Shown here: in pieces, positions 1 to 40,141 of the stretch | How positions within the stretch are numbered: the stretch's first letter is position 1 | How the letters are laid out: every line of letters starts with the position of its first letter | Origin: a virus | Taxonomy: Duplodnaviria > Heunggongvirae > Uroviricota > Caudoviricetes | DNA length: 40,141 bases | Virus record (IMG/VR): IMGVR_UViG_2534682091_000016 | Reading direction: 5' to 3' (one strand) | The notes under the pieces: model-generated | The model's database searches: none | Told to the model about the DNA's origin: nothing | The model's input: the letters and a program-made list of their open reading frames with translations, nothing else | Made by a program: the position numbers and the translations under genes

Positions 1-483
1 ATGACGAAGAAAAAAGCACATAAACCTGGTTCAGCGACCATCGCGCTTAACAAGCGCGCCCGTCACGAATACTTTATCGAAGAAGAGTTCGAAGCGGGAC
101 TTGCCCTGCAAGGCTGGGAGGTTAAATCCCTGCGCGCAGGAAAAGCCAATATCAGCGACAGCTACGTCCTTCTGCGTGACGGAGAGGCATTTCTGTTTGG
201 CGCTAACATCACGCCAATGGCCGTGGCCTCCACGCATGTGGTGTGCGATCCTACCCGTACCCGCAAGTTACTTCTCAACCAGCGCGAACTGGACTCATTG
301 TACGGTCGCGTCAATCGAGAAGGCTATACCGTAGTGGCGCTCTCCCTGTACTGGAAAAATGCCTGGTGCAAAGTGAAAATCGGCGTCGCCAAAGGTAAAA
401 AACAGCACGATAAACGTTCAGATATCAAAGAACGCGAATGGCAGGTGGATAAAGCACGTATCATGAAAAACGCCCACCGTTAA
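1..483 (+). CDS. smpB: SsrA-binding protein SmpB
   Basis: 160-aa ORF whose translation reads as enterobacterial SmpB; lies immediately upstream of the tmRNA gene as in E. coli and Salmonella; TAA stop at 481..483. Confidence 0.93.
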
Positions 484-697
484 ACCTGCACTCCAATTAT
501 TGACCAGTTCCTCACCGCGCCTCCCTCTCCGGCGGCGCGAATGAACATCTTATTGGCTATCACATCCGACACAAATGTTGCCATCCCATTGCTTAATCGA
601 ATAAAAATCAGGCTACATGGGTGCTAAATCTTTAACGATAACGCCATTGAGGCTGGTCATGGCGCTCATAAATCTGGTATACTTACCTTTACACATT

Positions 698-1060
698 GGG
701 GCTGATTCTGGATTCGACGGGATTTGCGAAACCCAAGGTGCATGCCGAGGGGCGGTTGGCCTCGTAAAAAGCCGCAAAAAATAGTCGCAAACGACGAAAA
801 CTACGCTTTAGCAGCTTAATAACCTGCTTAGAGCCCTCTCTCCCTAGCCTCCGCTCTTAGGACGGGGATCAAGAGAGGTCAAACCCAAAAGAGATCGCGT
901 GGAAGCCCTGCCTGGGGTTGAAGCGTTAAAACTTAATCAGGCTAGTTTGTTAGTGGCGTGTCCGTCCGCAGCTGGCAAGCGAATGTAAAGACTGACTAAG
1001 CATGTAGTACCGAGGATGTAGGAATTTCGGACGCGGGTTCAACTCCCGCCAGCTCCACCA
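698..1060 (+). ncRNA. ssrA: tmRNA (transfer-messenger RNA, SsrA)
   Basis: Begins GGGGCTGATTCTGGATTCGACGGG and ends ...GGGTTCAACTCCCGCCAGCTCCACCA, matching the enterobacterial tmRNA as recalled, including the tag-coding stretch and tRNA-like 3' end with CCA. Confidence 0.93.
1016..1060. repeat. 45-bp att direct repeat, copy 1 (3' end of ssrA)
   Basis: ATGTAGGAATTTCGGACGCGGGTTCAACTCCCGCCAGCTCCACCA is repeated exactly at 35716..35760. Confidence 0.9.
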
Positions 1061-1070
1061 AATAAATCAA

Positions 1071-1100
1071 GGGGTTACGTGAAAGCGTAACCCTTTTTTC
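1071..1100 (+). terminator. Rho-independent terminator of ssrA
   Basis: GC-rich hairpin GGGTTACG-tgaaa-GCGTAACCC followed by a T-run (TTTTTTC) directly after the tmRNA 3' end. Confidence 0.7.
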
Positions 1101-1183
1101 TTTGGTAGTGGCGGCAAAATGGCGACAGACTTTTGCGTCCATCTTGCCTGTCGCCATCTTGAAATCATGCAAAGAGGTTTCAC

Positions 1184-1666
1184 ATGGAAGAACTTCACTT
1201 TGTTTACATCAATGCAAATGGTCGTATCGGTGTTCACTCTATACAGAGCATCAGTTATAGCGAAAATCATATACAGGGCATTTGTAAGAACACCGATCGA
1301 ATAAAAACCTTCCGAAAAGACCGCATTCTTAAACAGTACGATTCACCAGAACAAGCCATTCAGGAATGCGCGTCATTCCTCCCCGAAAGCTACTCACATC
1401 TCACTAAGCAGTCTGGTCCGAAAAAAAATACATTCGATGTGTGTTTCACCGGATTTAAGAAAGCAGATAAAGAAAGATTGGTTGATAAGGCGAATGAACA
1501 AGGATTAACGGTAAGAACCTCTGTAACCCAAAGCCTTCAGATGCTCTGTTGCGGTTACAATGCAGGCCCATCAAAAGTATCGGCAGCCAGGATGAAAGGC
1601 ACAATCATCATAGATGAGCCTGGCTTTATACATTTTCTTGAAACGGGTGAGATCCCAGATGAATAA
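1184..1666 (+). CDS. Hypothetical protein with C-terminal BRCT-like domain (accessory gene between ssrA and ogr)
   Basis: 160-aa ORF with AGAGG Shine-Dalgarno about 8 nt upstream; C-terminal half (FDVCFTGFKK...GTIIIDEPGFIHFLETG) resembles BRCT domains such as the LigA C-terminus; N-terminal 60 aa not recognised. Confidence 0.55.
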   Translation: MEELHFVYINANGRIGVHSIQSISYSENHIQGICKNTDRIKTFRKDRILKQYDSPEQAIQECASFLPESYSHLTKQSGPKKNTFDVCFTGFKKADKERLVDKANEQGLTVRTSVTQSLQMLCCGYNAGPSKVSAARMKGTIIIDEPGFIHFLETGEIPDE

Positions 1667-1692
1667 AAACCTGCCGTAGCAGGTTCTCTTTC

Positions 1693-1911
1693 TCAAAAAT
1701 TCATATGCCCCTGACCACCTGGCAATGGATGTGGAGGAGCAGTAGCAATCAGTGCGGGTGTCACAATAAACCGGACCACTGTTTCATGAGTAACAAAAGT
1801 GCTCCCGCAGTTAATATTTTGGCACTGGCAGTAACGCTCTTTGGTGCTTTCAGTTACTTGAAAACTGCTCCTTGTGTGTGCCGCATGACCACACTTTGGA
1901 CAATTCATCAT
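1693..1911 (-). CDS. ogr: Late-gene transcriptional activator, Ogr/Delta zinc-finger family
   Basis: MNCPKCGHAAH...CQCQNINC...PHPLPGGQ shows the Cys4 zinc-finger pattern of P2 Ogr; position beside gene D as in P2. Start chosen at the internal Met pair, not the longest ORF. Confidence 0.8.
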   Translation of the reverse strand: MMNCPKCGHAAHTRSSFQVTESTKERYCQCQNINCGSTFVTHETVVRFIVTPALIATAPPHPLPGGQGHMNF

Positions 1912-1979
1912 ATCCAGATCCCTACCTTTGCTATCAGAATCATTGTAATGATACACAAAATATCAATATTGAGAACACT

Positions 1980-3080
1980 TTATTCCATTTCAAGATCATC
2001 AATCTTCACTTCGAGTTCAATACTGGTTGTAAAACCGTTATCCGGGCTGACGGTATGTGTCAGAGTCGTAATGGTCCATTCCGCATCATCTATCGGCTGT
2101 TTAAAACCACTGACCTTCACAGGCATTTCCGTGTAGAGATCTGCCCGCCCTTCTGCCAGTTGTAGCGAAAATGACGCAACGCCGCGTTGCAGGCGTTCCC
2201 ACTGCATTTTCGCCGCTCGTTCGGCGTTGCTCCGGTTGGCATAAGTGCGATTAAGTACCAGCACGTTTTCATCCGTACCCACCAGGTAATCGCCCTGCTT
2301 CGCTTCTGGCTCTTTCTTCTGCTTCTTAGTTCTGCGCTTACGCTTCACCGTGGTGCTTTCTTTCTTCGCAGGTTCGCGGGTATGCAACCAGCTGGCAATT
2401 ACGCCCGTGTAGGCTCCGCGATCTGCCAGGGTAAATCGGTGACTGTCGCCGTCCTTGCGTGTGATAGTGATCACTGGCAGAGGTTTACCAGTGGCGCTTT
2501 TGCCCTGCCCCTGCCTGATGAATAACAGATTGCCATTTTTCACCGACGCGATGGCACCGTACTGTCGCGCCAGCCGCATCAGAAAACTGCCGTCACTCTC
2601 ATTAGTCTGGTCTATATGCTCCACGGGCTTATCCGACAGGTCTTTACCCAGTGCCATCTTCAGCTTGTGCCGCACGGCTATTTCCTTCACCACTTCCCCG
2701 ACGGTGGTCTTATGCCACGATTTTTCACGGCGGGTATTCAGCGTTTCCCGAAAATCAGCACTTCGCGCCCGGATAGTCAGGCGGTCCGGTGCGCCAGTGT
2801 GTTCAATCTCGTCCACCGTGAATGCTCCTTTCGGGAAAAGCGGCTGCCCCTTCCAGCCCAGCGCCAGCGTAATGACAGCACCACGGCGCGGCAGCGCTAT
2901 TTTTCCATCGGCGTCGTCCAGCTCCAGATCAAGCTGGTCCGCTTCAAAGCCCCGGTTATCCGTCAGCGTCAGCCTCATCAGGCGGTTATCCAGCACAGTG
3001 GTGATATCCCTGCCCTCAATACTGATGCTGAATGCGGGAGTTTTGTTGCCTTTGTTAAGCAGTTCAGAGCTGAAATTCAC
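1980..3080 (-). CDS. Tail protein D (late control gene D family)
   Basis: 366 aa, position after U and before ogr, P2 gpD-like length and sequence character. Confidence 0.85.
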   Translation of the reverse strand: MNFSSELLNKGNKTPAFSISIEGRDITTVLDNRLMRLTLTDNRGFEADQLDLELDDADGKIALPRRGAVITLALGWKGQPLFPKGAFTVDEIEHTGAPDRLTIRARSADFRETLNTRREKSWHKTTVGEVVKEIAVRHKLKMALGKDLSDKPVEHIDQTNESDGSFLMRLARQYGAIASVKNGNLLFIRQGQGKSATGKPLPVITITRKDGDSHRFTLADRGAYTGVIASWLHTREPAKKESTTVKRKRRTKKQKKEPEAKQGDYLVGTDENVLVLNRTYANRSNAERAAKMQWERLQRGVASFSLQLAEGRADLYTEMPVKVSGFKQPIDDAEWTITTLTHTVSPDNGFTTSIELEVKIDDLEME

Positions 3081-3562
3081 GACAGCAGCCCTCCCACCGT
3101 TTTACCGATATCGCTTAAGGCAGACGTTGCCGTGTCCTGCAGATTATTCAGTTGCGTACTGAGATCACCGAACATATCGGACAGGGATTCATCCACCCGT
3201 TTGAGCGACAGGGTGAACTCAATCCGGCGCGGCATACCATCGCGGAAAAACTCCGTTTTAGTCTGATTTATTCCCTCAATCACATACATGCCGTAAATGG
3301 TGCCGCTGCCTTCAATCAGGGGCCATGCTTTCCCCTGTTCTGCCATCTGCTCCAGTGCCAGCAACGACAGCCTGCCACCTGTTATCTCCGGCATAAGAAC
3401 ACCGGAAAGCGTCAGCATGTCGTTGTCCGGCCCCAGAAACTGCGTGGACGGACGTCGGTTTACCCGGCTGTTTGCCGCATGTCGCCAGCTGCGTTGATAC
3501 TGCAGCTCCTGATACGGCACGGTGCGCAGCATAAACACGTACAATCCCAGCACCATCATCAT
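3077..3562 (-). CDS. Tail protein U
   Basis: 161 aa, overlaps D start by 4 nt and follows the tape measure gene; P2 gpU synteny. Confidence 0.8.
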   Translation of the reverse strand: MMMVLGLYVFMLRTVPYQELQYQRSWRHAANSRVNRRPSTQFLGPDNDMLTLSGVLMPEITGGRLSLLALEQMAEQGKAWPLIEGSGTIYGMYVIEGINQTKTEFFRDGMPRRIEFTLSLKRVDESLSDMFGDLSTQLNNLQDTATSALSDIGKTVGGLLS

Positions 3563-6500
3563 GCGTCGTATCCCCCCTGATCGCTGTAGTTACTCCTGGC
3601 TTTTGCCTTCAGCCTGCGTTCACGTTCATCAAGCTGGCGGGCCACCTCCCGCGCAATATCCTGCGCACTTTGTCCTGGCTGCGTCTGGATGATGATCTGC
3701 GTCGGTGCCTCAATCCTGTAAACGGGCGGCACAGTGGCTGCGCGACTCACAATTGCTTCTCCACCTTTCGCGGGAAGTGCCAAAGGGTGCAACGGTGGAA
3801 GCTCTGCTGGCGCGGCAGCAACGCCCATCATTCCGGCGACAACCGCAGCCAGTGCAGCGGTATTTCTCCGGCTGGTCACGTTTGCCGGGCCGTTGACAAT
3901 TTCAGGCCCGTTTTCACCGACAATGCCAAACTGCCCGCGCGGGATATACCCGCCGCTGTCATACATCCCCGCAAAGCCATATCCCCATGATGGAAAACCA
4001 CCCGATGGTATCATCACTTTACCGTCTGCATTCACCGTCACAGGTTGCTGACGCGTCACGCTTTCCGGCAGTTTTGCCTTTGCGGCCTCTTTACTGACAA
4101 TGCCAAGTTTCTCCAGTAACCAGGAAACACCGGATTTCAGGGAGTCCAGCGGATGCATAACCATATTCAGCCCTTCCGCCAGTGCCTCCCCGAATCGTCG
4201 CCCCATTGCCGCTGCGCTCTGCAGTTCGGCAGAGGTCGACTTAACGGGCGTCAGCAGATCAGTAAACCAGCCCCACAGCGCCTGTACTTTATCGCCAATC
4301 CACTGAAATACAGGCTTAAGTGGTTCGAATGCTGCACTGACGGGACTAGCCGCCGCTTTGAATCCTTCCACCACGCCACCGAGAAATGCGTTGATGGGTT
4401 GCCAGTATTTCCAGACAACCAGTGCCACACCCGCCAGTGCAGTAACCACAAGACCTATCGGACTGAGCAGAGCACCTAACAGACCAGATATGGCATACAG
4501 GGCAACGCGCAGCATCGCCAGCGGACCGGATGCCAGTACTCGCAGCACCGCGCCTGCGGCAGCCAGTCCACCGCGTAGTGCTGCCAGTGGATTCATAAAC
4601 ATCACAACAACAGCACGTAAACCGGATAATCCAGACCGCAACAGTGCAACCGGCACACCTGCTACAGTTTTCAGGACATTCCCCGTCAGTGATGCCGTGC
4701 GGTGCAAAGACGACAACGGCGCAGTAAGTAAACCCGCTGCGTTGCCCGATGAAGCAAGCCCGCGTCGCAGCAGTGCCAGTGGAGCGCCAGCTAACCAAGA
4801 CAACGCTCTGCTGGTTCGTGTTACTGCTGCCGTAACGGAAGGTAACGTTTTGATACCCAGCACAGAGAATCCCAGACGGATGACTGCCAGCGGCCCCAGC
4901 ACTGCAGCCAGCGCCACCGCTAAGGTGCCGAGGCCTACGGTAACCGCAGCCACAACAGCCGCTACTTTCATCAGTGTGCCTGTCAGTTCCGGGTTAGCTT
5001 CCACCCAGCGGCGCAACGCCCCCGTGATGCTTTTCACCGTGTACAGAATATCCATCAGCGGCTGGCGCAGCGTTTCGCCCAGGCTGCTGAAGGTGTTCTG
5101 CGCTCCGGTTTTGACCAGCAACCACTGAGCAGAAAGTGAGTCTTTGTTGATGTCGGATTCTTTCTGCATGGAACCGAGCGCATCATTGCCCGCTGTCAGT
5201 TTTAGCTGGCGCTGCAGTTCCTGAAGGTTGTTTGCCAGTTTCGCCGCGTCATCACCAAACTCTTTACCAAACAACATGGTCATGGCAGACAGACGCTTGT
5301 CCTGCGGCAGTGCGTTCACCTTCTCCAGCACACGCTGGATAGTTCCCATCGCATCCTTCGTCATCTGCTTTTCAATCACTTCAGGATTGAGTTTCAGCAG
5401 ATTCATCCCTTCAAAGAAACTCTTGCTTTGCATGGTGGCAATGGACAATTCACGCACCATCGCGTTTGCTGCACTGGCTGCAACCTCCGGCGCAGCGCCC
5501 AGTGTCAGAAAGGTGGAACCCAGTGCCGCCGCTTTACGATAATCCAGACGGTCAGCCACACCGCCCAGACGTTGCATCACATCAATGATGTCCGCCCCTT
5601 TCGACATGGCGTTATCATCCAGATAGTTCAGCGCATCGCCGAGCTGTTCAATATTGCGGGTAGGTATTTTGTAGAGCTGGGCGATTTTCCCCAGACTTTC
5701 TGACAGTTCATCCGCTGGCAGCTCAAAGGCTGTTGCCGCCTTTGCTGCCGTACTGGCGAAGGCCAGCAGGTCACGTTTCTGGTCTTCCCAGCTGTCGTCA
5801 GGGTCTGCGACGTTCATGCGCGCACCACCTTCAACCAGTGCAGCGAAGTCCACCGCACCGTTTTCCATCGGCAACTGTTCGCTGGCAGCCTTGATGGCAT
5901 CCTGCATTTCATAAAAACGTGCAGTACGGTTTCCATTATCGTCACGCAGACCATTGACCTGCTTTGCCACACCTTTCATGGCATCTTCCATGCTGGTATA
6001 GCTTTTTACTGCCGCCATCACTGGCGTCCCCATTGCCAGCCCTGCAGCCGTGGTAGTGGCTCCGGCTCCTGCAATACGATCGCGCACCTCCAGCGAACGG
6101 GCATAACTGGCACGCGCCGCATTCATCCTGCGCTGAGCTTCACCCAGTCGCTTCAGCCGCGCCTCCTGTTTCGACAATTCCTGGTTATAACGTGATGTTT
6201 CACGGGCTAAACGGGCAGTTGCTCCCGCATCATCTTTCGCAGAAATTCCCGCCCGGTACAGTTCTGCACGCACAAGCGCCGTTTGCTTCTGCAAATATTT
6301 TTGTTGTTCTTCCAGGCGTTGGACTGCCAGCGTTTGCCGACCTAAAGCCACAAGGTGCCGTTGTGATGGTTGTTCCATCGCCTCCAGCTCAGAGCTAAGC
6401 AAATTAGCCTTCTGTCTGGCATAGTTCAGCCTGTCGCCTAACTTCTTGTTATCGGCCTGCAGCTTGCGAAATTTTTCCAGGCTGTTACCCGCCTGATTGA

Positions 6501-6636
6501 GTTGCTTTAATGCGTCACGGGAGTTTCTGATTGCACCAGCCAGCTCTTTCGAACTGGCCTGTGCAGCACGGAATGGGCGGGTGAGTTTGTCAACCGCATT
6601 AAGAATGACCTGCAGGCGCAGGTTGTTATCACTCAT
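3559..6636 (-). CDS. Tail tape measure protein (gpT)
   Basis: 1025-aa Ala/Gly-rich protein with coiled-coil N-terminus and hydrophobic repeats, downstream of the E/E' chaperone pair. Confidence 0.88.
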   Translation of the reverse strand: MSDNNLRLQVILNAVDKLTRPFRAAQASSKELAGAIRNSRDALKQLNQAGNSLEKFRKLQADNKKLGDRLNYARQKANLLSSELEAMEQPSQRHLVALGRQTLAVQRLEEQQKYLQKQTALVRAELYRAGISAKDDAGATARLARETSRYNQELSKQEARLKRLGEAQRRMNAARASYARSLEVRDRIAGAGATTTAAGLAMGTPVMAAVKSYTSMEDAMKGVAKQVNGLRDDNGNRTARFYEMQDAIKAASEQLPMENGAVDFAALVEGGARMNVADPDDSWEDQKRDLLAFASTAAKAATAFELPADELSESLGKIAQLYKIPTRNIEQLGDALNYLDDNAMSKGADIIDVMQRLGGVADRLDYRKAAALGSTFLTLGAAPEVAASAANAMVRELSIATMQSKSFFEGMNLLKLNPEVIEKQMTKDAMGTIQRVLEKVNALPQDKRLSAMTMLFGKEFGDDAAKLANNLQELQRQLKLTAGNDALGSMQKESDINKDSLSAQWLLVKTGAQNTFSSLGETLRQPLMDILYTVKSITGALRRWVEANPELTGTLMKVAAVVAAVTVGLGTLAVALAAVLGPLAVIRLGFSVLGIKTLPSVTAAVTRTSRALSWLAGAPLALLRRGLASSGNAAGLLTAPLSSLHRTASLTGNVLKTVAGVPVALLRSGLSGLRAVVVMFMNPLAALRGGLAAAGAVLRVLASGPLAMLRVALYAISGLLGALLSPIGLVVTALAGVALVVWKYWQPINAFLGGVVEGFKAAASPVSAAFEPLKPVFQWIGDKVQALWGWFTDLLTPVKSTSAELQSAAAMGRRFGEALAEGLNMVMHPLDSLKSGVSWLLEKLGIVSKEAAKAKLPESVTRQQPVTVNADGKVMIPSGGFPSWGYGFAGMYDSGGYIPRGQFGIVGENGPEIVNGPANVTSRRNTAALAAVVAGMMGVAAAPAELPPLHPLALPAKGGEAIVSRAATVPPVYRIEAPTQIIIQTQPGQSAQDIAREVARQLDERERRLKAKARSNYSDQGGYDA

Positions 6637-7065
6637 CGTTGGCCCCGCTTCTCTGAATCGCTTTATACCGCCATTCCAGCACTTCGGTCAGCGGCATAAC
6701 GTCAGTAACGGATGGCGGCCAGTGAAAAATGGTGGCGATATCTGCCACCAGATCGTCAACCGTCAGGCTGTCGGTAAACCGGCAAGCACCGACTTCTTCA
6801 ACAAAAAAGTGACAACCTCAACCGACATGGCTGTGAGATCTGCCGGGTCCATCTCTGCGATTTCCTGTGCAGTCAGTGCCGGACTGGAGATGCGGGGGAT
6901 CACGGTCATCATCGCGTTCACATCCATATCCATAATGGCCTGCAGGCGTGTGCCGCGCAGCGCACCAGACTGCGGTTTACGCAACACAATTTCGGTAATT
7001 TCTGTTTTACCGCGCATGATGGGGGTATCCAGTTGAATGGTCTTTTCAGTCTGTTTATCGCTCAT
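6629..7065 (-). CDS. Tail assembly chaperone gpE+E' (programmed -1 frameshift product)
   Basis: Slippery T-TTT-TTG on the minus strand at 6802..6808 in the gpE frame; the -1 frame stays open to a TGA at 6629..6631 overlapping the tape measure start, as in P2. Confidence 0.7.
6763..7065 (-). CDS. Tail assembly chaperone gpE
   Basis: 100-aa ORF ending ...VTFLLKKSVLAGLPTA; contains the slippery heptamer used to make E+E'. Confidence 0.85.
   Translation of the reverse strand: MSDKQTEKTIQLDTPIMRGKTEITEIVLRKPQSGALRGTRLQAIMDMDVNAMMTVIPRISSPALTAQEIAEMDPADLTAMSVEVVTFLLKKSVLAGLPTA
6802..6808 (-). promoter_or_regulatory. Programmed -1 ribosomal frameshift site (TTTTTTG)
   Basis: Heptamer read as ACT TTT TTG in the gpE frame; identical in form to the P2 E/E' site. 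Confidence 0.7.
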
Positions 7066-7119
7066 TTTGTTGTCCTGTAAATTAGGTTCTGGCGCGGCAT
7101 TCCGCGCCGTTCAGATACA

Positions 7120-7635
7120 TCAGAGGCCGAGGGCGTTGCGGTGCGCTTCCATCAGGTCCACACCGTCCACAATTTCCACCATGTTGATAAGGTCCACTTC
7201 ATAGAGCACCTCACCATTGATGGTCAGCTTCGCGTAGCTGTTGGTACTGGTCACTTTGGTGGTGTTGCTTTCGCCCGTCTTCCACTCGCCGGAATCCACT
7301 TCTTTGTGACGTCCACGCACGACAAGCTCCACGGCCTGCACTTCCCCGGTATCGTCACGCTGGATAGAGCCGGTAAAGCGCAGCTGGATGCCATCCACCG
7401 TGGATTTGCCCATCTGCTTAAACAGCAGCAGTTCAGTACCACCAATGGAAAATTCTGTATCCAGTGCACTGTCATCCAGTCCCAGATCCACATCCACCGC
7501 CCCCGGCATACCGCCGCCGCGATACTTCTCATATTTGCGGGTGAATTTCGGCAGCGTCAGCGACTCAACGATCCCCTGCCAGTTGTTCCCGTCGTTAAAC
7601 AGGTTCAGATGTTTTAATTTGCGTGGTAAAGCCAT
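7120..7635 (-). CDS. Tail tube protein FII
   Basis: 171 aa, directly after the sheath gene, P2 FII synteny. Confidence 0.85.
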   Translation of the reverse strand: MALPRKLKHLNLFNDGNNWQGIVESLTLPKFTRKYEKYRGGGMPGAVDVDLGLDDSALDTEFSIGGTELLLFKQMGKSTVDGIQLRFTGSIQRDDTGEVQAVELVVRGRHKEVDSGEWKTGESNTTKVTSTNSYAKLTINGEVLYEVDLINMVEIVDGVDLMEAHRNALGL

Positions 7636-7644
7636 GTTGTCCCC

Positions 7645-8817
7645 TTACGCGCTGACCTGGCTGGCGAAATTCACCAGGTACTGATCGGTGATGCGCTGGC
7701 GCAGCATCAGATTTTCAAGTGGCGGCATTGGCGTGTAGTCATAGTCGATGGTGAGTTTTCCGGCTTTCAGCGTGTCTTTGTCGTTCACCGACTCATCCAG
7801 CCAGCAATCACCACCAATGAGATACCCCTGACTGACCAGGCTGCGCATTTTGGCGCGGATACCTTCGATAATGTCGCGGGCCAGCGACGGGTTAAGCGGT
7901 TTATCCACCGCCCACATGTGTGCTTCTGCCATCGTGTCCATCAGCACCTGCGCCGTGCGGGTGTAGTTTTCGAAGGCAAAGAGCGGGTCATCACTCAGGC
8001 AGCGGGAACCCCAGAAGCGGAAACCGTCTTTACGCACAAGCGTGGTGACGTCGTTCTGGTTCAGCAGACCTGCATCGGTTGCCGGGTCCTGCAGATCCCA
8101 GAACACATCAGCAGAAATTCCGGTGACACCGTTCACGCCCACGTTGGACAGGCTTTTGTGCCATCCAGTCTGCTCATCAATTTTGGCGCGCAGACCGAGC
8201 GCACGAGCGGTGGCATATGCCGTTGCTTCGGCATTCAGCACCGTGTCCCAGCCAGTAAAGTCAGGCCAGATCAGCATCCCTTCGCGCTGGCTGAAGTTTT
8301 CGCGGTAAGTGATCGCCTCCTGCACTGTCTTGCAGCCATACGCTGACAGGTAAGCAAACCCACGCAGGCTTTGCGCCACGCTCAGCAACTCAGTAGCTAC
8401 CGCCTTGGTGTCGTGGCCTGGCACGCCGAGAATGCGCGGTTTAACGCCGAGCTGTGACTGGGCAGATAACAGGGCTTTCATACCTGTTTTTTTACCTTCA
8501 GCAGTCACTGCGCCGATGATATTGGTCGTGGTTTCTTCTTCCGTTTCACCCTGCGGCACACGCACAACAACGGTCACGGGTTTTGCCTGGTCAGCGATGG
8601 CATCCAGCGAGCGGGCCAGTGTGCCGGACTCACCCGCTTTACCGCTGGCAGTCAGCACATCAGTGATCAGCACGGGTTTATTAAGAGGAAACATTTTTGC
8701 ATCGGCATCATCGCCCGTGCAGACCATACCCACGATGGCGGTGCTCACCGTGGTAATAGATCGGGTGCCTTCGTTGACTTCAACAACGCGCACCCCGTGG
8801 TGGTAATCCTGAGCCAT
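7645..8817 (-). CDS. Contractile tail sheath protein FI
   Basis: 390 aa with P2 FI-like length and position ahead of FII. Confidence 0.88.
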
Positions 8818-8893
8818 AGTGGCGAACCTCCTGATTGGATTAGGCTTCGCCCTATGTTGAAGTGATTGTGCCTGACAAACAGCTAAGCGCAGT

Positions 8894-8911
8894 TGTACCG
8901 TTATTCATACA
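8894..8911 (-). promoter_or_regulatory. Putative Ogr-type activator site (TGT-N12-ACA) of the FI late promoter
   Basis: TGTACCGTTATTCATACA lies about 77-94 nt upstream of the FI start codon; P2 late promoters carry TGT-N12-ACA near -55. Confidence 0.5.
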
Positions 8912-8959
8912 AAATGACGGTATTTGTCTGCTTGCAGGGATAATCAACATAATGCTGAT

Positions 8960-9532
8960 TCAGGGGGATTCATTGCTCTTATTTGCCGGAAATTTTCTAT
9001 AAATTGTGGAAACACCTACATCAAAAATCAGTGCAATACGCTGTCTTGATTCTCCGGCCTCGAGTAAACGTCCAATCTGTGCCCACTGTTCGGTGGTCAA
9101 CTTAGGACGGCGTCCACCTACTCTGCCTTTGGCGCGAGCTGCAGCAAGCCCCGCCCTGGTACGTTCAACTATCAGTTCGCGCTCCATTTCAGCCAGGGCA
9201 CCCATGACATGAAAAAAGAAACGGCCCATTGGGGTACTGGTATCAATACTGTCAGTCAGGCTTCGGAAATTCACGCCACGCTGGCGCAGCTCTTCTATCA
9301 GCGTAACGAGATGCCGCATACTGCGCCCCAACCTGTCCAGCTTCCAGACAACCAGAGTGTCACCTGCCGATAATGTCCTGAGCAGTTTTTTCAGTCCCGG
9401 TCTGTCGGACTTAGTGCCACTGATTTTGTCCTCAAAAATCCGCTCACATCCCGCGCAGTTCAGCGCACTACGTTGCAAATCGGTGTTCTGGTCATTTGTT
9501 GACACGCGTACATAGCCAATAAGCATGATCAA
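8960..9532 (-). CDS. Serine DNA invertase (Gin/Hin/Pin/Cin family)
   Basis: N-terminus MLIGYVRVSTNDQNTDLQR...LVVWKLDRLGRS and C-terminal HTH align closely with Mu Gin as recalled; sits next to an invertible tail-fibre segment. Real start probably the third codon. Confidence 0.88.
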   Translation of the reverse strand: MIMLIGYVRVSTNDQNTDLQRSALNCAGCERIFEDKISGTKSDRPGLKKLLRTLSAGDTLVVWKLDRLGRSMRHLVTLIEELRQRGVNFRSLTDSIDTSTPMGRFFFHVMGALAEMERELIVERTRAGLAAARAKGRVGGRRPKLTTEQWAQIGRLLEAGESRQRIALIFDVGVSTIYRKFPANKSNESP

Positions 9533-9581
9533 TCCCCTGAATAAAAACCGGGGATGATGCCAGTTAGCCGTTATCTCTGCA

Positions 9582-9607
9582 TTTTCATAAACGTTGGTTT
9601 GGGAGAA
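9582..9607. repeat. Invertase crossover site 1 (gix/hix-like, 26 bp)
   Basis: TTTTCATAAACG-TT-GGTTTGGGAGAA: two imperfect 12-bp half-sites around a 2-bp core; 14 bp are an exact inverted repeat of 11148..11161. Confidence 0.75.
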
Positions 9608-10060
9608 GGCTCTGCATTACCCGTTGGTGTCCCTGTTCCATGGCCTTCCGCCACTCCGCCAACAGGCTGGCTGAAATGCAACGGCGCGGCTTTTTCTGCT
9701 GAAGAATACCCGGAACTGGCAAAGGCTTATCCGACAAATAAATTGCCTGATTTACGTGGTGAGTTTATTCGCGGCTGGGATGACGGGCGCGGGGTTGACT
9801 CTGGACGAGGTTTATTGACGGCGCAGGCGGAAACAAAGATAACTAACCACCACGGCAATGGCGGTAATGCTGATGATATTTCGGCTGGTGTTTCCGGTTC
9901 ACCTCCCAAAAACTTTGTCAGAAACGCGGATTCGGCAGTTAATGCTGGTTCTGGTTTTACCGCTTTTGGCTCTGGAAATTTGACAATGAATGGTGTTACT
10001 TCTTATTTCGGTGTCCGTCCACGCAACATCGCATTTAACTACATTGTGAGGGCTGCATAA
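9596..10060 (+). CDS. Alternative tail-fibre C-terminal cassette (silent in this orientation)
   Basis: Frame opens with the shared GLGE junction codons at site 1 and encodes a collar-type tail-fibre C-terminus (PVGVPVPW...GWLKCNGA...LPDLRGEFIRGWDDGRG); no own promoter or start expected. Confidence 0.65.
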   Translation, partial: GLGEGSALPVGVPVPWPSATPPTGWLKCNGAAFSAEEYPELAKAYPTNKLPDLRGEFIRGWDDGRGVDSGRGLLTAQAETKITNHHGNGGNADDISAGVSGSPPKNFVRNADSAVNAGSGFTAFGSGNLTMNGVTSYFGVRPRNIAFNYIVRAA

Positions 10061-10665
10061 TGGATAGCACTGTATTAAATAGCGAGTTTATTGCCACGAA
10101 GGCGGGGAATATTACTGTCTATAATTATGATGGTGAAACACGGGAATATATTTCCATATCGACTGAATATCTTGCCGTTGGTGTCGGCATTCCGGCATGT
10201 TCCTGTTTAGATGCTCCAGGCGCATACAAAGCTGGTTATGCAATCTGCCGTTCTGCAGATTTTAACTCATGGGAATATGTGCCAGACCATCGCGGTGAAA
10301 TTGTCTATGGCATCGAAACGGGGGAATCAAAAGAAATTACTGTGCCGGGGGATTACCCTGAAAATACGACCACTTTTGCCCCATTAACGCCATACGATAA
10401 ATGGGATGGTGAGAAATGGGTAACAGATACCGAGGCACAGCATAGCGCCGCAGTAGATGCAGCAGAAGTACAGCGCCAGTCTCTGATTGATGCTGCTATG
10501 GCTTCCATCAGTCTGATTCAGCTGAAATTACAGGCCGGGCGGAAACTGACGCAGGCAGAAACAACCCGGCTTAACGCTGTGCTGGATTACATTGACGCGG
10601 TGACGGCAACAGATACCAGCACCGCGCCTGATATTATTTGGCCTGTATTCCCTGAGACTGATTAA
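10060..10665 (+). CDS. Tail fibre assembly protein (Tfa/gpG/U family), alternative-orientation copy
   Basis: 201 aa, start overlaps the stop of the alternative fibre cassette (ATGA-type junction); size and character of phage tail-fibre assembly chaperones. Confidence 0.65.
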   Translation: MDSTVLNSEFIATKAGNITVYNYDGETREYISISTEYLAVGVGIPACSCLDAPGAYKAGYAICRSADFNSWEYVPDHRGEIVYGIETGESKEITVPGDYPENTTTFAPLTPYDKWDGEKWVTDTEAQHSAAVDAAEVQRQSLIDAAMASISLIQLKLQAGRKLTQAETTRLNAVLDYIDAVTATDTSTAPDIIWPVFPETD

Positions 10666-10855
10666 CCTCAATTAGTATTGGTTCGCCTTTCTCATTAATT
10701 GTTAGCTCCATGCCCTGAGGAATTTCTGTCATAGTAAAAAACCAGTTGTCCTCCGGTAATTCAATAGCCCCGGTCACGTCATGAAGACCGGGGATTACTT
10801 CAGTCAAAGTAACTGGATTAAACAGGCGCACAATAAACCCTCCAGGAAAAAGCAT
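10634..10855 (-). CDS. Short ORF after H (possible truncated tail fibre assembly protein for the current orientation)
   Basis: Only minus-strand reading frame available between the H stop and the convergent Tfa gene; under 75 aa and overlapping both neighbours. Confidence 0.25.
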   Translation of the reverse strand: MLFPGGFIVRLFNPVTLTEVIPGLHDVTGAIELPEDNWFFTMTEIPQGMELTINEKGEPILIEVNQSQGIQAK

Positions 10856-12209
10856 TTGATGATGGTCTGCCGTCGTACATCTGGCAGCGGGCATAAAAGC
10901 CGGTATTTGTTACCTGATCATCCACGATCATTGAAACGTGAACATTATTAGGTGTGCTCTCGTAATCCGTTCTTATTCTTTCCGCGATACTGATAAAACG
11001 TGAAAGTTTAGGCAGTGCAATTGGGTAAACAACTTTAGCCAGTCCATTATCATTAGATCCACCGGTTCCAAATACTTCTATTGCACCATCTGACCAGCGT
11101 ATCCATGCACCATTGGCATTAGCTCCTCGCTGAATGACATATCTGGCTTCTCCCAAACCAAGGTATGCGAGAAGACCAGCTACATCCTTTCCACTCAAAT
11201 TGGTAAGCGTATTGTCCAGCGGTTGTTTACCTGCCAGCGCATTAAGCATTGTCGTGGCAAAGTTCGGATCATTCCCCAGTGCCGCCGCCAGTTCGTTCAG
11301 TGTATCCAGTGCCGCAGGTGCAGAACCCACCATTGCTGCAATCGCTGATTTCACAAAAGCTGTAGTGGCAATCTGTGTATTGTTGACCGACTGTGCCGCA
11401 GTAGGTGCTGTTGGCGTTCCGGTGAGTGCCGGACTCGACAGCGGTGCTTTTAGTGCCAGCGCATTGTTAATGGTGGTACTGAATTTCGGGTCATTGTTAA
11501 TGGCTGCGGCAATTTCTTTCAGTGTGTCCAGCGTGGCTGGCGCACCGTTAATCAGAGCAGTAATAGCGGCCTGAACAAACTCAGTGGTCGCAATCCGCGT
11601 GGTGTTATTTCCTGCTGCAGGCGTCGGCGCTTTTGGTTCTCCGGTAAATGTCGGATTATGTTTCTGCGCATACTGGGTATGAGGATCTTGTGCGGCAATG
11701 TGGTTTCTCATCTGGTCATCCACATACAGCTTTAATTCCAGGACTTCATCATCCACGTATTTACGGGTTGCCAGCACTACAGCAGGGTCGATTTTCAGGG
11801 TGATATTGTCCGTACTGCTGGTAATCAGCACCATGCGCACGGTCTGGGTGCGCCCGCTGCCTTCAGCCAGTTGCGGCTTATAGCTTTCCGGGCAGTTGCC
11901 CACGGCAATCAATGCCCCGGACTCATCAAACAGGCCCACTTCACGTATCCACCAACCGCCCTCGTTTTCAGGGATCACCTGTTCAGCAATAATCTGGCTG
12001 CTGTTCTGCGGGTCGATATAAAGCATATTCAGCGCAGCCCGGCGTTTCTCATTTACCAGTGCCGTCTGCTTTGCGTCCGGAGTTGGCAATACTCCGCCGC
12101 CATCGCCCACCGCCATATGGGTAATTTTTAGCGGCACACCGAGCGCGGCGGCGCTGGCAAGTTTCGCCGCGCCAATATCCGTCAGCAGGGTATAAAATTT
12201 TGTGCTCAT
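10818..12209 (-). CDS. Tail fibre protein H (constant N-terminus plus currently expressed variable C-terminus)
   Basis: 463 aa with tandem Ala/Thr-rich fibre repeats (TTAFVKSAIAA, ATLDTLKE/NELAAA); crossover site 2 lies inside it at the LAYLGLGE codons. Confidence 0.85.
   Translation of the reverse strand: MSTKFYTLLTDIGAAKLASAAALGVPLKITHMAVGDGGGVLPTPDAKQTALVNEKRRAALNMLYIDPQNSSQIIAEQVIPENEGGWWIREVGLFDESGALIAVGNCPESYKPQLAEGSGRTQTVRMVLITSSTDNITLKIDPAVVLATRKYVDDEVLELKLYVDDQMRNHIAAQDPHTQYAQKHNPTFTGEPKAPTPAAGNNTTRIATTEFVQAAITALINGAPATLDTLKEIAAAINNDPKFSTTINNALALKAPLSSPALTGTPTAPTAAQSVNNTQIATTAFVKSAIAAMVGSAPAALDTLNELAAALGNDPNFATTMLNALAGKQPLDNTLTNLSGKDVAGLLAYLGLGEARYVIQRGANANGAWIRWSDGAIEVFGTGGSNDNGLAKVVYPIALPKLSRFISIAERIRTDYESTPNNVHVSMIVDDQVTNTGFYARCQMYDGRPSSNAFSWRVYCAPV
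11148..11173. repeat. Invertase crossover site 2 (gix/hix-like, 26 bp), inside H
   Basis: TTCTCCCAAACC-AA-GGTATGCGAGAA, in inverted orientation relative to site 1. Confidence 0.75.
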
Positions 12210-12811
12210 GGATTCACTCTCATTGTGTCAATAACATGGACCGCCCCGCCTTCATGCGCGGTGCCACCGGAAATAATCGTTTCGTTGATATACGGATAGA
12301 TCGTGATTTCTTCGCCAAGATAGCTGGCAACCCCCATCCAATGTGGGCCGCTGGTCTGCAGATTGATGGACATGCCGATCATGTGACGGCTACATGGTTT
12401 GGCATCACTTATCAGCCTCTCAAGTTCCAGATAGGTATCTTCAGTGATGCCCTGGTCCTGCACGCCGATATCCAGGCGAAACGTTCCCGGTGCTTCTCCG
12501 GTCTGCCACCATTCAATAATGCGGATCAGGAAGCCGAACGGCTCCACCACCCGCCGCACAGCACTGGTGGTTCCTTTATGCTGATGTATATAAAAAGCAT
12601 CCTTCACCACCTGGCGTTTGACGCTTTCTGTCCAGCTCTCGTCCCAGCGATCCACAGAGAACGCCCAGGCGAGATAAGGCAGGAAACTGACTGGACAGGT
12701 TGCCGGATTCCACAAGTCACGCAGCGGCACCTGCAAATCAGAAATCCCGCTGCACGCTTGCGCCAGTCGGCGCTCCAGTGGCGTTGAACCCGGTGGCAGC
12801 AGACTATTCAT
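12206..12811 (-). CDS. Baseplate protein gpI
   Basis: 201 aa, 4-nt overlap with H start, P2 gpI position. Confidence 0.8.
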   Translation of the reverse strand: MNSLLPPGSTPLERRLAQACSGISDLQVPLRDLWNPATCPVSFLPYLAWAFSVDRWDESWTESVKRQVVKDAFYIHQHKGTTSAVRRVVEPFGFLIRIIEWWQTGEAPGTFRLDIGVQDQGITEDTYLELERLISDAKPCSRHMIGMSINLQTSGPHWMGVASYLGEEITIYPYINETIISGGTAHEGGAVHVIDTMRVNP

Positions 12812-13712
12812 CAGTTCCCCCGTTGGTTACGCTCCACTGCGTACATGATGCCGCCTGCGTTTTGTTCAGGACCACATCCGCCAGCGGCGAAGCCAGTTCC
12901 ACACGCTGCACACCTTCAACATGCAACGCGGCAAAGATGGCGCTACGGCGAATATCCCGACCAAGCCGCGTCTGACTGGCGATGTACTTCTGCAGGCTGG
13001 CTTTTGCCGCTGCCATTACCGGCTCTGCTTCTGGTCCCGGATAGAGAAAAATGGTGGCTTCCACGCGGTACGGGATGATTTCTGCACTGCGAACCGTCAG
13101 ACGGTCAGCCACCGGGCGGACGTTCTCACTGTTCAGAGCTTTTTCCACCACGTCCAGCAGGTCTTTTTCTGCAGTTCCATCGCCTTCGCGGCTAAGGACA
13201 GTCAGCACCACCTCTGCAGGTGCCGGGCTGGTTGCACTGGCATCCGCCACCCGACCGTCGGCGCTTCGGGCATGAAATTCATAAGCTGCAGTTGGCCCCG
13301 CAACTGAAAGCCCTTCAAAGGCTGCAGGCACACGCAGGCGTAACGCTTCATCGCTTTCCATCACAGCTGCAACGGGCGGCACAGCGTCATTATCAGCAGG
13401 CGTCACCGTCAGGCGTTTCACGTTGTAGTTGGCAGCGAGCTGGTCAAGATCGCTGCCCATCGCGTAAGCCACCATCACAGCCTGCGCGGCTTCGTTAATG
13501 CGCTGGCGCAGAAGCAACTCACGGTAAGCGTTCTCCTGCAGCAATTTGGTGACGGGTTCAGATTCCAGTTCCAGCGTGCGGATCACTGCTTCCTGCTCAT
13601 CTTTCGGATGAAGCGCCACAAATTCTGCCTTGCGTTCGGCAAGCAGCGTCTCAAAGTCCGGCACATCCACAATCTGCGGCGCAGGCAACTGCGAAAGGTC
13701 AATCACTGCCAT
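12804..13712 (-). CDS. Baseplate protein gpJ
   Basis: Start placed at MAVIDLSQLPAP, which resembles the P2 gpJ N-terminus and overlaps the gpW stop; longest ORF extends to 13751. Confidence 0.8.
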   Translation of the reverse strand: MAVIDLSQLPAPQIVDVPDFETLLAERKAEFVALHPKDEQEAVIRTLELESEPVTKLLQENAYRELLLRQRINEAAQAVMVAYAMGSDLDQLAANYNVKRLTVTPADNDAVPPVAAVMESDEALRLRVPAAFEGLSVAGPTAAYEFHARSADGRVADASATSPAPAEVVLTVLSREGDGTAEKDLLDVVEKALNSENVRPVADRLTVRSAEIIPYRVEATIFLYPGPEAEPVMAAAKASLQKYIASQTRLGRDIRRSAIFAALHVEGVQRVELASPLADVVLNKTQAASCTQWSVTNGGTDE

Positions 13713-14058
13713 TCTCTGCTCCTGTTGATACGGAAAGGGAAACAGGCACACCGTTATTACGCCGCCCGGTCAGCTCCACCACCATTGAACCGTCAAAATT
13801 GCTGTTGATGGTGATGGAATCCAGCGTCAGCCGTGGCTCCCAGCGACTCAGCGCCACATACACTGCCGACATGACCTGCAGGCGTAATGCCGGATTTTGT
13901 GGCTGGGCTATCAGTGTCGACAGCAGGGAACCATATTCACGACGGGCAATGCGGCTACCCTGCGGTGTCAGTAGAATGTCCCGCACCGACTGACGCAGAT
14001 GGTCAATATCAGTAATGGCTTTACCGCTGGTATTGTTCATCCCGATATAAAGCGTCAT
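13699..14058 (-). CDS. Baseplate wedge protein gpW
   Basis: 119 aa between V and J, P2 gpW synteny. Confidence 0.8.
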   Translation of the reverse strand: MTLYIGMNNTSGKAITDIDHLRQSVRDILLTPQGSRIARREYGSLLSTLIAQPQNPALRLQVMSAVYVALSRWEPRLTLDSITINSNFDGSMVVELTGRRNNGVPVSLSVSTGAENGSD

Positions 14059-14633
14059 ACCGGGCCTCCGGTTGTATCGCCGCCTTTCAGGACGCCAGTA
14101 TGCTGATGCGCATCAACCACGATCCCGTTAGAACTCATCGCTCCGCCGCCCTGGGTAACGCCACCATTGATCACCACTTCACTGTTAATGCGCGTGCGGT
14201 CAGCCTCCAGTACAAACTCACTGGTTTTCATGGTGATGTTGTCAGCGGCCTCAATGACCATTGATTTGATGCCCCTGACATGCCAGCGTCCGGTGGCGGG
14301 TTCGTATTCAAACCAGCCACCGTCAGGATGTTCTGTCACGCAGGCGTCCGCCGACGTCGACGGTGGCGCGAACTGATTCGAATAGATGGCGGGTAACGCA
14401 AAGGCGGTTTCCAGATTGCCGCCCAGACTCAGCAGCACCACCTGCTCACCTTCCGATGGTCGCCACCATGTGCGGGCATTCCCGGCACGCAGCGTCAGCC
14501 AGCTGATCCAGTTAGTTTCAAGCTCGCCCGTTTTCACCCGGCAAAGCCAGTTTTCCCGGTCCACTTCGGTGACTACACCTGTGCGGATCAGGTTGGTGAT
14601 AAGGCGCATGATTTCGGTTAATTGTGCGTTCAT
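14055..14633 (-). CDS. Baseplate spike protein gpV
   Basis: 192 aa; N-terminus and C-terminal HTGxxxGGxTxxP motif resemble P2 gpV. Confidence 0.85.
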   Translation of the reverse strand: MNAQLTEIMRLITNLIRTGVVTEVDRENWLCRVKTGELETNWISWLTLRAGNARTWWRPSEGEQVVLLSLGGNLETAFALPAIYSNQFAPPSTSADACVTEHPDGGWFEYEPATGRWHVRGIKSMVIEAADNITMKTSEFVLEADRTRINSEVVINGGVTQGGGAMSSNGIVVDAHQHTGVLKGGDTTGGPV

Positions 14634-14669
14634 AGGGAAAGGTTGCCATCAGGGGAAGAAAGGCGGCAG

Positions 14670-14687
14670 TGCCGCAACTTGTATCAG
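14670..14687 (-). promoter_or_regulatory. Possible late promoter activator site (TGT-N12-ACA) upstream of V
   Basis: TGTATCAGTGCTGGTACA in the S-V intergenic region; only 36-53 nt from the V start codon, so spacing is atypical. Confidence 0.3.
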
Positions 14688-14701
14688 TGCTGGTACAAAA
14701 A

Positions 14702-15148
14702 TCACCCCGCCAACCATTGCAGAATCATGTCGCGGGTCATTGCCTCAACATCATCATTTACGCCCAGAAGGCGACGCTCTGCGTAACGGACCTCCGGTCC
14801 TTTGCGGCTGACGCGATCACGCAGGCCATAATGGTGAACGCGGGCAATGCGCTGCACCTTACCTTCAAACTGCACGCTGGCAGAATCCTCGCTGGCGGCG
14901 GTTTTCAGGTATTTTGTGGTGCGAAGTTTTGTAAACATCTGCCGTTTGATACGGCCTTTTTTACTGCGTGCTGTTACTCGCCTCGGTTCATAGCTGCTGC
15001 CATCAGGATTGAGTTGCATCCTGATGTTCTGCTGCTGTGTCCGGCGCAGTTCCTGCGCCAGCTGGCGCATCATGCGGCTTCTTGCGGCTGGTTCCAGATT
15101 CGCCAGCAAAGCACTCAGCCAATCGTCCACCTTCTGCAGTTCAGCCAC
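14702..15148 (-). CDS. Tail completion protein gpS
   Basis: 148 aa, P2 gpS position after R. Confidence 0.75.
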   Translation of the reverse strand: MAELQKVDDWLSALLANLEPAARSRMMRQLAQELRRTQQQNIRMQLNPDGSSYEPRRVTARSKKGRIKRQMFTKLRTTKYLKTAASEDSASVQFEGKVQRIARVHHYGLRDRVSRKGPEVRYAERRLLGVNDDVEAMTRDMILQWLAG

Positions 15149-15593
15149 GTTTCACCGTCCACATTTCTTCAGGTTCATCGGGTTCCGCTACCGCTTCAAC
15201 ACTCGACACACTGCCGTCAGTGCTGACCAGCACACGCTCCGTCAGTTGCAGGTTAAGGCTGATATCACAGACATCGTTGCGCAAAATATCCACCTCAAAG
15301 GTGAATAGTTTTTCCCGTAACGCCGGGTTATTGATGGCATCGGGCTGGTTATCACGCAGCCACAGCAAAACCGGGGCCATCAGCAGATTCTGGTCGCCGC
15401 TGAAATCCTCAATCACCACGTTGAGGGTATAACGGTACTCCCATGACATGGAGCTGGCCCCCGTGGCAACCAGCGAACCGTTATCCACAAACAGATGCAG
15501 TTTGTCCGGGTTATTGCGGACATAAGGCACTGCTTTATTGAGGGCGTGGCGCAGGGACTGTGGTTTGTTCACTGTTTCGCTCCTGACACGCAA
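15141..15593 (-). CDS. Tail completion protein gpR
   Basis: 150 aa, P2 gpR position after the lysis genes. Confidence 0.75.
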   Translation of the reverse strand: MRVRSETVNKPQSLRHALNKAVPYVRNNPDKLHLFVDNGSLVATGASSMSWEYRYTLNVVIEDFSGDQNLLMAPVLLWLRDNQPDAINNPALREKLFTFEVDILRNDVCDISLNLQLTERVLVSTDGSVSSVEAVAEPDEPEEMWTVKRG

Positions 15594-15825
15594 TAATCAT
15601 GTCCACTTTGTCTGCACAGACCGCCCAGGCGGCCTCCGTTTCATCCAGCAATGCGTTCAGATCACCGTTAGTGCGCGGCGCTGCCTGCTCCAGCCGACAC
15701 GGCGTCACTCGCGGACAACCACTGACGGTAAGCTGCACCTCCGGTGAGTGCCGGACGTTCCCGCAGCCGGATAATGTCAGCAGGCAAAGGAGTATCAGCC
15801 CAGCGGCGTAAATCCTCGTTCTCAC
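15535..15825 (-). CDS. Outer-membrane spanin lipoprotein (LysC/Rz1-like)
   Basis: Lipoprotein signal with lipobox (LLCLLTLSGCG); out-of-frame overlap with the LysB gene, as for Rz/Rz1 and P2 lysB/lysC. Confidence 0.65.
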   Translation of the reverse strand: MRTRIYAAGLILLCLLTLSGCGNVRHSPEVQLTVSGCPRVTPCRLEQAAPRTNGDLNALLDETEAAWAVCADKVDMIIACQERNSEQTTVPAPRPQ

Positions 15826-16096
15826 GTTTCAGTTCCTCGATCCGGCGTTGTTGTTGTCTCAGCAGTGCGCTGGTCTGTTCTGCTTCGGCGTAGAGCCGCG
15901 CCTGCTCCCGATTGTTGGTTTCAGCCAGAATGGACAGACCGATCAGCTGGCTGTTTTTCTTCGTCAGTTCTTGCGCTTTACTTTTCAGCGCCGCGCGCTG
16001 CGTTTCGATGGTGTGGCTGGCGCTGTTAAGCCGCCACGACTGCCAGCCCAGCGTAACGAGTGCCAGCGCCCCCACTACTGCCAGCGCACGCGTCAT
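15668..16096 (-). CDS. Inner-membrane spanin (LysB/Rz-like)
   Basis: 142 aa with N-terminal TM helix and coiled-coil body, directly after the endolysin gene. Confidence 0.7.
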   Translation of the reverse strand: MTRALAVVGALALVTLGWQSWRLNSASHTIETQRAALKSKAQELTKKNSQLIGLSILAETNNREQARLYAEAEQTSALLRQQQRRIEELKRENEDLRRWADTPLPADIIRLRERPALTGGAAYRQWLSASDAVSAGAGSAAH

Positions 16097-16608
16097 AGTC
16101 CAGCTCCTTTAAGGCACCAGGCCATCTCCCGCGCACGGCGGTTATCCAGCCCCTGATTAAACACACCTTTTACATACACCCAGCGCGGCAACTGTCGGCA
16201 CGCATCCGCCCAGCGCCGCTGATTGAGCAATTTCACCAGCGTGGAACTGCAGGCATTGCCCGTACCCACGTTGAAGGCAAACGACACCGCAGCGTCATAC
16301 ACCTTCTGCGGCGGCTGTTGCTTCACACACCTTTCCAGCGCCCGCTCCACACGCAGCACGTTGGAGATCAGCCCTTCTGCTGCCTGTCGCTCCGTAATGG
16401 TTTTGCCGGGAATGACGCCCGACGTATTACCAATGCCGTCGGTCCAGACACCCGCGCTGCACTGATACGGCTGCAGACGACAACCTTCGTAATCGGCAAT
16501 CAGTTTCAGTCCCTCCACGGAGGTGTGAAGCTGCTGAAAACCCGGCAGCGTGGCAGCAATAGCCAGCACGGTCCCGACAAGGCAGCGTTTAACGATTGAT
16601 GGATTCAT
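16093..16608 (-). CDS. Endolysin, lysozyme type with N-terminal signal-anchor-release segment
   Basis: 171 aa; hydrophobic N-terminus (LVGTVLAIAATL) followed by a lysozyme-like domain (EG...DxxGxxTxGxG); follows the holin gene. Confidence 0.8.
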   Translation of the reverse strand: MNPSIVKRCLVGTVLAIAATLPGFQQLHTSVEGLKLIADYEGCRLQPYQCSAGVWTDGIGNTSGVIPGKTITERQAAEGLISNVLRVERALERCVKQQPPQKVYDAAVSFAFNVGTGNACSSTLVKLLNQRRWADACRQLPRWVYVKGVFNQGLDNRRAREMAWCLKGAGL

Positions 16609-16804
16609 AGTCCTCCCGCGAGATCTGCCCGTCGCGCAGAAGCTGGTAGGCTTTGTGTTTGTAGTACCAGTTGATAGCCAGCATCAGCACACCAATCATC
16701 AGGCCGCCCAGCGTTGAGGCATCTTTGATGGACAAATCGCCCAGCCAGGCCAGCACGACGGCGATGCAATACGTGATAAAGGCGCTGATTCGCTCAAGCG
16801 TCAT
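16589..16804 (-). CDS. Holin (small, two-TM)
   Basis: 71 aa with two hydrophobic helices and charged C-terminus, immediately upstream of the endolysin. Confidence 0.7.
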   Translation of the reverse strand: MTLERISAFITYCIAVVLAWLGDLSIKDASTLGGLMIGVLMLAINWYYKHKAYQLLRDGQISREDYESINR

Positions 16805-16807
16805 AAT

Positions 16808-17011
16808 TCAGTCCCATAGCTGGACGGTCTGCACGGTGGTGGTGGTCGGAATGTCCGGCAGCTCCACCTGCAGCCCGTGAGGTAAAAAGGGGCCGTATTC
16901 GGCAAGCCCCGGATTTGCCTTCAGTACCTGCTCCGTGACACCCTGCGTGCGCCCGTAATGACGCCAGCAAAGCGCGTCCACCGTGTCATACTGATGCGCA
17001 CGCACTTTCAT
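16808..17011 (-). CDS. Tail protein X
   Basis: 67 aa; MKV...DTVDALCWRHYGRT...VLKANPGLAE...LPHGLQVELPD closely resembles P2 gpX as recalled. Confidence 0.85.
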   Translation of the reverse strand: MKVRAHQYDTVDALCWRHYGRTQGVTEQVLKANPGLAEYGPFLPHGLQVELPDIPTTTTVQTVQLWD

Positions 17012-17538
17012 CAGATAAGCTCCACTGTGCAGTGCGGCGCGTCCTGCACCCGGCTGATGGCCCAGCGGGCGTCACGCCACAAATCACCGCTGGCTTCTGC
17101 CAGTTCTTCGCCTCGCTTCACACCGGATGCCGTGGCGTCATAGTCCTGGTATCGTTCGTTGAGCATGGCGCGTGCCCAGCAGTAAACCGCGTTGAAATAG
17201 TGCTGAATGCGCTCACTTTTGCCGTCCAGCTGCTCCGCCGGAACCTCTGCCAGCGAGGCATATCCCAGCATCTGCTGGCGTCTGCGAAACTCATACAACT
17301 CTGCGTTGACCTCCGAAATTGCCGACAGCGCAACCTGCTTTAAACGCGGCTGCGTCACCGTGCCGGCAGTGCGCATGACACTGCGAAACTCCGACAGGTC
17401 CACATCAGGCCAGAACGGCGTGTTTCTGATGATTTCCGCCTGTTCCGGTGCCTGTTCTGGCGCAACAAACTTCATGCTGCTTTCTCCTGAAATAGAGGGC
17501 GGTGGACGGGGTTTTGATGTGGCAGTGCCTTTCGCCAC
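17011..17538 (-). CDS. Head completion protein gpL
   Basis: 175 aa, P2 gpL position between M and X. Confidence 0.75.
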   Translation of the reverse strand: MAKGTATSKPRPPPSISGESSMKFVAPEQAPEQAEIIRNTPFWPDVDLSEFRSVMRTAGTVTQPRLKQVALSAISEVNAELYEFRRRQQMLGYASLAEVPAEQLDGKSERIQHYFNAVYCWARAMLNERYQDYDATASGVKRGEELAEASGDLWRDARWAISRVQDAPHCTVELI

Positions 17539-17570
17539 CCCGTGCCGCCCGTGCGCGGGGGCACGTTCTG

Positions 17571-18221
17571 TCAGCGGCTGTCATTGCGCAGTCTGCGCTC
17601 CAGCTGCTGTTTGTCTTTTTTCACGCCACAGCGGGGATCGAGCTGTAACGCATGGTTGAGATGATTAAGGGCGGAAGCCGGGTTGCTTTCACTCAGGACA
17701 GCGCCAATCGCTTTATGCAGACGCGCCCGTGACTGGTCCGGCATATCCAGACCGTCTGTCAGCTCCAGCGTCTGCAGCAACAGATCGGCATCAAAGCCGG
17801 TGGCGGCAAGCATTGCGCTCTGCGCCGCGTCTGCCATTTCCTCTGCCAGCACGGTCTGCACATTGCGATTACCCAGCGGCATCACCCAGCCATGACGCAG
17901 GGCATGACGCCCGATCTCCAGCGCCCCGGCATAATCTCCGGCATCAATGCGCCACAGCATCACGTACATCAGCACGTCATCCTGTTGAGCGCCTCCGGCA
18001 GTCAGGACCCCCTCTGCCCAGGCGACGTATTTCGGCAGCAGCTCCCCCTTGATTTCCGCTTTTTTGACCGTGGACTGAACGCCCTTGAGACGGCGGCGGT
18101 CTTCCGCCAGTTGCAGCAGCATCAGGTCATAGCCCGACGCGTGGCGAACACTGCCGCCCTCGCGGGCGGCCTGTTCAGCCTGAACGCGCAGGCGATGCTG
18201 CCGTGCGGGACTCAGGCTCAT
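17571..18221 (-). CDS. Terminase small (endonuclease) subunit gpM
   Basis: 216 aa, P2 gpM position after the capsid gene. Confidence 0.75.
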   Translation of the reverse strand: MSLSPARQHRLRVQAEQAAREGGSVRHASGYDLMLLQLAEDRRRLKGVQSTVKKAEIKGELLPKYVAWAEGVLTAGGAQQDDVLMYVMLWRIDAGDYAGALEIGRHALRHGWVMPLGNRNVQTVLAEEMADAAQSAMLAATGFDADLLLQTLELTDGLDMPDQSRARLHKAIGAVLSESNPASALNHLNHALQLDPRCGVKKDKQQLERRLRNDSR

Positions 18222-18224
18222 GGA

Positions 18225-19283
18225 TTACGCTCCGGTTTCTGCTGCGGCGGCGCTGAAGTCGCCAATCTGGATGTTTTCCACCAGTGCGGCGCAGCGGTAG
18301 TCCTCAACCACATAGGCTTCGTTAACGGATTCAAAGTTTTCAATCCGGTCACGTTTCGGGTTGTCGATAACTGAACGGCGGCGAGTGTCTTCCTGCCAGT
18401 AGATGGACAGGTTATCCAGACGGGTGATCAGCAGCGCATTCGGCGGGAAGAACGGCGCACGCACGGCCTGCAGGCCACCCATGCGTTTCTGGCTGATGAT
18501 CATATCTGCAGCCAGTTTTTCACTGTTCTCCTGCTCTTTGTTGACCAGCGGGAAATACTTGTCAGACAACAGTTCACGACCGCAAATCACCACCAGATCG
18601 TCATCGTCCTGGTAAACCACGTCGATAAGCTCATTAACGGCATCCATCACCACGGCGTCCAGGTTGGCATATTCGCCACCTTTACCGACTTTCACCGCGC
18701 CCGGTGTGGTTTCACCGCCCGTGGTGGTGCTGCCCATGACGTGATCCGGTGCATCCTCACGGATTTTCTGTAGCCAGCCTTTATTCACATCCTGCAGCAG
18801 CGGGTTTTCGCTGCGGTTGGAGGTTTTCGCACGCTTCACGCCGTTAAAGCCGATCATGATGCGGTCCAGTGCCTGACGTTTCACGATGGCGTCACGGATA
18901 CGCACCTGGAAATCCTGAAACTTCGCCCACAGGTCCAGCTTCGCGTAGGTCAGCACCGTGTCAAAGTTGGTCTGCTCGCATTTATATTCCACATCGACCA
19001 TCAGCGTCGGATCGACAGGCTCACGCTCTTTTGCGGTGGTATCAGTGGTTCCGGCAATGGTGCTGCCAACACCCAGCCCCAGCAACTGACCAGACTGCTC
19101 AGTCACTGGCGTGACGTTAATCAGCGTCAGGAATGCGGCGGATTGCTGGATCTGGTCTTCCAGCGTCTGCTGCACAGACGGCTCTACAGTAAACTTGCTG
19201 GACAGTTCTTCAACTGCCACACCGTTCAGACGCGCCAGCTGCTGCAGGTAAGCGTTAAAAGCAAAGCGGGTATTCTTCTTCAT
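18225..19283 (-). CDS. Major capsid protein gpN
   Basis: 352 aa, P2 gpN position between scaffold and M. Confidence 0.85.
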   Translation of the reverse strand: MKKNTRFAFNAYLQQLARLNGVAVEELSSKFTVEPSVQQTLEDQIQQSAAFLTLINVTPVTEQSGQLLGLGVGSTIAGTTDTTAKEREPVDPTLMVDVEYKCEQTNFDTVLTYAKLDLWAKFQDFQVRIRDAIVKRQALDRIMIGFNGVKRAKTSNRSENPLLQDVNKGWLQKIREDAPDHVMGSTTTGGETTPGAVKVGKGGEYANLDAVVMDAVNELIDVVYQDDDDLVVICGRELLSDKYFPLVNKEQENSEKLAADMIISQKRMGGLQAVRAPFFPPNALLITRLDNLSIYWQEDTRRRSVIDNPKRDRIENFESVNEAYVVEDYRCAALVENIQIGDFSAAAAETGA

Positions 19284-19299
19284 CAGGTTTTGTGCTCCA

Positions 19300-20133
19300 T
19301 CAGCAATTGGTCAGAGTGTCAGCGGGGGCGTTACCGCCTGTTGCACGCTGGCGGTAGTCCTGGCGGCTGTCTTCATGGCTCAGCTTGTCCACCAGTTCGT
19401 TAAAGGCGGTCTGCTGTGCCTGCAGAACAGTCTCCAGCTCAGACAGGCGTTCTTCCTGCTCAGACAGGGATTTTTCGGTGCGCGCACTCAGGTTCTGCTG
19501 CTCAGTGGCAACCAGTTCCACGGCCTTATGCACATCAGAGAACCGGGCGTCATCGGACTGCTCTTTTTTGGTGAACAGCGCCGTGACGCGGGAAAACAGG
19601 GACGGTTTGTCATCCTGGATTTCTTCCAGTTCGATCACCGTTTCCTCTGCAGCAGTAAAAAGATTGGCGGGATTCTGCTTGCGGTTTGCCAGCGGGTTAT
19701 GGGCTGCACTGGCGCTGAATGTCAGCATTTCCGTACCCAGACTGGCAGGGTCATCAGTGGCAGCCAGGCCGACCAGGTAGGCTTTGCCCGTATCAGCGAA
19801 CTTCGGGCTGACTTCCATAGAGGTGAATAATTTCTGGCCTTTTTTCACCAGCTCCACCAGGGACTCCGTTGGCTCAACGTCGGCATACAGTGCCATCTTG
19901 CCCGCCAGCGGACCTTCCGTGATTTCTTCAGCAAACAGCGCCGTCACCTTGCCGTAGCGGTTAAAGGTGCTGTCCGGCAGATAAGACTTGATGTGCTCAA
20001 GGTTAATCAGCGCGGTATACACCGCCGGGTTGTAGCTGGCTGCCATCTGTTCCAGCCATTCACGCTGGATTTCGCGTCCGTCGGTGGTGGCACCTTCCAC
20101 CCCGATGCGAAAACGCTTTGCTTTCACTGTCAT
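19300..20133 (-). CDS. Capsid scaffolding protein gpO
   Basis: 277 aa with charged coiled-coil C-terminus, divergent from P-Q. Confidence 0.8.
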   Translation of the reverse strand: MTVKAKRFRIGVEGATTDGREIQREWLEQMAASYNPAVYTALINLEHIKSYLPDSTFNRYGKVTALFAEEITEGPLAGKMALYADVEPTESLVELVKKGQKLFTSMEVSPKFADTGKAYLVGLAATDDPASLGTEMLTFSASAAHNPLANRKQNPANLFTAAEETVIELEEIQDDKPSLFSRVTALFTKKEQSDDARFSDVHKAVELVATEQQNLSARTEKSLSEQEERLSELETVLQAQQTAFNELVDKLSHEDSRQDYRQRATGGNAPADTLTNC

Positions 20134-20211
20134 GAGCCGTGCTCCGTTAGAAAAAACTTACTGGAGCCTTATGGTTGCGGTGATGGGGGCAGGGAAACAA
20201 TGCGCGGTATT

Positions 20212-20229
20212 TGTACCGACAACCACACA
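20212..20229 (+). promoter_or_regulatory. Putative Ogr-type activator site (TGT-N12-ACA) in the divergent O/P late promoter region
   Basis: TGTACCGACAACCACACA about 47-64 nt upstream of the P start codon, in the O-P intergenic region. Confidence 0.5.
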
Positions 20230-20275
20230 AACCGCAGGCGGGGAAAGCCTTCATTCAAGGCTGTAGGTTTGTGCC

Positions 20276-22042
20276 ATGAACACCACACTGACACCCGCAG
20301 ATCTCGATCCCCGTCGGCAGGCCATGCTGCTGTACTTTCAGGGATACCGCGTAGCCCGCATTGCTGAAATGCTGGGCGAGAAAGTTGCAACCGTTCACAG
20401 CTGGAAAAAACGCGACAAGTGGGGGGACTATGGGCCGCTGGATCAGATGCAGCTCACCACCGCCGCACGCTACTGCCAGCTCATTATGAAGGAGCACAAA
20501 GAAGGGAAAGATTTCAAAGAGATTGACCTGCTGGCGCGCCAGTCGGAACGCCACGCGCGGATCGGCAAGTTTAACAATGGCGGCAACGAAGCCGACTTAA
20601 ACCCTAACGTCGCCAACCGCAACAAAGGCCCGCGCCGTCAGCCGGAAAAGAATGTTTTCACCGATGAGCAGATTGAGAAGCTGGAAGAAATCTTCCATTC
20701 CTCCATGTTCAACTACCAGCGCCACTGGTGGGAAGCCGGAAAAACCAACCGCATCCGCAACCTGCTGAAGTCACGCCAGATCGGCGCGACCTTTTACTTT
20801 GCCCGTGAAGCCCTGATTGACGCTCTGCTTACCGGACGTAACCAGATTTTCCTTTCCGCCAGCAAGGCACAGGCCCACGTCTTTAAGCAGTACATCATCG
20901 ACTTCGCCAAAGAAGTGGAAGTGGAGCTGAAAGGCGATCCGATGGTGCTTCCCAACGGGGCCACACTGTATTTCCTCGGCACCAATGCCCGCACGGCCCA
21001 GAGTTACCACGGCAACCTGTATCTGGATGAATATTTCTGGATACCGAAATTCCAGGAGCTGCGCAAAGTGGCTTCCGGTATGGCTATTCACAAAAAATGG
21101 CGACAAACCTATTTTTCCACGCCATCCAGCCTGACACACAGTGCTTATCCGTTCTGGTCCGGTGCGCTATTCAACCGTGGGCGCAATAAAGCCGACAAGG
21201 TGGACATCGACCTGTCCCACAGCAATCTGGCTCCAGGCCTGCTGTGTGCAGACGGGCAATACCGCCAGATAGTCACCGTGGAAGATGCGGTGCGCGGCGG
21301 CTGTAACCTGTTCGACCTTGACCAGTTGCGCATGGAATACAGCCCGGACGAATACCAGAACCTGCTGATGTGTGAATTCGTGGACGATCTCGCGTCCGTG
21401 TTCCCGCTCAGCGAGCTGCAGGCGTGCATGGTGGACAGCTGGGAAGTCTGGACCGACTTTCATGCACTGGCCCTGCGCCCGTTTGGCTGGCGCGAAGTGT
21501 GGATCGGTTATGACCCGGCAAAAGGTACGCAAAACGGCGACAGCGCCGGGTGCGTGGTGGTGGCACCGCCAGCCGTGCCGGGCGGTAAGTTCCGCATTCT
21601 TGAGCGTCACCAGTGGCGCGGGATGGACTTCCGCGCCCAGGCTGACGCCATCAAAAAACTGACCGAACAGTACAACGTGACATACATCGGCATCGACTCA
21701 ACTGGCGTCGGCCACGGGGTTTACGAGAACGTGAAAGCGTTTTTTCCAGCCGTCCGGGAGTTTGTCTACAACCCCAACGTTAAAAACGCCCTGGTACTCA
21801 AGGCCTACGACATTATCAGCCACCGCCGTCTGGAGTTTGACGCCGGGCACACCGACATTGCGCAGTCATTCATGGCAATCCGTCGCGCCACCACCGCCAG
21901 CGGCAACCGCCCGACCTATGAAGCCAGCCGCAGCGAAGAAGCCAGCCACGCCGATCTGGCTTGGGCAACGATGCACGCATTGTTTAACGAACCGCTGCAG
22001 GGCGAATCCGCCAATACCAGCAATATTGTGGAGATTTTTTGA
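20276..22042 (+). CDS. Terminase large (ATPase) subunit gpP
   Basis: 588 aa, divergent from O and followed by the portal gene with a 4-nt overlap, as in P2. Confidence 0.88.
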   Translation: MNTTLTPADLDPRRQAMLLYFQGYRVARIAEMLGEKVATVHSWKKRDKWGDYGPLDQMQLTTAARYCQLIMKEHKEGKDFKEIDLLARQSERHARIGKFNNGGNEADLNPNVANRNKGPRRQPEKNVFTDEQIEKLEEIFHSSMFNYQRHWWEAGKTNRIRNLLKSRQIGATFYFAREALIDALLTGRNQIFLSASKAQAHVFKQYIIDFAKEVEVELKGDPMVLPNGATLYFLGTNARTAQSYHGNLYLDEYFWIPKFQELRKVASGMAIHKKWRQTYFSTPSSLTHSAYPFWSGALFNRGRNKADKVDIDLSHSNLAPGLLCADGQYRQIVTVEDAVRGGCNLFDLDQLRMEYSPDEYQNLLMCEFVDDLASVFPLSELQACMVDSWEVWTDFHALALRPFGWREVWIGYDPAKGTQNGDSAGCVVVAPPAVPGGKFRILERHQWRGMDFRAQADAIKKLTEQYNVTYIGIDSTGVGHGVYENVKAFFPAVREFVYNPNVKNALVLKAYDIISHRRLEFDAGHTDIAQSFMAIRRATTASGNRPTYEASRSEEASHADLAWATMHALFNEPLQGESANTSNIVEIF

Positions 22043-23073
22043 TGGGAAAGAGTAAGAAGAACCGCGCTGCGTCACAGAACCAGACCCAGCATAAAAGCCA
22101 GACTTCAGCCGAAGCATTCAGCTTTGGCGATCCCATTCCTGTACTGGACCGCCGCGAACTGCTGGACTATGTGGAATGCGTACAGACAGATCGTTGGTAT
22201 GAGCCGCCAGTGAGTTTCGACGGGCTGGCGCGCACCTTTCGCGCCGCCGTGCATCACAGCTCACCGATTGCAGTAAAGTGCAACATTCTGACCAGCACCT
22301 ACATCCCTCACCCGCTGCTCAGCCAGCAGGCTTTTTCACGTTTTGTGCAGGACTATCTGGTATTTGGTAACGCCTACCTGGAGAAACGCACGAACCGCTT
22401 CGGTGAAGTTATCGCCCTTGAACCGGCCCTAGCAAAATACACCCGACGCGGGTTAGACCTGGATACCTACTGGTTTGTGCAATACGGCATGACCACGCAG
22501 CCGTATCAGTTCACGAAAGGCAGTATCTTTCATCTGATGGAACCGGACATCAACCAGGAGATCTACGGCCTGCCCGGTTATCTTTCTGCCATTCCATCCG
22601 CCCTGCTCAACGAGTCCGCCACGCTGTTCCGTCGAAAGGATTACATTAACGGCAGTCATGCTGGCTTCATCATGTACATGACCGATGCCGCGCAGAACCA
22701 GGAGGATGTGAACAACCTCCGCAACGCGATGAAAAGCGCCAAAGGTCCAGGCAATTTCCGCAACCTGTTTATGTACTCCCCCAATGGCAAAAAGGATGGT
22801 ATTCAGATCATCCCACTGTCAGAGGTAGCGGCAAAAGATGAGTTTCTGAACATCAAAAACGTGAGCCGGGATGACATGATGGCTGCCCACCGCGTGCCGC
22901 CTCAGATGATGGGGATTATGCCTAGCAATGTTGGGGGGTTTGGTGATGTGGAAAAAGCAAGCAAAGTGTTTGTTAGAAATGAATTAATCCCATTGCAAAG
23001 AAGGATTCAAGAACTTAACGAATGGCTTAACATAGAAGTTATTATCTTTTCTCCATATAATTTATCCAATTGA
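22039..23073 (+). CDS. Portal protein gpQ
   Basis: 344 aa (P2 gpQ length); last roughly 40 codons are markedly AT-rich compared with the rest of the gene. Confidence 0.85.
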   Translation: MMGKSKKNRAASQNQTQHKSQTSAEAFSFGDPIPVLDRRELLDYVECVQTDRWYEPPVSFDGLARTFRAAVHHSSPIAVKCNILTSTYIPHPLLSQQAFSRFVQDYLVFGNAYLEKRTNRFGEVIALEPALAKYTRRGLDLDTYWFVQYGMTTQPYQFTKGSIFHLMEPDINQEIYGLPGYLSAIPSALLNESATLFRRKDYINGSHAGFIMYMTDAAQNQEDVNNLRNAMKSAKGPGNFRNLFMYSPNGKKDGIQIIPLSEVAAKDEFLNIKNVSRDDMMAAHRVPPQMMGIMPSNVGGFGDVEKASKVFVRNELIPLQRRIQELNEWLNIEVIIFSPYNLSN

Positions 23074-23080
23074 ATTTAAT

Positions 23081-23097
23081 GGGTAGTAAAACTACCC
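23081..23097. terminator. Bidirectional hairpin between portal and DprA-like genes
   Basis: GGGTAG-taaaa-CTACCC perfect stem 8 nt after the Q stop and 2 nt before the convergent DprA-like stop. Confidence 0.5.
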
Positions 23098-23098
23098 A

Positions 23099-24061
23099 CT
23101 AAATCAGAAAGTGACTCATATTAGATCTATAAATATCAGAATTTATCTTAATTTTGCTTATTGACTCAGATATTACATTCATCAGTGAATCATAGTCTTG
23201 ACTAGTGCGCAAGGGATTAGCCAATTCATTATCAACAAGTTGTTGAGTTCCTTCGCAATTAAGTCCCAGTGGATTATCAGCCTTATGCGGTACAACAGCA
23301 AAAATAGGTCTTGCCGCTTTAATAGCAAAATCCGCCTGCGTCATTGTCCCACTATTTTTTGCTGCTTCGATTAGTATCGAAACTGCTGATAAACCTACCT
23401 GGATTCTGTTGCGTTGCACAAATGACTGCTTGAATGCAGGCCTCCCTACAGGATACTCAGAAATCCAAGCCCCACCGTTAGATAAAATTTCATTTGCTAA
23501 TCTAGCATTTTGTTTAGGCTTAGCGCTCTCTAAACCATGAGCTAATACAGCAATTGTTTTAGCACCTGCCTTAAGAGCTGCCTTGTGTGCATTTGTATCA
23601 GTACCAATAGCTAGGCCGCTTACAATCACCACACCTCTTTCACAGATTTTCTTGGTAATTCTCTTCGTAATTTCTCCCCCTGCCATAGAAACTTCACGAG
23701 AACCAACAATTGCAACTCCTGGCATCTCACTAAGAATATTTACGTCCCCCTTCAAATATAACATTGCTGGGGGATTTGGCGTAATTGCTAAACAAATAGG
23801 GTATTTAGCATCTCCAAAAGGAATTGGAACAATCCCCAATGACAAATGCTTGCTCAAATAGTCTTCAGCATTATGCAATGACGCTATAGAAAAGGCGGAT
23901 TTTAAAATCCCGGCTGAATTAACACACTCAACCAATTCATATTCATCGGAAATAATATGGAATGGAATATCGTTAAATAATTTAAGCAACCCTTGTTCTG
24001 ATGCAAGTCTATCAACCTGTACCGATAGACCTAACAATATTTTGAATTGGGAAGGGTGCAT
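23099..24061 (-). CDS. DprA/Smf-like Rossmann-fold protein (accessory, candidate defence component)
   Basis: Core (GVVIVSGLAIGTDTNAHKAALKAGAKTIAVLAHGL...ISEYP...FVQRNRIQVGLS...IEAAKNSGT) aligns by eye with E. coli Smf/DprA. Start set at the Met with a GAGGAG Shine-Dalgarno, 4 nt after the PRTase stop. AT-rich codon usage. Confidence 0.7.
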   Translation of the reverse strand: MHPSQFKILLGLSVQVDRLASEQGLLKLFNDIPFHIISDEYELVECVNSAGILKSAFSIASLHNAEDYLSKHLSLGIVPIPFGDAKYPICLAITPNPPAMLYLKGDVNILSEMPGVAIVGSREVSMAGGEITKRITKKICERGVVIVSGLAIGTDTNAHKAALKAGAKTIAVLAHGLESAKPKQNARLANEILSNGGAWISEYPVGRPAFKQSFVQRNRIQVGLSAVSILIEAAKNSGTMTQADFAIKAARPIFAVVPHKADNPLGLNCEGTQQLVDNELANPLRTSQDYDSLMNVISESISKIKINSDIYRSNMSHFLI

Positions 24062-24065
24062 TATT

Positions 24066-24635
24066 TCACTCCTCATAATTAGCTGTTTCTAGTAACGCCA
24101 GTGGCAATATTGTCTTTGCGCCTGCATATCTTAACAGATAATAGCACGCCGTCATACTCCCCCCAGTTGTAGTAACATCATCAATAAGGAGAATAACCTT
24201 ATCAGCCACATTGGATGTAACTCCGATTGTTGACATATGATGTTCGACAGAACGATCTCCGCCCCCCTTATGAGCACTCACTACTGTTGTTTTTCTCTGT
24301 AATGATTGGTTATATACAGCATTAGGAAATTTTTTCGCAATATCTTGCGCTATTTTTATTAAAGCTTGAGATACTTTTCCCTCAGCATGAGAAGGAACAA
24401 TTGTTATCTCAAAGGGCACGTCGGTAAAAGCAACCCTACCAATCACATAGCTTTGGAGGCTAGAAGTTAAAAGTTGGGTAAAAATATTAACAGCCTTTGC
24501 ATACCCGGAATTTGAAGCGTCCTTCAAATCCATCATTGCCTTTGAAAGTCTATCCCCGGAACGAGGATTTCGCTCTCCTCGATATCGCCAAGGATGATAT
24601 GTACCGCAAGAGTAAATTTTGATTGGCCCCATCAT
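24066..24635 (-). CDS. Phosphoribosyltransferase-domain protein (ComF/PRTase-like; accessory, candidate defence component)
   Basis: 189 aa with the PRPP-binding signature VILLIDDVTTTGGS; co-oriented and near-abutting with the DprA-like gene. Confidence 0.7.
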   Translation of the reverse strand: MMGPIKIYSCGTYHPWRYRGERNPRSGDRLSKAMMDLKDASNSGYAKAVNIFTQLLTSSLQSYVIGRVAFTDVPFEITIVPSHAEGKVSQALIKIAQDIAKKFPNAVYNQSLQRKTTVVSAHKGGGDRSVEHHMSTIGVTSNVADKVILLIDDVTTTGGSMTACYYLLRYAGAKTILPLALLETANYEE

Positions 24636-24762
24636 TTTTCTGCGCCTTAAGAGTAGATATATCCATATTAAATGGATACTTACATCATTTACAACCCAAA
24701 AAATGACACCAAGTTATCACTAATGACTTAGGTTCAAATGCCAAACTAACTCTCTGCGCGCG

Positions 24763-24781
24763 CTCGTATCCCCGCCACGCC
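24763..24781 (-). other. Candidate cos site (19-nt cohesive-end sequence)
   Basis: Minus strand reads GGCGTGGCGGGGATACGAG; the first 13 nt match the P2/186 cohesive ends as recalled from memory (GGCGAGGCGGGGAAAGCAC / GGCGTGGCGGGGAAAGCAT). Confidence 0.45.
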
Positions 24782-24830
24782 TGCCCGCTTTATGTAGTGG
24801 TTTTCATGCAGGTGCATGATCTACGCAAAA

Positions 24831-24853
24831 GCCCGCCAGTTCTGGCGGGCTTT
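24831..24853. terminator. GC-rich hairpin (terminator-like) near the cos-like site
   Basis: GCCCGCCAG-ttc-TGGCGGGC with flanking A-run and T-run, so could terminate in either direction. Confidence 0.45.
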
Positions 24854-25123
24854 AGCAAAAACGATCCTCAAACGATCATGCAATCTCATGCAGCATAGAC
24901 ATGCACAGACGAGTAAAGCGAATCGGACTTTACGCAAGGTGAACTCCTCAGCGGGCATAATCAGTATGTCGGAAGATCTCTAAAAATGAATAATTCGGTT
25001 AACAGGTATGCTTACAAAAGCATATATTTGATTAAAAATCATGTAAGGGGGAGGATCTCAAACTGAATCGCCACGGGTTTTACAAATTTCGATAGTCTCT
25101 CTAACGTTTCGGCTGAGGTCAAA

Positions 25124-25549
25124 ATGAAAAGCTTTTACGTATTAATTTTAATTCTGGTTGCAAGCTTTGTTAGCGTCCCAGTTCAGGCGGTAACAGCTAA
25201 AAACTATGAGAAAGGAACTAAAGCTCAACAGAAATCAATATCTTACCTTTCATGTGCATTCTATGGCAGTAGCACACAATTAGATCCTAGCTACACGGAG
25301 CAAGTACCTACAGCCGATATCAAGATATTACAGAAAGCAGCTTACCACGCTTACAACGATGCGCTCTCATACTTTGGTTATGAGGAACCAGATCACGAAC
25401 AACGCATAATTGATTATGCTGAATTTGTGGCGTCGCAAGAAGCTGTGTTATGGGATAAACCGGGAATGAATGGAAAGCAGGTAACACTAATTGCTCGTTC
25501 TCTCTACAATGAGAGTAACTGTAACTTGTTACTGGACTCAATTAAGTAG
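25124..25549 (+). CDS. Hypothetical secreted protein (signal peptide)
   Basis: 141 aa; N-terminal signal peptide (MKSFYVLILILVASFVSVPVQA); lone plus-strand gene between cos and the SOS module. Confidence 0.55.
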   Translation: MKSFYVLILILVASFVSVPVQAVTAKNYEKGTKAQQKSISYLSCAFYGSSTQLDPSYTEQVPTADIKILQKAAYHAYNDALSYFGYEEPDHEQRIIDYAEFVASQEAVLWDKPGMNGKQVTLIARSLYNESNCNLLLDSIK

Positions 25550-25708
25550 GAAAAAGATGGTATTTTGCCCGTAGTTTCAACCTTAATCTCCGAACCTGTC
25601 GCAGAACGGGCGTTCACTCATCAAATAAACGCCACACCTAACGCCTCACTGTACTCGTTGTTCAACCTTGCTGACGCCAGAAGCAATTTCAGACGCCAGC
25701 AACGTTTC

Positions 25709-25942
25709 TTAATGCAGCCAGCTGTCGTCTTCCCACACCTTCTGCATAATTTTCATCACTTGTTTTCTTTCTTCGTCCAGTTGCAGTCCGGTCAGTTCCA
25801 CACCGTTAGAGCTACCTTTACGGATACGGATTACCGTTTTGGGATACAGGGGGCGCAGATTGCGGTAAAGCTCGGATTCAAGGGCGTCCAGGGTAGACTG
25901 GCTAATCTTCTGCTCTTTATCGATCATTATTTCAATGCGCAT
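25709..25942 (-). CDS. DinI-family protein
   Basis: MRIEIMIDK...LDALESEL...VIRIRKGSSNGVELTG...KIMQKVWEDDSW resembles E. coli DinI; start chosen at the Met with a GAGGTG Shine-Dalgarno rather than the longest ORF. Confidence 0.75.
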   Translation of the reverse strand: MRIEIMIDKEQKISQSTLDALESELYRNLRPLYPKTVIRIRKGSSNGVELTGLQLDEERKQVMKIMQKVWEDDSWLH

Positions 25943-25952
25943 AAAAGTCACC

Positions 25953-26141
25953 TCAGCTGATGACATCCATTGAGCGGTTGTATTCGTGGGTTCTGATTTT
26001 TGCCATGAGTTCATCAGTCAATTCAGAAACCCACTGCAGAGCCAGCCCCTTCTCTTCATCACTACACTCACTAGCCGCTACAAGCTTAAGAAAAAAATCA
26101 ATGCGCTGGAGCTTCAAAGACTCCAAAAAATAGTCCTGCAT
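25953..26141 (-). CDS. Small protein, first gene of LexA-box operon (possible Tum-like antirepressor N-terminal part)
   Basis: 62 aa from the Met with an AGGAGG Shine-Dalgarno; 44 nt downstream of a perfect LexA box; stops 10 nt before the DinI-like start. Confidence 0.5.
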   Translation of the reverse strand: MQDYFLESLKLQRIDFFLKLVAASECSDEEKGLALQWVSELTDELMAKIRTHEYNRSMDVIS

Positions 26142-26184
26142 CTTTCCTCCTATGACACCACACGCAACACTGTATGTATAACCA

Positions 26185-26200
26185 CTGTTTATATTTACAG
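26185..26200. promoter_or_regulatory. LexA box (SOS operator)
   Basis: CTGTTTATATTTACAG fits CTGT-N8-ACAG with an AT-rich centre; an overlapping half-site CTGTATGTATAA lies just upstream. Confidence 0.7.
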
Positions 26201-26294
26201 TATATAATAATCTTACTGATGTAAAACGTTTTTTTACGTTCATCAGCCTGATATGCCTGGTATTATTAAGAGCACGAATTGTTAACCCGCGTAA

Positions 26295-28709
26295 TTAATA
26301 CAGGTTCCGCCACTGATCATCTTCCTGCAAACGCTGGTTCCGATAGAAGATACGCAGGCCTGCTCCTGACGGAATACTGCCTCCGCGAAGGAGTAAATCG
26401 ACCTCTTTCTCGCTGCCATCAAATCCTCTGGACTTCAGCTCATACACGAGCTGCAGTCGCTGATGGTCTGTAATTCGCTGTTTGTAGTCTTTACGCCGTT
26501 TCGGTTTCACCAGGCGTAACCTTGCTGCCAGTTCCCGGCGCTCTTTTTTGCTCATACTGTGCAGGTAATCGTGCAACTCCTTGTCATCCATGCGGGTAAT
26601 GTCCGTCCTGGTATCCCCATCAGCTGATTTATCTTTCCCTTGTTGGTTCAAATTTTCAGCAAGGGGACAGTTATTGCCACGAGTCCAAGGGGCGCAAGCG
26701 CCCTGGTCGGCTGCCGCCTCCTGAACGTCAACGGCTTTACGAACCATTTTCCACTTCACTGCATGAGTGCAGATCTTGCCCTCTGCAATGGGTGACCAGA
26801 TGCCATAAATACGAATACCGTGATCGCCATAGGCGGTCGGCTCTTCGTTGATTTCATAAGCGGTTCTGATGAGGTGATATTTACGGGGAACCAGTACGCC
26901 GCCCTGCTTCATGATGTAGGTGGCAAAGCAACCAGCATCAGCTGCAGCCAGAATGGCATCAAGGCGCGGGTTATCCAGTACCGGCGCACCTGCTTTTTTG
27001 TCACCCTGTTGCCTTGCCGCCTGACCAGCCAGCAATCGCAGTTCACGGTAAGCCTGACGCCCCGGAATGCCAAAGAAGCGGAATTGCTGAACACGATGCA
27101 GAGACGCCCAGGCATTAACGTATTCAGCGTTATTACGCAGAGATTTACCCGTTTCCTTGCTGATCTCGCCAGCCAGACCACGCCCGTCAATGTTCTTACT
27201 GATATATTTCGCGATGTAGCTTGTCGGCGTTCCTTTGCGCGGGTTAATCAACTCAGACTTAAAGCGCGGCCCAGTGTTATTGCCCAGCTCCTCGCGGTCT
27301 TCACGGATGGCAAACTTACGCAGTAATGCAGTGATGGCGCGGCGATCTTTTTTGCGCATAAAACACAACAGGTGCCAGTGAACTGTACCGTCATGATGCG
27401 GCTCAGCCACCCGCACGCCATACCAGCGCAATCCGGCTTTGTGCATCGCCTTACGAAATGCAGCAAACATGCCGACCAGATAGTCGCTGCTTTGTCTTAC
27501 CGTCGAGTTTGTCCAGGTCGGGTTGGGTCTGCCGTTATTGAGCGTGGAATGGAAACGCGACGGACAGGTGATAGTGTAGAAAACGGCGCAGTCACCGCGC
27601 ATTTCCGCGATAAGCTCCAGACCTTTAACACAGGCCATCATCTCATTGCGGCGATGCGCCGGGTTGCTGCTGCTGGCGTTTACCACATCTTCCATATCCA
27701 GCGTGTCGCCGTCTTCGTTCACCAGTTCATGAGAACGGAAAAACTCCAGCGACTTACGGCGCTGCTCACGTTTATGCATCACGGCTTCATAGCTGACATA
27801 GGGGGATGCTTTTTTGCTGACCAGGCAGACAGCACGCAACTGCTCTTCCCGCCATTCGCAACGCATCTTCCATAATTTCCGATACCACCAGTCGGCACAC
27901 AACATACGCGCCAGCGAACCCGGAATGAGTTCATAGGGCACGGGTTTACGGCGGTTTCTTTTCCGACGGAGTTGCTCAAACGCAGGCGGAATAACATCCA
28001 GACGCAGGGTTTCCGCTGCCACCTTTTCCCATGTTTTGCGGATTTCTTCTGGCTTAACGTCATCGGTGGCATACAAATCACCACAAGCGGCATCAAGGCA
28101 CATGCTCATATGCGCAGCGACAAGGGGGGACAGGCGCTTCACCTGATCCTGACTCATTTCAGGCAGGATAAGCAGGCCATCCAGCCCTTCATGGCTTGCC
28201 ATAAAGCGAAAAGAAGTGGATAGCTGACAGTCGCGGACATGCTCCAGTCGTTCCAGACATGGCTTAATCGTCTCACGCAAATAGCGGGAATAAGCCTTTG
28301 GCCTGCCCAGGCTGCTGAAATATTCAATACGTTGCATCAGCGGCTTGCTGATATGGGAAGGCTGGGCGTTGACGTCAGCCAGAATGACCATGTCCGGATT
28401 AAAACGCTGCTGCTCATGCGCCAGCTTTGCCCGGCTAATGAGCTTATCCTGCTCCATTTCGCGCTGGACAGGATCACGGGATTCATTAAAGAAATAACGC
28501 TCCCAGACCTGATCACTCAGTGCCTCGCGGCGCAGTTGTTCCTGCTCGTTATCGGCAGCGTACAGAGTGATCAGGTTTGAAAGTGCAGAAACCGGCGCAA
28601 CTTCCGCCGGGTCCAGATAAGGGTTAATGGCCTTTTTTGGGCTGTTCCATGAGAATGCTGCGGCGACCTCGTTAAAGCCGCTGCAGTTGTTCATATCAGC
28701 ATGGCTCAT
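26295..28709 (-). CDS. Replication initiation endonuclease gpA (rolling-circle Rep, HUH family)
   Basis: About 800 aa with HUH motif (VHWHLL) and Tyr motif ([12 protein letters not shown]); start placed at the ATG overlapping the dam stop (ATGA); longest ORF runs to 28736. Confidence 0.85.
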
Positions 28710-29563
28710 GCACGCACTCCGTACACGGCGGAACAATCCACGCCACGCGAAGGATCAAATCCTATCCAGCAGCGCGGCCCGGCAACAGCAATGATTTCTG
28801 TTGCAGATTTACTCTCACCAGCTGCCACGCCGATGCTGCGTTTTGCCTTGATGTAGTGGTGAGTAAAATTGCGATACAGCGAACGGATCAGGGATGTGTC
28901 ACTGTTAGAAATAATGACCGGATATCCTTCTGATGACCGATGTTCAAGAACGGATGCCAGGTGATACTGGTCATCTTCAGTGAAACCATCAGTGTGATAG
29001 CCGGAAAACGTACCGTCATAAGGCGGATCGCAATACACCACATCCCCCGCGTGCAACATCGCCAGCGTTTCATCGAAGCTGGCGCAGATAAACGTTGCCC
29101 GCTGGGCTTTTACTGCAAATGCACGAATTTCTTTTTCAGGAAAATACGGATTTTTATAATTACCGTAGGGAATGTTGAAATGCCCGCTCTTGTTATAGCG
29201 ACATAAACCACGGTAACCGTGACGATTGAGATACAGGAAATATATCGCTTTCATGAAATCAGTAATTTCAGTTGAGTAATTAAACTCCTGCCTTATGTTG
29301 TAATAATCCATCTCCCTGTTTGCGTTCTCAAATAAAACTCTGGCGCGAGATATAAACGATTCACAATCAGCGGCAACCTTTTTATAGAGGTTGATTAAAT
29401 CAGGATTAATATCCGCAACCAGATAGCTGGGATAATCCGTCTCCATCATCACAGCACAGGAACCCGCGAAAGGTTCAACCAGTCGCGGGCCAGCAGGAAG
29501 ATGTTTTTTCAGTTCGGACATTATGGCAGTTTTATTTCCCGCCCATTTCAGGATGGTGCTCAT
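28706..29563 (-). CDS. dam: DNA adenine methyltransferase (Dam family)
   Basis: N-terminus ILKWAGNK...[10 protein letters not shown] and DPPY motif (VVYCDPPY); start at the ATG with a GGAGGTG Shine-Dalgarno, overlapping the upstream stop. Confidence 0.85.
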
Positions 29564-29787
29564 ACAGCACCTCCGTTGTAATGTTTGCCTTTCAGCTCTG
29601 CGATTTCCTGACAGGTAATGCAAAGCTGCACACCCGGAATGGCACGGCGGCGTGCTGGCGGAATTGGCGCTTCACACTCAATGCAAAGCACGCGGGACAC
29701 GCCCGGCGTTTTGGCACGGGCAGCACGGATATGGCGTTGGCGTTCTTCTTCAACGCGCTGCTGTACGAGATCCATTGCATCAGCCAT
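29560..29787 (-). CDS. TraR/DksA-family C4 zinc-finger protein
   Basis: 75 aa with CIECEAPIP...CITCQ four-Cys motif typical of phage TraR-like proteins. Confidence 0.7.
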   Translation of the reverse strand: MADAMDLVQQRVEEERQRHIRAARAKTPGVSRVLCIECEAPIPPARRRAIPGVQLCITCQEIAELKGKHYNGGAV

Positions 29788-30026
29788 TAGTGGATCTCCT
29801 GCGCTTCGTTCTGGATTGCTTCAGCAGTCACACGAAGCAGTTCTGCCGCTTCCACGTGGTTTAGCTGGCGGGATGAGATATGAAACGCCAGGCTATCAAG
29901 GCGAGCTGCCATTGCTTCAGCCCTTGCCCGGCGTTCTTCCAGACGAGCCTCTGTCAGTAAAATATTAAGCCCTGCGTCAGCCGGTCCGGTTTTGGTCGAG
30001 AGGGTTTCAATATTACGCATAATCAA
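29787..30026 (-). CDS. Hypothetical early-region protein
   Basis: 79-aa ORF co-oriented and tightly packed with neighbours (start overlaps next stop). Confidence 0.45.
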   Translation of the reverse strand: MIMRNIETLSTKTGPADAGLNILLTEARLEERRARAEAMAARLDSLAFHISSRQLNHVEAAELLRVTAEAIQNEAQEIH

Positions 30027-30087
30027 TTCTCCTGAATTTAGATAAAGGGATGCCCGGCGGGTTTACGCCATTAATTTCATTAGTTGG

Positions 30088-30429
30088 TTAATTCGGCATG
30101 GTTAGCCGTCTGGGAAATAAGCTCACCACTGCACGAAAATGATTCATTGCTTTAATCAACTCCCGCTTTTCGTCAGTGGTCAGCTCATTAATGCTGATGC
30201 TATGACGTTCAGCTGGAATTTTTGCCATAAAGAATATGGCAGCCAGTGCCCGTTTATTTTGTTCGCTATTAATATCGCGTGGATCACGCATATCTTTAAT
30301 AAACCGTTCAAGCTCTGACTCAATATTCAGACCAAAAACTTTCGCCCTTAACTCCGCAATGTGATTAAGTCCATTCAGGCGTTCACCGGGGCCTAATGGA
30401 ACAGTCGCCGCAGCGCCATTAATTGCCAT
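30088..30429 (-). CDS. Hypothetical early-region protein
   Basis: 113-aa ORF in the early operon; no recognisable motif. Confidence 0.45.
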   Translation of the reverse strand: MAINGAAATVPLGPGERLNGLNHIAELRAKVFGLNIESELERFIKDMRDPRDINSEQNKRALAAIFFMAKIPAERHSISINELTTDEKRELIKAMNHFRAVVSLFPRRLTMPN

Positions 30430-30451
30430 AATTCATATTCCCAAAACGCAA

Positions 30452-30676
30452 CTATCGCTCTTTGTTCTTACGGTAACGCTCAAGAGGAGATATATTTTTT
30501 CGTATCATCTCTTTAACCTGCTCTCCCCGTAAAAACGTCCCATCCTTTAGCGTGAAAAAGTAACTGCCATCGCCCGACAACGACGGATAACAACAGAGCA
30601 AATCATCTTCAGATACTGAATAACTCTCCCCTCTGTAACGAAACTGATAAACCACTTCACTTTCCGCTGCATACAT
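30452..30676 (-). CDS. Hypothetical early-region protein (Fil/Dhr position)
   Basis: 74 aa with a GGAG Shine-Dalgarno; overlaps the next ORF by about 130 nt in another frame. Confidence 0.4.
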   Translation of the reverse strand: MYAAESEVVYQFRYRGESYSVSEDDLLCCYPSLSGDGSYFFTLKDGTFLRGEQVKEMIRKNISPLERYRKNKER

Positions 30677-30843
30677 TTTGACTTTCTCCGTTTCCCCGTG
30701 GTCAATTCAGACAGCAATTCATCTTGTGAACGGCACGGATGCCAGCGTTTACCATCCTCACCCATGATCCAGCCGTGACCGTAGTGCATTGCCGGGCTTT
30801 GTTTTACCAGCAGCGATGCAAATGATGGTTCTTTCGTCAGCAT
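30547..30843 (-). CDS. Hypothetical early-region protein (Fil/Dhr position)
   Basis: 98 aa from the Met with a GAGGTG Shine-Dalgarno, 8 nt after the cII-like stop; Cys/His/Arg-rich. Confidence 0.4.
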   Translation of the reverse strand: MLTKEPSFASLLVKQSPAMHYGHGWIMGEDGKRWHPCRSQDELLSELTTGKRRKSKCMQRKVKWFISFVTEGRVIQYLKMICSVVIRRCRAMAVTFSR

Positions 30844-30850
30844 AAGCACC

Positions 30851-31360
30851 TCACAGCAAACCGAATGAAGCACCGAGGCCAGTCACGGTATCAACTGCAC
30901 TCGCCATCGCAGGATTAGCCTGTAAACGGGCCTGCAATGAAACAGCAGCCAGCGCCATCAGTCGTGTTACAGAGTTAATGCTGCTGATAGCATCACGACG
31001 ACCTGCACTGGTTTTTACATCGCCAGATACCGCACCTGCAGCAACACGCCCGATCTCTGCGGTTGCACTCATGACGTAATGTGGCAGTTTCTCTTTTGCC
31101 ACCTCATTAATCGGTACACATGGCAGACAATGAATCTGTGCCAGAAAACCATCTATCAGCGTTGAGTCTTCTGTCAGATCGGTAAGCAGCCAGATTTCTG
31201 GCGCATTGAGCTGATGCGGTTGATCTGGGTTGAGTTTGTTTCGCAGTGTCTGAACATTCATTCCTGCACGTTCTGCCAGCTTCGCCATATTGTGACGTAG
31301 TGCAAAAGCTCTACAGGCTTCATCAAAATACGGATGTTTGGAAATCTTGTAATCAAACAT
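30851..31360 (-). CDS. CII-like transcriptional activator (phage 186 CII family)
   Basis: 169 aa, the length of 186 CII, placed after the apl/cox-like gene on the lytic transcript; family assignment from recall and synteny. Confidence 0.6.
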   Translation of the reverse strand: MFDYKISKHPYFDEACRAFALRHNMAKLAERAGMNVQTLRNKLNPDQPHQLNAPEIWLLTDLTEDSTLIDGFLAQIHCLPCVPINEVAKEKLPHYVMSATAEIGRVAAGAVSGDVKTSAGRRDAISSINSVTRLMALAAVSLQARLQANPAMASAVDTVTGLGASFGLL

Positions 31361-31392
31361 GCTGCCCCCTTAGAAAGTTCCCATAATTGAAC

Positions 31393-31635
31393 TTACTTAC
31401 CAACAATGACGCGGAAGTTGGAATGTCCGAGGGATTCACGGACCTGATCAGTTTTGTACATCAGATAACGCAGACTTACGCGGCCTTTGTTTTTTTCTTT
31501 CTTGACCATGTACTTAGCAAGTTGACCATGGTGAATTTTTTGGTAAACAGAGCCGCGGGAAATGCCCTCCCACTCTGCGAACTCAGCAGGTGTTGCCATC
31601 TCTTTTGGTACACGAATTGAAATATCAGTACTCAT
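31393..31635 (-). CDS. Apl/Cox-like excisionase and repressor of the lysogenic promoter
   Basis: 80-aa basic protein, first gene of the lytic early operon, divergent from cI. Confidence 0.65.
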   Translation of the reverse strand: MSTDISIRVPKEMATPAEFAEWEGISRGSVYQKIHHGQLAKYMVKKEKNKGRVSLRYLMYKTDQVRESLGHSNFRVIVGK

Positions 31636-31756
31636 AGTGCAGTATCTCTTACTTTGTGTGCGTGTTAGTTCGTTTTAGCCCGTCTCTTAAACTCTCACAT
31701 CAAGAGACAAGAAAACATTACGATCTTGATTCAAGATTGTCAAATGGAGATTACCA
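31636..31756. promoter_or_regulatory. Lysis-lysogeny switch region (face-to-face early promoters and operators)
   Basis: 121-bp intergenic region between divergent apl-like and cI-like genes; contains the short palindrome TCTCTTGATGTGAGAG / TCTTGATTCAAGA. Confidence 0.5.
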
Positions 31757-32389
31757 ATGTTAAACATCAGAATGGGTTCCGATACGGGAGGTAAAGCAGC
31801 TATTGAGAGGCTGCTTGCGGCTTATGGATTCACAACTAAGCAGGCATTAAGTGAGCACCTGAATGTCTCAAAAAGCACTATGGCAAACAGAGTGTTACGT
31901 GACAGCTTTCCTGCTGACTGGATAATTCAGTGCGCACTAGAAACCGGTGTTTCGTTGCTTTGGTTAGCTACAGGACAGGGAAGCATGAAAGCAGGATCTG
32001 AGACTGAAAAAAGATCTCACAATGAGAACAAACAAGCAATTAAACCGTTATCTAAACTCATAACTCCATCTATTCCTAAAGGAACCTTGGAGAATGGACA
32101 ACTCAGTATTGATGAAGAGATTTTCCTAGACCACAGCATATTACCTGCAAATTATGAAGAATCGATGTTCTTAGAAACCCCTACTGATTGTTATCTCATC
32201 GATAAATCAGTTAAACAAGTCAGCAATGGATTCTGGCTTATCAATATTGATGGAATGATTATTATTGCAAAAATTATGCGGATTCCCGGCAATAAGATTG
32301 TAGTAAATCAAGATGAAGCGTCTTTCGAGTGCTCTGCTGATGATGTGGAAGTTATTGGGCGTGCAGTCAAAGTAATAAAGAGTATCTAA
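31757..32389 (+). CDS. Immunity repressor (186 CI-like)
   Basis: 210 aa with N-terminal HTH-like region; GGAG Shine-Dalgarno; followed 3 nt later by int, as in P2/186. Confidence 0.75.
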   Translation: MLNIRMGSDTGGKAAIERLLAAYGFTTKQALSEHLNVSKSTMANRVLRDSFPADWIIQCALETGVSLLWLATGQGSMKAGSETEKRSHNENKQAIKPLSKLITPSIPKGTLENGQLSIDEEIFLDHSILPANYEESMFLETPTDCYLIDKSVKQVSNGFWLINIDGMIIIAKIMRIPGNKIVVNQDEASFECSADDVEVIGRAVKVIKSI

Positions 32390-32391
32390 AC

Positions 32392-33408
32392 ATGACTGTC
32401 AGAAAACAGCCAAACGGCAAATGGTTGTGTGAGTGCTATCCCAATGGACGCAATGGCAAGCGCGTGCGTAAGCAATTTGCTACGAAAGGAGAAGCCATTG
32501 CTTTTGAAAGCTTCACAATGGAAGAAGTGAATAAAAAACCGTGGCTAGGTGAAAAGGATGATCGGCGACGCCTATCAGAATTAATTGAGCTTTGGTATTC
32601 CCTGTATGGCCAGACACTCGCAGACCCCAAGCGCCTCATGGCGAAACTTAGAATTATCTGTAATGGTCTAGGCGACCCCATCGCCTCAGAACTGACAGCC
32701 GGTGACTTTACAAAATACCGCGAAGCACGGTTAAAAGGCGACGTTCGTAACGAAGACGGCACACTAATGTCGCCAGTAAAACCACGCACGGTGAATCTTG
32801 AGCAACGTAACCTATCATCGGTTTTCGGCACATTGAAAAAACTAGGCCACTGGTCAGCACCAAATCCTCTCGCCGGGCTGCCAACATTTAAAATCGCTGA
32901 GGGGGAACTGGCGTTCCTGACCTCGGAAGAAATTAAACGTCTGCTAGATGCCTGCGCTGATTCTCAAAACCCCAGTCTGCTTTTGATTGCAAAAATATGC
33001 CTGGCCACCGGCGCACGCTGGAGTGAAGCCGAAAACCTGCAGGGCCATCAGTTATCTAAATACCGCATCACTTATACCAAGACGAAGGGCAAGAAAAACC
33101 GCACCGTGCCGATATCTCAAGATCTGTATGACGAACTCCCCAAGAACAGAGGGAAGCTATTCACCCCGTGCAGAAAAGCCTTTGAACGGGCAGTAAAGCG
33201 AGCTGGCATCGAGCTGCCAGAGGGCCAATGCACTCACGTGCTACGTCATACATTCGCCAGTCATTTTATGATGAATGGCGGAAACATACTGGTCCTACGC
33301 GATATTCTGGGCCATGCCGATATAAAAATGACGATGATTTACGCCCACTTTTCGCCGGATCATCTTGAAGATGCAGTTACTAAAAACCCTTTATGCAACT
33401 TAAGATAG
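32392..33408 (+). CDS. int: Tyrosine integrase (P2/186-type)
   Basis: 338 aa with catalytic signature HVLRHTFAS...GH...MIYAH near the C-terminus; reads toward the distal att repeat. Confidence 0.9.
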   Translation: MTVRKQPNGKWLCECYPNGRNGKRVRKQFATKGEAIAFESFTMEEVNKKPWLGEKDDRRRLSELIELWYSLYGQTLADPKRLMAKLRIICNGLGDPIASELTAGDFTKYREARLKGDVRNEDGTLMSPVKPRTVNLEQRNLSSVFGTLKKLGHWSAPNPLAGLPTFKIAEGELAFLTSEEIKRLLDACADSQNPSLLLIAKICLATGARWSEAENLQGHQLSKYRITYTKTKGKKNRTVPISQDLYDELPKNRGKLFTPCRKAFERAVKRAGIELPEGQCTHVLRHTFASHFMMNGGNILVLRDILGHADIKMTMIYAHFSPDHLEDAVTKNPLCNLR

Positions 33409-33786
33409 AGTAACTTATGAAAATAAACTCAAATTATTTACAAATATAATATTCAGCAGGTTATCCATTCTTATTTAACTCTTCAGACTGAGATTAGATT
33501 TTATTTATAGAATAAGATAATTTCATATCACAAAAAACCTGTAAGCCCTCATCTTTGTTGTATAAAAACATAAAAGACGCCATATTCAAAAAAGTCGAAA
33601 AGCATTGCAATGCAACATTAAAAATAAGCCAATAAAAACCAGTCATTAGAAAATGAAAAAAAACAAAAACATTTTTTATCAAAGCTTCAGTCTGACTACT
33701 AGTTTGACTCTGCAATTAACTATCAAGATGATCAATATTTATTGATCATCTTGAAGTTGCCCTCAGGAAAGATGAGTATAATATTT

Positions 33787-35523
33787 CTACTCAAGAAGAT
33801 ATTCTAACTCATCTTTTATCGGGATAACTTGCTCATAAAGTCGGTGATATGACTTCCCAATTGCGCCTCTGAATTGTATTAACTTTGGTGGCTTGTTACC
33901 TATATTAATAATATGGTCTTGAGCTATACCTGGGTAGGGATCAATAAATACAATTTCAGATATACCTAACTGATAAGCTTTTTTCGCACACAGCTCACAG
34001 GGACTGGCAGTTGTATATAACCTCCCCCCCTGAACGCCAATGCCACCATATTTTGCAAGTTGTAAAAATGCGTTTTCCTCAGCATGTAATGCACGTGTAT
34101 GAACTTGATTACCTTTTTTATCTTTATCAAGATCATTATGTATATCTTTAAAACAATAAGATAAGTTCCTGCCTCTATAAATATCACCAGTTTTATCTAT
34201 CGCCCTAAAATTTAATAGTTTCTCATTAGCTTTAATTCTGAAAGAACTATTATTTCTCTCATAATAACTGTACACTTTTTCATCAAAGTCGTTCATTAGG
34301 CCATCTAGCGATCTCATAGAGCAAGGAATCTGACCGTTGGCGACATCATTCCAACCCACTGATTTTATTGAATTTTCACCATCAGTTACTACAGCTCCCA
34401 CCTGTCTAGATATACAACCAGAGTTTAATTTTACCGTATACGCAACTTGCATAACCCTTTCCATTGCAGTAGGTGTTATCAGACCAGGATGCTTCATCAG
34501 TGCGATGTACCACGCTAATTGTGCTTTTAAAATATTGTCATTATCAAATTCATTTTTTGGGTTAAAAATGTGTATATCTGATAGTTCAATGCATTTAGTT
34601 ACATTTGGATTAGTGAGATGTTTGTAAGAGTTATCACCTTTACCTGACTCTACAGAATCTATTTCCTCTATCTGCTTTTCAGAAAACTTATGTAGTTTCC
34701 GCAAATAGTTTGTTCGATGTTCATCTGGGGCATTTATTGACATTAAATGAAATGCAGAATATCTATCCTTAAAAAATTTTGCTTCATATGGATTTCTAAT
34801 AGCATCTATGACAATTAATGCGTTATCTCTTTTGCTTTTTCTTATTAATTTAATAACCCTATTAATAGTTTCCGGCAAATGAAAAACAGATTTAGGTATA
34901 AACTCTTTATCTTCAAAATCGACTTCAATACGCCCACGGCGTCTAATTGACTTACCTGCTAACTGATAGACTGAAACATATAAATTTGAGTTTATCGCAT
35001 TTAGTTCAGCTTTGAATTCCTTAGTAAATTTTCTAACTAACCTCAAAATTGATATAAATTTATTAATCGTTTTTTCATTAAGCTTCAATTCACTATTATG
35101 ATCAAGCAAATTCTCAATTACATTTTTAAATCTTGTTAAAATGAGATTATCTGAAAATACACCAAAAGTTAATACATTATCTAAATGCTCTTTACTGATA
35201 GATTTATTAGATGATAGAATAAACTCAGAAGCTTCTTCAACTGTTAACATCAAAAGATACGCTGAGATTAGGTCACTCACCTTAATTGAGTAAAAATTTT
35301 CCCAGTGATTTTCTGCGAATTTTTTAACTATATTATAACGATGGACATCCAATCCCTTGTAAAAACCCTGTAATTTACTTACATCAGGGAAGACTGTTTT
35401 TTCGTTTTCAAGAATATTAGCTGTTGTTGTGCAACCAGAACCAGTTCGACCTGTCAAACCGACTAAAATAAACTGCCCATTTTCAAGGAAAAGCTCACTA
35501 ACGAATTTTTTTTCTTTCATCAC
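33787..35523 (-). CDS. Kinase-like P-loop domain fused to CMP/dCMP-type deaminase domain (candidate defensive dCTP deaminase)
   Basis: 578 aa; N-terminal P-loop GLTGRTGSGCTT; C-terminal zinc-deaminase motifs HAEENA and SPCELCAKK; strongly AT-rich compared with the flanking prophage genes. Confidence 0.7.
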   Translation of the reverse strand: MMKEKKFVSELFLENGQFILVGLTGRTGSGCTTTANILENEKTVFPDVSKLQGFYKGLDVHRYNIVKKFAENHWENFYSIKVSDLISAYLLMLTVEEASEFILSSNKSISKEHLDNVLTFGVFSDNLILTRFKNVIENLLDHNSELKLNEKTINKFISILRLVRKFTKEFKAELNAINSNLYVSVYQLAGKSIRRRGRIEVDFEDKEFIPKSVFHLPETINRVIKLIRKSKRDNALIVIDAIRNPYEAKFFKDRYSAFHLMSINAPDEHRTNYLRKLHKFSEKQIEEIDSVESGKGDNSYKHLTNPNVTKCIELSDIHIFNPKNEFDNDNILKAQLAWYIALMKHPGLITPTAMERVMQVAYTVKLNSGCISRQVGAVVTDGENSIKSVGWNDVANGQIPCSMRSLDGLMNDFDEKVYSYYERNNSSFRIKANEKLLNFRAIDKTGDIYRGRNLSYCFKDIHNDLDKDKKGNQVHTRALHAEENAFLQLAKYGGIGVQGGRLYTTASPCELCAKKAYQLGISEIVFIDPYPGIAQDHIINIGNKPPKLIQFRGAIGKSYHRLYEQVIPIKDELEYLLE

Positions 35524-35715
35524 GTCCCACTTATGAATGTAAGAATATTCAACATATTAATTATAATTTATTAACTCATTTTGTTCTAGATACTTGATGT
35601 AATGGCGGCACTTTGGCGACGGAGCATTAAAAACGCGTAAGACGAGCAAATACAACAAAACACTAACACATTGTTTTTAAATATAAATAGCTGTTTTTAC
35701 TATACTAAAAATGGT

Positions 35716-35760
35716 ATGTAGGAATTTCGGACGCGGGTTCAACTCCCGCCAGCTCCACCA
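35716..35760. repeat. 45-bp att direct repeat, copy 2 (junction between the two elements)
   Basis: Exact copy of ssrA 1016..1060; the P4-type integrase gene starts about 165 nt downstream. Confidence 0.9.
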
Positions 35761-35925
35761 CTTTTTAGTTGTTTGAAGTTCAATGAAGTCTACTAAGCCC
35801 ACACAGCACAAGCTCTGCGGGCTTTTTTACGTCTATTGTCGTCCAGTGAGAATTGCTGAGAACTACGAGTTATGGCACCCTGAATGGGACCCACTAAGAA
35901 GGGTCCAAAAACCGAGGGTCCCAAA

Positions 35926-37155
35926 ATGGCAAAAATCGCTAAGAAGCTCACTGACACTGAAATCAAAAGCACCAAGCCAGCCGATAAAGAAATCAACTTG
36001 TTTGACGGTGATGGTCTGATTCTACGAATCGCTCCTTTGGCGAAAGGAGGCAAGAAAAATTGGTATTTCAGGTATGCAGTACCAGTGAGCAAGAAAAGAA
36101 CCAAAATGAGCCTTGGGACATATCCTCACCTTACCCTTGCAAGAGCCAGAGCCTTACGTGATGAATATCTCTCCTTTCTGGCAAATGGTGTTGATCCCCA
36201 AATCCATAACAACGATAAGGCGAAGGCATTAAAGAGTGCTACTGAGCACACTCTCCAAGCCGTAGCGCGGAAATGGTTAGATGAGAAGGTAAAGACATCA
36301 GGTATCTCACAAGACCATGCAGCAGACATCTGGCGCAGCTTAGAGAGAAATGTCTTTCCCGGTCTGGGTAATGTCCCTATCAATGAGATCCGACCTAAGC
36401 TCTTAAAACAACACCTTGATCCTATTGAGCAACGAGGCGTATTGGAAACTCTACGCCGTATCATTTCACGTCTGAATGAAATCTTCCGGTGGGCAGCTAC
36501 TGAAGAACTTATTGAGTTCAACCCGGCTGACAACCTTGGTCAAAGATTCAGTAAACCAAAAAAGCAAAATATGCCTGCCCTTCCCCCAAGCGAATTGCCA
36601 AGGTTTATGGAATCTTTGACGAATGCGTCAATCCGGTTGGAAACACGTATGCTAATTGAATGGCAATTGTTGACATGGGTTCGTCCGGGTGAAGCCGTTC
36701 GCGCAAGGTGGTCTGATATTGATACAACCAACAGCATTTGGAACATTCCTGCTGATTTCATGAAAATGAAAAAGCTTCACAAAGTTCCTTTGAGTAAAGA
36801 AGCTTTGCGCATCCTTGAATTAATGAAATCAATAAGTGGGCATAGAGAATGGGTTTTCCCCAGCATAAAAGCGCCTCTTAATCATATGCATGAACAAACA
36901 GCCAACGCAGCTATCATCCGAATGGGGTTCGGAGGCGAGCTTGTAGCTCACGGTATGCGTTCTATTGCACGAACAGCGGCAGAGGAGTCTGGTAAATTCA
37001 GAGCTGAAGTTCTTGAGGCAGCGCTTGCCCACTCGAAAAAAGATGAAATTATCGCAGCATACAATCGTGCAGAATATCTGATAGAGCGACAGAGTTTGAT
37101 GCAATGGTGGAGTGATTACGTTCAAGCTCAAAGATCAAATGCTCTGGTAGCCTAA
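35926..37155 (+). CDS. P4-type tyrosine integrase (CP4-57 IntA-like)
   Basis: N-terminus MAKIAKKLTDTEIKSTKPADKE...DGDGL is the typical P4-family arm-binding start; HGMRS and C-terminal Tyr region present; GAGGG Shine-Dalgarno. Longest ORF starts at 35884. Confidence 0.85.
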   Translation: MAKIAKKLTDTEIKSTKPADKEINLFDGDGLILRIAPLAKGGKKNWYFRYAVPVSKKRTKMSLGTYPHLTLARARALRDEYLSFLANGVDPQIHNNDKAKALKSATEHTLQAVARKWLDEKVKTSGISQDHAADIWRSLERNVFPGLGNVPINEIRPKLLKQHLDPIEQRGVLETLRRIISRLNEIFRWAATEELIEFNPADNLGQRFSKPKKQNMPALPPSELPRFMESLTNASIRLETRMLIEWQLLTWVRPGEAVRARWSDIDTTNSIWNIPADFMKMKKLHKVPLSKEALRILELMKSISGHREWVFPSIKAPLNHMHEQTANAAIIRMGFGGELVAHGMRSIARTAAEESGKFRAEVLEAALAHSKKDEIIAAYNRAEYLIERQSLMQWWSDYVQAQRSNALVA

Positions 37156-37193
37156 GTATCAGAATAGCTAATATAATCCTGAAGGTAAAGAAA

Positions 37194-37610
37194 ATGGAAA
37201 CCCTATTCAAAGTTTTTGAAAAATTTAGTTCCAGACCACTTTTTTTTATTTTTTTCGGACTCTCACTTTGTGAATTTTTTCAGAAACAATCTGTTCTGAT
37301 GAATCCATCAGCAGATAACATCGCGAAATTATTCGCAGCCATGATATTAGTTGTTTTTTTTACTTGGGGATTTGAATGGCTAATCTTCAAGTTCAATGTA
37401 AACCTTGAACCTCATGATCAAGGCGATATTGGACCAACAATTGGAACGGCTACTTTAGCTGTATACTTAGTTTATGCCTTTCACTTTCTCAGTGAAAATC
37501 CTGAAGCATTAAATTTAAAGTTATTAACTAACTCTGGCTTTATATACAGCACAACTCTATTATTATTCTCATTAGAATGCATGAAGCTTAGAAGACTTAA
37601 ACAAAAATAA
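37194..37610 (+). CDS. Hypothetical integral membrane protein (about 4 TM helices)
   Basis: 138 aa with four hydrophobic stretches; AT-rich; between the P4-type int and the two-component-like module. Confidence 0.5.
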   Translation: METLFKVFEKFSSRPLFFIFFGLSLCEFFQKQSVLMNPSADNIAKLFAAMILVVFFTWGFEWLIFKFNVNLEPHDQGDIGPTIGTATLAVYLVYAFHFLSENPEALNLKLLTNSGFIYSTTLLLFSLECMKLRRLKQK

Positions 37611-37682
37611 ACAACATCATTGTGATGATAAATATAAAATAGGCATGGCGAAAAAAAAATCACCACGCCTAAAATATAATAA

Positions 37683-39449
37683 TTATGGTAGCATCATTGA
37701 TACATAATCCACACCAATCCTTGAGCTATACTGAGACGCTATAGCCTGATATCTTTCTGCATAACCAGTTCTCAGTTGAGATTTAAGTTTGAGTCGGACA
37801 GGAACATTTTGCACGTTGCCATCCATATTACTTAAAAACACGGCAGAAATAATATTTTTTTCTTCGCCATCAACTGTTGTTCCATGATTCAACACCACCA
37901 TATAATCAACAACAGGAAGCGTTTTATCCCCTTCGAAAATAGAGAGATATTTTCTTTGATTTTTATGCATTACATATATATATTTCGAATGTTCAGCAAA
38001 TGGCAATGCTTTACTCTGACTGGCGTTAAAAAGCTCCAGAACTTTAATGAGCCTGTGCGGACTTAATCTTACATGGTGAGGGTCGTTACCCTGAGTAGGA
38101 ACCAAATCACATGCCGCAGATACACATAAATACCATTTGTTCGACTCTGTATCAAAGAAAATAGTGCCAGTAGAAATATGACCATCTTCAAAATTCTTTG
38201 AAGACAAATTCATATTTAAAGCATGATACATTTCGTGATAAGTATCATTATTTGATGGCAGATCCATTTTTGAAGAGCAATATTGGAGCAATGCAGCAAC
38301 TCCGCTGTTAGCGTATTCATTTGAATAGCTATCAAAAACACTTTTGATAAATTCATCCAGCGTATTATTATTTTTAAGTCTTTGATAAAGCTCTTCTGAT
38401 AAATTACCAAATACAAAGTCAATATTTCTACATCTAATATCAGGCGAGTCTGATTTTAATATCTCATTTAACCACGCAGCTTGACCGTAATGATCGTTAG
38501 CCAAATGATTTACAAAAGATAAAGCCTCAGCTTCGATTGCATTCTGAATTTCAGATTTTATTAACTGATAATAAGATGGTTTCCATTCAATGAGAGAATC
38601 ATTGAGAGTTTGCCAAATCCTATCTCCATCGTTTTCATGATCATCTTGAACCTTATGAAATAGGGAGACAAAGATATTACCACATTGAATCCATTTTACT
38701 CCGCTTTCATCACCCCGAATGACATTGCCAGATGTGTTGCTAGAAATAATTGCATTTCTAGACACAGCATATTCTGCAATCATTTTTGCAATGAAGTTTT
38801 TATCCTTTTGATCCTCCAACACAGCATCATCATGTATTAATCTTTTAATTCTTCTACAAGGCTTACTGTCTTTAATATAGGCTATTGTTTCATCTCTTGT
38901 GAGAGCTTTATTACCATTATCATTTAAGTTCGGTAATACAACGTCTTCCCAATAACTTTGGACATCTTCATTATCGTAGTCAATGATCAAGCTGTTGATA
39001 TCCAGAGCACCTTTGAGAGTCGATGATATCTGCATCCAAACCGTTTCTAAATTCTCTCTAGTATATATTACAATCATATTTAAATGATCGGAGTCTTTCA
39101 AATCTTGTAATAGTTTAAGTGTTTTATCAGGTGCATTATTATCAAGATGATAATCTACAATAATAAGATCTGATTTTCTAATCCGATCCACATCGAAATT
39201 AACAGAACCATTGTCAACATCACAAATCATATTTTTAGATTGAAAAAAGCTCTCAAGAGTAGCGGCTCGTTTAGATGAGTCAATTTTGTTGTAGTCTAAA
39301 TCAACTTCGTTATTCAACGCCCTGATTGATTCAGAATACGTCAGAAAATCGTCATCAATCATGACAACGGAACGAATTGCATTTTCGCAGAAAGTTTTCT
39401 GGACAAGAGAATTATAATTTGCCACTGTCATATTAGAACTCCACTCCAT
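37683..39449 (-). CDS. Receiver (REC)-like domain protein with large uncharacterised C-terminal domain
   Basis: 588 aa; N-terminus has receiver hallmarks in order (VVMIDDD, LIIVDYHL, IVIYTRE, downstream Lys); remaining 450 aa unrecognised; start overlaps the upstream ATPase gene by 17 nt. Confidence 0.6.
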   Translation of the reverse strand: MEWSSNMTVANYNSLVQKTFCENAIRSVVMIDDDFLTYSESIRALNNEVDLDYNKIDSSKRAATLESFFQSKNMICDVDNGSVNFDVDRIRKSDLIIVDYHLDNNAPDKTLKLLQDLKDSDHLNMIVIYTRENLETVWMQISSTLKGALDINSLIIDYDNEDVQSYWEDVVLPNLNDNGNKALTRDETIAYIKDSKPCRRIKRLIHDDAVLEDQKDKNFIAKMIAEYAVSRNAIISSNTSGNVIRGDESGVKWIQCGNIFVSLFHKVQDDHENDGDRIWQTLNDSLIEWKPSYYQLIKSEIQNAIEAEALSFVNHLANDHYGQAAWLNEILKSDSPDIRCRNIDFVFGNLSEELYQRLKNNNTLDEFIKSVFDSYSNEYANSGVAALLQYCSSKMDLPSNNDTYHEMYHALNMNLSSKNFEDGHISTGTIFFDTESNKWYLCVSAACDLVPTQGNDPHHVRLSPHRLIKVLELFNASQSKALPFAEHSKYIYVMHKNQRKYLSIFEGDKTLPVVDYMVVLNHGTTVDGEEKNIISAVFLSNMDGNVQNVPVRLKLKSQLRTGYAERYQAIASQYSSRIGVDYVSMMLP

Positions 39450-39818
39450 TGAACTGGATCACAAAATTAGCGCCATCTTTTATTAAATAGTTATCGCCTT
39501 CATCAGGTTCTGAATACCATATTTTATGATGTGCAACAGCAAGGTTTTCTCGACATAGATACAGACCTACCCCATGTCCATTTGCTCTTTTGCTATAAAA
39601 TAGTTCAAATAGTCGCGGGATATCATCGGTATCAATTGCCGGACCAGAATTTGCTATGATAACCAAAGAATTCACAAAACCAATCTTTATGAGCCTATTA
39701 TTTGACAGACTGACCCAATACATTGCATTGTTGATAATATTAGTAAAAACAGGATAGATCCTTGATGGTATATCTGTTATTGCGATTTGCTTAAACTCTT
39801 CACTAAATTCAATAGTTA
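39433..39818 (-). pseudogene. Histidine-kinase-type ATPase (HATPase_c) gene, 5'-truncated by IS3 insertion
   Basis: N-box (VFTNIINNAMYW), G1 (ANSGPAID) and G2 (GHGVGLYL) boxes present; frame is open to the IS3 boundary with no start codon in native sequence; the apparent start of the track ORF lies inside the IS3 terminal repeat. Confidence 0.6.
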
Positions 39819-40141
39819 TGATCTTACCCAGCAATAGTGGACACGCGGCTAAGTGAGTAAACTCTCAGTCAGAGGTGACTCACATGACAAAAACAGTATC
39901 AACCAGTAAAAAACCCCGTAAACAGCATTCGCCTGAATTTCGCAGTGAAGCCCTGAAGCTTGCTGAACGCATCGGTGTTACTGCCGCAGCCCGTGAACTC
40001 AGCCTGTATGAATCACAGCTCTACAACTGGCGCAGTAAACAGCAAAATCAGCAGACGTCTTCTGAACGTGAACTGGAGATGTCTACCGAGATTGCACGTC
40101 TCAAACGCCAGCTGGCAGAACGGGATGAAGAGCTGGCTATC
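39819..40141 (+). mobile_element. IS3 insertion sequence, left end (partial)
   Basis: Terminal sequence TGATCTTACCCAGCAATAGTGGACACGCGG... followed 65 nt later by the orfA start, matching IS3 as recalled. Confidence 0.8.
39884..40141 (+). CDS. insA: IS3 transposase OrfA (partial, continues past window end)
   Basis: Translation MTKTVSTSKKPRKQHSPEFRSEALKLAERIGVTAAARELSLYESQLYNWRSKQQ... matches IS3 OrfA as recalled. Confidence 0.85.
   Translation, partial: MTKTVSTSKKPRKQHSPEFRSEALKLAERIGVTAAARELSLYESQLYNWRSKQQNQQTSSERELEMSTEIARLKRQLAERDEELAI

Follow-up and report, generated by a model that had tools for sequence, protein, structure and literature searches.

A Fels-2-type P2/186-like prophage at the Escherichia coli tmRNA gene, probably inserted in front of a relic integrase islet

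The window analysed here, a 40,141-nucleotide stretch of viral origin (IMGVR_UViG_2534682091_000016), carries an apparently intact P2/186-like prophage between two copies of the 3' end of the tmRNA gene ssrA, and behind the second copy a small islet that opens with a P4-type integrase. We consider it very likely that a Fels-2-type phage integrated at ssrA in front of an islet that was already a relic. The decay of the islet, and its direct adjacency to ssrA before the phage, thus speak for a single phage, probably still mobile, inserted before a fixed remnant, rather than for a pair of helper and satellite. The layout is ordinary and already well documented, with integration traffic at ssrA known since 2003 (Williams 2003 and Pelludat 2003, as cited in Table 1 of PMC10107115), and the window adds one more instance with a particular cargo set.

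The host locus is smpB–ssrA of E. coli, according to the RefSeq annotation of 99.8% identical matches, in which the core gene upstream of ssrA, smpB (1..483, + strand), is annotated as 'SsrA-binding protein SmpB'. The tmRNA gene (698..1060, + strand) is intact, as detected by ARAGORN, which reads the tag as ANDENYALAA, and by Rfam RF00023, matched over the full model (positions 1-374) with 295.8 bits. Its last 45 nucleotides, ATGTAGGAATTTCGGACGCGGGTTCAACTCCCGCCAGCTCCACCA, recur exactly as the earlier note had claimed: one copy occupies 1016..1060 and the other 35716..35760, each on the + strand, and no further copy was found in the window when up to three mismatches were allowed. Identity ends sharply on either side (G at 1015 versus T at 35715, A at 1061 versus C at 35761), and the attP core of phages Cartapus and Fels-2 is the identical 45-mer. 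The first copy is the attL core of the P2-like prophage; the second is its attR, which would represent the pre-phage end of ssrA and abuts the islet. Nine nucleotides past the end of ssrA, the terminator scan found an intrinsic-terminator-like hairpin with a T-run (1069..1102, + strand) that comes from the prophage P' arm and is conserved in the attP of Cartapus and Fels-2.

When attP is rebuilt from the prophage ends of the window, it is found contiguous and single in the Cartapus record, in the order right arm, 45-mer, left arm; this record was taken as the packaged phage genome on the basis of its description and annotated cos ends. In Fels-2, the joined attP carries this 45-mer extended by AA, and its arms and terminator are homologous to those of the window. 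As expected of a Fels-2/SopE-phi-type prophage, whose att core corresponds to the 3'-terminal ~45-47 nucleotides of ssrA, the core is present at both ends of the prophage and once in the phage attP. Among 5426 complete E. coli genomes, the corresponding empty site, with ssrA fused to position 35761 onward, was detected in 958, counted at ≥80% coverage of a synthetic junction (600..1060 joined to 35761..36500), and in the best of the 958 this junction is matched as one 100% identical piece. An attL-type junction is present in 169 genomes and a junction of the attR arm plus islet in 47 complete genomes. That the repeat is a chance match, a segmental duplication or an assembly artefact and not an integration scar has next to no probability and is excluded by the junction comparisons: there were no matches to the 45-mer in 100 shuffles, the repeat agrees base for base with the attP core of both phages, its ends fall where similarity stops, both to phage genomes and to chromosomes with the empty site, and the same architecture recurs across independently assembled complete genomes.

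Both att arms carry a candidate integrase arm-type site detected by motif search, TGGCGGCAAAATGGCGAC at 1109..1126 in the P' arm, accompanied by an inverted half-site at 1150..1157, and TGGCGGCACTTTGGCGAC at 35603..35620 in the P arm, both on the + strand. The pattern TGGCGRCR-N3-4-TGGCGAC occurs twice in the 40 kb, once per arm, where none is expected, and is conserved in both Cartapus arms and in the Fels-2 P arm, the Fels-2 P' arm being partly in view. These motifs may act as arm-type sites for the integrase.

The 34.7 kb between the repeats (1061..35715) hold, by similarity to known phages, a P2/186-like prophage of the Peduoviridae with a Fels-2-type integration module. Over 83-89% of 1061..25000, it is 95-96% identical at the nucleotide level to Escherichia phages Cartapus and 500465-1, and tblastn found full-length, stop-free counterparts of all Cartapus structural, lysis, replication and lysogeny genes, bar the tail-fibre region. 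Adjoining attL is an accessory gene for a 160-residue BRCT-domain or ligase-like protein (1184..1666, + strand) with a weak match to Pfam BRCT, a match to phrog_2561 (2.5e-77) and 98% identity to Cartapus CARTA_32, followed by an ogr/B-like late-gene activator (1693..1911, − strand; phrog_603; 98.6% identical to the Cartapus Ogr-like protein). The late region (1980..23073), delineated by tblastn of Cartapus proteins, encodes on the − strand D, U, T, E/E', FII, FI, an invertase with an invertible tail-fibre segment, H, I, J, W, V, S, R, LysB, an endolysin, a holin, X, L, M, N and O, and on the + strand P and Q. Its proteins mostly match those of Cartapus at 84-100% identity, at full length and with no stop codons; the match to tail-fibre H covers residues 1-355 of 473 and that to the distal tail-fibre assembly genes is weak. 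The cos region (24756..24907) is 88.8% identical over 152 nucleotides to the joined Cartapus genome ends, which are annotated as a P2-like cos site, and the gpA replication endonuclease (26295..28736, − strand; Pfam Phage_GPA 2.4e-126) is 98% identical to that of Cartapus. The P2-type virion, lysis and replication genes, from Q to D with ogr and gpA, are all present, H being matched only N-terminally.

A 186-type lysogeny switch (30851..32389), recognized by Pfam (Phage_CP76, Phage_CI_repr, Phage_CI_C) and phrog families, comprises CII (30851..31360, − strand), a Cox/Apl-like excisionase-repressor (31393..31635, − strand; excisionase families phrog_6912 and phrog_575) and CI (31757..32389, + strand). 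Next to it stands a P2-type tyrosine integrase of the Fels-2 lineage (32392..33408, + strand; Pfam Int_N and Phage_integrase) with 92.9% identity to Fels-2 Int (337 aa), 93.5% to Cartapus Int and 39% to P2 Int. It reads toward the distal repeat, as previously described, and the view of the first interval as a complete P2/186-like prophage agrees with its full-length core genes, with the occurrence of its attP in phage records and with the empty site in the 958 genomes. For excision at the repeats and the production of infective particles, the contiguous attP of phage records and the precise empty sites of other strains give indirect support, and Int and the Cox/Apl-like protein would probably still be able to excise the prophage.

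Two sets of cargo genes occupy P2 hotspots that are already known. The gpQ–cos hotspot, described in PMC9122126, contains a Shosta defence module (23099..24635, − strand) composed of ShosA (23099..24076, − strand; PADLOC 8.5e-70) and ShosT (24066..24635, − strand; PADLOC 2.7e-18), with the Pfam domains DNA_processg_A and Pribosyltran. The int–att hotspot, noted in PMC13586616, is filled by a dCTP-deaminase-type defence gene of 578 codons (33787..35523, − strand; PADLOC dCTPase 8.1e-145; Pfam dCMP_cyt_deam_1) with a low G+C content of 0.34-0.38, and relatives hold different genes in this slot.

Behind the second repeat, the islet begins with a terminator-like hairpin and T-run (35795..35830, + strand; terminator scan) that is 83% identical to the K-12 ssrA–intA spacer and would serve as the ssrA terminator in prophage-free strains, where the islet abuts intact ssrA. 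It is followed by an intact P4-type (IntA-like) tyrosine integrase of 409 residues (35926..37155, + strand) with the Pfam domains Arm-DNA-bind_3, Phage_int_M and Phage_integrase, which belongs to the P4 subfamily and is 48% identical to K-12 IntA and 34% to P4 Int (416 aa). Its position 165 nucleotides past the repeat, reading away from it, had been noted before and holds. The protein is 100% identical to the intA product annotated beside Stx phage phi467, and there the same islet stands behind a lambdoid Stx phage. Further cargo consists of an ORF of 138 codons and unknown function (37194..37610, + strand; phrog_6556), in which no Pfam family scored above threshold, a Response_reg_2 receiver-domain protein of 588 residues (37683..39449, − strand; PF19192, 3.7e-31) and the C-terminal remnant of a histidine-kinase-like gene (39433..39819, − strand; Pfam HATPase_c) truncated by IS3, whose full-length 572-residue relative has HEF_HK and HATPase_c domains. 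Similarity to relatives stops at 39819, and from there the left end of IS3, with its inverted repeat and the start of orfA (39820..40141, + strand), runs off the window, which covers the first 4.4 kb of the second element and stops inside IS3; the IS3 segment is 100% identical to the IS3 annotated in genome L001, in opposite orientation. The same IS3 junction was found in none of the complete genomes of the collection.

In relatives the islet measures ~5.5 kb, and its far end is an IS3 fused to a truncated ygaQ, followed by the glaH–gab core genes. A distal ssrA repeat was not found in 35761..40141 by a fuzzy search that recovers the damaged 16-nucleotide attR (psaA) of K-12 CP4-57, and two relatives contain no third ssrA fragment within ~10 kb of the repeat (fuzzy 18-mer search) or ~24 kb (exact matches of at least 11 nucleotides). 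The comparison with the ssrA loci of the closest relatives, proposed in the earlier note, thus went against a second bounded element, with the islet ending at IS3, truncated ygaQ and core genes and no further ssrA repeat. Some 18% of E. coli genomes carry the islet in unchanged form, beside different phages or none. Since its integrase is intact and highly conserved, the enzyme may retain residual activity.

The alternative that the locus contains two functional elements in tandem, a P2-like helper and a P4-like satellite sharing one att core and each excisable, draws on the intact P4-type integrase right after the ssrA-derived core, in canonical position and orientation, and on the natural role of P2-like phages as helpers for satellites of the P4 kind (PMC8628076). 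[quoted passage not shown] When 13 P4 proteins were compared by tblastn with 35761..40141 and with the full islet of L001, only Int had a homologue; no homologues of psu, sid, delta, alpha, epsilon or alpA/vis were found in the window's islet or its full-length relatives, and the Pfam families PF07455, PF04606, PF05930, PF10554 and PF03288 are absent from all islet ORFs. A P2-type cos is likewise absent from the islet, as the Cartapus cos region matches only prophage 24756..24907, the sole islet match (23 nt, E = 0.033) being at chance level. Lacking hijacking and replication genes as well as cos, and interrupted by IS3 at 39820, the second element was rejected as a P4-like satellite. It is also found in unchanged form next to different phages or none, and in relatives it runs without a distal att into truncated ygaQ and core genes, so that the model of helper and satellite is largely refuted for the relatives and very improbable here. 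Nor does the islet share genes with CP4-57 beyond its integrase: it has an IntA-type integrase directly 3' of ssrA in the same orientation, but of the 14 CP4-57 proteins tested only IntA matches, and alpA is missing. The satellite-like character ascribed to the element in the earlier note was accordingly dropped. Of its two integrative elements in tandem, the P2-like phage and the P4-type integrase stand, the second element being a decayed islet; its shared att core holds only loosely, in that the 3' end of ssrA is the target of either integrase, but the related P4-type element CP4-57 duplicates only ~16 nucleotides and not the 45 seen here.

A reverse order of events, in which the P2-like phage came first and an element with a P4-type integrase later entered the displaced ssrA fragment at attR, is conceivable because this partial 3' end retains the ~16-18 nucleotides duplicated by P4-type IntA elements (K-12 psaA), and the attR copy could thus in principle have served as a target. 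We give this order very little chance. The islet stands directly on intact ssrA in 958 genomes, compared with only 47 in which a prophage arm precedes it, and it shows decay, being interrupted by IS3 and lacking both an excisionase gene and a distal att, in contrast to an intact prophage with cargo that differs from strain to strain.

The order of events that we infer instead, with the phage arriving last, would begin with a small islet, led by the P4-type integrase, that stood directly behind ssrA as the putative remains of an older integrative element specific for this site. Of that element, only int, a small ORF and the two-component-like gene pair would be left, and in relatives an IS3-associated deletion would have removed the distal att. 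A temperate P2/186-like phage with an integration module of the Fels-2/SopE-phi type would then have recombined into the ssrA 3' end of E. coli, with Int acting site-specifically on attP and attB. The attP consists of a 45-bp core identical to ssrA, with TGGCGGCAnnnnTGGCGAC repeats in the arms on either side. As attP itself supplies the final 45 nucleotides of ssrA without a mismatch, together with a terminator of its own, the tmRNA gene remains intact at attL (1016..1060), and the original 3' end would have been displaced to attR (35716..35760).

Among the closest known systems are Fels-2 (Felsduovirus) and SopE-phi, P2-like ssrA prophages of Salmonella and not of E. coli. In Table 1 of PMC10107115 (citing Williams 2003 and Pelludat 2003), these are listed with a P2-type integrase at ssrA and an undamaged repeat, and the P4-type elements at ssrA with damaged distal repeats. 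Fels-2 shares with the window homologous P and P' arms, the repeat motif, the post-core terminator, the gene order ssrA, ogr, D to Q, cargo, A, CII, Apl, CI, int, attR, and a Gin/Cin-like invertase with an invertible tail-fibre segment; it differs in its backbone (about 75-86% nucleotide identity) and in its accessory genes, as the prophage of the window has Shosta, the dCTP deaminase and the BRCT-domain gene. Cartapus (Elveevirus) and 500465-1 match most of the late region at 95-96% nucleotide identity, and Cartapus has the same Int (93.5%), CI, Apl, CII and attP, the 45-mer occurring there once and without a mismatch. Besides the distal tail-fibre and assembly genes, Cartapus differs in its three variable slots: a DUF4145 gene replaces Shosta between gpQ and cos, a RES-domain gene replaces the dCTP deaminase between int and att, and hyp46 and hyp47 stand in the cos–dinI slot in place of an ORF of 141 codons.

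For the islet, CP4-57 of E. coli K-12 offers the same arrangement of a P4-type integrase directly downstream of ssrA, in the same orientation and behind a conserved terminator-like spacer; unlike the islet, CP4-57 is 22 kb long, encodes the AlpA excisionase, has a damaged 16-nucleotide distal repeat (psaA) and still excises (PMC10107115). P4 resembles the islet in integrase subfamily and domain architecture at the 34% identity given above, but differs in having alpha, epsilon, sid, delta, psu, vis/alpA and cos, as well as its own attachment site and an annotated attP core of 20 bp. The attachment site of satellite phage P4 is leuX. More generally, the enterobacterial ssrA 3' end is targeted by integrases of several subfamilies (P2-type, P4-type and others), as in the window, and carries tandem arrays in which each element brings a terminator and the distal sites of P4-type elements are often damaged; from this pattern the window does not differ in kind, only in its particular cargo genes.

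The tmRNA gene occupies 698..1060 (+) and encodes the tag ANDENYALAA (ARAGORN); over exactly this interval the full Rfam tmRNA model scores 295.8 bits. The first 1.3 kb of the window is 99.8% identical to the E. coli smpB-ssrA locus, and this query is matched by 5426 of 5426 complete E. coli genomes. As the earlier note had stated, the 3'-terminal 45 nt of ssrA, ATGTAGGAATTTCGGACGCGGGTTCAACTCCCGCCAGCTCCACCA, recur exactly: the copies at 1016..1060 (attL) and 35716..35760 (attR) lie on the same strand with 0 mismatches, the window holds no further copy at ≤3 mismatches, and 100 shuffles produced 0 copies. Because the flanking bases differ at both ends of the block, the repeat is exactly 45 bp long.

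To reconstruct the attachment site of the phage, the two prophage ends, right (35300..35760) and left (1061..1500), were fused into a synthetic attP, which was searched against phage genomes. The related phage Cartapus spans the junction in one piece, carrying the exact 45-mer once, with an int-side cargo gene on one side and a BRCT-domain gene and ogr on the other. A split attP is annotated in the record of Fels-2, another related phage with arms homologous to those in the window, an integrase 92.9% identical and, between ssrA and int, the same order of prophage genes; the two halves of this attP together read ATGTAGGAATTTCGGACGCGGGTT followed by CAACTCCCGCCAGCTCCACCAAA, i.e. the same 45-mer plus AA. 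The corresponding synthetic empty site, ssrA 600..1060 joined to 35761..36500, is present at ≥80% coverage in 958 of the 5426 genomes, the best matches being single pieces of 100% identity. The Cartapus attP, the Fels-2 attP and the empty sites are three independent comparisons, and they identify the 45-mer as the att core and show the insertion to be precise to the base.

Each att arm contains one copy of the motif TGGCGGCAnnnnTGGCGAC (35603..35620 and 1109..1126), which occurs nowhere else in the window and for which 0 occurrences are expected; 1150..1157 holds an additional half-site in inverted orientation. Both arms of Cartapus and the P arm of Fels-2 (of whose P' arm a part is in view) retain the motif, whose copies are probably arm-type Int binding sites. 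Int, bound at core and arm sites, would have recombined attP with the 3' end of ssrA somewhere inside the 45-bp identity block, and together with the Cox/Apl-like protein it should be able to reverse the reaction. As both cores are identical, excision of the prophage would regenerate wild-type ssrA. The cryptic prophage CP4-57 of K-12 behaves differently: its excision removes T357 from ssrA and inactivates tmRNA and trans-translation (PMC10107115). With the P2-like prophage integrated, ssrA stays functional, since the phage puts in place its own copy of the ssrA 3' end together with a terminator, a P' arm hairpin at 1069..1096 followed by a T-run, 9 nt past the end of ssrA. Both elements bring a terminator-like hairpin of their own close 3' of the ssrA end (1069..1102 and 35795..35830); the hairpin region of the islet, the DNA from 35761 on, shares 83% identity with the spacer between ssrA and intA in K-12, compared with 48% between the integrases.

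The interval between the cores had been described as a complete P2/186-like prophage, and as far as can be judged from its gene set, cos region, switch, integrase and size, that description holds. The region 1061..25000 is 95-96% identical over 83-89% of its length to Peduoviridae phages, including Cartapus (genus Elveevirus) and 500465-1. When every annotated Cartapus gene was translated and searched against the window, full-length, stop-free counterparts with 84-100% identity were obtained for Q P O N M L X R S V W J I and FI FII E E' T U D; holin, endolysin, LysB, ogr, gpA, Dam, CI, CII, the Apl/Cox-like protein and Int were also full-length and stop-free, and tail-fibre H matched only in its N-terminal part, 355 of 473 residues. 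A cos region is located at about 24756..24907, and a 186-type switch (Pfam, PHROGs) comprises CI (31757..32389), CII (30851..31360) and a Cox/Apl-like excisionase (31393..31635). The integrase, a P2-type tyrosine recombinase at 32392..33408, reads toward the distal repeat, as had been noted. The unique prophage DNA amounts to 34.7 kb, a normal size for P2/186-like (Peduoviridae) prophages, and for annotation the exact limits are 1061..35715 plus one 45-bp core. Two ORFs, 1705..2136 (+) and 25565..25960 (+), are probably spurious, as they overlap ogr and dinI, respectively, on the opposite strand and lack family hits.

The earlier note had read the DNA beyond the second core as a satellite-like element in tandem with a helper-like one. 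Its starting observation, a P4-type integrase 165 nt past the repeat, is correct: a 409-aa ORF starting at 35926 contains the Arm-DNA-bind_3, Phage_int_M and Phage_integrase domains and is 48% identical to IntA of CP4-57 and 34% to P4 Int. It is followed by a 138-aa ORF with no assigned function, a 588-aa Response_reg_2 receiver protein on the minus strand and, ahead of an IS3, the last 133 codons of a gene for a HATPase_c protein. [quoted passage not shown] In tblastn searches of the islet in the window and in a full-length relative, 1 of 13 P4 proteins, Int, found a match; the sole match of P4 Delta was the prophage's own ogr. Among 14 CP4-57 proteins only IntA matched in the islet, and no cos-like sequence was found there. 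By the published criteria and on its gene content, the islet is not a P4-like satellite, and annotators should be cautious, as a P4-type integrase beside a P2-like prophage is no evidence of one.

Whether the islet is at least a second bounded mobile element depends on its far end, where a third ssrA fragment was sought in three ways: as the 45-mer with ≤3 mismatches, as exact sub-fragments of ≥11 nt, and as an 18-mer with ≤3 errors including indels. Strains 504237 and WP3-S18-ESBL-09 carry an intact ssrA, a P2-like prophage with cargo genes different from those in the window, a second 45-mer and then the same islet (int, small ORF, receiver protein, a 572-aa HEF_HK/HATPase_c kinase-like protein, IS3). 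Beyond the islet, a third copy of the 45-mer is absent both from the window and from these two relatives. The fuzzy 18-mer search, which recovers the damaged 16-nt copy CTCCGCCAGCCCACCA that is all that remains of the CP4-57 attR ('psaA') in K-12, found nothing in the window after 35760 or within ~10 kb past the repeat in either relative, and the search for exact fragments of ≥11 nt, which covered the whole locus of each relative, gave none in the about 24 kb downstream of the repeat. Exact 11-12-nt hits inside the prophage (e.g. 13771, 19848) are at chance level. In both relatives ygaQ, truncated at the position that corresponds to coordinate 33062 of the K-12 locus, directly follows the IS3, with glaH, lhgO and gabDTP after it; in K-12, CP4-57, ypjA, pinH, ypjBC and ileY lie between ssrA and ygaQ. 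Judged by these junctions, the islet in the relatives is fixed chromosome that has lost its distal site, probably through an IS3-associated deletion. The ssrA loci of related strains thus bear out a prophage between two 45-mers and show an islet without a distal ssrA repeat; contiguity with core chromosome and lack of a further repeat had been named as evidence against a second element, and this is the state of the relatives, where no distal site is present. The prophage part of the earlier reading therefore stands, the satellite-like part is wrong, and the claim of a second bounded mobile element is probably wrong as well, since the islet in the relatives runs via IS3 into truncated ygaQ and core genes.

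In the window, the left end of IS3 starts at 39820, where similarity to the relatives ends and the kinase gene is cut. This IS3 is oriented opposite to the one ending the islet in the relatives, suggesting either a second insertion or an inversion mediated locally by IS3. The histidine-kinase/IS3 junction (query 39300..40141) is covered by no complete E. coli genome.

The islet lies directly on ssrA in the 958 genomes that carry the empty site, the left ssrA/prophage junction occurs in 169, and the prophage right arm with the 45-mer and this islet in 47. An identical islet lies behind the lambdoid Stx phage phi467, whose record (LN997803.1, 31797..38226) overruns its own end into intA, the 138-aa ORF, receiver and kinase, so that part of it is host islet rather than phage. 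The counts and the phi467 case imply that different phages repeatedly insert between ssrA and a resident remnant. Because the islet-only state is ~20 times commoner than the tandem, the islet is decayed and the prophage is intact and variable, comparative evidence indicates that the phage arrived after the islet.

The two elements had also been said to share an att core, which is only loosely right. Both are directed at the 3' end of ssrA, but the duplication made by the related P4-type element CP4-57 is confined to the final ~16-18 nt of the gene, from the T-loop equivalent on, as opposed to 45 nt here; by analogy, the two integrases in the window probably use different crossover positions. 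Table 1 of PMC10107115 lists Fels-2 and SopE-phi with 'P2 integrase' and an undamaged repeat, for which it cites Williams 2003 and Pelludat 2003, and CP4-57, Stm27X, Stit11X and other P4-integrase elements with damaged distal repeats. Going by that table, phage traffic at enterobacterial ssrA has been described since 2003; the whole arrangement is ordinary and known from ssrA loci of E. coli and Salmonella, with little that is new, a textbook tRNA/tmRNA-gene integration hotspot in which later arrivals pile up behind ssrA. The islet integrase is intact, 100% identical to the intA annotated beside phi467, and its gene start belongs to a junction that hundreds of genomes share, the best-matching ones without any difference. 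Given this strict conservation, activity might persist, and each prophage-flanking ssrA core contains the short P4-type core. It is nevertheless very improbable that the enzyme still acts on both cores, or that the islet is a minimal hitcher mobilized by ssrA-integrating phages; an active enzyme could give a second way, independent of the phage, of deleting or capturing the prophage, or of harming ssrA as CP4-57 excision does.

The defence cargo on record at the locus consists of Shosta and a dCTP deaminase, together with a two-component-like module that is disrupted. The last is the minus-strand pair of Response_reg_2 receiver and HEF_HK/HATPase_c kinase-like protein in the islet (37683..40141 in the window; 22080..26928 in L001, a relative's locus with the full-length islet), which we do not call a defence system because PADLOC does not recognize it. 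The Shosta pair ShosA/ShosT (23099..24635, −), a toxin-antitoxin-type defence pair of a DprA-like (325 aa) and a PRTase-like protein (189 aa), occupies the gpQ-cos slot, which holds a DUF4145 gene in Cartapus and a P-loop NTPase or an Ec67-type retron reverse transcriptase in other relatives. The slot between int and attR carries a 578-aa dCTP-deaminase-type anti-phage gene (33787..35523, −; PADLOC 8.1e-145) with a G+C of about 0.35, low as in Shosta; the gene in this slot differs in each of the relatives examined: Cartapus has a RES-domain protein here, and 504237 and WP3-S18-ESBL-09 have hypothetical proteins. Both slots are documented P2 hotspots (PMC9122126, PMC13586616). A 141-aa ORF between cos and dinI (25124..25549, +; phrog_7437, function not assigned), replacing two unrelated Cartapus genes, may belong to the same variable hotspot as Shosta. 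Between attL and ogr, a 160-aa BRCT-domain/NAD-ligase-C-terminus-like ORF (1184..1666, +) is 98% conserved in Cartapus, where it is labelled 'exonuclease' ('DNA ligase' in 500465-1), and gives weak PADLOC hits to PDC-S48 and SspE. Finally, a Gin/Cin-like serine invertase (8960..9532, −) adjoins a ~1.6-kb segment between 27-nt inverted repeats (9582..9608 and 11147..11173; 81% complementary, with AAACC..GG crossover-like cores) that contains an alternative tail-fibre C-terminus (9554..10060) and an assembly gene (10060..10665), and together they resemble the host-range switches known from Mu, P1 and Fels-2.

Follow-up and report, generated by a model that had tools for sequence, protein, structure and literature searches.

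Does a phage tail fibre that is switched by DNA inversion lose its assembly chaperone in one of the two orientations? The question is raised by a 40,141-nucleotide stretch of viral DNA (the window), in which two exchangeable fibre tips have accessory genes that differ strongly in size. The expressed tip of 113 aa is accompanied by an ORF of at most 86 aa, whereas the silent tip (154 aa after GLGE) is followed by a tail fibre assembly (Tfa) protein of 201 aa, in keeping with the asymmetry described in the initial annotation. That annotation had gone on to suggest that the present orientation lacks its chaperone, being locked or decaying, or else that the expressed tip folds without one. The ORF map gave the P2-like tail order gpJ, gpI, H, (accessory genes), sheath FI and tube FII. 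Phage 500465-1 and CP019275 cover 86-90% of positions 1-25000 at about 96% identity, the rest of the window resembles RE2010 and Fels-2, and by these sequence comparisons we assign the window to a P2-like (Fels-2/Wadgaonvirus-like) prophage with a Peduoviridae tail module.

Table 1 Features of the invertible fibre locus, in window coordinates
Feature	Position	Strand	Remarks
DNA invertase, serine recombinase, Pin-like	8960..9526	-	188 aa from ATG 9526; open frame reaches TTG 9532
Putative terminator-like hairpin with T run	9546..9565	-	Between proximal site and invertase start; consensus scan
Invertase-proximal recombination site (pix-like)	9582..9607	.	26 bp, 12-bp half-sites, TT/AA core; left edge of natural inversions
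Invertible segment, core to core	9594..11161	.	~1.57 kb; from isogenic pairs and in-silico inversion
Silent tip cassette B	9596..10060	+	154 aa after G-L-G-E; Pfam Collar 1.1e-15, phrog_523
Canonical two-domain Tfa of cassette B	10060..10665	+	201 aa; Pfam Caudo_TAP, phrog_105
Short partner gene, stand-alone Tfa N-domain homologue	10634..10831	-	65 aa from GTG 10831; GGAGG 7 nt upstream
Expressed tail-fibre gene H	10818..12209	-	463 aa; Pfam Phage_tail_fib 4e-65, residues 1-150
Tip A	10821-11159	-	113 aa after GLGE
Distal recombination site, within fibre gene	11148..11173	.	26 bp; right edge of natural inversions
Fibre H constant part	11162-12209	-	350 aa

A repeat search of positions 8500-12500 returned, as the longest inverted repeat, two 27-nt arms (9582-9608 and 11147-11173, 81% complementary), the remaining inverted repeats being of 12-17 nt. 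In a 12-2-12 layout site L reads TTTTCATAAACG TT GGTTTGGGAGAA and the reverse complement of site R reads TTCTCGCATACC TT GGTTTGGGAGAA. The inner half-sites are identical and 21 of the 26 bases agree, all five mismatches falling in the outer half-sites. The inner half-site, GGT TTG GGA GAA, supplies the G-L-G-E codons of the 463-aa fibre ORF 10818-12209 (-) and likewise those of the silent ORF 9554-10060 (+). The repeat search and ORF map thus bear out the earlier description of two inverted 26-bp sites (12-bp halves, 2-bp core) lying at G-L-G-E codons. Alignment to known inversion sites, the failure of which would have counted against the initial reading, matched both to the pix sites of e14: site L is identical at 26/26 positions to the invertase-proximal site (L006:3606-3631) and site R at 23/26 to the site within stfP (L006:1779-1804), matches seen in 0 of 200 shuffles.

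The gene adjoining the segment, initially called Gin-like, indeed encodes an invertase of the Gin/Pin type. Its product has the Pfam Resolvase (2.7e-53) and HTH_7 (1.5e-15) domains, matches phrog_125 ('DNA invertase', 5e-101) and is 86% identical to PinE of e14. The ORF is intact and retains the catalytic-serine motif GYVRVSTNDQ. It is 99% identical to the invertase of E. coli EC43, and EC43 and E. coli W share accession WP_000905033.1. At the DNA level the 5'-most 210 nt (190/210 identical to pinE) are better conserved than the 3' part. A search of the gene for the Fis sites of a recombinational enhancer gave consensus matches too degenerate to assign one, and in a scan of positions 8700-12300 promoter-like sites were no commoner than in shuffles.

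Inversion in silico at the central TT converted the 463-aa fibre to an in-frame fibre of 504 aa, and the same exchange has taken place in nature. E. coli strains 64 and 61 are identical over 9521 bp apart from the segment, which is exactly reverse-complemented, as are E. coli W and its derivative HBUT-L over 10662 bp, and both fibre forms are annotated in each pair. The element of these isogenic pairs (L007/L008 and L009/L010) is the one found in the window, with identities of about 93% and 98.5%, and the E. coli W site contexts are those of the window. Among the E. coli genomes retrieved by Megablast, 20 have the segment oriented as in the window and 39 have it inverted. Tail-fibre gene inversions in P2-like prophages of EPEC have been shown experimentally (PMC4272514). 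The element is an ordinary, working Pin-type switch that swaps the fibre tip, with inversion seen in the genomes of relatives, and we infer that the window's own copy also inverts at a useful rate. The earlier view of the segment as one that exchanges the fibre C-terminus therefore stands. The switch itself is of a known type, a typical Pin-type host-range switch, and nothing new.

That the segment might be locked as now oriented, with its sites or invertase inactive, would fit the mismatches between the two outer half-sites and the degeneracy of the Fis matches. However, e14 has the same divergent outer half-sites yet inverts (PMC4272514), the invertase ORF with its serine motif is intact, and W and HBUT-L differ in orientation despite site contexts identical to those of the window and an invertase that is 99% identical. 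We regard a locked orientation as highly improbable.

The two cassettes differ in content. Cassette B encodes a phage tail Collar domain but no constant N-terminal fibre part, and its Tfa is clear-cut, with a Caudo_TAP (PF02413) match of 5e-30 over residues 78-199 (104.8 bits versus a cut-off of 22.1). Tip A was modelled with AF2 as a monomer at moderate confidence (pLDDT 76). The model matched the foot domains of the R1 and R2 pyocins (6CL5, 6CL6, 6CT8, 6CXB) and AP22 gp53 (4MTM), all lectin-like jellyroll feet, with Foldseek E values of 4e-6 to 1e-4, probability 1.0 and TM of about 0.55. Tip A fell below threshold for Pfam Gp53-like_C (PF21882; E 0.14, 13.2 bits versus a cut-off of 24.9), and a sequence search against PDB chains returned none below E 1. 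Tip A is thus predicted to be a lectin-like foot that shares the jellyroll fold of the R1/R2 pyocin foot and AP22 gp53, although sequence identity is merely 15-19%. R-pyocin fibres have a separate co-expressed chaperone, PA0621, which was required to obtain soluble fibre protein (PMC6363177). The suggestion that the tip folds without a chaperone is thus not supported.

We then considered the short ORF downstream of tip A. In the open frame 10634-10894 the first ATG would yield a protein of 86 aa, ATG 10855 one of 73 aa and GTG 10831 one of 65 aa; the product most likely begins at this GTG, behind the GGAGG. Read from there, the gene shares 14 nt with the fibre gene at its stop and 32 nt with the convergent 201-aa Tfa gene at the 3' end. 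The protein aligned with positions 1-66 of the 145 of phrog_5400 (E 8e-25) and has 81 close homologues of 55-90 aa. Comparison of this family with full-length Tfa relatives by hhalign gave a probability of 99.7% (E 1.4e-26) over positions 2-60 of the long forms. By tblastn it was 34% identical (E 4e-5) to the first 56 aa of gene_1 of Cronobacter phage JK004, a 128-aa Caudo_TAP protein, and the same N-domain is found in the Caudo_TAP proteins P0093, P0099 and P0106. Among the 1.84 billion representatives searched, clusters of short forms (55-70 aa) occurred alongside clusters of long forms (125-147 aa). The proposed comparison of the short ORF with Tfa N-terminal domains hence came out in favour of homology. 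The short protein itself had no match to Caudo_TAP, any other Pfam family or NCBIfam, and no Tfa C-domain was found after the ORF on the same strand, the protein stopping directly past the N-domain. Structure prediction gives the homology no independent support: one of five AF2 models was confident (pLDDT 86 versus about 57), and the predicted fold had no significant match in the PDB, 5YVQ included. By sequence homology we identify the short protein as the N-terminal, fibre-binding half of Tfa without the conserved C-terminal domain. Recovery of a C-domain by frameshift or read-through was rejected, as the downstream strand is antisense to the 201-aa Tfa gene and has no C-domain match.

Loci carrying the short ORF were collected from a scan of viral contigs (49) and from species-representative genomes (only 2). 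Tip A lies directly upstream in all related loci that extend far enough in that direction, and its coding sequence runs about 11 nt beyond the start of the short ORF. Eight P2-like loci, on prophage or metagenome contigs, have the order gpI, fibre (tip A), short ORF, sheath and no invertase; the short ORF is the sole gene between fibre and sheath. No Tfa C-domain was found in seven of these loci, and the eighth (L049) has a weak opposite-strand trace (E 0.008). In another locus, L041, the partners of the two cassettes are both domain-only. Relatives with the long form are mixed with relatives that have the short one: of two tips that are 74% identical, the JK004 tip is served by a long Tfa and the L041 tip by a form of 71 aa. 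The short form is held at 58-69 aa in Escherichia, Salmonella, Enterobacter, Erwinia and Intestinirhabdus, at identities down to about 60%. Its frame is open in 18/18 diverse copies, whereas the other frames have 0 to 10 stops and none is open throughout, and the ATG or GTG start and an SD-like TGGAG are conserved across loci. The median dN/dS is about 0.15 (pN about 0.2, with synonymous sites saturated). A recent truncation is ruled out by the divergence and selection data. These comparisons mark the short gene as a conserved partner of the tip A type, under purifying selection, and argue against a cassette A in decay or without its chaperone, the more so as this is the only accessory gene of the non-invertible relatives. 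Supply of a C-domain in trans by the Tfa of the opposite cassette fails as a general explanation, the eight loci having no second cassette and L041 being domain-only twice. In E. coli W the fibre stop and the short ORF are separated by an IS3-family element, to which the ORF has lost its start.

We propose that the invertase recombines the two pix-like sites at the central TT/AA dinucleotide and so would place either of two tip cassettes in frame behind the 350-aa constant part of the fibre; each cassette comes with an accessory gene, the canonical Tfa for B and the 65-aa protein for A. The 65-aa protein would be translationally coupled to the fibre and would bind tip A, as a chaperone or as a retained accessory subunit that lacks the C-domain. 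According to PMC9608196, which summarises North et al. 2019, Tfa proteins are modular, a variable N-domain binding the fibre tip and a conserved C-domain mediating trimerisation. Because this model gives the C-domain the key role in chaperoning and that domain is absent, the short protein may do something other than chaperoning. It might be a retained adhesin or specificity subunit, or act in adsorption or exclusion. Consistent with such roles, only the tip-binding module has been kept, the Tfa proteins of Mu and Ur-lambda stay on virions and aid receptor recognition (PMC9608196), and strict co-inheritance with the tip suits any tip-binding role. The same data fit chaperoning equally well, and the position and translational coupling after the fibre gene are those of the P2 gene G-type chaperones, and we consider a functional protein with no part in folding unlikely.

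Somewhat less likely still is that the ORF is a non-functional Tfa remnant, with cassette A decaying or its tip folding without a dedicated helper. Full-length relatives with the same N-domain exist, so a truncation happened at some point, and the missing Pfam and NCBIfam matches as well as the insertion in E. coli W could be read in the same way. Against this, a remnant would hardly be expected to keep its length across five genera, its open frame, its start codon and SD-like motif and a low dN/dS, or to serve as the sole accessory gene of eight non-invertible loci and as the partner type of both L041 cassettes. We therefore favor, with good though incomplete confidence, a Pin-type switch in a P2-like prophage in which the cassette A partner is a functional protein consisting of the Tfa N-domain only and a putative chaperone or retained subunit of the fibre. 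Whether stand-alone Tfa N-domains of 55-70 aa make up a distinct, recurrent class of minimal partners that assemble or decorate gp53/R-pyocin-like foot tips without the C-terminal oligomerisation domain we judge to be evenly balanced. If they do, the domain credited with the key conserved function of Tfa would be dispensable for some fibres.

Our literature searches found no description of truncated or C-domain-less Tfa proteins, and the stand-alone N-domain is an unannotated, modest new variant. PHROG 5400, now a 'hypothetical protein' of unknown function, could be re-annotated as a protein that partners one defined type of fibre tip; one representative of the short family alone (P0021) is on about 1000 contigs. 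A natural Tfa without its C-domain also allows the current model, with binding by the N-domain and trimerisation by the C-domain, to be tested directly. In retargeting P2-like phages, R-type pyocins and other tailocins the tip must move with its helper, and the unit here would be only ~0.55 kb.

Mu Tfa (PDB 5YVQ), P2 gpG and Pam3 gp25 are modular tail-fibre assembly proteins. The short protein shares homology with the fibre-specific N-domain of bona fide Caudo_TAP proteins, and its gene directly follows the fibre gene. It differs from the family in lacking the conserved helical C-terminal domain, the proposed driver of trimerisation. Mu and P1 encode a full-length Tfa-type protein in either orientation (U and U'), and we know of no domain-only Tfa partner described for either phage. 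The present locus shares their logic of a serine invertase and 26-bp sites in the fibre gene. In the Mu G segment (Gin) and the P1 C segment (Cin) the tip and its cognate assembly gene (S-U versus S'-U') are swapped together (PMC4272514, PMC9881135). The P segment of e14 in E. coli K-12 (PinE; stfP/tfaP versus stfE/tfaE) likewise has its sites inside the fibre ORF, with a constant N-terminal part and alternative C-termini, and its accessory genes are also convergent and overlap at their 3' ends. However, e14 is a defective lambdoid element rather than a P2-like prophage, and both of its cassettes have annotated tail fibre assembly genes (TfaP, 137 aa, and TfaE, 200 aa), whereas here one partner is a 65-aa protein with the N-domain only. 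The invertible fibre segments of P2-like elements (pro483, 500465-1, Cartapus, S164 and the EPEC E2348/69 prophages) have the order gpJ, gpI, H, segment, invertase, sheath found here and flanks of 84-94% DNA identity to the window. Phage 500465-1 and CP019275 differ in having Tfa genes of 145-200 aa on both sides. The element of the window recurs, essentially unchanged, in E. coli W, EC43 and the IMG/VR contig L019, and in S164 tip A and the short ORF form the silent cassette.

Between 7.1 and 13.8 kb the ORF map shows minus-strand genes that form the tail module of a P2-like prophage. Phage 500465-1 (Peduoviridae, Wadgaonvirus) and record CP019275 cover 86-90% of window positions 1-25000 at ~96% identity, and the rest up to ~35.8 kb resembles RE2010 and Fels-2. 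A repeat search of positions 8500-12500 gave a single outstanding inverted repeat (9582-9608 and 11147-11173, 27 nt, 81%), all others being 12-17 nt each. Written as 12-2-12, the two site copies share the inner half-site GGTTTGGGAGAA and the core TT and diverge at five outer positions. In the fibre, as in the silent plus-strand ORF 9554-10060, the inner half-site codes for G-L-G-E, and in silico inversion at the core gave an in-frame fibre of 504 aa. The initial annotation had described an invertible fibre segment between these sites; repeat search, ORF map and Pfam showed that description to be accurate in every detail, cassette sizes included.

Positions of the tail-module features in the window and of compared features in related loci (L-numbers)
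Feature	Locus	Position	Strand	Basis
Tube	window	7120-7635	-	ORF map
Sheath	window	7645-8817	-	ORF map
Serine invertase	window	8960-9526	-	ORF map; Resolvase and HTH_7 domains (Pfam)
Invertible segment	window	between invertase and fibre gene H		ORF map
Fibre gene H, 463 aa	window	10818-12209	-	ORF map
gpI	window	12206-12811	-	ORF map
gpJ	window	12804-13751	-	ORF map
3' overlap of convergent accessory genes	window	10634-10665
3' overlap of convergent accessory genes	L001	3269-3297
3' overlap of convergent accessory genes	L002	2965-2993
3' overlap of convergent accessory genes	L004	3167-3186
Non-invertible loci	L012, L043, L044, L045, L047, L049, L056, L057

As a kind of element the switch is well known; it is of the Pin type and works. 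The invertase is 86% identical to PinE of the E. coli K-12 prophage e14, and the sites align with known sites: the invertase-proximal site equals the corresponding e14 pix site at 26/26 positions and the distal site the e14 site inside stfP at 23/26, neither match being expected by chance. The first 210 nt of the invertase gene, where a Fis enhancer would be expected, are identical to pinE at 190/210 positions; matches to the Fis consensus were too degenerate to place one. All complete E. coli genomes were searched with two queries, 3.4 kb of the window as it stands and an artificial inversion of it; among genomes holding at least 80% of the query, 20 had the orientation of the window and 39 the inverted one. 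Several sister strains fell on opposite lists, and two pairs were compared base by base. Strains 64 and 61 (element ~93% identical to the window) are identical over 9521 bp apart from an exact 1658-bp reverse complement. E. coli W and HBUT-L (98.5%) are identical over 10662 bp apart from an exact 2799-bp reverse complement, which contains an IS3-family insertion. Within pairs the differences start directly inside the identical inner half-sites, and the site contexts of W are those of the window. The suggestion that the segment is locked thus lacks support, because these near-identical elements are inverted in isogenic sister strains, the invertase of EC43 (an accession common to W) is 99% identical to that of the window, and fibre-segment inversion has been demonstrated experimentally in EPEC P2-like prophages (PMC4272514).

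Many genomes, E. coli W among them, carry essentially the same element. In W (NC_017635, L009:4923-6180) and HBUT-L (L010) the IS3-family element lies exactly between the fibre stop and the downstream short ORF, whose first codons it replaces (the annotated product begins MCHYTLTEV); although enlarged to 2.8 kb, the segment remains invertible, as W and its derivative HBUT-L show. E. coli NCTC8623 (NZ_LR134234.1) holds opposite orientations, one being the window's, at 4934110-4937582 and 13365-16837, ~20 kb apart across the record start, which could reflect two prophage copies or assembly of a mixed population. L039 (IMGVR_UViG_2648501390_000003) and L021 contain a pair of complete but different fibre genes, accompanied by separate gpI genes (55% and 97% identical to that of the window), which converge on one segment in the order tip A, short ORF, Tfa (tail-fibre assembly protein), tip B; no invertase lies between them. 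This arrangement could stem from site-specific recombination that joined the sites of two P2-like prophages, amounting to a large chromosomal inversion, or from an assembly artefact. Window positions 8700-12300 hold 12 terminator-like hairpins (3.3 expected from shuffles); a putative one on the minus strand (9565->9546), between proximal site and invertase start, might shield the invertase gene from late transcription of the fibre operon. At their 3' ends the two convergent accessory genes always share 20-32 nt, which code on both strands and leave no space for a terminator between cassettes.

The short ORF accompanies tip A, the expressed 113-aa fibre C-terminus; the silent tip B has a 201-aa Tfa. 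RefSeq annotates it as a 65-aa 'hypothetical protein'. All homologues begin M-R-L-F-N-P, a start which in the window is GTG 10831, preceded by GGAGG. Read against the last fibre codons (S-W-R-V-Y-C-A-P-V-stop), the ORF is in frame +2 and overlaps them by 14 nt; its last 10 codons overlap the last 10 of the convergent Tfa. Its protein had no match in Pfam or NCBIfam and matched positions 1-66 of the 145-position PHROG 5400, a family of unknown function. By tblastn against phages we found gene_1 (128 aa) of Cronobacter phage JK004: its first 56 residues are 34% identical to the short ORF (E 4e-5), the remainder is a typical Tfa C-terminal domain (Caudo_TAP match above threshold), and the gene before it, a tip cassette, is a homologue of tip A. 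When 1.84 billion representative proteins were searched with a profile, 32 clusters emerged, with short (55-70 aa) and long (125-147 aa) forms. In the long forms the N-domain precedes Caudo_TAP (P0093, P0099, P0106) or Phage_tail_APC (PF16778; P0101); hhalign aligned the short family to positions 2-60 of the long one (probability 99.7%, E 1.4e-26). The initial annotation had called for comparison with Tfa N-domains, and homology was found. As summarised from North et al. 2019 in PMC9608196, a variable Tfa N-domain binds the fibre tip and a conserved C-domain drives trimerisation; given its homology to the long-form N-domain, the short ORF is, in terms of this model, a stand-alone Tfa N-domain.

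Phage_tail_APC also replaces Caudo_TAP in P0102 and P0097. The presumed tip-binding N-domain has therefore been joined to at least two C-modules, or stands alone. In JK004 (L005, 93.8 kb), positions 1987-4387 hold, all on one strand, a fibre gene that is complete (417 aa) and, after a gap of 400 nt, a start-less tip cassette beginning LGE and a full Tfa. This points to a fibre region with several cassettes, or of shufflon type, in this large unclassified phage.

The initial annotation raised decay of the expressed orientation, on which view the short ORF would be a remnant. Linkage, sufficiency of context, selection and conserved translation signals instead argue, from sequence comparison, that it is probably a working gene. 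Of 51 related loci located with tblastn, 49 are viral contigs and the other two come from Erwinia aeris and Intestinirhabdus alba; wherever upstream sequence suffices, the tip A reading frame stops ~11 nt beyond the short-ORF start, at tip identities from 100% down to 35%. Eight P2-like loci have gpI, fibre with tip A, short ORF and sheath without an invertase, the short gene occupying the position of P2 gene G. A Tfa C-domain HMM scoring 95-105 bits on control loci had no match in seven of these; L049 has a weak opposite-strand trace (E 0.008) at about 4200-4500, between short ORF and sheath, which hints that an invertible ancestor lost its other cassette and its invertase through deletion, giving the fixed arrangement. 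The invertible segment of L041 has domain-only partners in both cassettes (61 and 71 aa); its expressed tip shares 74% identity with that of JK004 and its 71-aa partner is 51% identical to the N-domain of the full-length JK004 Tfa, and thus very similar tips are served by either form. Among 18 diverse copies compared over codons 6-55, synonymous sites have reached saturation (pS 0.65-0.9; pN ~0.2), and dN/dS has a median of 0.15 and peaks at 0.42; all 18 keep this frame open, the other frames having 0 to 10 stops and none being open throughout. Conservation across 22 copies extends to a TGGAG motif and to a start codon of ATG or GTG. As a general explanation, a C-domain supplied in trans by the other cassette is excluded by loci without a second cassette, and a frameshift into a C-domain by strand analysis.

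The AF2 model of fibre residues 340-463 (pLDDT 76) matched the foot domains of R1/R2 pyocin fibres and AP22 gp53 in Foldseek (probability 1.0, E 4e-6 to 1e-4, TM ~0.55); the tip A sequence stayed below threshold for Pfam Gp53-like_C. R-pyocin fibres required a co-expressed downstream chaperone for solubility, and it co-purified with the fibre (PMC6363177). That this fold class normally uses a helper fits, without proving, a helper role for the short protein. The latter was modelled as a small beta-rich domain, confidently in one of five models (pLDDT 86 vs ~57), with no match in the PDB. We infer that it acts as a chaperone or as a retained tip subunit.

The size difference behind the proposed asymmetric chaperone complement is real; loss or decay is not its cause. 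The asymmetry is one of modular cassettes that differ in their kind of partner: one uses a canonical two-domain Tfa, the other a form with the N-domain only. We found no description of a domain-only Tfa in the literature or in three curated family libraries. As far as these searches show, it is a new, modest variant, and the switch itself is already known.

Follow-up and report, generated by a model that had tools for sequence, protein, structure and literature searches.

A swappable cos-proximal cassette module of a P2-like prophage that appears to begin inside the portal gene

P2-like phages carry a cos-proximal defence hotspot between gpQ and gpA, described by Rousset et al. 2022 (PMC9122126) and Moura de Sousa et al. 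2026 (PMC13586616) and also in Egorov et al. 2024 (bioRxiv 10.1101/2024.10.15.618418). The hotspot is a major reservoir of anti-phage systems, and its turnover is extreme. All three papers define it by its flanking genes and leave open both the mechanism of exchange and the cause of the turnover (PMC9122126; PMC13586616; bioRxiv 10.1101/2024.10.15.618418), with a speculation by Rousset et al. that cos ends and one homologous event might be involved (PMC9122126). Among the systems cloned from the gpA-gpQ hotspot is a DprA-PRTase pair, for which protection against T7 and lambda was reported (Rousset et al. 2022, PMC9122126).

Here we analyze a window of 40,141 nucleotides (IMGVR_UViG_2534682091_000016), by which we mean the whole stretch of DNA, with positions counted from its first letter. 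The window contains a P2-like (Peduoviridae) prophage whose orientation is reversed with respect to the P2 map and whose gene order agrees with P2 and 186. It carries a dprA-like gene and a phosphoribosyltransferase (PRTase) gene between Q and the gpA-type gene, the position that defines the cos-proximal hotspot of P2-like phages. The gpA-type ORF of 813 aa is the counterpart of the protein annotated as "replication endonuclease" in near-identical E. coli prophages (RefSeq), and the dprA-like gene is annotated as DprA in RefSeq relatives. The two cassette genes are co-oriented, with the PRTase gene first in the operon and the ORFs overlapping by 11 nt, and by Pfam and PADLOC they are the gene pair of ShosTA / DprA-PRTase. 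The features of the locus are as follows.

20276-22042, plus strand: large terminase gene P
22042-23073, plus strand: portal gene Q, whole ORF (Pfam Phage_portal, E = 2e-16)
22042-22950, plus strand: conserved core of Q, codons 1-303, GC3 0.65; would serve as left homology arm for cassette exchange
22906-22950, plus strand: putative last usable homology before the module edge, encoding MMGIMPSNVGGFGDV, mostly low-degeneracy codons
22951-23073, plus strand: AT-rich C-terminal tail of the portal, 40 codons and stop, in frame and homologous to other Q tails
23081-23097, no strand: hairpin GGGTAGT-aaa-ACTACCC between the convergent stops of Q and dprA
23099-24076, minus strand: dprA-like gene, ShosA type (Pfam DNA_processg_A, E = 8e-60; PADLOC ShosA, E = 8.5e-70)
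24066-24635, minus strand: phosphoribosyltransferase gene, ShosT type (Pfam Pribosyltran; PADLOC ShosT, E = 2.7e-18)
24636-24756, minus strand: AT-rich leader of the cassette operon, where the variable module ends on the right
24757-24906, no strand: conserved cos block, bounding slot 1 on its right and slot 2 on its left
24763-24781: predicted 19-nt cohesive end, reverse complement GGCGTGGCGGGGATACGAG, by homology to P2/186
24907-25640, plus strand: second variable slot, from cos to the DinI/gpA side, holding a 141-aa ORF at 25124-25549
26295-28736, minus strand: gpA-type replication endonuclease gene, 813 aa

Our analysis suggests that positions 22951-24756, comprising the Q tail, the hairpin, the ShosTA-type operon and the AT-rich leader, form one swappable accessory module, a reading to which we assign a probability of roughly 80%.

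The portal tail and its cargo

The portal gene changes composition within its own reading frame. Codons 1-303 have a GC content of 0.536 and a GC3 of 0.650, and the last 40 codons (22951-23070) have values of 0.292 and 0.250 (Fisher test on GC3, p = 1.7e-6); a 150-nt sliding profile places the GC step at the same position in Q. Compared with 123-nt windows of the structural genes between 16000 and 22950, for which the mean GC is 0.571, the standard deviation 0.044 and the minimum 0.447, the 123-nt tail lies 6.4 standard deviations below the mean. Codon choice shifts as well: the first 303 codons of Q, in which all 17 arginines are CGN, contain no AGA, AGG or ATA, and the tail contains two, one and one of these, glutamine passes from 15 CAG and one CAA in the core to two CAA in the tail, and glutamate passes from a mixture of GAA and GAG to five GAA. 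The tail's GC3 is close to that of dprA (0.29) and of the PRTase gene (0.32). The original prediction, made from the window alone, had held that the portal gene is GC-rich to about 22950, that its final roughly 40 codons are AT-rich in the manner of the adjacent DprA/PRTase cassette, and that a sliding-window plot of GC and codon usage would reveal the switch. All of this we could confirm, with the step at the place that had been claimed.

How does this tail behave in related phages? We compared 160 loci with related portals, 80 of them taken from species-representative genomes and 80 from IMG/VR, together with isolated phages including P2 and 186, and the analyses were dereplicated by tail sequence. 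Directly after Q, 142 loci fall into 81 cargo clusters, and unrelated cargo is found on Q cores that are up to 98.7% identical, which is the hypervariable content expected of a hotspot; the window's own cargo was present in only 3 of the first 167 loci compared. Tails that precede unrelated cargo have a nucleotide identity of at most 0.778 and on average 0.587, the level of saturation, against up to 0.987 over the preceding 900 nt. Moreover, tail identity between unrelated modules is flat, at about 0.57 for nucleotides and about 0.5 for amino acids, over core identities from 0.6 to 0.99 (rho = -0.005). Among tail pairs at least 0.9 identical, 57 of 59 share their cargo, where the loci are mutually related, so that such pair counts are not counts of independent events. 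The exact tail of the window has 20 further copies, in 14 complete E. coli genomes, 5 IMG/VR contigs and 1 metagenome contig, and the DprA/PRTase cassette accompanies it in 20 of 20. Diverged DprA cassettes come with diverged homologous tails, tails of 77-78% identity going with cargo of 78% and tails of 61-65% with cargo of 68-70%. Judged from these alignments, the last 40 codons of Q appear to share their ancestry with the cargo cassette and not with the rest of Q. The idea that a foreign, in-frame Q terminus moves with the cassette is thus borne out by the further copies of the tail, and also by the mosaic locus L187 described below.

One could suppose instead that the AT-rich tail is an ancestral trait of this portal clade and independent of cargo, since in nearly all close relatives the portal gene ends AT-rich, irrespective of cargo. 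However, the tail sequences themselves differ across unrelated cargo even on cores up to 0.99 identical, the similarity of two tails bears no relation to that of their cores, copies of the identical tail occur only beside the DprA/PRTase cassette, and relatives whose Q-cos slot is empty have tails of normal GC (0.53 vs 0.33). The original prediction had itself named the same AT-rich portal end beside unrelated cargo as the observation that would count against it; what the relatives have are tails that are AT-rich but at most 0.78 identical (mean 0.59). We therefore regard an ancestral, cargo-independent tail as exceedingly unlikely.

The tail is best described as a working portal end under purifying selection. 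Within module lineages its dN/dS is 0.09, compared with 0.065 for the core; its E, N, W, I, F, Y and L positions show 79-100% conservation from one module to another; the amino acids VFVRNEL.PLQ do not vary over a further 14 codons, although third positions are saturated from 22951; and the Pfam portal match reaches residue 329, that is, into the tail. A PDB sequence search with the portal gave no match.

Could selection rather than ancestry have made the tail so variable? Diversifying selection, acting through escape from portal-sensing immunity or through matching of the portal to the neighbouring defence system, would be in keeping with the confinement of hypervariability to the tail of a protein that is elsewhere 93-99% conserved, and with a linkage between tail and cargo that is nearly absolute. 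Under such selection the linkage would itself be selected and not incidental. Yet the tail's dN/dS is in the purifying range and similar to that of the core, and synonymous sites are saturated too, including those in the codons of the invariant VFVRNEL.PLQ; saturated synonymous sites point to a separate ancestry of the tail rather than to fast protein evolution. In addition, the tail changes in step with the core in phages with an empty slot (cluster L014/L030/L033), and the cargoes work by unrelated mechanisms (retron, HipA-like, DUF4145, ShosTA). We consider diversifying selection very unlikely as the source of the tail's variability.

Edges of the module, crossovers and the two slots

The left edge was located with 57 non-redundant close relatives, among which the diversity of the Q core is low: third-position diversity is 0.1-0.4 up to 22950 and 0.57-0.66, i.e. 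saturated, from 22951. When pairs whose downstream DNA is unrelated are compared, the change-point of divergence falls at 22950-22964 in 1003 of 1570 (64%), with a median of 22956. The 45 nt at 22906-22950, encoding MMGIMPxNVGGFGDV, are nearly invariant, with a per-codon diversity near zero at most positions, and the codons right after 22950 (A, S, V, R, L, P) are highly degenerate and saturated between modules. These comparisons indicate that in about 140 P2-like loci a hypervariable Q-to-cos module shares one left edge, at 22950-22964.

The right edge is sharp. Column diversity is about 0.7, as for random sequence, up to 24755 and about 0 from 24757, so that the module's right edge at 24756/24757 is 6 nt before the 19-nt cos end at 24763-24781. 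The conserved cos block is present in 125-135 related loci with a column diversity near 0, and it is homologous to the annotated cosL of P2 and 186 and to the annotated cos of phage Cartapus. Variable DNA stopping at 24756, with the conserved block following from 24757, is the cos-adjacent position that characterizes the known hotspot. The original prediction had given the cassette no right limit; our comparison places its right edge at cos and makes the interval from Q to cos a slot of its own.

Recent exchange can be followed in individual loci. Over 22927-23577, L187 agrees with the window at every position, and across the cassette it has five mismatches; its Q core (22072-22926) is 8.5% diverged from that of the window and shares 99.4% identity with the core of L143, a locus whose tail is different and whose cargo is HipA-like. 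The two ancestries in L187 join at about 22913-22932, shortly before the composition switch. L187, L143 and the window show one module on diverged backbones and one backbone allele with different modules, a pattern that other modules repeat; among these others, recent junctions fall within 22626-22959, many of them at 22932-22959. The E. coli loci have a cassette-bearing tract, at most 0.4% diverged, that begins at about 20400 or about 21900, ends at cos and is set in a backbone that is 2.5% diverged, and in them the cassette sits on essentially one Q/P allele, with portal WP_000520376.1 in 4 of the 5 loci examined. Because the E. coli copies share one Q allele, a crossover at the edge of the DprA/PRTase cassette is documented only in L187. 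The junctions are scattered over Q and P, which argues for general homologous recombination with Q/P as the left arm, and on this ground the left-hand event appears to be ordinary homologous recombination. The proposal of recombination inside the 3' end of Q therefore holds in one part, for the edge does lie within Q, and fails in another, for the junctions are too scattered to make 22951 the usual crossover point.

We propose that the module passes between P2-like genomes by recombination, with a left crossover that may fall anywhere in conserved Q or P. The limit to this crossover would be set by the low-degeneracy MMGIMPxNVGGFGDV stretch ending at about 22950, and the right limit would be cos. 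On the right, the event could be either homologous recombination within the 150-bp cos block or the joining of cohesive ends between co-infecting genomes. Since modules are diverged to saturation past 22950, a crossover could not separate a tail from its cargo, and each cargo would therefore have its own portal C-terminus. From sequence comparison, we consider this model as a whole, in which a Q-to-cos module with its portal tail is cut and pasted by recombination, to be highly probable. As regards the sharp left edge alone, it could also be the mark of a single ancient event inherited by all modules, and not a limit of homology.

A dedicated mechanism might also be envisaged, either site-specific integration that restores the 3' end of Q, in the manner of prophages in icd or in tRNA genes, or a diversity-generating retroelement acting on it. 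The left edge is indeed common and sharp, and a replacement gene end on incoming DNA resembles the 3' ends borne by attP sites. However, the cassette consists of DprA and PRTase only, with no integrase, transposase or reverse transcriptase, and recent junctions are spread over more than 2 kb of flanking homology. A search of the window for a second copy of the tail, or for an att-like or template repeat, found none. We rejected integrase/att insertion for want of a recombinase in the module (Pfam, PADLOC) and of a second tail copy in the window, and a diversity-generating retroelement for want of a reverse transcriptase in the module and of a template repeat, the saturation of synonymous sites being moreover unlike adenine-directed mutagenesis. 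The probability of any such dedicated mechanism seems to us close to negligible.

Because the conserved cos block separates two variable stretches, the gpQ-gpA hotspot appears to consist of two slots with the 150-bp block between them. The slot 2 content of the window is common to only 7 loci, and its 141-aa ORF had no Pfam or PADLOC match. Locus L169 has the same slot-1 cassette and no slot-2 gene, and in 25 of 39 pairs the same slot 1 goes with unrelated slot 2 content. These counts indicate that slots 1 and 2 assort independently. In L182, a more distant P2-like phage, a DprA homologue occupies the other slot; there slot 1 is empty and the tail has a GC content of 0.56.

In the packaged chromosome, the DprA/PRTase slot would lie at the far left end. 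It is possible, though we think it doubtful, that slot-1 cassettes are swapped as the terminal left-end fragment of the virion chromosome, through cos joining plus one crossover in Q/P. The order of such a fragment would be cohesive end, 6 nt, cargo and portal tail, and the joining of cohesive ends of co-infecting or co-induced genomes would amount to site-specific recombination at cos. Beside heterologous cargo recombination would be suppressed, and the 3' end of the essential portal gene would decay towards AT and diverge, yet stay functional. If true, this would give a concrete mechanism for cargo turnover at P2 hotspots and, by analogy, at those of P4.

Origin of the AT-richness

How could the end of an essential gene become so AT-rich? 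A clue comes from loci with no cargo. The slot is empty in 11 non-redundant loci, to which P2 and 186 belong; there the Q stop and cos are 155-256 nt apart and the tail GC averages 0.53. It is occupied in 100 non-redundant loci, with 525-3506 nt and GC contents of 0.33 for the tail, 0.37 for the cargo and 0.54 for the core. The difference in tail GC between empty and occupied slots is significant (p = 1.6e-7), and AT-rich tails number 100 of the 111 non-redundant tails, all 100 of them with an occupied slot. The GC content of the tail follows that of the cargo (r = 0.68, p = 7e-15) but shows no correlation with that of the core. Tail GC is spread continuously from about 0.2 to 0.6 and is not bimodal, and it is higher the closer the tail's amino-acid sequence is to the consensus of empty-slot phages, KRLQELNDWLGEEVIRFEPYT (rho = 0.76), although a greater divergence of AT-rich tails is predicted both by decay in place and by import from a low-GC host.

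Consider import first. Tail and cassette would have come from a P2-like phage of a low-GC host through a crossover in Q, and the AT-richness would be the composition of the donor. The similarity of tail GC3 (0.25) to cargo GC3 (0.29-0.32) and the correlation of tail GC with cargo GC fit such an import, as does the enrichment of AT-rich tails in FYMINK residues, whose codons are AT-rich (0.39 vs 0.29), and an ancient origin of this kind could still lie behind the tails. Against this, no relative from a low-GC host was found, and the nearest tails and DprA homologues are all from P2-like phages of Enterobacterales. Furthermore, some 80 independent imports breaking at the same codon would be needed, and tail GC grades without a break from about 0.6 to 0.2, spreading out from the consensus of the enterobacterial empty-slot tails. 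The search bears this out for isolated phages: a tblastn of the 44-aa C-terminus against them gave best matches that are all enterobacterial, none identical, and no donor from a low-GC host. Import is in our view unlikely.

We prefer AT-biased decay in situ. The tail would have been co-resident for a long time with an AT-rich, poorly recombining accessory compartment, and would have decayed there from a common ancestral tail KRLQELNDWLGEEVIRFEPY. We infer that no low-GC host is necessary to account for the AT-richness. The further suggestion of the original prediction, that cargo is exchanged between P2-like phages of hosts with different GC content, accordingly finds no support: the closest tails and cassette homologues are all in phages of Enterobacterales, and tail GC is continuous.

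The cassette has a GC content of 0.39 vs 0.57, a composition that fits a moron, i.e. an autonomous AT-rich accessory unit with its own promoter and terminator. As to these signals, a stable hairpin without a T-run follows dprA, and no consensus promoter was called in the leader. The hairpin at 23081-23097 has a 7-bp stem (-14.1 kcal/mol, z = -3.2) and is flanked by the convergent stops of Q (23071-23073) and dprA (23099-23101); it is probably a bidirectional terminator or a structure at the transcript ends. Lacking a T-run after its stem, it was not called by a consensus terminator scan; a consensus promoter scan called none in the leader at 24636-24756. The end that the original prediction had given to its AT-rich interval, 23097, is the end of this hairpin, beyond the Q stop.

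Comparison with known systems

The locus, the phage family and the type of cargo are those of the known P2-like hotspot, and so is the rapid swapping of cargo on near-identical cores. What differs is that here two independent slots appear to lie around a 150-bp cos block, and that the left edge of slot 1 would be 123 nt inside the portal ORF. Likewise, the cassette is the same two-gene operon as the ShosTA / DprA-PRTase system, a system of toxin-antitoxin type, and the genes show no notable difference from it; what is described here is a matter of the junction and not of the system. In a limited literature search, we found neither the portal-internal start of the module, nor its 6-nt distance from cos, nor the splitting of the slots by cos in the hotspot papers.

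Our reading would locate the two limits of a swappable unit with nucleotide resolution, at about 22950 in the portal ORF and 6 nt from the predicted cos cut, and it would mean that an essential structural gene bears a cargo-specific end. Hotspot mining that cuts at gene borders would then lose 123 nt of every module. The portal tail could serve as a short barcode that predicts slot-1 cargo, and the defined homology arms now allow cassette-exchange experiments to be designed. More generally, the tail may be a natural case in which suppressed recombination beside heterologous DNA shapes base composition.

Temperate phages are mosaics, and modular evolution of the Hendrix/Juhala type accounts for AT-rich accessory blocks, or morons, that are exchanged through flanking homology. 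The present module resembles these in being an AT-rich block in a structural operon of normal GC, and in that the same block occurs on different backbones and the same backbone with different blocks. It differs in that its junction lies inside an essential structural gene and not at a gene or domain border, and in that the segment carried along would be a homologous, constrained replacement of a gene end, with an edge common to some 80 modules.

A second parallel is provided by e14 or phage 21 in icd, where the prophage brings a substitute 3' end for a host gene. There as here, incoming DNA supplies an in-frame, synonymously diverged gene end. However, the module described here has no integrase, no att repeats and no duplicated gene end, and its crossovers are scattered. 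Set beside these systems, the junction is a new detail of an already known hotspot and not a new kind of system.

Low divergence around the cassette

In the E. coli copies, a tract comprising part of the large terminase gene P, the whole of the portal gene Q and the DprA/PRTase cassette (positions 20400-24750 of the window) is at most 0.4% diverged, while the late genes around it, compared over 18000-20275, are diverged by about 2.5%. Because so uniform a tract sits inside more diverged late genes, our comparison of sequences suggests that the cassette swept recently across backbones, and that it would have taken 1-2.5 kb of flanking packaging genes along. The AT-rich portal tail and an intact cassette, at a divergence of 0.36%, are retained even in L172, a degraded prophage of E. 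coli LH10-b-1 (NZ_CP100530.1) in which the genes for the tape measure and for gpM are labelled partial pseudogenes in the annotation.

Some related loci have portal ends of odd length: two are truncated, terminating in ...QQRIREVNI* (L079) and ...SWLGE* (L046), and two are extended, by about 30 residues (L039) and about 12 residues (L126). These ends may reflect imprecise junctions or prophage decay.

The second slot and gene calls

Features on the far side of cos and in the genes next to it
24907-25640: variable slot 2, across cos from slot 1 (Q to cos); contains the 141-aa ORF
25124-25549, plus strand: 141-aa ORF of slot 2, N-terminus MKSFYVLILILVASFVSVPVQA
25565-25960, plus strand: 131-aa ORF, suspected spurious call; RefSeq relatives have minus-strand genes at the same place
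about 25709-25942, minus strand: DinI-like gene, as annotated in RefSeq relatives
about 25953-26141, minus strand: hypothetical gene, as annotated in RefSeq relatives

The N-terminus of the 141-aa ORF looks like a signal peptide, and Pfam and PADLOC searches of this ORF gave no match. It is common to only 7 related loci and is missing from the E. coli ST131 prophage L169, though that prophage otherwise matches the window. The 131-aa ORF is probably not a real gene. Within the cassette, dprA has two candidate start codons. The longest ORF begins at 24076, which gives an 11-nt overlap with the PRTase stop; RefSeq relatives place the DprA start 15 nt further in, at the equivalent of 24061, leaving a 4-nt gap.

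DprA/PRTase homologues in the other slot

Two more distant P2-like phages, L181 (IMG/VR contig 3300048923_000150) and L182 (IMG/VR contig 3300034069_000610), carry homologues of DprA/PRTase, about 70% identical at the amino-acid level, on the cos-to-gpA side, that is, in slot 2, so that one defence system is found in both slots. L182 has nothing in its Q-cos slot, and its portal tail has a normal GC content (0.56).

Follow-up and report, generated by a model that had tools for sequence, protein, structure and literature searches.

The window, by which we mean the whole stretch of 40,141 nucleotides of viral DNA that was analysed, carries two ORFs on the minus strand between its portal gene Q and its replication gene A, at the coordinates that an earlier, sequence-only reading had given for them. 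The two genes, called shosT-like and shosA-like after the family to which their products are assigned below, and the features surrounding them are the following.

22039 to 23073, plus strand: Q (portal), from the ORF and the annotation of a relative
23074 to 23104, no strand: inverted repeat with 14-nt arms and a 3-nt loop, situated between the stop codons of the convergent genes Q and shosA, from a repeat search
23099 to 24061, minus strand: shosA-like, DprA-type gene, 320 aa from the likely start, with PF02481 and PADLOC ShosA matches
24066 to 24635, minus strand: shosT-like phosphoribosyltransferase (PRTase) gene, an ORF of 189 aa encoding a single-domain type I PRTase with no N-terminal pyrophosphatase domain
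24069 to 24074, minus strand: Shine-Dalgarno-like GAGGAG within the last shosT codons, with a 7-nt spacer to the ATG of shosA Met6, read from the sequence
24636 to 24751, minus strand: AT-rich leader 5′ of shosT, assigned to the cassette because the shared phage non-coding block starts only at about 24752
24752 to 24870, no strand: cos-like non-coding block, conserved in phages of the 186/Fels-2 type, the right boundary of the cargo slot and outside the system
26295 to 28736, minus strand: A (replication endonuclease), from the ORF and the annotation of a relative

Counted from its first ATG, the shosA-like ORF covers 23099..24076 (325 aa) and would overlap the shosT ORF by 11 nt. Its likely start is the sixth codon, an ATG at 24061..24059, which leaves a gap of 4 nt to shosT; this is the start that RefSeq annotates in a prophage of 99.9% identity, and the PHROG profile alignment to the DprA-like protein likewise begins at residue 6. 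The location of GAGGAG inside the end of shosT suggests that translation of shosA is coupled to that of shosT. The GC content of the cassette is 0.37-0.39 (positions 23001-24500), versus 0.50-0.60 in the neighbouring phage genes, or about 0.38 as compared with about 0.55 for the phage core. The locus had been described as two co-oriented AT-rich genes between Q and A, separated by 4 nt, and this description holds, the spacing being correct given the shosA start at the sixth codon; the motifs quoted from the two genes (VILLIDDVTTTGGS; SGLAIGTDTNAHKAAL; QRNR) are present in the translations. The inverted repeat at 23074..23104 is terminator-like and marks the left edge of the cassette. At the other end, the shosT leader presumably holds the cassette promoter and contains an inverted repeat, TATCCAT-N5-ATGGATA at 24660..24678, recovered by the repeat search. 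A sigma-70 promoter scan of the minus strand upstream of shosT gave no match at the scan threshold, comparison of the upstream regions of distant homologous loci revealed no conserved sequence, and no LexA box was found upstream of the gene pair.

The DprA-like protein is recognised by Pfam PF02481 (DNA_processg_A, E=7.9e-60) and by the PADLOC ShosA model PDLC03961 (E=8.5e-70, 233 bits), and is 34% identical over 201 aa to ShosA of Escherichia coli APEC O1. In its AF2 model (pLDDT 93) a helical N-domain precedes a Rossmann fold, and a long helix forms the C-terminus; the model is matched over about 300 columns by DprA (3maj/3uqz) and ShosA (8zva, E=8e-18), the protein being equally close to canonical DprA and to ShosA; LOG proteins and nucleosidases stand lower in the fold-search list, as distant matches. 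Residues R127 and R222, invariant in 33 homologues, align with R139 and R234 of ShosA, without which that protein neither binds ssDNA nor acts as an antitoxin. Of the ShosA residues at the RecA and dimer interfaces, the RecA contact K200 is kept (K188 here), and neither the RecA contact R206 (A194) nor the dimer-interface pair L181/F182 (K169/A170) is kept; these interfaces may differ between ShosTA subtypes. The C-terminus is predicted by AF2 as a long helix and not as a disordered tail, and it is a disordered C-terminal tail that is said to cause the instability of APEC O1 ShosA. Canonical dprA was considered as an identity and rejected, the score for TIGR00732 being 181.3 bits against a cutoff of 191.15 and that for NF008007, the 374-position PRK10736 equivalog, 161.3 against 495, over profile positions 75-267 only.

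The PRTase matches Pfam PF00156 (Pribosyltran) at E=8e-07, its 28.9 bits lying barely over the cutoff of 26.3; both Pfam domains that the sequence-only reading had proposed to check were recovered. The PADLOC ShosT model PDLC03962 matches residues 7-184 of 189 (E=2.7e-18); the narrow APEC O1-type ShosT model PDLC03012, which matches APEC O1 ShosT at 973 bits, gave no match to the 189-aa PRTase. In the fold search, the AF2 model (pLDDT 89) found as its top PDB match the ShosT-PRPP-Mg structure 8zvc (E=1.3e-6, TMq 0.59), over 165 columns with an rmsd of 2.6 and 19% identity in the structural alignment. D152/D153 of the PRTase, invariant in 26 homologues, align with the catalytic D331/D332 of ShosT, the PRPP-binding acidic pair that is essential for toxicity (PMC11961720, PMC12961424). 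For the other PRPP contacts of ShosT, H240, K280 and R285, the candidate counterparts are H83, K123 and R128, which lie in loops similar in position and length; sequence alignments place them inconsistently, and H83 is not kept in more distant homologues. When the PRTase was compared with APEC O1 ShosT by BLASTP, hhalign, filter-off HMM and Smith-Waterman, the alignments were reliable only in the PRPP loop, the similarity being limited to 41-45 residues around it and hhalign aligning only 44 columns. A search of the PRTase sequence against the PDB returned nothing below E=0.01 and, up to E=10, only PRPP-loop matches. The N-terminal part holds a single invariant cysteine, C10.

ShosTA entered the literature as a toxin-antitoxin system and its defence role was recognised later, the original toxin-antitoxin descriptions of shosTA reportedly being those of Kimelman in 2012 and Sberro in 2013. 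The ShosTA of E. coli APEC O1 / KTE181 is identical to the ‘DprA+PRTase’ system (pFR105) of Rousset 2022 and to the ShosTA of Millman 2022; as ‘DprA + PRTase’ it was cloned from the P2 A-Q hotspot and found to defend against T7 and lambda (Rousset et al. 2022, PMC9122126), and relatives of the family confer 10^6-fold protection against T7. The sequence-only reading had named a candidate DprA-PPRT defence family from P2 hotspots and offered no mechanism for it. This assignment was right at the family level, as both the PADLOC ShosA/ShosT matches and the Rousset study (PMC9122126) indicate, but the family is by now validated and named, and two structural studies have explained part of how it works (Pu 2025, Yang 2026; PMC11961720, PMC12961424; structures 8zva-8zvd, 9vzo). 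In that work none of the purines tested binds ShosT, the PPase-domain mutation R56A lowers the toxicity of the long ShosT only marginally, and APEC O1 ShosA makes short repeats recombine more readily; opinions differ on the acceptor substrate and on the trigger.

The window pair and APEC O1 ShosTA share several features. Both are two-gene cassettes of a PRTase toxin and a DprA-like antitoxin in the cos-proximal A-Q hotspot of P2-like prophages, the same broad PADLOC ShosA and ShosT models match both, both conserve the DD pair that binds PRPP and the arginines (R139/R234 in ShosA) that bind ssDNA, and the antitoxins are built alike, a helical N-domain and a Rossmann fold being followed by an extra helix at the C-terminus. 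With a ShosA-model antitoxin and a ShosT-model toxin encoded by adjacent, co-oriented genes, the pair has the composition of a broad-sense ShosTA (PADLOC-DB v2), and it is a recognisable variant of this known family and not a new system. It differs from APEC O1 in its toxin, which has 189 aa and consists of the PRTase only, whereas that of APEC O1 has 424 aa with an N-terminal HAD-like pyrophosphatase and a C-terminal PRTase; in gene order, shosT preceding shosA in the window and following it in APEC O1; and in lying on the Q side of cos rather than on the A side. The proposed match to the Rousset pair consequently stands for the family and fails for the tested APEC O1 system, which is a different subtype. 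No experimental test of a short-toxin ShosTA was found in the searchable literature; the exact peptides of the window had no match in the accessible part of the Rousset supplementary tables, which covers the 169 curated systems only partly and is uninformative here.

The position relative to cos was established from a core, GGCGTGGCGGGGA, at 24769..24781 on the minus strand, which occurs once in the window (0 occurrences expected by chance). We take this core and the block at 24752..24870 to be cos on the basis of the 186 and P2 cos sequences. The exact P2 cos 19-mer had no match in the window with up to 3 mismatches, and the site was found by a shorter shared core, GGCGWGGCGGGGA. In 106 phage records the block recurs at 90-97% identity, with no feature annotated there, and the core motif is present at the equivalent place in APEC O1, in SopEPhi, in a relative carrying a TIR-domain gene and in two P4-like satellites. 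Because the single core lies beyond shosT, the gene pair is on the Q side of cos, as had been proposed, the order being A ... cos, shosT, shosA, Q; in APEC O1 it is Q, cos (6197-6209), shosA, shosT, A. The Q-to-cos slot is not an unusual place for cargo, since the TIR-domain gene of the relative occupies this same slot and SopEPhi carries the same pair there. With its place beside cos, flanked by gpQ and gpA, and with contents that vary among related prophages, the locus is that of the A-Q (cos-proximal) hotspot, in P2 a reservoir of defence systems that include the validated DprA+PRTase (Rousset et al. 2022, PMC9122126).

A ShosA-like gene directly follows the short ShosT homologue on the same strand in all nine loci examined, from Enterobacterales, Aeromonas, Shewanella, Pseudidiomarina and Burkholderia, and the spacing within the linked pair varies across loci between 4-nt gaps and overlaps. 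The carriers include SopEPhi (orf14/orf15), Mu-like prophages and a P4-like satellite, where the pair lies beside cos. Among 5426 complete E. coli genomes, 14 contain the pair and 1242 the flanking sequence (portal end or cos block), which makes it a sporadic cargo found in about 1% of related prophages; the comparison across related prophages that the earlier reading had called for thus identified the pair as variable cargo. A scan of genome contigs with the toxin alignment returned 4 loci, of which 2 were true homologues, and these numbers are too small to serve as a census.

Two other groups of systems combine similar proteins. PsyrTA / RqlHI likewise pair a DprA-like antitoxin with a PRTase-containing toxin, but the PADLOC PsyrA model matches the window antitoxin at E=4e-29, much more weakly than the ShosTA models, and the PsyrT model matches the toxin at E=3e-10 in its C-terminal PRTase part only (profile positions 553-686 of 689). 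The PsyrTA / RqlHI toxin is a RecQ-like helicase fused to a PRTase, whereas the 189-aa toxin of the window has no helicase; profile searches do recover relatives fused to RecQ or to other helicase-type domains (AAA_11). As the minimal toxin shows, what is conserved in ShosT-type toxins is the PRTase core by itself, always in company with an ssDNA-binding protein of the DprA/SLOG fold; outside ShosT, its nearest relative in fold is ComF, a protein that handles ssDNA. The ComFC-DprA proteins of natural transformation also unite a PRTase fold and a DprA fold, both tied to ssDNA and RecA. The two genes had been considered homologues of competence genes, and this holds for the DprA domain (PF02481); for the PRTase, kinship to ComF is confined to the fold level, H. 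pylori ComF (7p0h) being the fourth-best fold match of the model, below ShosT, and to a sub-threshold match, ComF being its best NCBIfam match (TIGR00201, 28.5 against a cutoff of 233.55). The window PRTase has no N-terminal four-cysteine zinc finger as in ComF, the DprA-like protein has no C-terminal domain as in E. coli Smf, and the pair is mobile cargo whereas ComFC-DprA belongs to the competence regulon. An identity as comF was rejected for its score far under the curated cutoff and for the absent zinc finger, and one as a salvage PRTase because all such matches fall under curated cutoffs.

Domain identities, family assignment, predicted folds, key residues, strict linkage and an accessory, mobile distribution are the observed properties of the pair. 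We consider it probable, at roughly three chances in four, that it is a compact ShosTA toxin-antitoxin cassette acting by abortive infection, with which a 186/P2-like prophage, carrying it as accessory cargo, excludes other phages. Against this reading stand the very large sequence distance of the toxin from the characterised ShosT, together with its Pfam score barely over threshold, the opposite gene order and cos side, the missing equivalents of ShosA R206 and L181/F182, the equal closeness of the antitoxin to canonical DprA, its helical rather than disordered C-terminus, the negative promoter scan, and the dispute over acceptor and trigger even for the characterised system. The toxicity, neutralisation, defence, trigger and substrate of the window pair we infer by analogy with the characterised system. 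The 189-aa ShosT-like PRTase would bind PRPP via its DD-TTGG loop and move the phosphoribosyl group to an acceptor, or consume it on one, and this could disturb nucleotide (purine) metabolism, put replication under stress and damage DNA. Since R56A in the PPase domain only marginally lowers the toxicity of the long ShosT, it is plausible that a PRTase can be a toxin by itself. The ShosA-like protein would not bind the toxin but would relieve its effect indirectly through ssDNA binding and RecA-dependent recombination repair, and the pair would thereby be a type IV toxin-antitoxin. During infection the antitoxin might be lost, by shut-off of host expression combined with rapid turnover, or titrated onto phage ssDNA, and the pre-made toxin would then halt DNA replication in the infected cell. 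The window would hold a minimal form of such a system, with the toxin gene first and the antitoxin apparently translationally coupled to it. If the minimal toxin turns out to be toxic and protective, the pyrophosphatase domain would be dispensable, and the search for the substrate of ShosT-type toxins could then use the 189-aa enzyme. With its reversed gene order and apparent coupling, the cassette is also a useful counterpart for studying what determines the toxin/antitoxin ratio.

A different use of the same two-gene toxin/antitoxin logic would be addiction, in which the pair stabilises the prophage or satellite (post-segregational killing, cos-proximal retention) instead of defending. The occurrence of the pair almost only on mobile elements (P2-like, Mu-like, P4-like) and the fact that ShosTA was known as a toxin-antitoxin before any defence role would fit this, but plasmid-type addiction is of little use to integrated prophages, the tested cargoes of the hotspot are defence systems, and the strong T7 protection by family relatives (10^6-fold) also argues for defence, so that we regard addiction as unlikely. 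Addiction and defence roles are mutually compatible. It is quite unlikely, though conceivable from chemistry such as that of DarT, that nucleic acid is itself the target of the toxin, which might phosphoribosylate bases of ssDNA, with the DprA-like partner acting at the lesion rather than by way of general repair. LOG enzymes are phosphoribohydrolases, and distant kinship of the DprA-like protein to them would suit a lesion-reversing role; if true, direct action on nucleic acid would amount to a new DNA-modifying toxin-antitoxin chemistry.

There may also be no toxin at all. One could imagine a DNA-handling module derived from ComFC-DprA that serves the phage in ssDNA handling, RecA loading, recombination or protection, and ComF as best NCBIfam and fourth-best fold match, the proximity of the DprA-like protein to the dprA equivalog cutoff (181.3 versus 191.15 bits), the equally good match of canonical DprA structures and of ShosA, and the short-repeat recombination promoted by APEC O1 ShosA would all agree with it. 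However, the ComF score is far from its cutoff (28.5 against 233.55), the N-terminal part has one invariant cysteine and not a four-cysteine zinc finger, the fold search places ShosT ahead of ComF, the PADLOC ShosT and ShosA models fit both proteins, and a sporadic presence in about 1% of related prophages does not suggest a core function; such a module is in our view very unlikely. Most improbable of all appears an auxiliary metabolic PRTase boosting phage replication by nucleotide salvage, with the DprA-like gene as an unrelated neighbour. It would be favoured by weak matches to PRTases for adenine, uracil and orotate, and to PRPP synthetase, but these are confined to the PRPP loop and far under family cutoffs, the two genes are strictly linked in 9/9 loci, and they are located in the cargo slot, outside the replication module.

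The assignment of the window pair to ShosTA is mostly confirmatory: both the defence family and the prophage defence hotspot were known beforehand, and the annotation tools in present use would already give the pair this label. The same short pair is found in Salmonella phage SopEPhi (orf14/orf15, AY319521) in the same order and slot (Q, orf15, orf14, cos), with 69% DNA identity. SopEPhi is a named, separately deposited phage genome carrying the cassette, in which the genes are annotated only as ‘unknown’, and no functional study of orf14/orf15 was found in the literature. The ShosTA reading of the window pair assigns a likely function to these two long-unannotated genes, as well as to the cassettes of Mu-like prophages and a P4-like satellite.

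The DprA-like and phosphoribosyltransferase (PRTase) genes of the window belong to the ShosTA family, and what we describe anew is that they represent a distinct, recurrent and minimal subtype of it. PADLOC assigns the DprA-like protein to ShosA (PDLC03961, E=8.5e-70) and the PRTase to ShosT (PDLC03962, E=2.7e-18), the PsyrA and PsyrT models matching more weakly, so that the sequence-only reading, which had matched the pair to the DprA-PPRT family of Rousset et al., was right at family level. ShosTA is the current name of the "DprA + PRTase" system cloned from the P2 A-Q hotspot, the interval between genes Q and A that contains cos, which protected against T7 and lambda (PMC9122126); it was also validated by Millman et al. 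Published work covers the family, the hotspot and the general mechanism, and existing defence-finder models match the proteins of the pair. No experimental test of the short form was found in the searchable literature.

ORF calling confirmed both genes where they had been placed:

24066..24635, minus strand, PRTase ORF (shosT-like), 189 aa, carrying VILLIDDVTTTGGS; upstream gene
23099..24076 counted from the first ATG, minus strand, DprA-like ORF (shosA-like); downstream gene

The two predicted domains were recovered by Pfam, narrowly for PF00156 in the PRTase (28.9 bits, cutoff 26.3; E=8e-07) and clearly for PF02481 in the downstream protein (E=7.9e-60). The gap of 4 nt proposed earlier holds provided that the DprA-like gene begins at its sixth codon (24061). 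This start is the one annotated by RefSeq in a 99.9% identical prophage, the PHROG profile alignment begins at residue 6, and the resulting 320 aa is the length of most homologues. A GAGGAG motif at 24069..24074, inside the upstream gene's final codons, precedes this ATG with a 7-nt spacer. Since the toxin gene comes first and the ribosome-binding site of the antitoxin lies inside its 3′ end, the arrangement suggests that antitoxin translation is coupled to the toxin gene. The pair is also AT-rich, as had been noticed (GC 0.37-0.39 versus 0.50-0.60 in flanking phage genes).

In the characterised E. coli system of APEC O1, the toxin ShosT and the antitoxin ShosA do not bind to one another. ShosT binds PRPP but none of the purines tested, its toxicity is abolished by D331A/D332A and only marginally affected by the pyrophosphatase mutation R56A, and when expressed it disturbs purine metabolism and leads to filamentation and to duplications in the DNA (PMC11961720). 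[quoted passage not shown] To act as antitoxin, ShosA must dimerise, bind ssDNA (R139 and R234) and contact RecA directly in an ssDNA-sensitive manner (K200, R206), and titration by phage ssDNA has been proposed as a trigger (PMC12961424).

The window pair departs from this system in several respects. The APEC O1 locus reads Q, cos (6197-6209), shosA (327 aa), shosT (424 aa), A, whereas in the window the toxin gene comes first, the pair lies on the opposite side of cos, and the toxin, at 189 aa, lacks the N-terminal domain. Alignment of the two toxins was confined to 41-45 residues at the PRPP loop (37% identity; BLASTP, hhalign and unfiltered HMM search), and the narrow PADLOC ShosT model, which scores APEC O1 ShosT at 973 bits, does not match the window toxin. 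Sequence searches of the PDB with the toxin gave nothing below E=0.01. Nevertheless, its AlphaFold model (26 homologues in the alignment, pLDDT 89) finds ShosT-PRPP (8zvc) as the best solved structure (E=1.3e-6, TMq 0.59, rmsd 2.6, 165 columns), followed by H. pylori ComF and then ordinary salvage PRTases. D152/D153, invariant in the toxin family, align with the catalytic D331/D332, and a long loop that joins strand 75-79 to helix 90-102 recalls the "prolonged PPi loop" of ShosT; for H240, K280 and R285 sequence alignments gave no reliable counterparts.

The putative antitoxin is 34% identical to APEC O1 ShosA across 201 residues. It retains R139 (R127), R234 (R222) and K200 (K188), whereas R206 is replaced by A194 and L181/F182 by K169/A170; with no equivalent of R206, the RecA interface of this subtype may differ, and so may the dimer interface. 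The model (pLDDT 93) shows a helical N-domain, a Rossmann fold and, at the C-terminus, a long helix (292-324), and fits DprA (3maj, 3uqz) and ShosA (8zva) structures about equally. Because the C-terminus is predicted to be helical rather than disordered, the instability determinant may not be that of APEC O1 ShosA. Canonical dprA was rejected as an identity, the protein scoring under both curated dprA cutoffs.

The pair is carried by a 186/P2-like prophage, in which genes for CI, CII, Fil, Dam and the integrase lie further along (names, here and in the list, from an annotated twin locus):

20276..22042, terminase ATPase
22039..23073, portal Q
23074..23104, hairpin 3′ of the Q stop codon, left end of the cargo unit
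26295..28736, replication endonuclease A

The motif GGCGTGGCGGGGA, presumably the cos core as known from 186 and P2, occurs once in the window, at 24769..24781 (chance expectation 0). With it begins a non-coding block of 116 bp, which 106 deposited phage records share at 90-97% identity and leave unannotated. From the positions of the hairpin and this block, the cargo unit extends from 23074 to about 24752 and so lies, as previously placed, between Q and cos. In a related prophage (NZ_CP148423.1) the Q-to-cos slot is filled by a TIR-domain gene (3142..3942 of that locus), and the A side carries further cargo, among it an ASCH-domain gene and a restriction endonuclease fragment. Cargo slots flank cos on either side. 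On the A side in the window, a 141-aa ORF (25124..25549, plus strand) with a hydrophobic N-terminal segment is a second cargo of the same hotspot; it matched phrog_7437 (unknown function) alone over its full length, and Pfam, NCBIfam and PADLOC searches gave no match. Beyond it, at 25709..26243 on the minus strand, lie a small ORF and, 3′ of this, a DinI-like gene (PF06183, E=1.3e-22), with a perfect LexA-box consensus, CTGTTTATATTTACAG, directly upstream at 26185..26200. This looks like the operon that in phage 186 encodes the Tum antirepressor under SOS control, in which case the prophage would be SOS-inducible.

The short form recurs well beyond this prophage. In Enterobacterales, close relatives of its toxin form 29 clusters, almost all of 187-208 aa (three entries are shorter), and when 1.8 billion representatives were searched with a profile, 754 relatives came out at E<=1e-10; among the best 150 of these, 129 are of 230 aa or less. 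Some relatives are fused to RecQ, HAD or AAA_11 domains, so that, together with the short lengths, the PRTase core is the constant part and the added domains are variable. A ShosA-like gene directly follows the short toxin gene on the same strand in all nine examined loci with a true homologue, the window included. The settings vary:

Salmonella phage SopEPhi, orf14/orf15, same Q-to-cos slot as the window pair
Hafnia, P4-like satellite, adjoining the satellite's cos
Shewanella and Aeromonas, Mu-like prophages
Enterobacter, Burkholderia, Atlantibacter and Pseudidiomarina, chromosomal sites

In E. coli the pair is a rare cargo, present in 14 of 5426 complete genomes, whereas 1242 share its flanks (portal end or cos block); the APEC O1-type pair is in 30 genomes. 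Upstream of the chromosomal pair of Enterobacter asburiae (CP134641.1), next to an ars operon, a resemblance to the window's cos-like block (GGGCAGGCGTGTCGGGATACTAGTG) at about 5836..5900 of that locus suggests that a P2- or P4-like element, now decayed, brought this cassette.

The pair is most likely a type IV toxin-antitoxin abortive-infection module. The PRTase core would spend PRPP, deranging nucleotide metabolism and damaging replication, the DprA-like protein would compensate through ssDNA binding and RecA-linked repair, and infection would remove or divert the antitoxin. We infer all these steps by homology, the observations being domain identity, fold, residue conservation, linkage and distribution. 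A toxin consisting of the PRTase core alone is plausible, since the pyrophosphatase domain is marginal in the long toxin. It is of low probability that ShosT-type toxins act directly on nucleic acid.

An addiction module devoid of a defence role is possible, and addiction would be compatible with defence. It could also be that the genes are a ComFC-DprA-like pair handling DNA in the phage's service, but the resemblance is at fold level only, scores fall far under the family cutoffs, and the pair's sporadic occurrence as cargo counts against this reading. As for a salvage enzyme, the similarity of the PRTase to such enzymes is confined to the PRPP loop, and its strict linkage to ShosA speaks against that role.

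Other candidate defence genes lie nearby. Just beyond the prophage integrase, in a very AT-rich stretch (GC 0.30-0.37), a 578-aa protein (33787..35523, minus strand) is recognised by the PADLOC defence model for dCTPase (E=8e-145) and by Pfam dCMP_cyt_deam_1, and is a second, independent predicted nucleotide-targeting defence gene adjoining the prophage. The region 35884..39834 holds a second integrase (35884..37155) with a P4-type arm-binding domain, followed by an AT-rich minus-strand pair, a 588-aa PF19192 Response_reg_2 protein and a 133-aa HATPase_c ORF overlapping its start; neither was matched by PADLOC, and an integrative island may carry them as a defence or signalling pair of an uncharacterised kind. 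In E. coli GDAR2-2, whose pair is 99.9% identical, a P4-like satellite comes after the prophage (region 32087..41801 of that locus), with its own cos motif (36187-36199) and, near it, a SIR2-family gene and an ATP-binding gene, so that helper and satellite each carry different predicted defence cargo. Finally, 8960..10665 of the window looks like an invertible host-range segment, in which a serine recombinase gene (Resolvase + HTH_7, E=2.7e-53) adjoins tail-fibre and tail-fibre-assembly genes that are oppositely oriented.

Follow-up and report, generated by a model that had tools for sequence, protein, structure and literature searches.

We analysed a window of 40,141 nt (IMG/VR record IMGVR_UViG_2534682091_000016), and the minus-strand gene between its positions 33787 and 35523 is a real member of a known family of bacterial immunity proteins that destroy dCTP, a building block of DNA, upon viral infection. 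The best explanation, to which we assign a probability of about 93%, is that this is a single-gene nucleotide-depletion dCTP deaminase of the Tal/AvcD family, carried as cargo between int and attP of a complete prophage of the P2 family (Fels-2/186-like) that sits in ssrA. The relevant features are:

1016..1060, plus strand: attL, the 3' end of the intact tmRNA gene at 698-1060 (tmRNA search, exact repeat)
1109..1156, plus strand: second attP arm, on the attL side (TGGCGGC at 1109, TGGCGAC at 1120, inverted GTCGCCA at 1150)
32392..33408, plus strand: prophage tyrosine integrase, 338 aa, convergent with the deaminase gene (ORF, RefSeq, relatives)
33409..33786, no strand: AT-rich non-coding spacer of 378 nt from the int stop to the deaminase stop, part of the cargo allele
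33787..35523, minus strand: anti-phage dCTP deaminase gene, stop codon at 33787-33789 (ORF, NCBIfam, PADLOC, RefSeq)
33931..34473, minus strand: C-terminal zinc deaminase domain, about residues 350-530
34531..35478, minus strand: N-terminal P-loop kinase-like domain, about residues 15-330, bounds approximate
35524..35600, minus strand: cargo-specific 5' leader and promoter region, about 77 nt (read from sequence)
35601..35715, plus strand: int-proximal attP arm between cargo and core (TGGCGGC at 35603-35609, TGGCGAC at 35614-35620)
35716..35760, plus strand: attR copy of the ssrA 3' end, 45 nt (exact repeat of 1016-1060, partial tmRNA match)

In the lysogen, the deaminase would be made from its own promoter, read from the att side toward int, and would be kept inactive. 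Infection by another phage, with its shut-down of host transcription, would switch the enzyme on; its zinc deaminase domain (His479/Glu481, Cys508/Cys511) would convert dCTP, dCDP and dCMP to deoxyuridine nucleotides, the dC pool would be emptied and the DNA replication of the invading phage would stall. That dC nucleotides are depleted, that cells are protected from phages, that both domains are needed and that activity is linked to a stop of transcription is known from experiments on close relatives, and the allele in the window may be expected to behave like them.

Family membership and domain architecture

The minus-strand ORF is intact and comprises 578 codons, if counted from the GTG given in the program-made ORF list. 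The codon right after this GTG is an ATG (35520), which gives 577 aa as annotated in RefSeq. Since both the RefSeq protein and the U09 gene of Tal et al. have 577 aa, this is the likelier product and translation probably starts at the ATG rather than the GTG. The sequence-only reading had described an AT-rich ORF of 578 aa; ORF, coordinates and low GC content hold, and only its start has to be moved by one codon. The GC content is 0.329 in the deaminase ORF, 0.316 in the gap between int and att and 0.519 in the rest of the prophage. A chance ORF is excluded, since 1.7 kb are open at 33% GC and the HMM matches have E-values of 1.4e-14, 1.8e-126 and 8e-145.

The protein scores 422.5 bits against the NCBIfam equivalog NF041025 "anti-phage dCTP deaminase" (cut-off 400; E = 1.8e-126) and covers this profile in full (positions 1-437 of 437). 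It also matches PADLOC dCTPase (PDLC02373; E = 8.1e-145) and Pfam dCMP_cyt_deam_1 (E = 1.4e-14). RefSeq WP_000660070.1, which differs from the window protein at one residue, is named anti-phage dCTP deaminase, and many of the more than 4,600 homologues bear the same name. The assignment to the defensive dCTP deaminases, which had been made without any database search, is therefore borne out by NF041025, PADLOC and RefSeq alike. The reference to Tal et al. that had been given with it is also correct, as that study validated the genes from E. coli U09 and AW1.7 (bioRxiv 10.1101/2021.04.26.441389).

Of 5,426 complete E. coli genomes, 20 have the entire gap between int and att; these come from various hosts and countries, and the locus is 96-99.8% conserved among them. 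In a second E. coli allele group 15 of 577 residues differ from the window protein, none of them within the motifs. The dN/dS between the window gene and this second allele is 0.16, i.e. the gene is under purifying selection. Judged by its sequence, the deaminase is almost certainly functional.

Both parts of the proposed fusion of a kinase-like and a zinc deaminase domain are present in a protein of more than 350 aa that has kept its zinc motifs. All motifs named in the earlier reading lie where they had been placed: in the 577-aa numbering, GRTGSGCTT occupies residues 24-32, HAEENA 479-484 and SPCELCAKK 506-514. The zinc deaminase domain contains H479-A-E481 and P507-C508-x-x-C511 together with the conserved Cys369 and Cys400. 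The N-terminal domain has the P-loop GLTGRTGSGCTT (aa 21-32) and a Walker B-like VIDAIRNP (Asp239). The pattern GxxxxGK[ST] of a catalytic kinase Walker A is not found there, as the sequence reads GRTGSGCT with Cys30 at the position of the lysine. The absence of this lysine had been noticed before, yet it is a family-wide trait that does not set this gene apart: all relatives checked, down to 38% identity, have Cys or Ser at this position, and the catalytic and P-loop residues are invariant over the same range. In the profile searches of the deaminase protein, AAA_18 and the dephospho-CoA kinase model both stayed below their cut-offs. The domain with this lysine-less GSGC loop would be required for activity; most likely, it binds nucleotide as a sensor or regulator and does not transfer phosphate.

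The AlphaFold model is mediocre (mean pLDDT 64, with P-loop and active-site segments below 50), and a Foldseek search with it gave no match at E <= 0.001. The predicted fold is thus to be taken as supportive only.

The slot between integrase and attachment site

The prophage enclosed by the two att repeats measures 34.7 kb, and its structural genes are about 96% identical to those of phages Cartapus and 500465-1. The distance from the int stop (33408) to the att repeat (35716) is 2,307 nt and agrees with the 2.3 kb given in the sequence-only reading. The accompanying statement, that int normally adjoins att in such phages, also holds for the relatives: int lies only about 120-150 nt from att in Fels-2 and eight others. 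The slot is empty in Fels-2, L010, L011, L013-L016, L020 and L077, and it contains unrelated genes in Cartapus/RE-2010, L007, L004/L008, L009, L018, L027, ZYS9073 and B20127. Deaminase homologues are found in this slot of related phages and also on an ICE. Most close relatives of the phage lack the gene. A conservation of gene and spacing in all relatives, as expected of an ordinary phage gene, was not seen among the ssrA-integrating P2-family phages compared. With its low GC content, its position inside the att repeats and a slot that is empty or otherwise filled in relatives, the deaminase gene is accessory cargo in the int-att slot of a P2-family phage, as had been proposed.

Not all of the 2.3 kb belong to this cargo. 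The bulk does, but the att-proximal part of about 115 nt (35601-35715) is an attP arm that is conserved whatever the cargo. Since these last 115 nt carry the paired repeats of the conserved arm, the cargo ends at about 35600. The distance between the paired repeats and the core is constant in all relatives whose integrase is at least 78% identical, irrespective of an empty or filled slot, and phages with an integrase of 68-71% identity have a different repeat at the place of the TGGCGGC/TGGCGAC pair. Matches of 73-84% to the attP arm are also present beside ssrA in many other E. coli genomes without the deaminase. It seems reasonable to regard the paired repeats as putative arm-type binding sites of Int.

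The same repeats, written as GYCGCCA-N4-GYCGCCA, are the only element common to the upstream regions of the deaminase homologues, and they were considered as a regulatory or RNA motif. This was rejected, because the fixed distance to the att core with or without cargo, the occurrence at the other end of the prophage and the covariation with the integrase assign the element to attP and not to the deaminase.

At its other end, the cargo allele includes the AT-rich spacer, which accompanies this deaminase allele in the 20 E. coli genomes, was found in no others and contains a perfect palindrome of 15+15 nt at 33723-33754. Deaminase homologues of 69-76% identity have only about 22-31 nt in place of these 378 nt. 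RefSeq annotates no gene in the spacer. A 73-aa ORF at 33494..33715, which has no family match and is likewise unannotated in RefSeq, was taken as a chance ORF of AT-rich DNA.

The gene, its mechanism and this type of hotspot have all been published before. Therefore, the finding is correct but ordinary and matters little past annotation, and what is new here is anatomical detail only, such as the cargo boundary at about 35600 and the retained attP arm. These side results are more useful, as they show precisely where insertions lie in the int-att slot of P2-family phages that integrate in ssrA. The unannotated low-GC genes in the slots of relatives are reasonable candidates for undescribed defence genes; ten proteins encoded in such slots gave no significant Pfam or PADLOC match except for a SEC-C motif. 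The candidates include the genes of a 401-aa protein in Cartapus/RE-2010, of proteins of 424 aa in L007, 518 aa in L008 and 506 aa in B20127, and of a pair of 375 and 397 aa in ZYS9073. Together with Shosta, which the prophage also carries, the lysogen has at least two prophage-borne defence systems, which is of relevance when its susceptibility to phages is to be predicted, e.g. for phage therapy or typing.

Control of the enzyme and other readings of the gene

The distance from the start codon to the att repeat is 192 nt, made up of 115 nt of attP arm and about 77 cargo-specific nt. A candidate promoter can be discerned by eye in the latter (-10 TATAAT at 35565..35560, weak -35 TAGAAC at 35588..35583). 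In an automatic promoter scan, no sigma-70 site in the leader satisfied the criteria of the tool.

It is possible, but in our view unlikely, that the gene encodes the toxin of a type III toxin-antitoxin system like AvcID, in which a labile small RNA, encoded upstream on the same strand, inhibits the deaminase until transcription is shut off; this reading departs from the best explanation in the off-switch only. AvcD proteins have the same two-domain architecture and the same lysine-less P-loop as the window protein. AvcI (DifV) is located directly 5' of avcD and co-transcribed with it, and the cognate upstream regions of three homologues, one of them from an E. coli ETEC strain, suppress toxicity (Hsueh et al., bioRxiv 10.1101/2021.03.31.437871). 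T7 mutants that escape the E. coli enzyme, which map to gp5.7, also point to a sensing of transcription shut-off. Since AvcI homologues have no sequence similarity to each other (bioRxiv 10.1101/2021.03.31.437871), the fact that no AvcI was recognised at the window locus proves little. Several observations speak against an RNA of this kind, however. Only about 77 cargo-specific nt are available upstream of the gene, compared to 152-174 nt for AvcI, and homologues of 72-76% identity that occupy this slot do not share the leader sequence. The predicted folding of the whole 192 nt is not more stable than that of shuffled sequence (z = +0.79), and an Rfam search over 33300-35900, at the gathering threshold and at E <= 1, returned nothing relevant. 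Moreover, the functional construct of the AW1.7 homologue had only 83 nt 5' of the ATG.

Since promoter and leader adjoin and may overlap the attP arm, and a separate AvcI-like RNA would hardly fit, one could also imagine that a leader transcript across the arm is itself the labile inhibitor, or that binding of Int, IHF or excisionase at the arm gates expression. We consider this quite improbable. If it were true, arm-gated expression would make the activation of an immunity enzyme depend on whether the prophage is integrated.

There is very little to be said for a housekeeping or phage-replication dCMP deaminase of the T4 Cd or ComEB type, which would supply dUMP for the lytic growth of the prophage. 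Lytic phages do encode dCMP deaminases, and the nearest solved structures by sequence are the dCMP deaminases of T4, a cyanophage and human. However, the window protein is 3-4 times longer and has an obligatory kinase-like domain, and against the ComEB equivalog (TIGR02571) it reaches 37.1 bits, far from the cut-off of 219.45, with a match of residues 476-530 only. The gene is also missing in most close phage relatives and has relatives on an ICE. Within the prophage it is low-GC cargo near one end and belongs neither to the replication nor to the late operons, and its close homologues act by depleting dC pools and protect from phages.

It is just as hard to believe in a polynucleotide-editing deaminase (APOBEC-like or similar to the toxins MafB19/DddA) that would mutate phage DNA or RNA instead of depleting nucleotides, since no Pfam match of that kind reaches its curated cut-off, all of them overlap the generic HAE..PCxxC core, and the highest sequence identity (21-26%) is to dCMP deaminases. 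A decaying, non-functional remnant that sits passively at the prophage edge, as the unusually long 378-nt non-coding tail and the result of the promoter scan might suggest, is scarcely conceivable in view of a 577-codon frame that is intact in DNA of 33% GC, a full set of catalytic and P-loop residues, the dN/dS of 0.16 and the 96-99.8% conservation of the locus in 20 genomes.

Comparison with known systems

A defensive dCTP deaminase in the int-att slot thus remains the best explanation, and both its position and its enzyme type have known counterparts. A recent study lists the region between integrase and att as a minor defence hotspot of P2 phages, which accounts for 3% of P2 defence systems (NAR 2026, PMC13586616), and the tmRNA locus is defence hotspot #9 of E. 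coli, an integration hotspot that carries defence genes (PMC10121019). The window likewise has a defence gene between int and att, in this case at ssrA. The main texts of PMC13586616 and PMC10121019 do not mention a dCTP deaminase at the int-att slot, and the passages of PMC13586616 used here do not give the exact insertion point, which in the window lies between int stop and paired arm repeats.

Among the experimentally studied relatives, the E. coli U09 gene (IMG 2677870675) is the same gene at the same place. It has 577 aa, is listed as "validated experimentally" and protects E. coli MG1655 from several phages (Tal et al., bioRxiv 10.1101/2021.04.26.441389, later published in Nat Microbiol 2022). 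Within the first 399 nt of the U09 construct (Table S5 of Tal et al.) one finds the ssrA att repeat in reverse complement, the pair of arm repeats and the same leader as in the window, ending ...CATAAGTGGGAC. The identity of this fragment is 97% to the second E. coli allele group and 92% to the window over att repeat and leader. U09 is an allelic variant of the window gene, and from the matching allele group we infer a protein identity of about 97% between the two.

The dCTP deaminase of AW1.7 (576 aa) is the mechanistically characterised member. During T7 infection, dCTP, dCDP and dCMP vanish and dUMP accumulates; the P-loop mutant G29A/C30A loses defence, as do zinc-site mutants; T7 escapers map to gp5.7, an inhibitor of the host RNA polymerase; and the defence range is wider than that of U09 (Tal et al., bioRxiv 10.1101/2021.04.26.441389). 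AW1.7 is 72% identical to the window protein, with 76 matches in the N-terminal 103 aa, and the 576-aa group to which it belongs 71-73%. AW1.7 shares the architecture and the GLTGRTGSGCTT P-loop of the window protein, but it has a different genomic context and works, as mentioned, with a short upstream region.

The AvcD-AvcI system (DcdV-DifV) has the same fusion of a P-loop kinase-like and a dCMP deaminase domain with a Walker A motif without lysine, where Ser52 of AvcD takes the place of Cys30. AvcD from VSP-1 of V. cholerae deaminates dCMP and dCTP and needs both domains, and its S52K variant showed that the P-loop motif is functionally required (Hsueh et al., bioRxiv 10.1101/2021.03.31.437871). 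The enzyme becomes active when an infecting phage shuts off transcription (Hsueh et al., bioRxiv 10.1101/2021.03.31.437871; PMC10511110). AvcD is controlled by the small RNA just upstream, whereas at the window locus none was recognised and there is little room for one.

More distant are the dCMP(/dCTP) deaminases of T4 (Cd), cyanophage S-TIM5, human and PBCV-1. They share the zinc fold and the HAE..PCxxC chemistry, and Cys369 and Cys400 of the window protein align with Cys19 and Cys49 of T4 Cd. However, these proteins are metabolic enzymes of 135-190 aa that do not possess the kinase-like domain.

The deaminase gene and its identity

The window contains an intact tmRNA gene, and the 45 nt that close this gene recur exactly at the far end of a 34.7-kb element, whose structural genes are approximately 96% identical to those of the P2-family phages Cartapus and 500465-1. 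The CI repressor and integrase genes are located near the right end of this prophage:

698-1060: tmRNA gene, intact
1016-1060: 45-nt 3' end of the tmRNA gene (attL copy)
31757-32389 (+): CI repressor gene
32392-33408 (+): integrase gene (int)
33787..35523 (-): deaminase gene
35716-35760: exact recurrence of the 45 nt (attR copy)

The gap from the int stop to the att repeat comprises 2,307 nt and has a GC content of 31.6%, compared to 51.9% in the remaining prophage. The only long ORF in this gap, which the sequence-only reading had placed there, was confirmed on the minus strand and has 578 codons counted from GTG; since RefSeq annotates a 577-aa form, residues are numbered here from the ATG that follows. 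The motifs quoted in that reading were all found, namely GRTGSGCTT (residues 24-32), HAEENA (479-484) and SPCELCAKK (506-514).

Pfam assigns residues 354-526 to dCMP_cyt_deam_1 (1.4e-14) and yields only sub-threshold P-loop matches for the N-terminus. The PADLOC model "dCTPase" matches at 8e-145, and the NCBIfam equivalog NF041025 ("anti-phage dCTP deaminase") matches end-to-end with 422.5 bits (curated cut-off: 400). More than 4,600 homologues were obtained by database search, many of which bear this very name. When 33 of them (58-89% identity) were aligned, no variation was seen in the P-loop GLTGRTGSGC, the Walker B-like Asp239 or the residue pairs His479/Glu481, Cys508/Cys511 and Cys369/Cys400. 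The same residues are kept in viral-contig relatives down to 38% identity, in which the position of the Walker A lysine is occupied by cysteine (n = 10) or serine (n = 1) and never by lysine.

The only pointers to an enzyme that edits DNA or RNA are sub-threshold Pfam matches. The idea that the gene is a decaying remnant conflicts with its unbroken frame, its retained motifs and a dN/dS of 0.16. A role as metabolic dCMP deaminase can be excluded from the score of the housekeeping ComEB model of NCBIfam (37 bits, cut-off 219), the additional domain, the patchy occurrence and the phenotypes in the literature.

Cargo between integrase and attP arm

The sequence-only reading had proposed to check whether int adjoins att in related prophages, and this is indeed the case: Fels-2 has 118 nt between the int stop and the annotated attP, and in eight genomes (Xenorhabdus, Plesiomonas, Photorhabdus, Franconibacter, Shewanella and others) the att core starts 134-150 nt past int. 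In other relatives, this slot is filled by unrelated low-GC genes, at least seven genes or gene pairs, without a significant match in Pfam or PADLOC.

Unrelated slot genes of relatives (L numbers: sequences retrieved for comparison)
Cartapus and RE-2010; 401 aa; L001:3219-4424
Citrobacter genome; 424 aa; L007:7022-8296
Klebsiella phage phi4.1 and a Klebsiella plasmid; 518 aa; L008:7017-8573 (= L004:3172-4728)
[Erwinia] mediterraneensis; 343 aa; L009:7014-8045
Shewanella genome; 294 aa; L018:5839-6723
Second Shewanella genome; pair, 327+203 aa; L027:7022-8753
E. coli strain; pair, 375+397 aa; L166:3614-5990
Another E. coli strain; 506 aa; L167:3633-5153

Most of these genes read in the direction of int and begin no more than approximately 10 nt from its stop, which makes joint transcription with cI-int probable in the lysogen. 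Such slot genes could plausibly be defence genes that have yet to be described.

Since the slot is empty or otherwise filled in relatives, the deaminase is accessory cargo rather than part of the phage core, though it is a recurrent occupant. Alleles with 69-76% identity to that of the window occupy the same slot, convergent with int, next to integrases that are 91-95% identical. This suggests, as judged from comparing L098-L112, L115 and L168 with the window, repeated capture or swapping of homologous deaminase cassettes rather than simple co-divergence. A 39%-identical homologue in the slot of a more distant phage is co-oriented with int, opposite to the arrangement in the window. Another homologue lies among the conjugative-transfer genes of an integrative and conjugative element (ICE) in E. 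coli LF82 (NZ_CP082771.1, 513315-515063; L169), so the family travels on ICEs besides P2-like phages. A survey of thousands of P2-like prophages assigns 3% of P2 systems to the integrase-att interval, which it describes as a minor hotspot of defence (NAR 2026, PMC13586616), and the tmRNA locus is a recognised defence hotspot of E. coli (PMC10121019).

The last approximately 215 nt before the att core were aligned for the window and 14 relatives. In these 15 sequences, the att-proximal 115 nt or so (window 35601-35715) are conserved with or without cargo, and this arm alone was matched beside ssrA in many E. coli genomes without the deaminase. The arm opens with paired direct repeats, which directly follow the int stop codon in empty-slot phages and the cargo in filled ones:

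35603-35620: TGGCGGC-N4-TGGCGAC
1109-1126: the same repeats at the other prophage end, with an inverted copy at 1150 (to 1156)

The TGGCGRC repeats keep a fixed distance from the att core at both prophage ends, and at this position, phages with an integrase of only 68-71% identity have another repeat, GATCCAY..GTCCAC. We infer that the paired repeats are putative arm-type Int binding sites, and that cargo would enter in the interval of a few nucleotides that separates the int stop from the arm, with the repeats marking the boundary. The cargo proper would then extend from 33409 to approximately 35600 and consist of a 378-nt AT-rich tail, the deaminase gene and a leader of approximately 77 nt:

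33409-33786: AT-rich non-coding tail that separates the stops of int and the deaminase gene
33723-33754: perfect 15+15-nt palindrome, TCAAGATGATCAATA/TATTGATCATCTTGA, 32 nt past the deaminase stop

The tail was found only with this deaminase allele (20/20 genomes), whereas divergent alleles have only about 22-31 nt at this position. No T-run follows the palindrome, and the tail that bears it may serve as terminator or operator or be a remnant.

Further features of the prophage and its surroundings

The same prophage carries a second defence system, Shosta, in a low-GC stretch (0.38-0.43):

23099-24635 (-): Shosta
24066-24635 (-): ShosT, PRTase domain (PADLOC 2.7e-18)
23099-24076 (-): ShosA, DprA-like (PADLOC 8.5e-70; Pfam DNA_processg_A 7.9e-60)

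If the 813-aa ORF at 26295-28736 encodes the replication endonuclease gpA, as assumed here, Shosta occupies the gpA-portal hotspot known from P2-like phages. Beside it, this variable region also contains two low-GC ORFs (141 and 131 aa; 25124-25960, +), for which neither Pfam nor PADLOC gave a match.

Directly past the attL-side attP arm, a 43% GC stretch contains a 160-aa ORF (1184-1666, +), which corresponds in position and length to a Cartapus gene annotated as "putative exonuclease protein" and weakly matches the PADLOC candidate system PDC-S48 (1.8e-07). This ORF may represent cargo on the opposite side of attP.

At the other end, a second island is inserted in tandem at the same att repeat, where ypjA follows in other strains:

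35884-40141: tandem island
35884-37155: P4-type integrase with an Arm-DNA-bind_3 domain, followed by AT-rich genes
37683-39449 (-): 588-aa protein with an N-terminal Response_reg_2 receiver domain
39433-39834 (-): ORF with a HATPase_c domain, overlapping the 588-aa gene

The last two gave no PADLOC match. Directly past the att repeat, Rfam gave a partial match to IsrM, an sRNA of a Salmonella island (35751-35828, +; 53 bits, gathering score 376, E 3.9e-13), with a terminator-like hairpin following (35810-35824). Rather than an IsrM gene, this match probably reflects sequence that is conserved downstream of ssrA-type att sites.

Proposed mechanism and comparison with known systems

In the lysogen, the deaminase would be transcribed from the att side, where a candidate promoter was located by eye (perfect TATAAT at 35565-35560, weak -35) that an automatic promoter scan did not call, and the enzyme would be kept inactive. 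Infection by a second phage would shut down host transcription and release the deaminase, which would then deaminate dCTP, dCDP and dCMP and starve the invader of DNA synthesis. By analogy with experiments on close relatives, we have high confidence that chemistry and trigger carry over to this allele. An off-switch by an RNA like AvcI, the small inhibitory RNA of V. cholerae, is possible but unsupported here, since an RNA of its size (150-175 nt) does not fit outside the attP arm, the leader has no unusual structure (z = +0.79), Rfam revealed nothing for an RNA antitoxin, and the functional construct of the E. coli AW1.7 deaminase contains just 83 nt upstream. Useful side results are the insertion point beside the attP arm, the unannotated slot genes of relatives and the question of how the Cys-P-loop clade is kept off.

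The whole gap is present in 20 of 5,426 complete E. coli genomes (96-99.8% identity), chromosomal every time. The name "anti-phage dCTP deaminase" is annotated there in 19 of the 20 records, and both records inspected have the order int, deaminase, att. WP_000660070.1 and the window protein are identical except for one residue.

In the paper on defensive dCTP deaminases that the sequence-only reading had cited, Table S1 lists the 577-aa enzyme U09 as "validated experimentally" (Tal et al., bioRxiv 10.1101/2021.04.26.441389). The first part of the U09 construct, shown in Table S5, includes the reverse-complemented ssrA att repeat and, after it, the same leader as at window 35524-35715; this fragment is 97% identical to a second E. 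coli allele group and 92% to the window. Since U09 is validated and its construct carries this att repeat and leader, the locus has already been tested by experiment. Gene, mechanism and this type of hotspot are already known from literature and RefSeq annotation, and the proposal of a defensive dCTP deaminase carried as cargo is supported.

The AW1.7 enzyme has 576 aa, and the 576-aa group is 71-73% identical to the window protein. Within minutes of T7 infection, dCTP, dCDP and dCMP are gone and dUMP is up in the presence of this enzyme, defence is abolished by G29A/C30A as well as by zinc-site mutations, and T7 escapers are mutated in gp5.7, an inhibitor of the host RNA polymerase (Tal et al., bioRxiv 10.1101/2021.04.26.441389). 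The G29A/C30A exchange falls in exactly the GSGC P-loop present in the window protein. AvcD of V. cholerae, described independently, has the same two domains with Ser52 at the Walker A lysine position, is inactive as S52K, accepts dCMP and dCTP and is inhibited by AvcI, which is encoded upstream (Hsueh et al., bioRxiv 10.1101/2021.03.31.437871); it is activated after phage-induced transcription shut-off and AvcI decay (Hsueh et al., PMC10511110). The sequence-only reading was therefore right that the Walker A lysine is missing, yet this absence is shared across the family, AW1.7 and AvcD included, and does not single out the gene in the window.

Follow-up and report, generated by a model that had tools for sequence, protein, structure and literature searches.

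The ssrA island and the interrupted kinase-like gene

The window, by which we mean the whole 40,141-nucleotide stretch of DNA analyzed here (viral record IMGVR_UViG_2534682091_000016), carries the tmRNA gene at positions 698-1060. The 3' end of ssrA is repeated over 45 bp on the plus strand at 35716-35760, in a sequence identical to window positions 1016-1060; this repeat serves as the att site between a P2-like prophage and an island. The island encodes a P4-type tyrosine integrase (35884-37155, plus strand; Arm-DNA-bind_3, Phage_int_M, and Phage_integrase domains), the gene for which also is present in Salmonella islands, and a hypothetical ORF of 138 aa (37194-37610, plus strand) that matches phrog_6556. 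This ORF occupies the same position in the related loci L009 to L013, L014, and L016, and it travels with the island in both E. coli and Salmonella.

A first-pass annotation, made from the sequence alone, described a two-component-like module on the minus strand at the right end of the window. One member of the pair is an intact receiver-like gene of 582 aa (37683-39431, minus strand), which starts 1 nt downstream of the stop codon of the kinase-like gene and encodes an N-terminal Response_reg_2 domain (PF19192; REC fold). Fold searches with the C-terminal domain, which lies in the remaining region of approximately 350 aa, gave a weak similarity to CcdB/MazF-like folds. In this region H403 is nearly invariant and both C436 and C441 are invariant. 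A caspase/CHAT-like protease was suspected from these three residues, but no protease match was returned by the fold searches.

The other member, the kinase-like gene, is represented by its native 3' fragment (39433-39818, minus strand; HATPase_c, E = 3e-12), which ends with the stop codon at 39435-39433. The allele of E. coli E2863 (locus L001), which encodes 572 aa, was used as the uninterrupted reference. In this allele the native fragment spans part of codon 445 and all of codons 446-572, which equals residues ~861-988 of a full-length protein of 988 aa. It contains the complete HATPase_c (CA) domain, including the N-box, and this is the only one of the kinase domains that the window retains. 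The region matches L001 6001-6518 and 561 complete E. coli genomes at 100% identity. In the uninterrupted allele, an HEF_HK domain (PF19191; residues 356-414, 26.1 bits against a cut-off of 24.1), with the DHp/H-box, precedes the HATPase_c domain (residues 462-553). The H-box SHELEE (His366) and the CA domain are predicted kinase features, and there is a sequence match to the Thermotoga kinase 3a0r across DHp and CA (E = 1e-6).

Identity to the uninterrupted allele is perfect to position 39819 and nil beyond, confirming that an IS3 copy interrupts the gene. The window holds 323 of the 1258 bp of this element (39819-40141, plus strand), beginning with its left inverted repeat, TGATCTTACCCAGCAATAGTGG..., the first base of which is 39819. 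The native side of the junction reads ...CAATAGTTA and is followed directly by TGATCTTACCCAGCAATAGTGGACACGCGG... of IS3. The terminal repeat had been recognized correctly but placed at 39818, one base too early; base 39819 (T) is common to IS3 and the uninterrupted allele. The orfA gene of the element starts with the ATG at 39884, matches HTH_Tnp_1, and continues past the end of the window. The break falls after residue 445 of the 572-aa protein, cutting the DHp part from the ATP-binding part as had been proposed.

The minus-strand ORF that remains open (39433-39834, 133 aa) matches HATPase_c (E = 3e-12) and is native only to 39818. Its apparent start, a TTG at 39832-39834 on the minus strand, is IS3 derived, lying 14-16 bases inside the element, as first noted. 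No Shine-Dalgarno-like sequence was seen upstream of this TTG, the minus strand there reading ...CTTAGCCGCGTGTCCACTA-TTG, and the frame is closed upstream by a TGA (39867-39865), also within IS3. The remark that the native part has no start codon before the N-box likewise was borne out, since the first native in-frame start, the ATG at 39723, is the M of the N-box NNAMYW itself.

The far side of the IS3 copy

The first-pass annotation proposed looking beyond IS3 for the missing 5' portion of the gene and for a target-site duplication. A search of the 5426 complete RefSeq E. coli genomes gave no match to the native-IS3 junction of the window, and relatives were therefore reached via exact-protein look-ups. 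On the assumption of a simple insertion that had duplicated 3 bp, the 5' fragment was predicted beforehand to encode residues 1-445 followed by MILPT, a tail that results from read-through of the TAA duplication into the right end of IS3. An exact match to this chimera was present in the public collection (P0150; 38 contigs, 74 index blocks). It was found only through the predicted sequence, the 5' fragments having been merged into the 572-aa cluster in the first homologue search.

Two long contigs, L016 and L017, span the whole structure, which rests on these two GenBank assemblies and many short contigs. The IS3 copies in both are 1258 bp long, in keeping with the earlier estimate of about 1.26 kb; they carry HTH_Tnp_1 and rve ORFs (orfA/orfB) and end in imperfect inverted repeats, 5'-TG ... 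CA-3', with the right inverted repeat (IRR) finishing in ...CCATATTACGTGGGTAGGATCA. The 323 IS3 bases of the window are 100% identical to both complete copies of L016 and of L017, and within each locus the two copies are identical across all 1258 bp. Matching copies in RefSeq are labeled 'IS3-like element IS3 family transposase', and identical copies there carry a 'programmed frameshift' remark. The target-site duplication is 3 bp long, TTA on the plus strand (left copy at 39816-39818) and TAA on the gene strand. In L016, TAA flanks the new IS3 on both sides, the gene strand reading ...CGAATAA before the element and TAACTATT... after it. The insertion, its duplication, and the position of the 5' fragment thus are directly observed.

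The order in L016, a 4.92-Mb contig, is ygaQ'-IS3-5' fragment-IS3(inverted)-3' fragment-receiver gene. L017, which is 100% identical to window positions 31198-40141 (8944 bp), contains these parts too, but its IS3-fragment-IS3 unit is inverted; in this 2013-era draft, that arrangement could stem from how identical repeats were placed during assembly. Since the two IS3 copies form inverted repeats, the 1.46-kb 5' fragment can flip between them. The proposed separation of the 5' part by IS3 holds, but it is not the whole of the matter, as in L017 the fragment also is inverted between two copies. In its TG...CA ends, its length of 1258 bp, its orfA/orfB, its 3-bp duplication, and its coding-sequence target, the event resembles other gene disruptions by IS3, a member of the IS3 group of the IS3 family, which moves by copy-out/paste-in. 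The sole twist here is the identical, inverted second copy 1.46 kb away, with an invertible gene fragment between the copies of which both orientations were observed.

The E. coli stub and the complete operon

The full-length protein of 988 aa combines HATPase_c_3, HEF_HK, and HATPase_c domains. In Salmonella (L009 to L013) its gene, a paraMORC-kinase gene, lies between those for a C5 DNA methylase and the 582-aa receiver, and this complete three-gene operon occurs in Salmonella, Klebsiella, and Serratia. The 572-aa E. coli allele corresponds, as annotated, to residues 417-988, and it is 5' truncated in every E. coli copy examined. Homology to the Salmonella operon ends at L001 7973 (L009 11128), 1127 nt from the start of the gene; no E. 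coli copy examined has the first 376 codons or the methylase gene, the latter being missing from the window and, in E. coli, from L001, L014, L016, and L017. In 484 of the 561 carrier genomes, an IS3 lies exactly at the deletion junction without a target duplication, its flanks being gcg and aga. This older deletion is observed directly, and it contradicts the notion that an intact sensor kinase was present prior to the insertion, because the E. coli alleles examined already were truncated stubs from which the methylase had gone. The 572-aa 'ATP-binding protein' that is widespread in E. coli is an IS3-bounded deletion stub and not a distinct short architecture. Forms of 572 aa at ~83% identity are annotated in other genera, and homologues of that length occur in Pectobacterium, Klebsiella, Yersinia, and Morganella (P0052, P0059, P0068, P0070); for the Pectobacterium homologue of this length (P0052), nothing on genomic context is on record.

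The description of the module as a kinase-receiver pair stands, but the pair falls outside the classical two-component systems and belongs to the restriction-modification (R-M)-associated Response_reg_2/HEF_HK type (PMC8011034), with which it shares its PF19192 receiver, its PF19191 and HATPase_c kinase, and its adjacent, co-oriented genes. No N-terminal sensor or transmembrane input domain was found, the N terminus of the full-length protein being a second GHKL ATPase (HATPase_c_3), and the HEF_HK family is reported to be soluble, without transmembrane segments (PMC8011034). Bellieny-Rabelo et al. (2021, Genome Biol Evol; PMC8011034) found the pair next to a C5 DNA methylase in many genomes, and the Salmonella relatives likewise have it after such a gene. 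The E. coli copies examined lack both the methylase and the N-terminal HATPase_c_3 of the predominant 'group 1' architecture, which the 988-aa Salmonella protein has, and in the window the HEF_HK part is severed by IS3 as well. The same authors described HEF_HK plus HATPase_c without an N-terminal domain as recurrent ('group 2'; 34 of 222 sequences); the 572-aa E. coli form has this domain make-up but is the product of an IS3-bounded deletion.

We also compared the locus with the paraMORC GHKL ATPases of R-M operons (Iyer, Abhiman and Aravind 2008; PMC2292703). Like these, the 988-aa protein has an N-terminal HATPase_c_3 domain of the MORC type and is encoded beside a cytosine methylase on a mobile island. 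Unlike them, it adds a histidine-kinase-like DHp and CA module, and its partner is a receiver-domain protein instead of a helicase or recognizable nuclease. The window keeps only the CA fragment and the receiver gene of such a system. PADLOC-DB v2 has no model for the kinase-like or the receiver-like protein, both of which gave chance-level matches only (E of at least 0.0025), and the methylase alone matched the generic MTase_II/DruM models; in NCBIfam there was no informative match for either member of the pair. Detocs is reported to be a defensive two-component system (Rousset et al. 2023), in which a kinase-receiver relay controls a toxic effector. The likeness to Detocs lies in the idea of such a relay, with a toxic effector, on a mobile element; the domain make-up of the present pair differs, and no relationship in sequence was seen, PADLOC having given no match.

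Probable decay of the locus and alternative readings

The kinase-receiver pair is kept in about 10% of complete E. coli genomes. Separate insertions in the stub or receiver gene were observed in E. coli for IS1, ISKpn26, IS600, and, in the receiver gene, IS3. A frameshifted 278-aa form of the stub occurs in about 590 index blocks, and receiver-gene truncations also are among the disruptions. Many independent IS insertions, frameshifts, and truncations are the pattern expected of relaxed constraint. Synonymous and nonsynonymous differences between Salmonella and E. coli (3 versus 5 in the stub and 7 versus 3 in the receiver gene) are too few to judge selection.

We favor a stepwise account, to which we assign a probability of about 0.88: an older deletion, and then a second IS3 that split the leftover stub. 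In this account the much earlier deletion, marked by the older IS3, took the methylase gene and the first 376 codons (the MORC-like GHKL ATPase) together with the remainder of the mobile island, and it fused the stub to a truncated ygaQ. IS3 (1258 bp) then transposed into the kinase-like gene of this ssrA-integrated island remnant, making the 3-bp TTA duplication and splitting the E. coli allele after its codon 445. The ATP-binding domain stayed with the 3' piece (39433-39818), which has no start codon of its own, and the 5' piece, with a coiled-coil region and the DHp/H-box, lies just past the element, between the new IS3 and the older, identical, inverted one. We infer a loss of function, with the neighboring IS3 as the source of the new copy. 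In this sequence of events, the IS3 of the window is a second hit on a locus that very probably was nonfunctional by then, and it adds to the many disruptions that this stub has suffered independently in E. coli; the suggestion that IS3 inactivated the module is right in that the gene is split, but the stub very probably had ceased to function already. The locus is an ordinary, textbook-type case of stepwise island-remnant decay by IS elements.

The strongest alternative, although an unlikely one, is the first-pass view that the 572-aa stub and the receiver formed a working phosphorelay until IS3 inactivated it. The predicted H-box (SHELEE, His366) and the whole of the CA domain persist in the stub, and the receiver gene, itself intact, is nearly identical in sequence to its Salmonella counterpart, so that residual phosphotransfer before the arrival of IS3 is conceivable; the retention of the pair in about a tenth of complete E. 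coli genomes and the recurrence in other taxa of an architecture without the N-terminal GHKL domain (PMC8011034) point the same way. Against this, the stub starts inside the original frame at the deletion junction, the methylase gene of the Salmonella operon is gone, and both genes have been disrupted independently across E. coli. A slightly less probable reading is that the leftover, methylase-less stub and the receiver, with its C-terminal domain weakly similar to the CcdB/MazF toxins, may be active and mildly self-harmful in E. coli, in which case the disruptions would reflect selection to silence a toxic effector module and not neutral decay.

The first-pass annotation suggested that IS3 might drive the receiver gene. 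It is very unlikely that transcription of this gene and of the 3' fragment now starts from an outward promoter of IS3. IS3-family elements can switch on adjacent genes, and the right inverted repeat of IS3/IS911 bears an outward-facing -35 element. The end on the receiver side, however, is the left inverted repeat (IRL), not IRR, and orfA/orfB point away from the receiver gene. A consensus scan of 39300-40141 and of the same stretch of L016 found no minus-strand promoter-like site, which is weak negative evidence, and scans of IRL toward the receiver gene and of IRR toward the stub gave nothing above chance. We infer that there is no IS-driven expression of the receiver gene.

Still less credible is an IS3-mediated deletion that cost the lineage the 5' part of the kinase gene and left IS3 next to unrelated DNA. 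The older IS3 at the 5' edge of the stub did arise in this manner, and strain 442/2 has an IS3 in the receiver gene with unrelated DNA beyond it. The chimeric 5' protein expected from a simple insertion nevertheless exists publicly in exact form, and both L016 and L017 have the 5' fragment directly past IS3 with the TAA duplication. L017 matches the window without a difference over 8944 bp, and the deletion is refuted for the sequenced relatives. A reading of the 133-aa ORF as a real, independent ATPase gene that has its own start codon, as its GenBank label 'sensor histidine kinase' in several assemblies (e.g., EHZ5417405.1) would imply, can be dismissed, since its start codon and upstream stop both are IS3 sequence, the TTG lacks a Shine-Dalgarno-like sequence, and every homologue extends upstream, to 572 or 988 aa; homologue searches returned no form of about 130 aa with a native start codon at an IS-free locus, the short forms all being fragments of the same E. 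coli gene.

For annotation, the value of the stepwise account is that it identifies as IS3 the start codon of a 133-aa ORF that is deposited as a 'sensor histidine kinase'. Studies of Response_reg_2/HEF_HK pairs, and screens of them as candidate defense systems, should use the complete three-gene operon of Salmonella, Klebsiella, and Serratia in place of the E. coli copies. If the disruptions do reflect the silencing of a toxic effector module, the intact methylase-paraMORC-kinase-receiver operon would be a candidate for an uncharacterized, phosphorelay-controlled defense system.

The IS3 junction and the 133-aa ORF

The last ORF of the window (133 aa; 39433-39834, minus strand) matches HATPase_c with an E value of 3e-12. 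The first-pass annotation took this ORF to be the end of a kinase gene truncated at 39818 by IS3, with an apparent TTG start contributed by the IS and no native start before the N-box. Comparison with the uninterrupted allele of E. coli E2863 (L001) gave a perfect alignment to 39819 and unrelated sequence thereafter. From 39819 on, the window is the left end of IS3, 100% identical to the complete 1258-bp copies in two long contigs that span the split gene (L016 and L017), and the proposed boundary is therefore right within one base. RefSeq genomes annotate copies matching this end as IS3. In the final 700 bases of the window, ...TTCACTAAATTCAATAGTTA runs up to the junction and TGATCTTACCCAGCAATAGTGGACACGCGGCTAAGTGAG... 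follows it, ending in CATGACAAAAACAG; the IS3 portion inside the window is 323 bp. Codon-by-codon reading placed both the TTG start (39834-39832) and the upstream in-frame TGA that closes the frame (39867-39865) past 39818, on the IS3 side. Within the native sequence, no ATG, GTG or TTG occurs in frame until 39723, where an ATG encodes the M of the N-box NNAMYW; this bears out the annotation on the start codon as well. GenBank names the 133-aa ORF "sensor histidine kinase" (e.g., EHZ5417405.1 and HAV8018783.1), its start codon being IS3 sequence.

The interrupted gene and its 5' part

The uninterrupted E. coli gene encodes 572 aa, is annotated "ATP-binding protein," and is present in 561 of 5,426 complete genomes. 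Its product carries HEF_HK (PF19191) at residues 356-414 and HATPase_c at 462-553, and the 582-aa gene downstream (37683-39431, minus strand) matches Response_reg_2 (PF19192). Bellieny-Rabelo et al. (2021; PMC8011034) defined the two domains together, as a cytoplasmic two-component-like pair tied to restriction-modification genes and to ATPases of the paraMORC type. Neither the kinase-like nor the receiver-like protein is covered by a PADLOC model. The gene struck by IS3 belongs to a domain family that has been published but is experimentally uncharacterized. The break follows residue 445 and lies in the linker that joins the DHp/H-box (SHELEE, His366) to the CA domain, so that the IS copy separates the DHp part from the CA part, as had been proposed.

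The window's IS3 junction was absent from the complete RefSeq E. coli genomes (0 of 5,426). The far side was predicted by assuming a simple IS3 insertion with the usual 3-bp duplication into the commonest E. coli allele. On the gene strand this reads ...CGA ATA A/TG ATC CTA CCC ACG TAA (slash, junction), i.e., residues 1 to 445 followed by MILPT and a stop. An exact copy of the predicted 450-aa protein exists in the public protein collection (P0150), where it is listed on 38 contigs and in 74 index blocks; its sources include E. coli Jurua 18/11 and 180600. The corresponding 133-aa 3' fragment was found on 21 contigs. L016, from a 4.92-Mb contig, has the order truncated ygaQ, IS3, 5' fragment, inverted IS3, 3' fragment, and receiver gene, with its second IS bordered on both sides by TAA. 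L017 equals window positions 31198-40141 at 100% identity and has the same four junction sequences, with the IS3-fragment-IS3 unit flipped relative to its flanks, so that the 5' fragment is directed away from the 3' fragment and the receiver gene. In these assemblies, extension past the IS thus recovered the 5' part of the kinase gene and the target duplication that the first-pass annotation had proposed looking for there. Nothing sets this insertion apart from other IS3 insertions, and every IS3 feature that was checked is present.

The 1457-bp 5' fragment, past the window end, lies between two inverted IS3 copies (8622-12594 in both L016 and L017) that are identical within each contig across all 1258 bp. 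Its orientation relative to the genes on either side differs between the two assemblies; the segment may be invertible or its assembly ambiguous. Recombination between the inverted identical repeats would account for the two orientations; that of L017, the older draft, may be an assembly choice.

An older deletion and further disruptions

A homologue search returned proteins of 988 to 994 aa in Salmonella, Klebsiella, and Serratia, which carry HATPase_c_3 at the N terminus and match the E. coli 572-aa protein at 99% identity over their residues 417-988. The Salmonella operon comprises a C5 DNA methylase (395 to 402 aa), the 988-aa gene, and the receiver gene (582 aa); it adjoins a P4-type integrase and a 138-aa ORF that the window also has, with a relaxase and additional recombinases farther along the island. 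DNA homology between E. coli and Salmonella ends 1,127 nt into the 988-aa gene (L001 7973, Salmonella locus L009 11128), past which E. coli carries a 5'-truncated ygaQ. An older IS3 lies exactly at this junction in 484 of the 561 carrier genomes (e.g., L014 6341-7598). Its right end abuts the E. coli allele, and its flanks, gcg and aga, show no target duplication, the signature of an IS-mediated deletion. The junction was without IS3 in E2863 and L024, the two carriers examined among those outside the 484; at the E2863 scar (L001 7973-7976), IS3 and 7 bp of ygaQ have been lost and 3 unmatched bases (cgc) are present. The end of homology and the older IS3 indicate that the methylase, the MORC-like ATPase domain, and the remaining island were gone before the window's IS3 inserted. 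The E. coli short form is a deletion product; its domain makeup is the same as the "group 2" architecture of Bellieny-Rabelo et al. (2021). Unlike the full Response_reg_2/HEF_HK system, the window and the examined E. coli loci lack both the N-terminal HATPase_c_3 and the adjacent methylase. Of the proposal that IS3 inactivated a two-component-like module, the split is real, but what was split was already a remnant and not a classical two-component system.

This stub is also broken elsewhere: by IS1 in L008 (1598-1621; L001 6406), by IS1, ISKpn26, and IS600 in three complete genomes (CP074769, CP069692, and CP074963), and, with no IS, by a frameshift or nonsense change that reduces the ORF to 278 aa, a very common E. 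coli variant (about 590 index blocks; P0123; L024 and L025 2918-4837). Other stub fragments range from 128 to 309 aa. In E. coli 442/2 (CP076282; L026 7022-8709), a second inverted IS3 cuts short the receiver gene instead of the stub, and a receiver form truncated to 453 aa is common. These independent breaks across strains are consistent with a leftover under relaxed constraint; less probably, a harmful leftover is being selected against. GenBank names the 278-aa ORF "HAMP domain-containing histidine kinase"; its precomputed Pfam matches are HEF_HK and HATPase_c only. In 442/2, the IS3 is followed by unrelated DNA including a cytosine methyltransferase and a type II restriction endonuclease.

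The receiver gene and its surroundings

The receiver gene is intact in the window, differing by 1 or 2 residues from the L014 and Salmonella copies. The first-pass annotation had suggested that the IS might now drive it. However, the IS end toward the gene is the left inverted repeat, the transposase genes point away, and a promoter scan found no promoter-like site directed at it, which leaves IS-driven expression unsupported. The only start of the 3' fragment is the IS-derived TTG, without a ribosome-binding site upstream. As predicted from the sequence, the likelier effect on the receiver gene would be polar silencing. Across 40 homologues, receiver residues 228-582 (37683-38750, minus strand) contain invariant W247, N252, K260, C436, C441, Q552, R554, R571, and D575, with H403 and D442 nearly invariant. 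This region matched no known family, and its sole structural resemblance, a weak one, is to the CcdB/MazF/Kid toxin fold.

A P2-like prophage (about 1184-33408) lies in tandem with the module-bearing island, between identical 45-bp copies of the ssrA 3' end (1016-1060 and 35716-35760). The interval from the phage integrase to the second repeat contains a 578-aa gene (33787-35523, minus strand) with a dCMP/cytidine deaminase domain; identical regions in other genomes are annotated "anti-phage dCTP deaminase." The 138-aa ORF (37194-37610, plus strand), which lies between integrase and receiver gene in all island copies seen in E. coli and Salmonella, matches phrog_6556, a family whose function is not known.

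The useful by-products of the analysis are corrections to annotation and the indication that, for any testing, the complete three-gene operon is the form to use.
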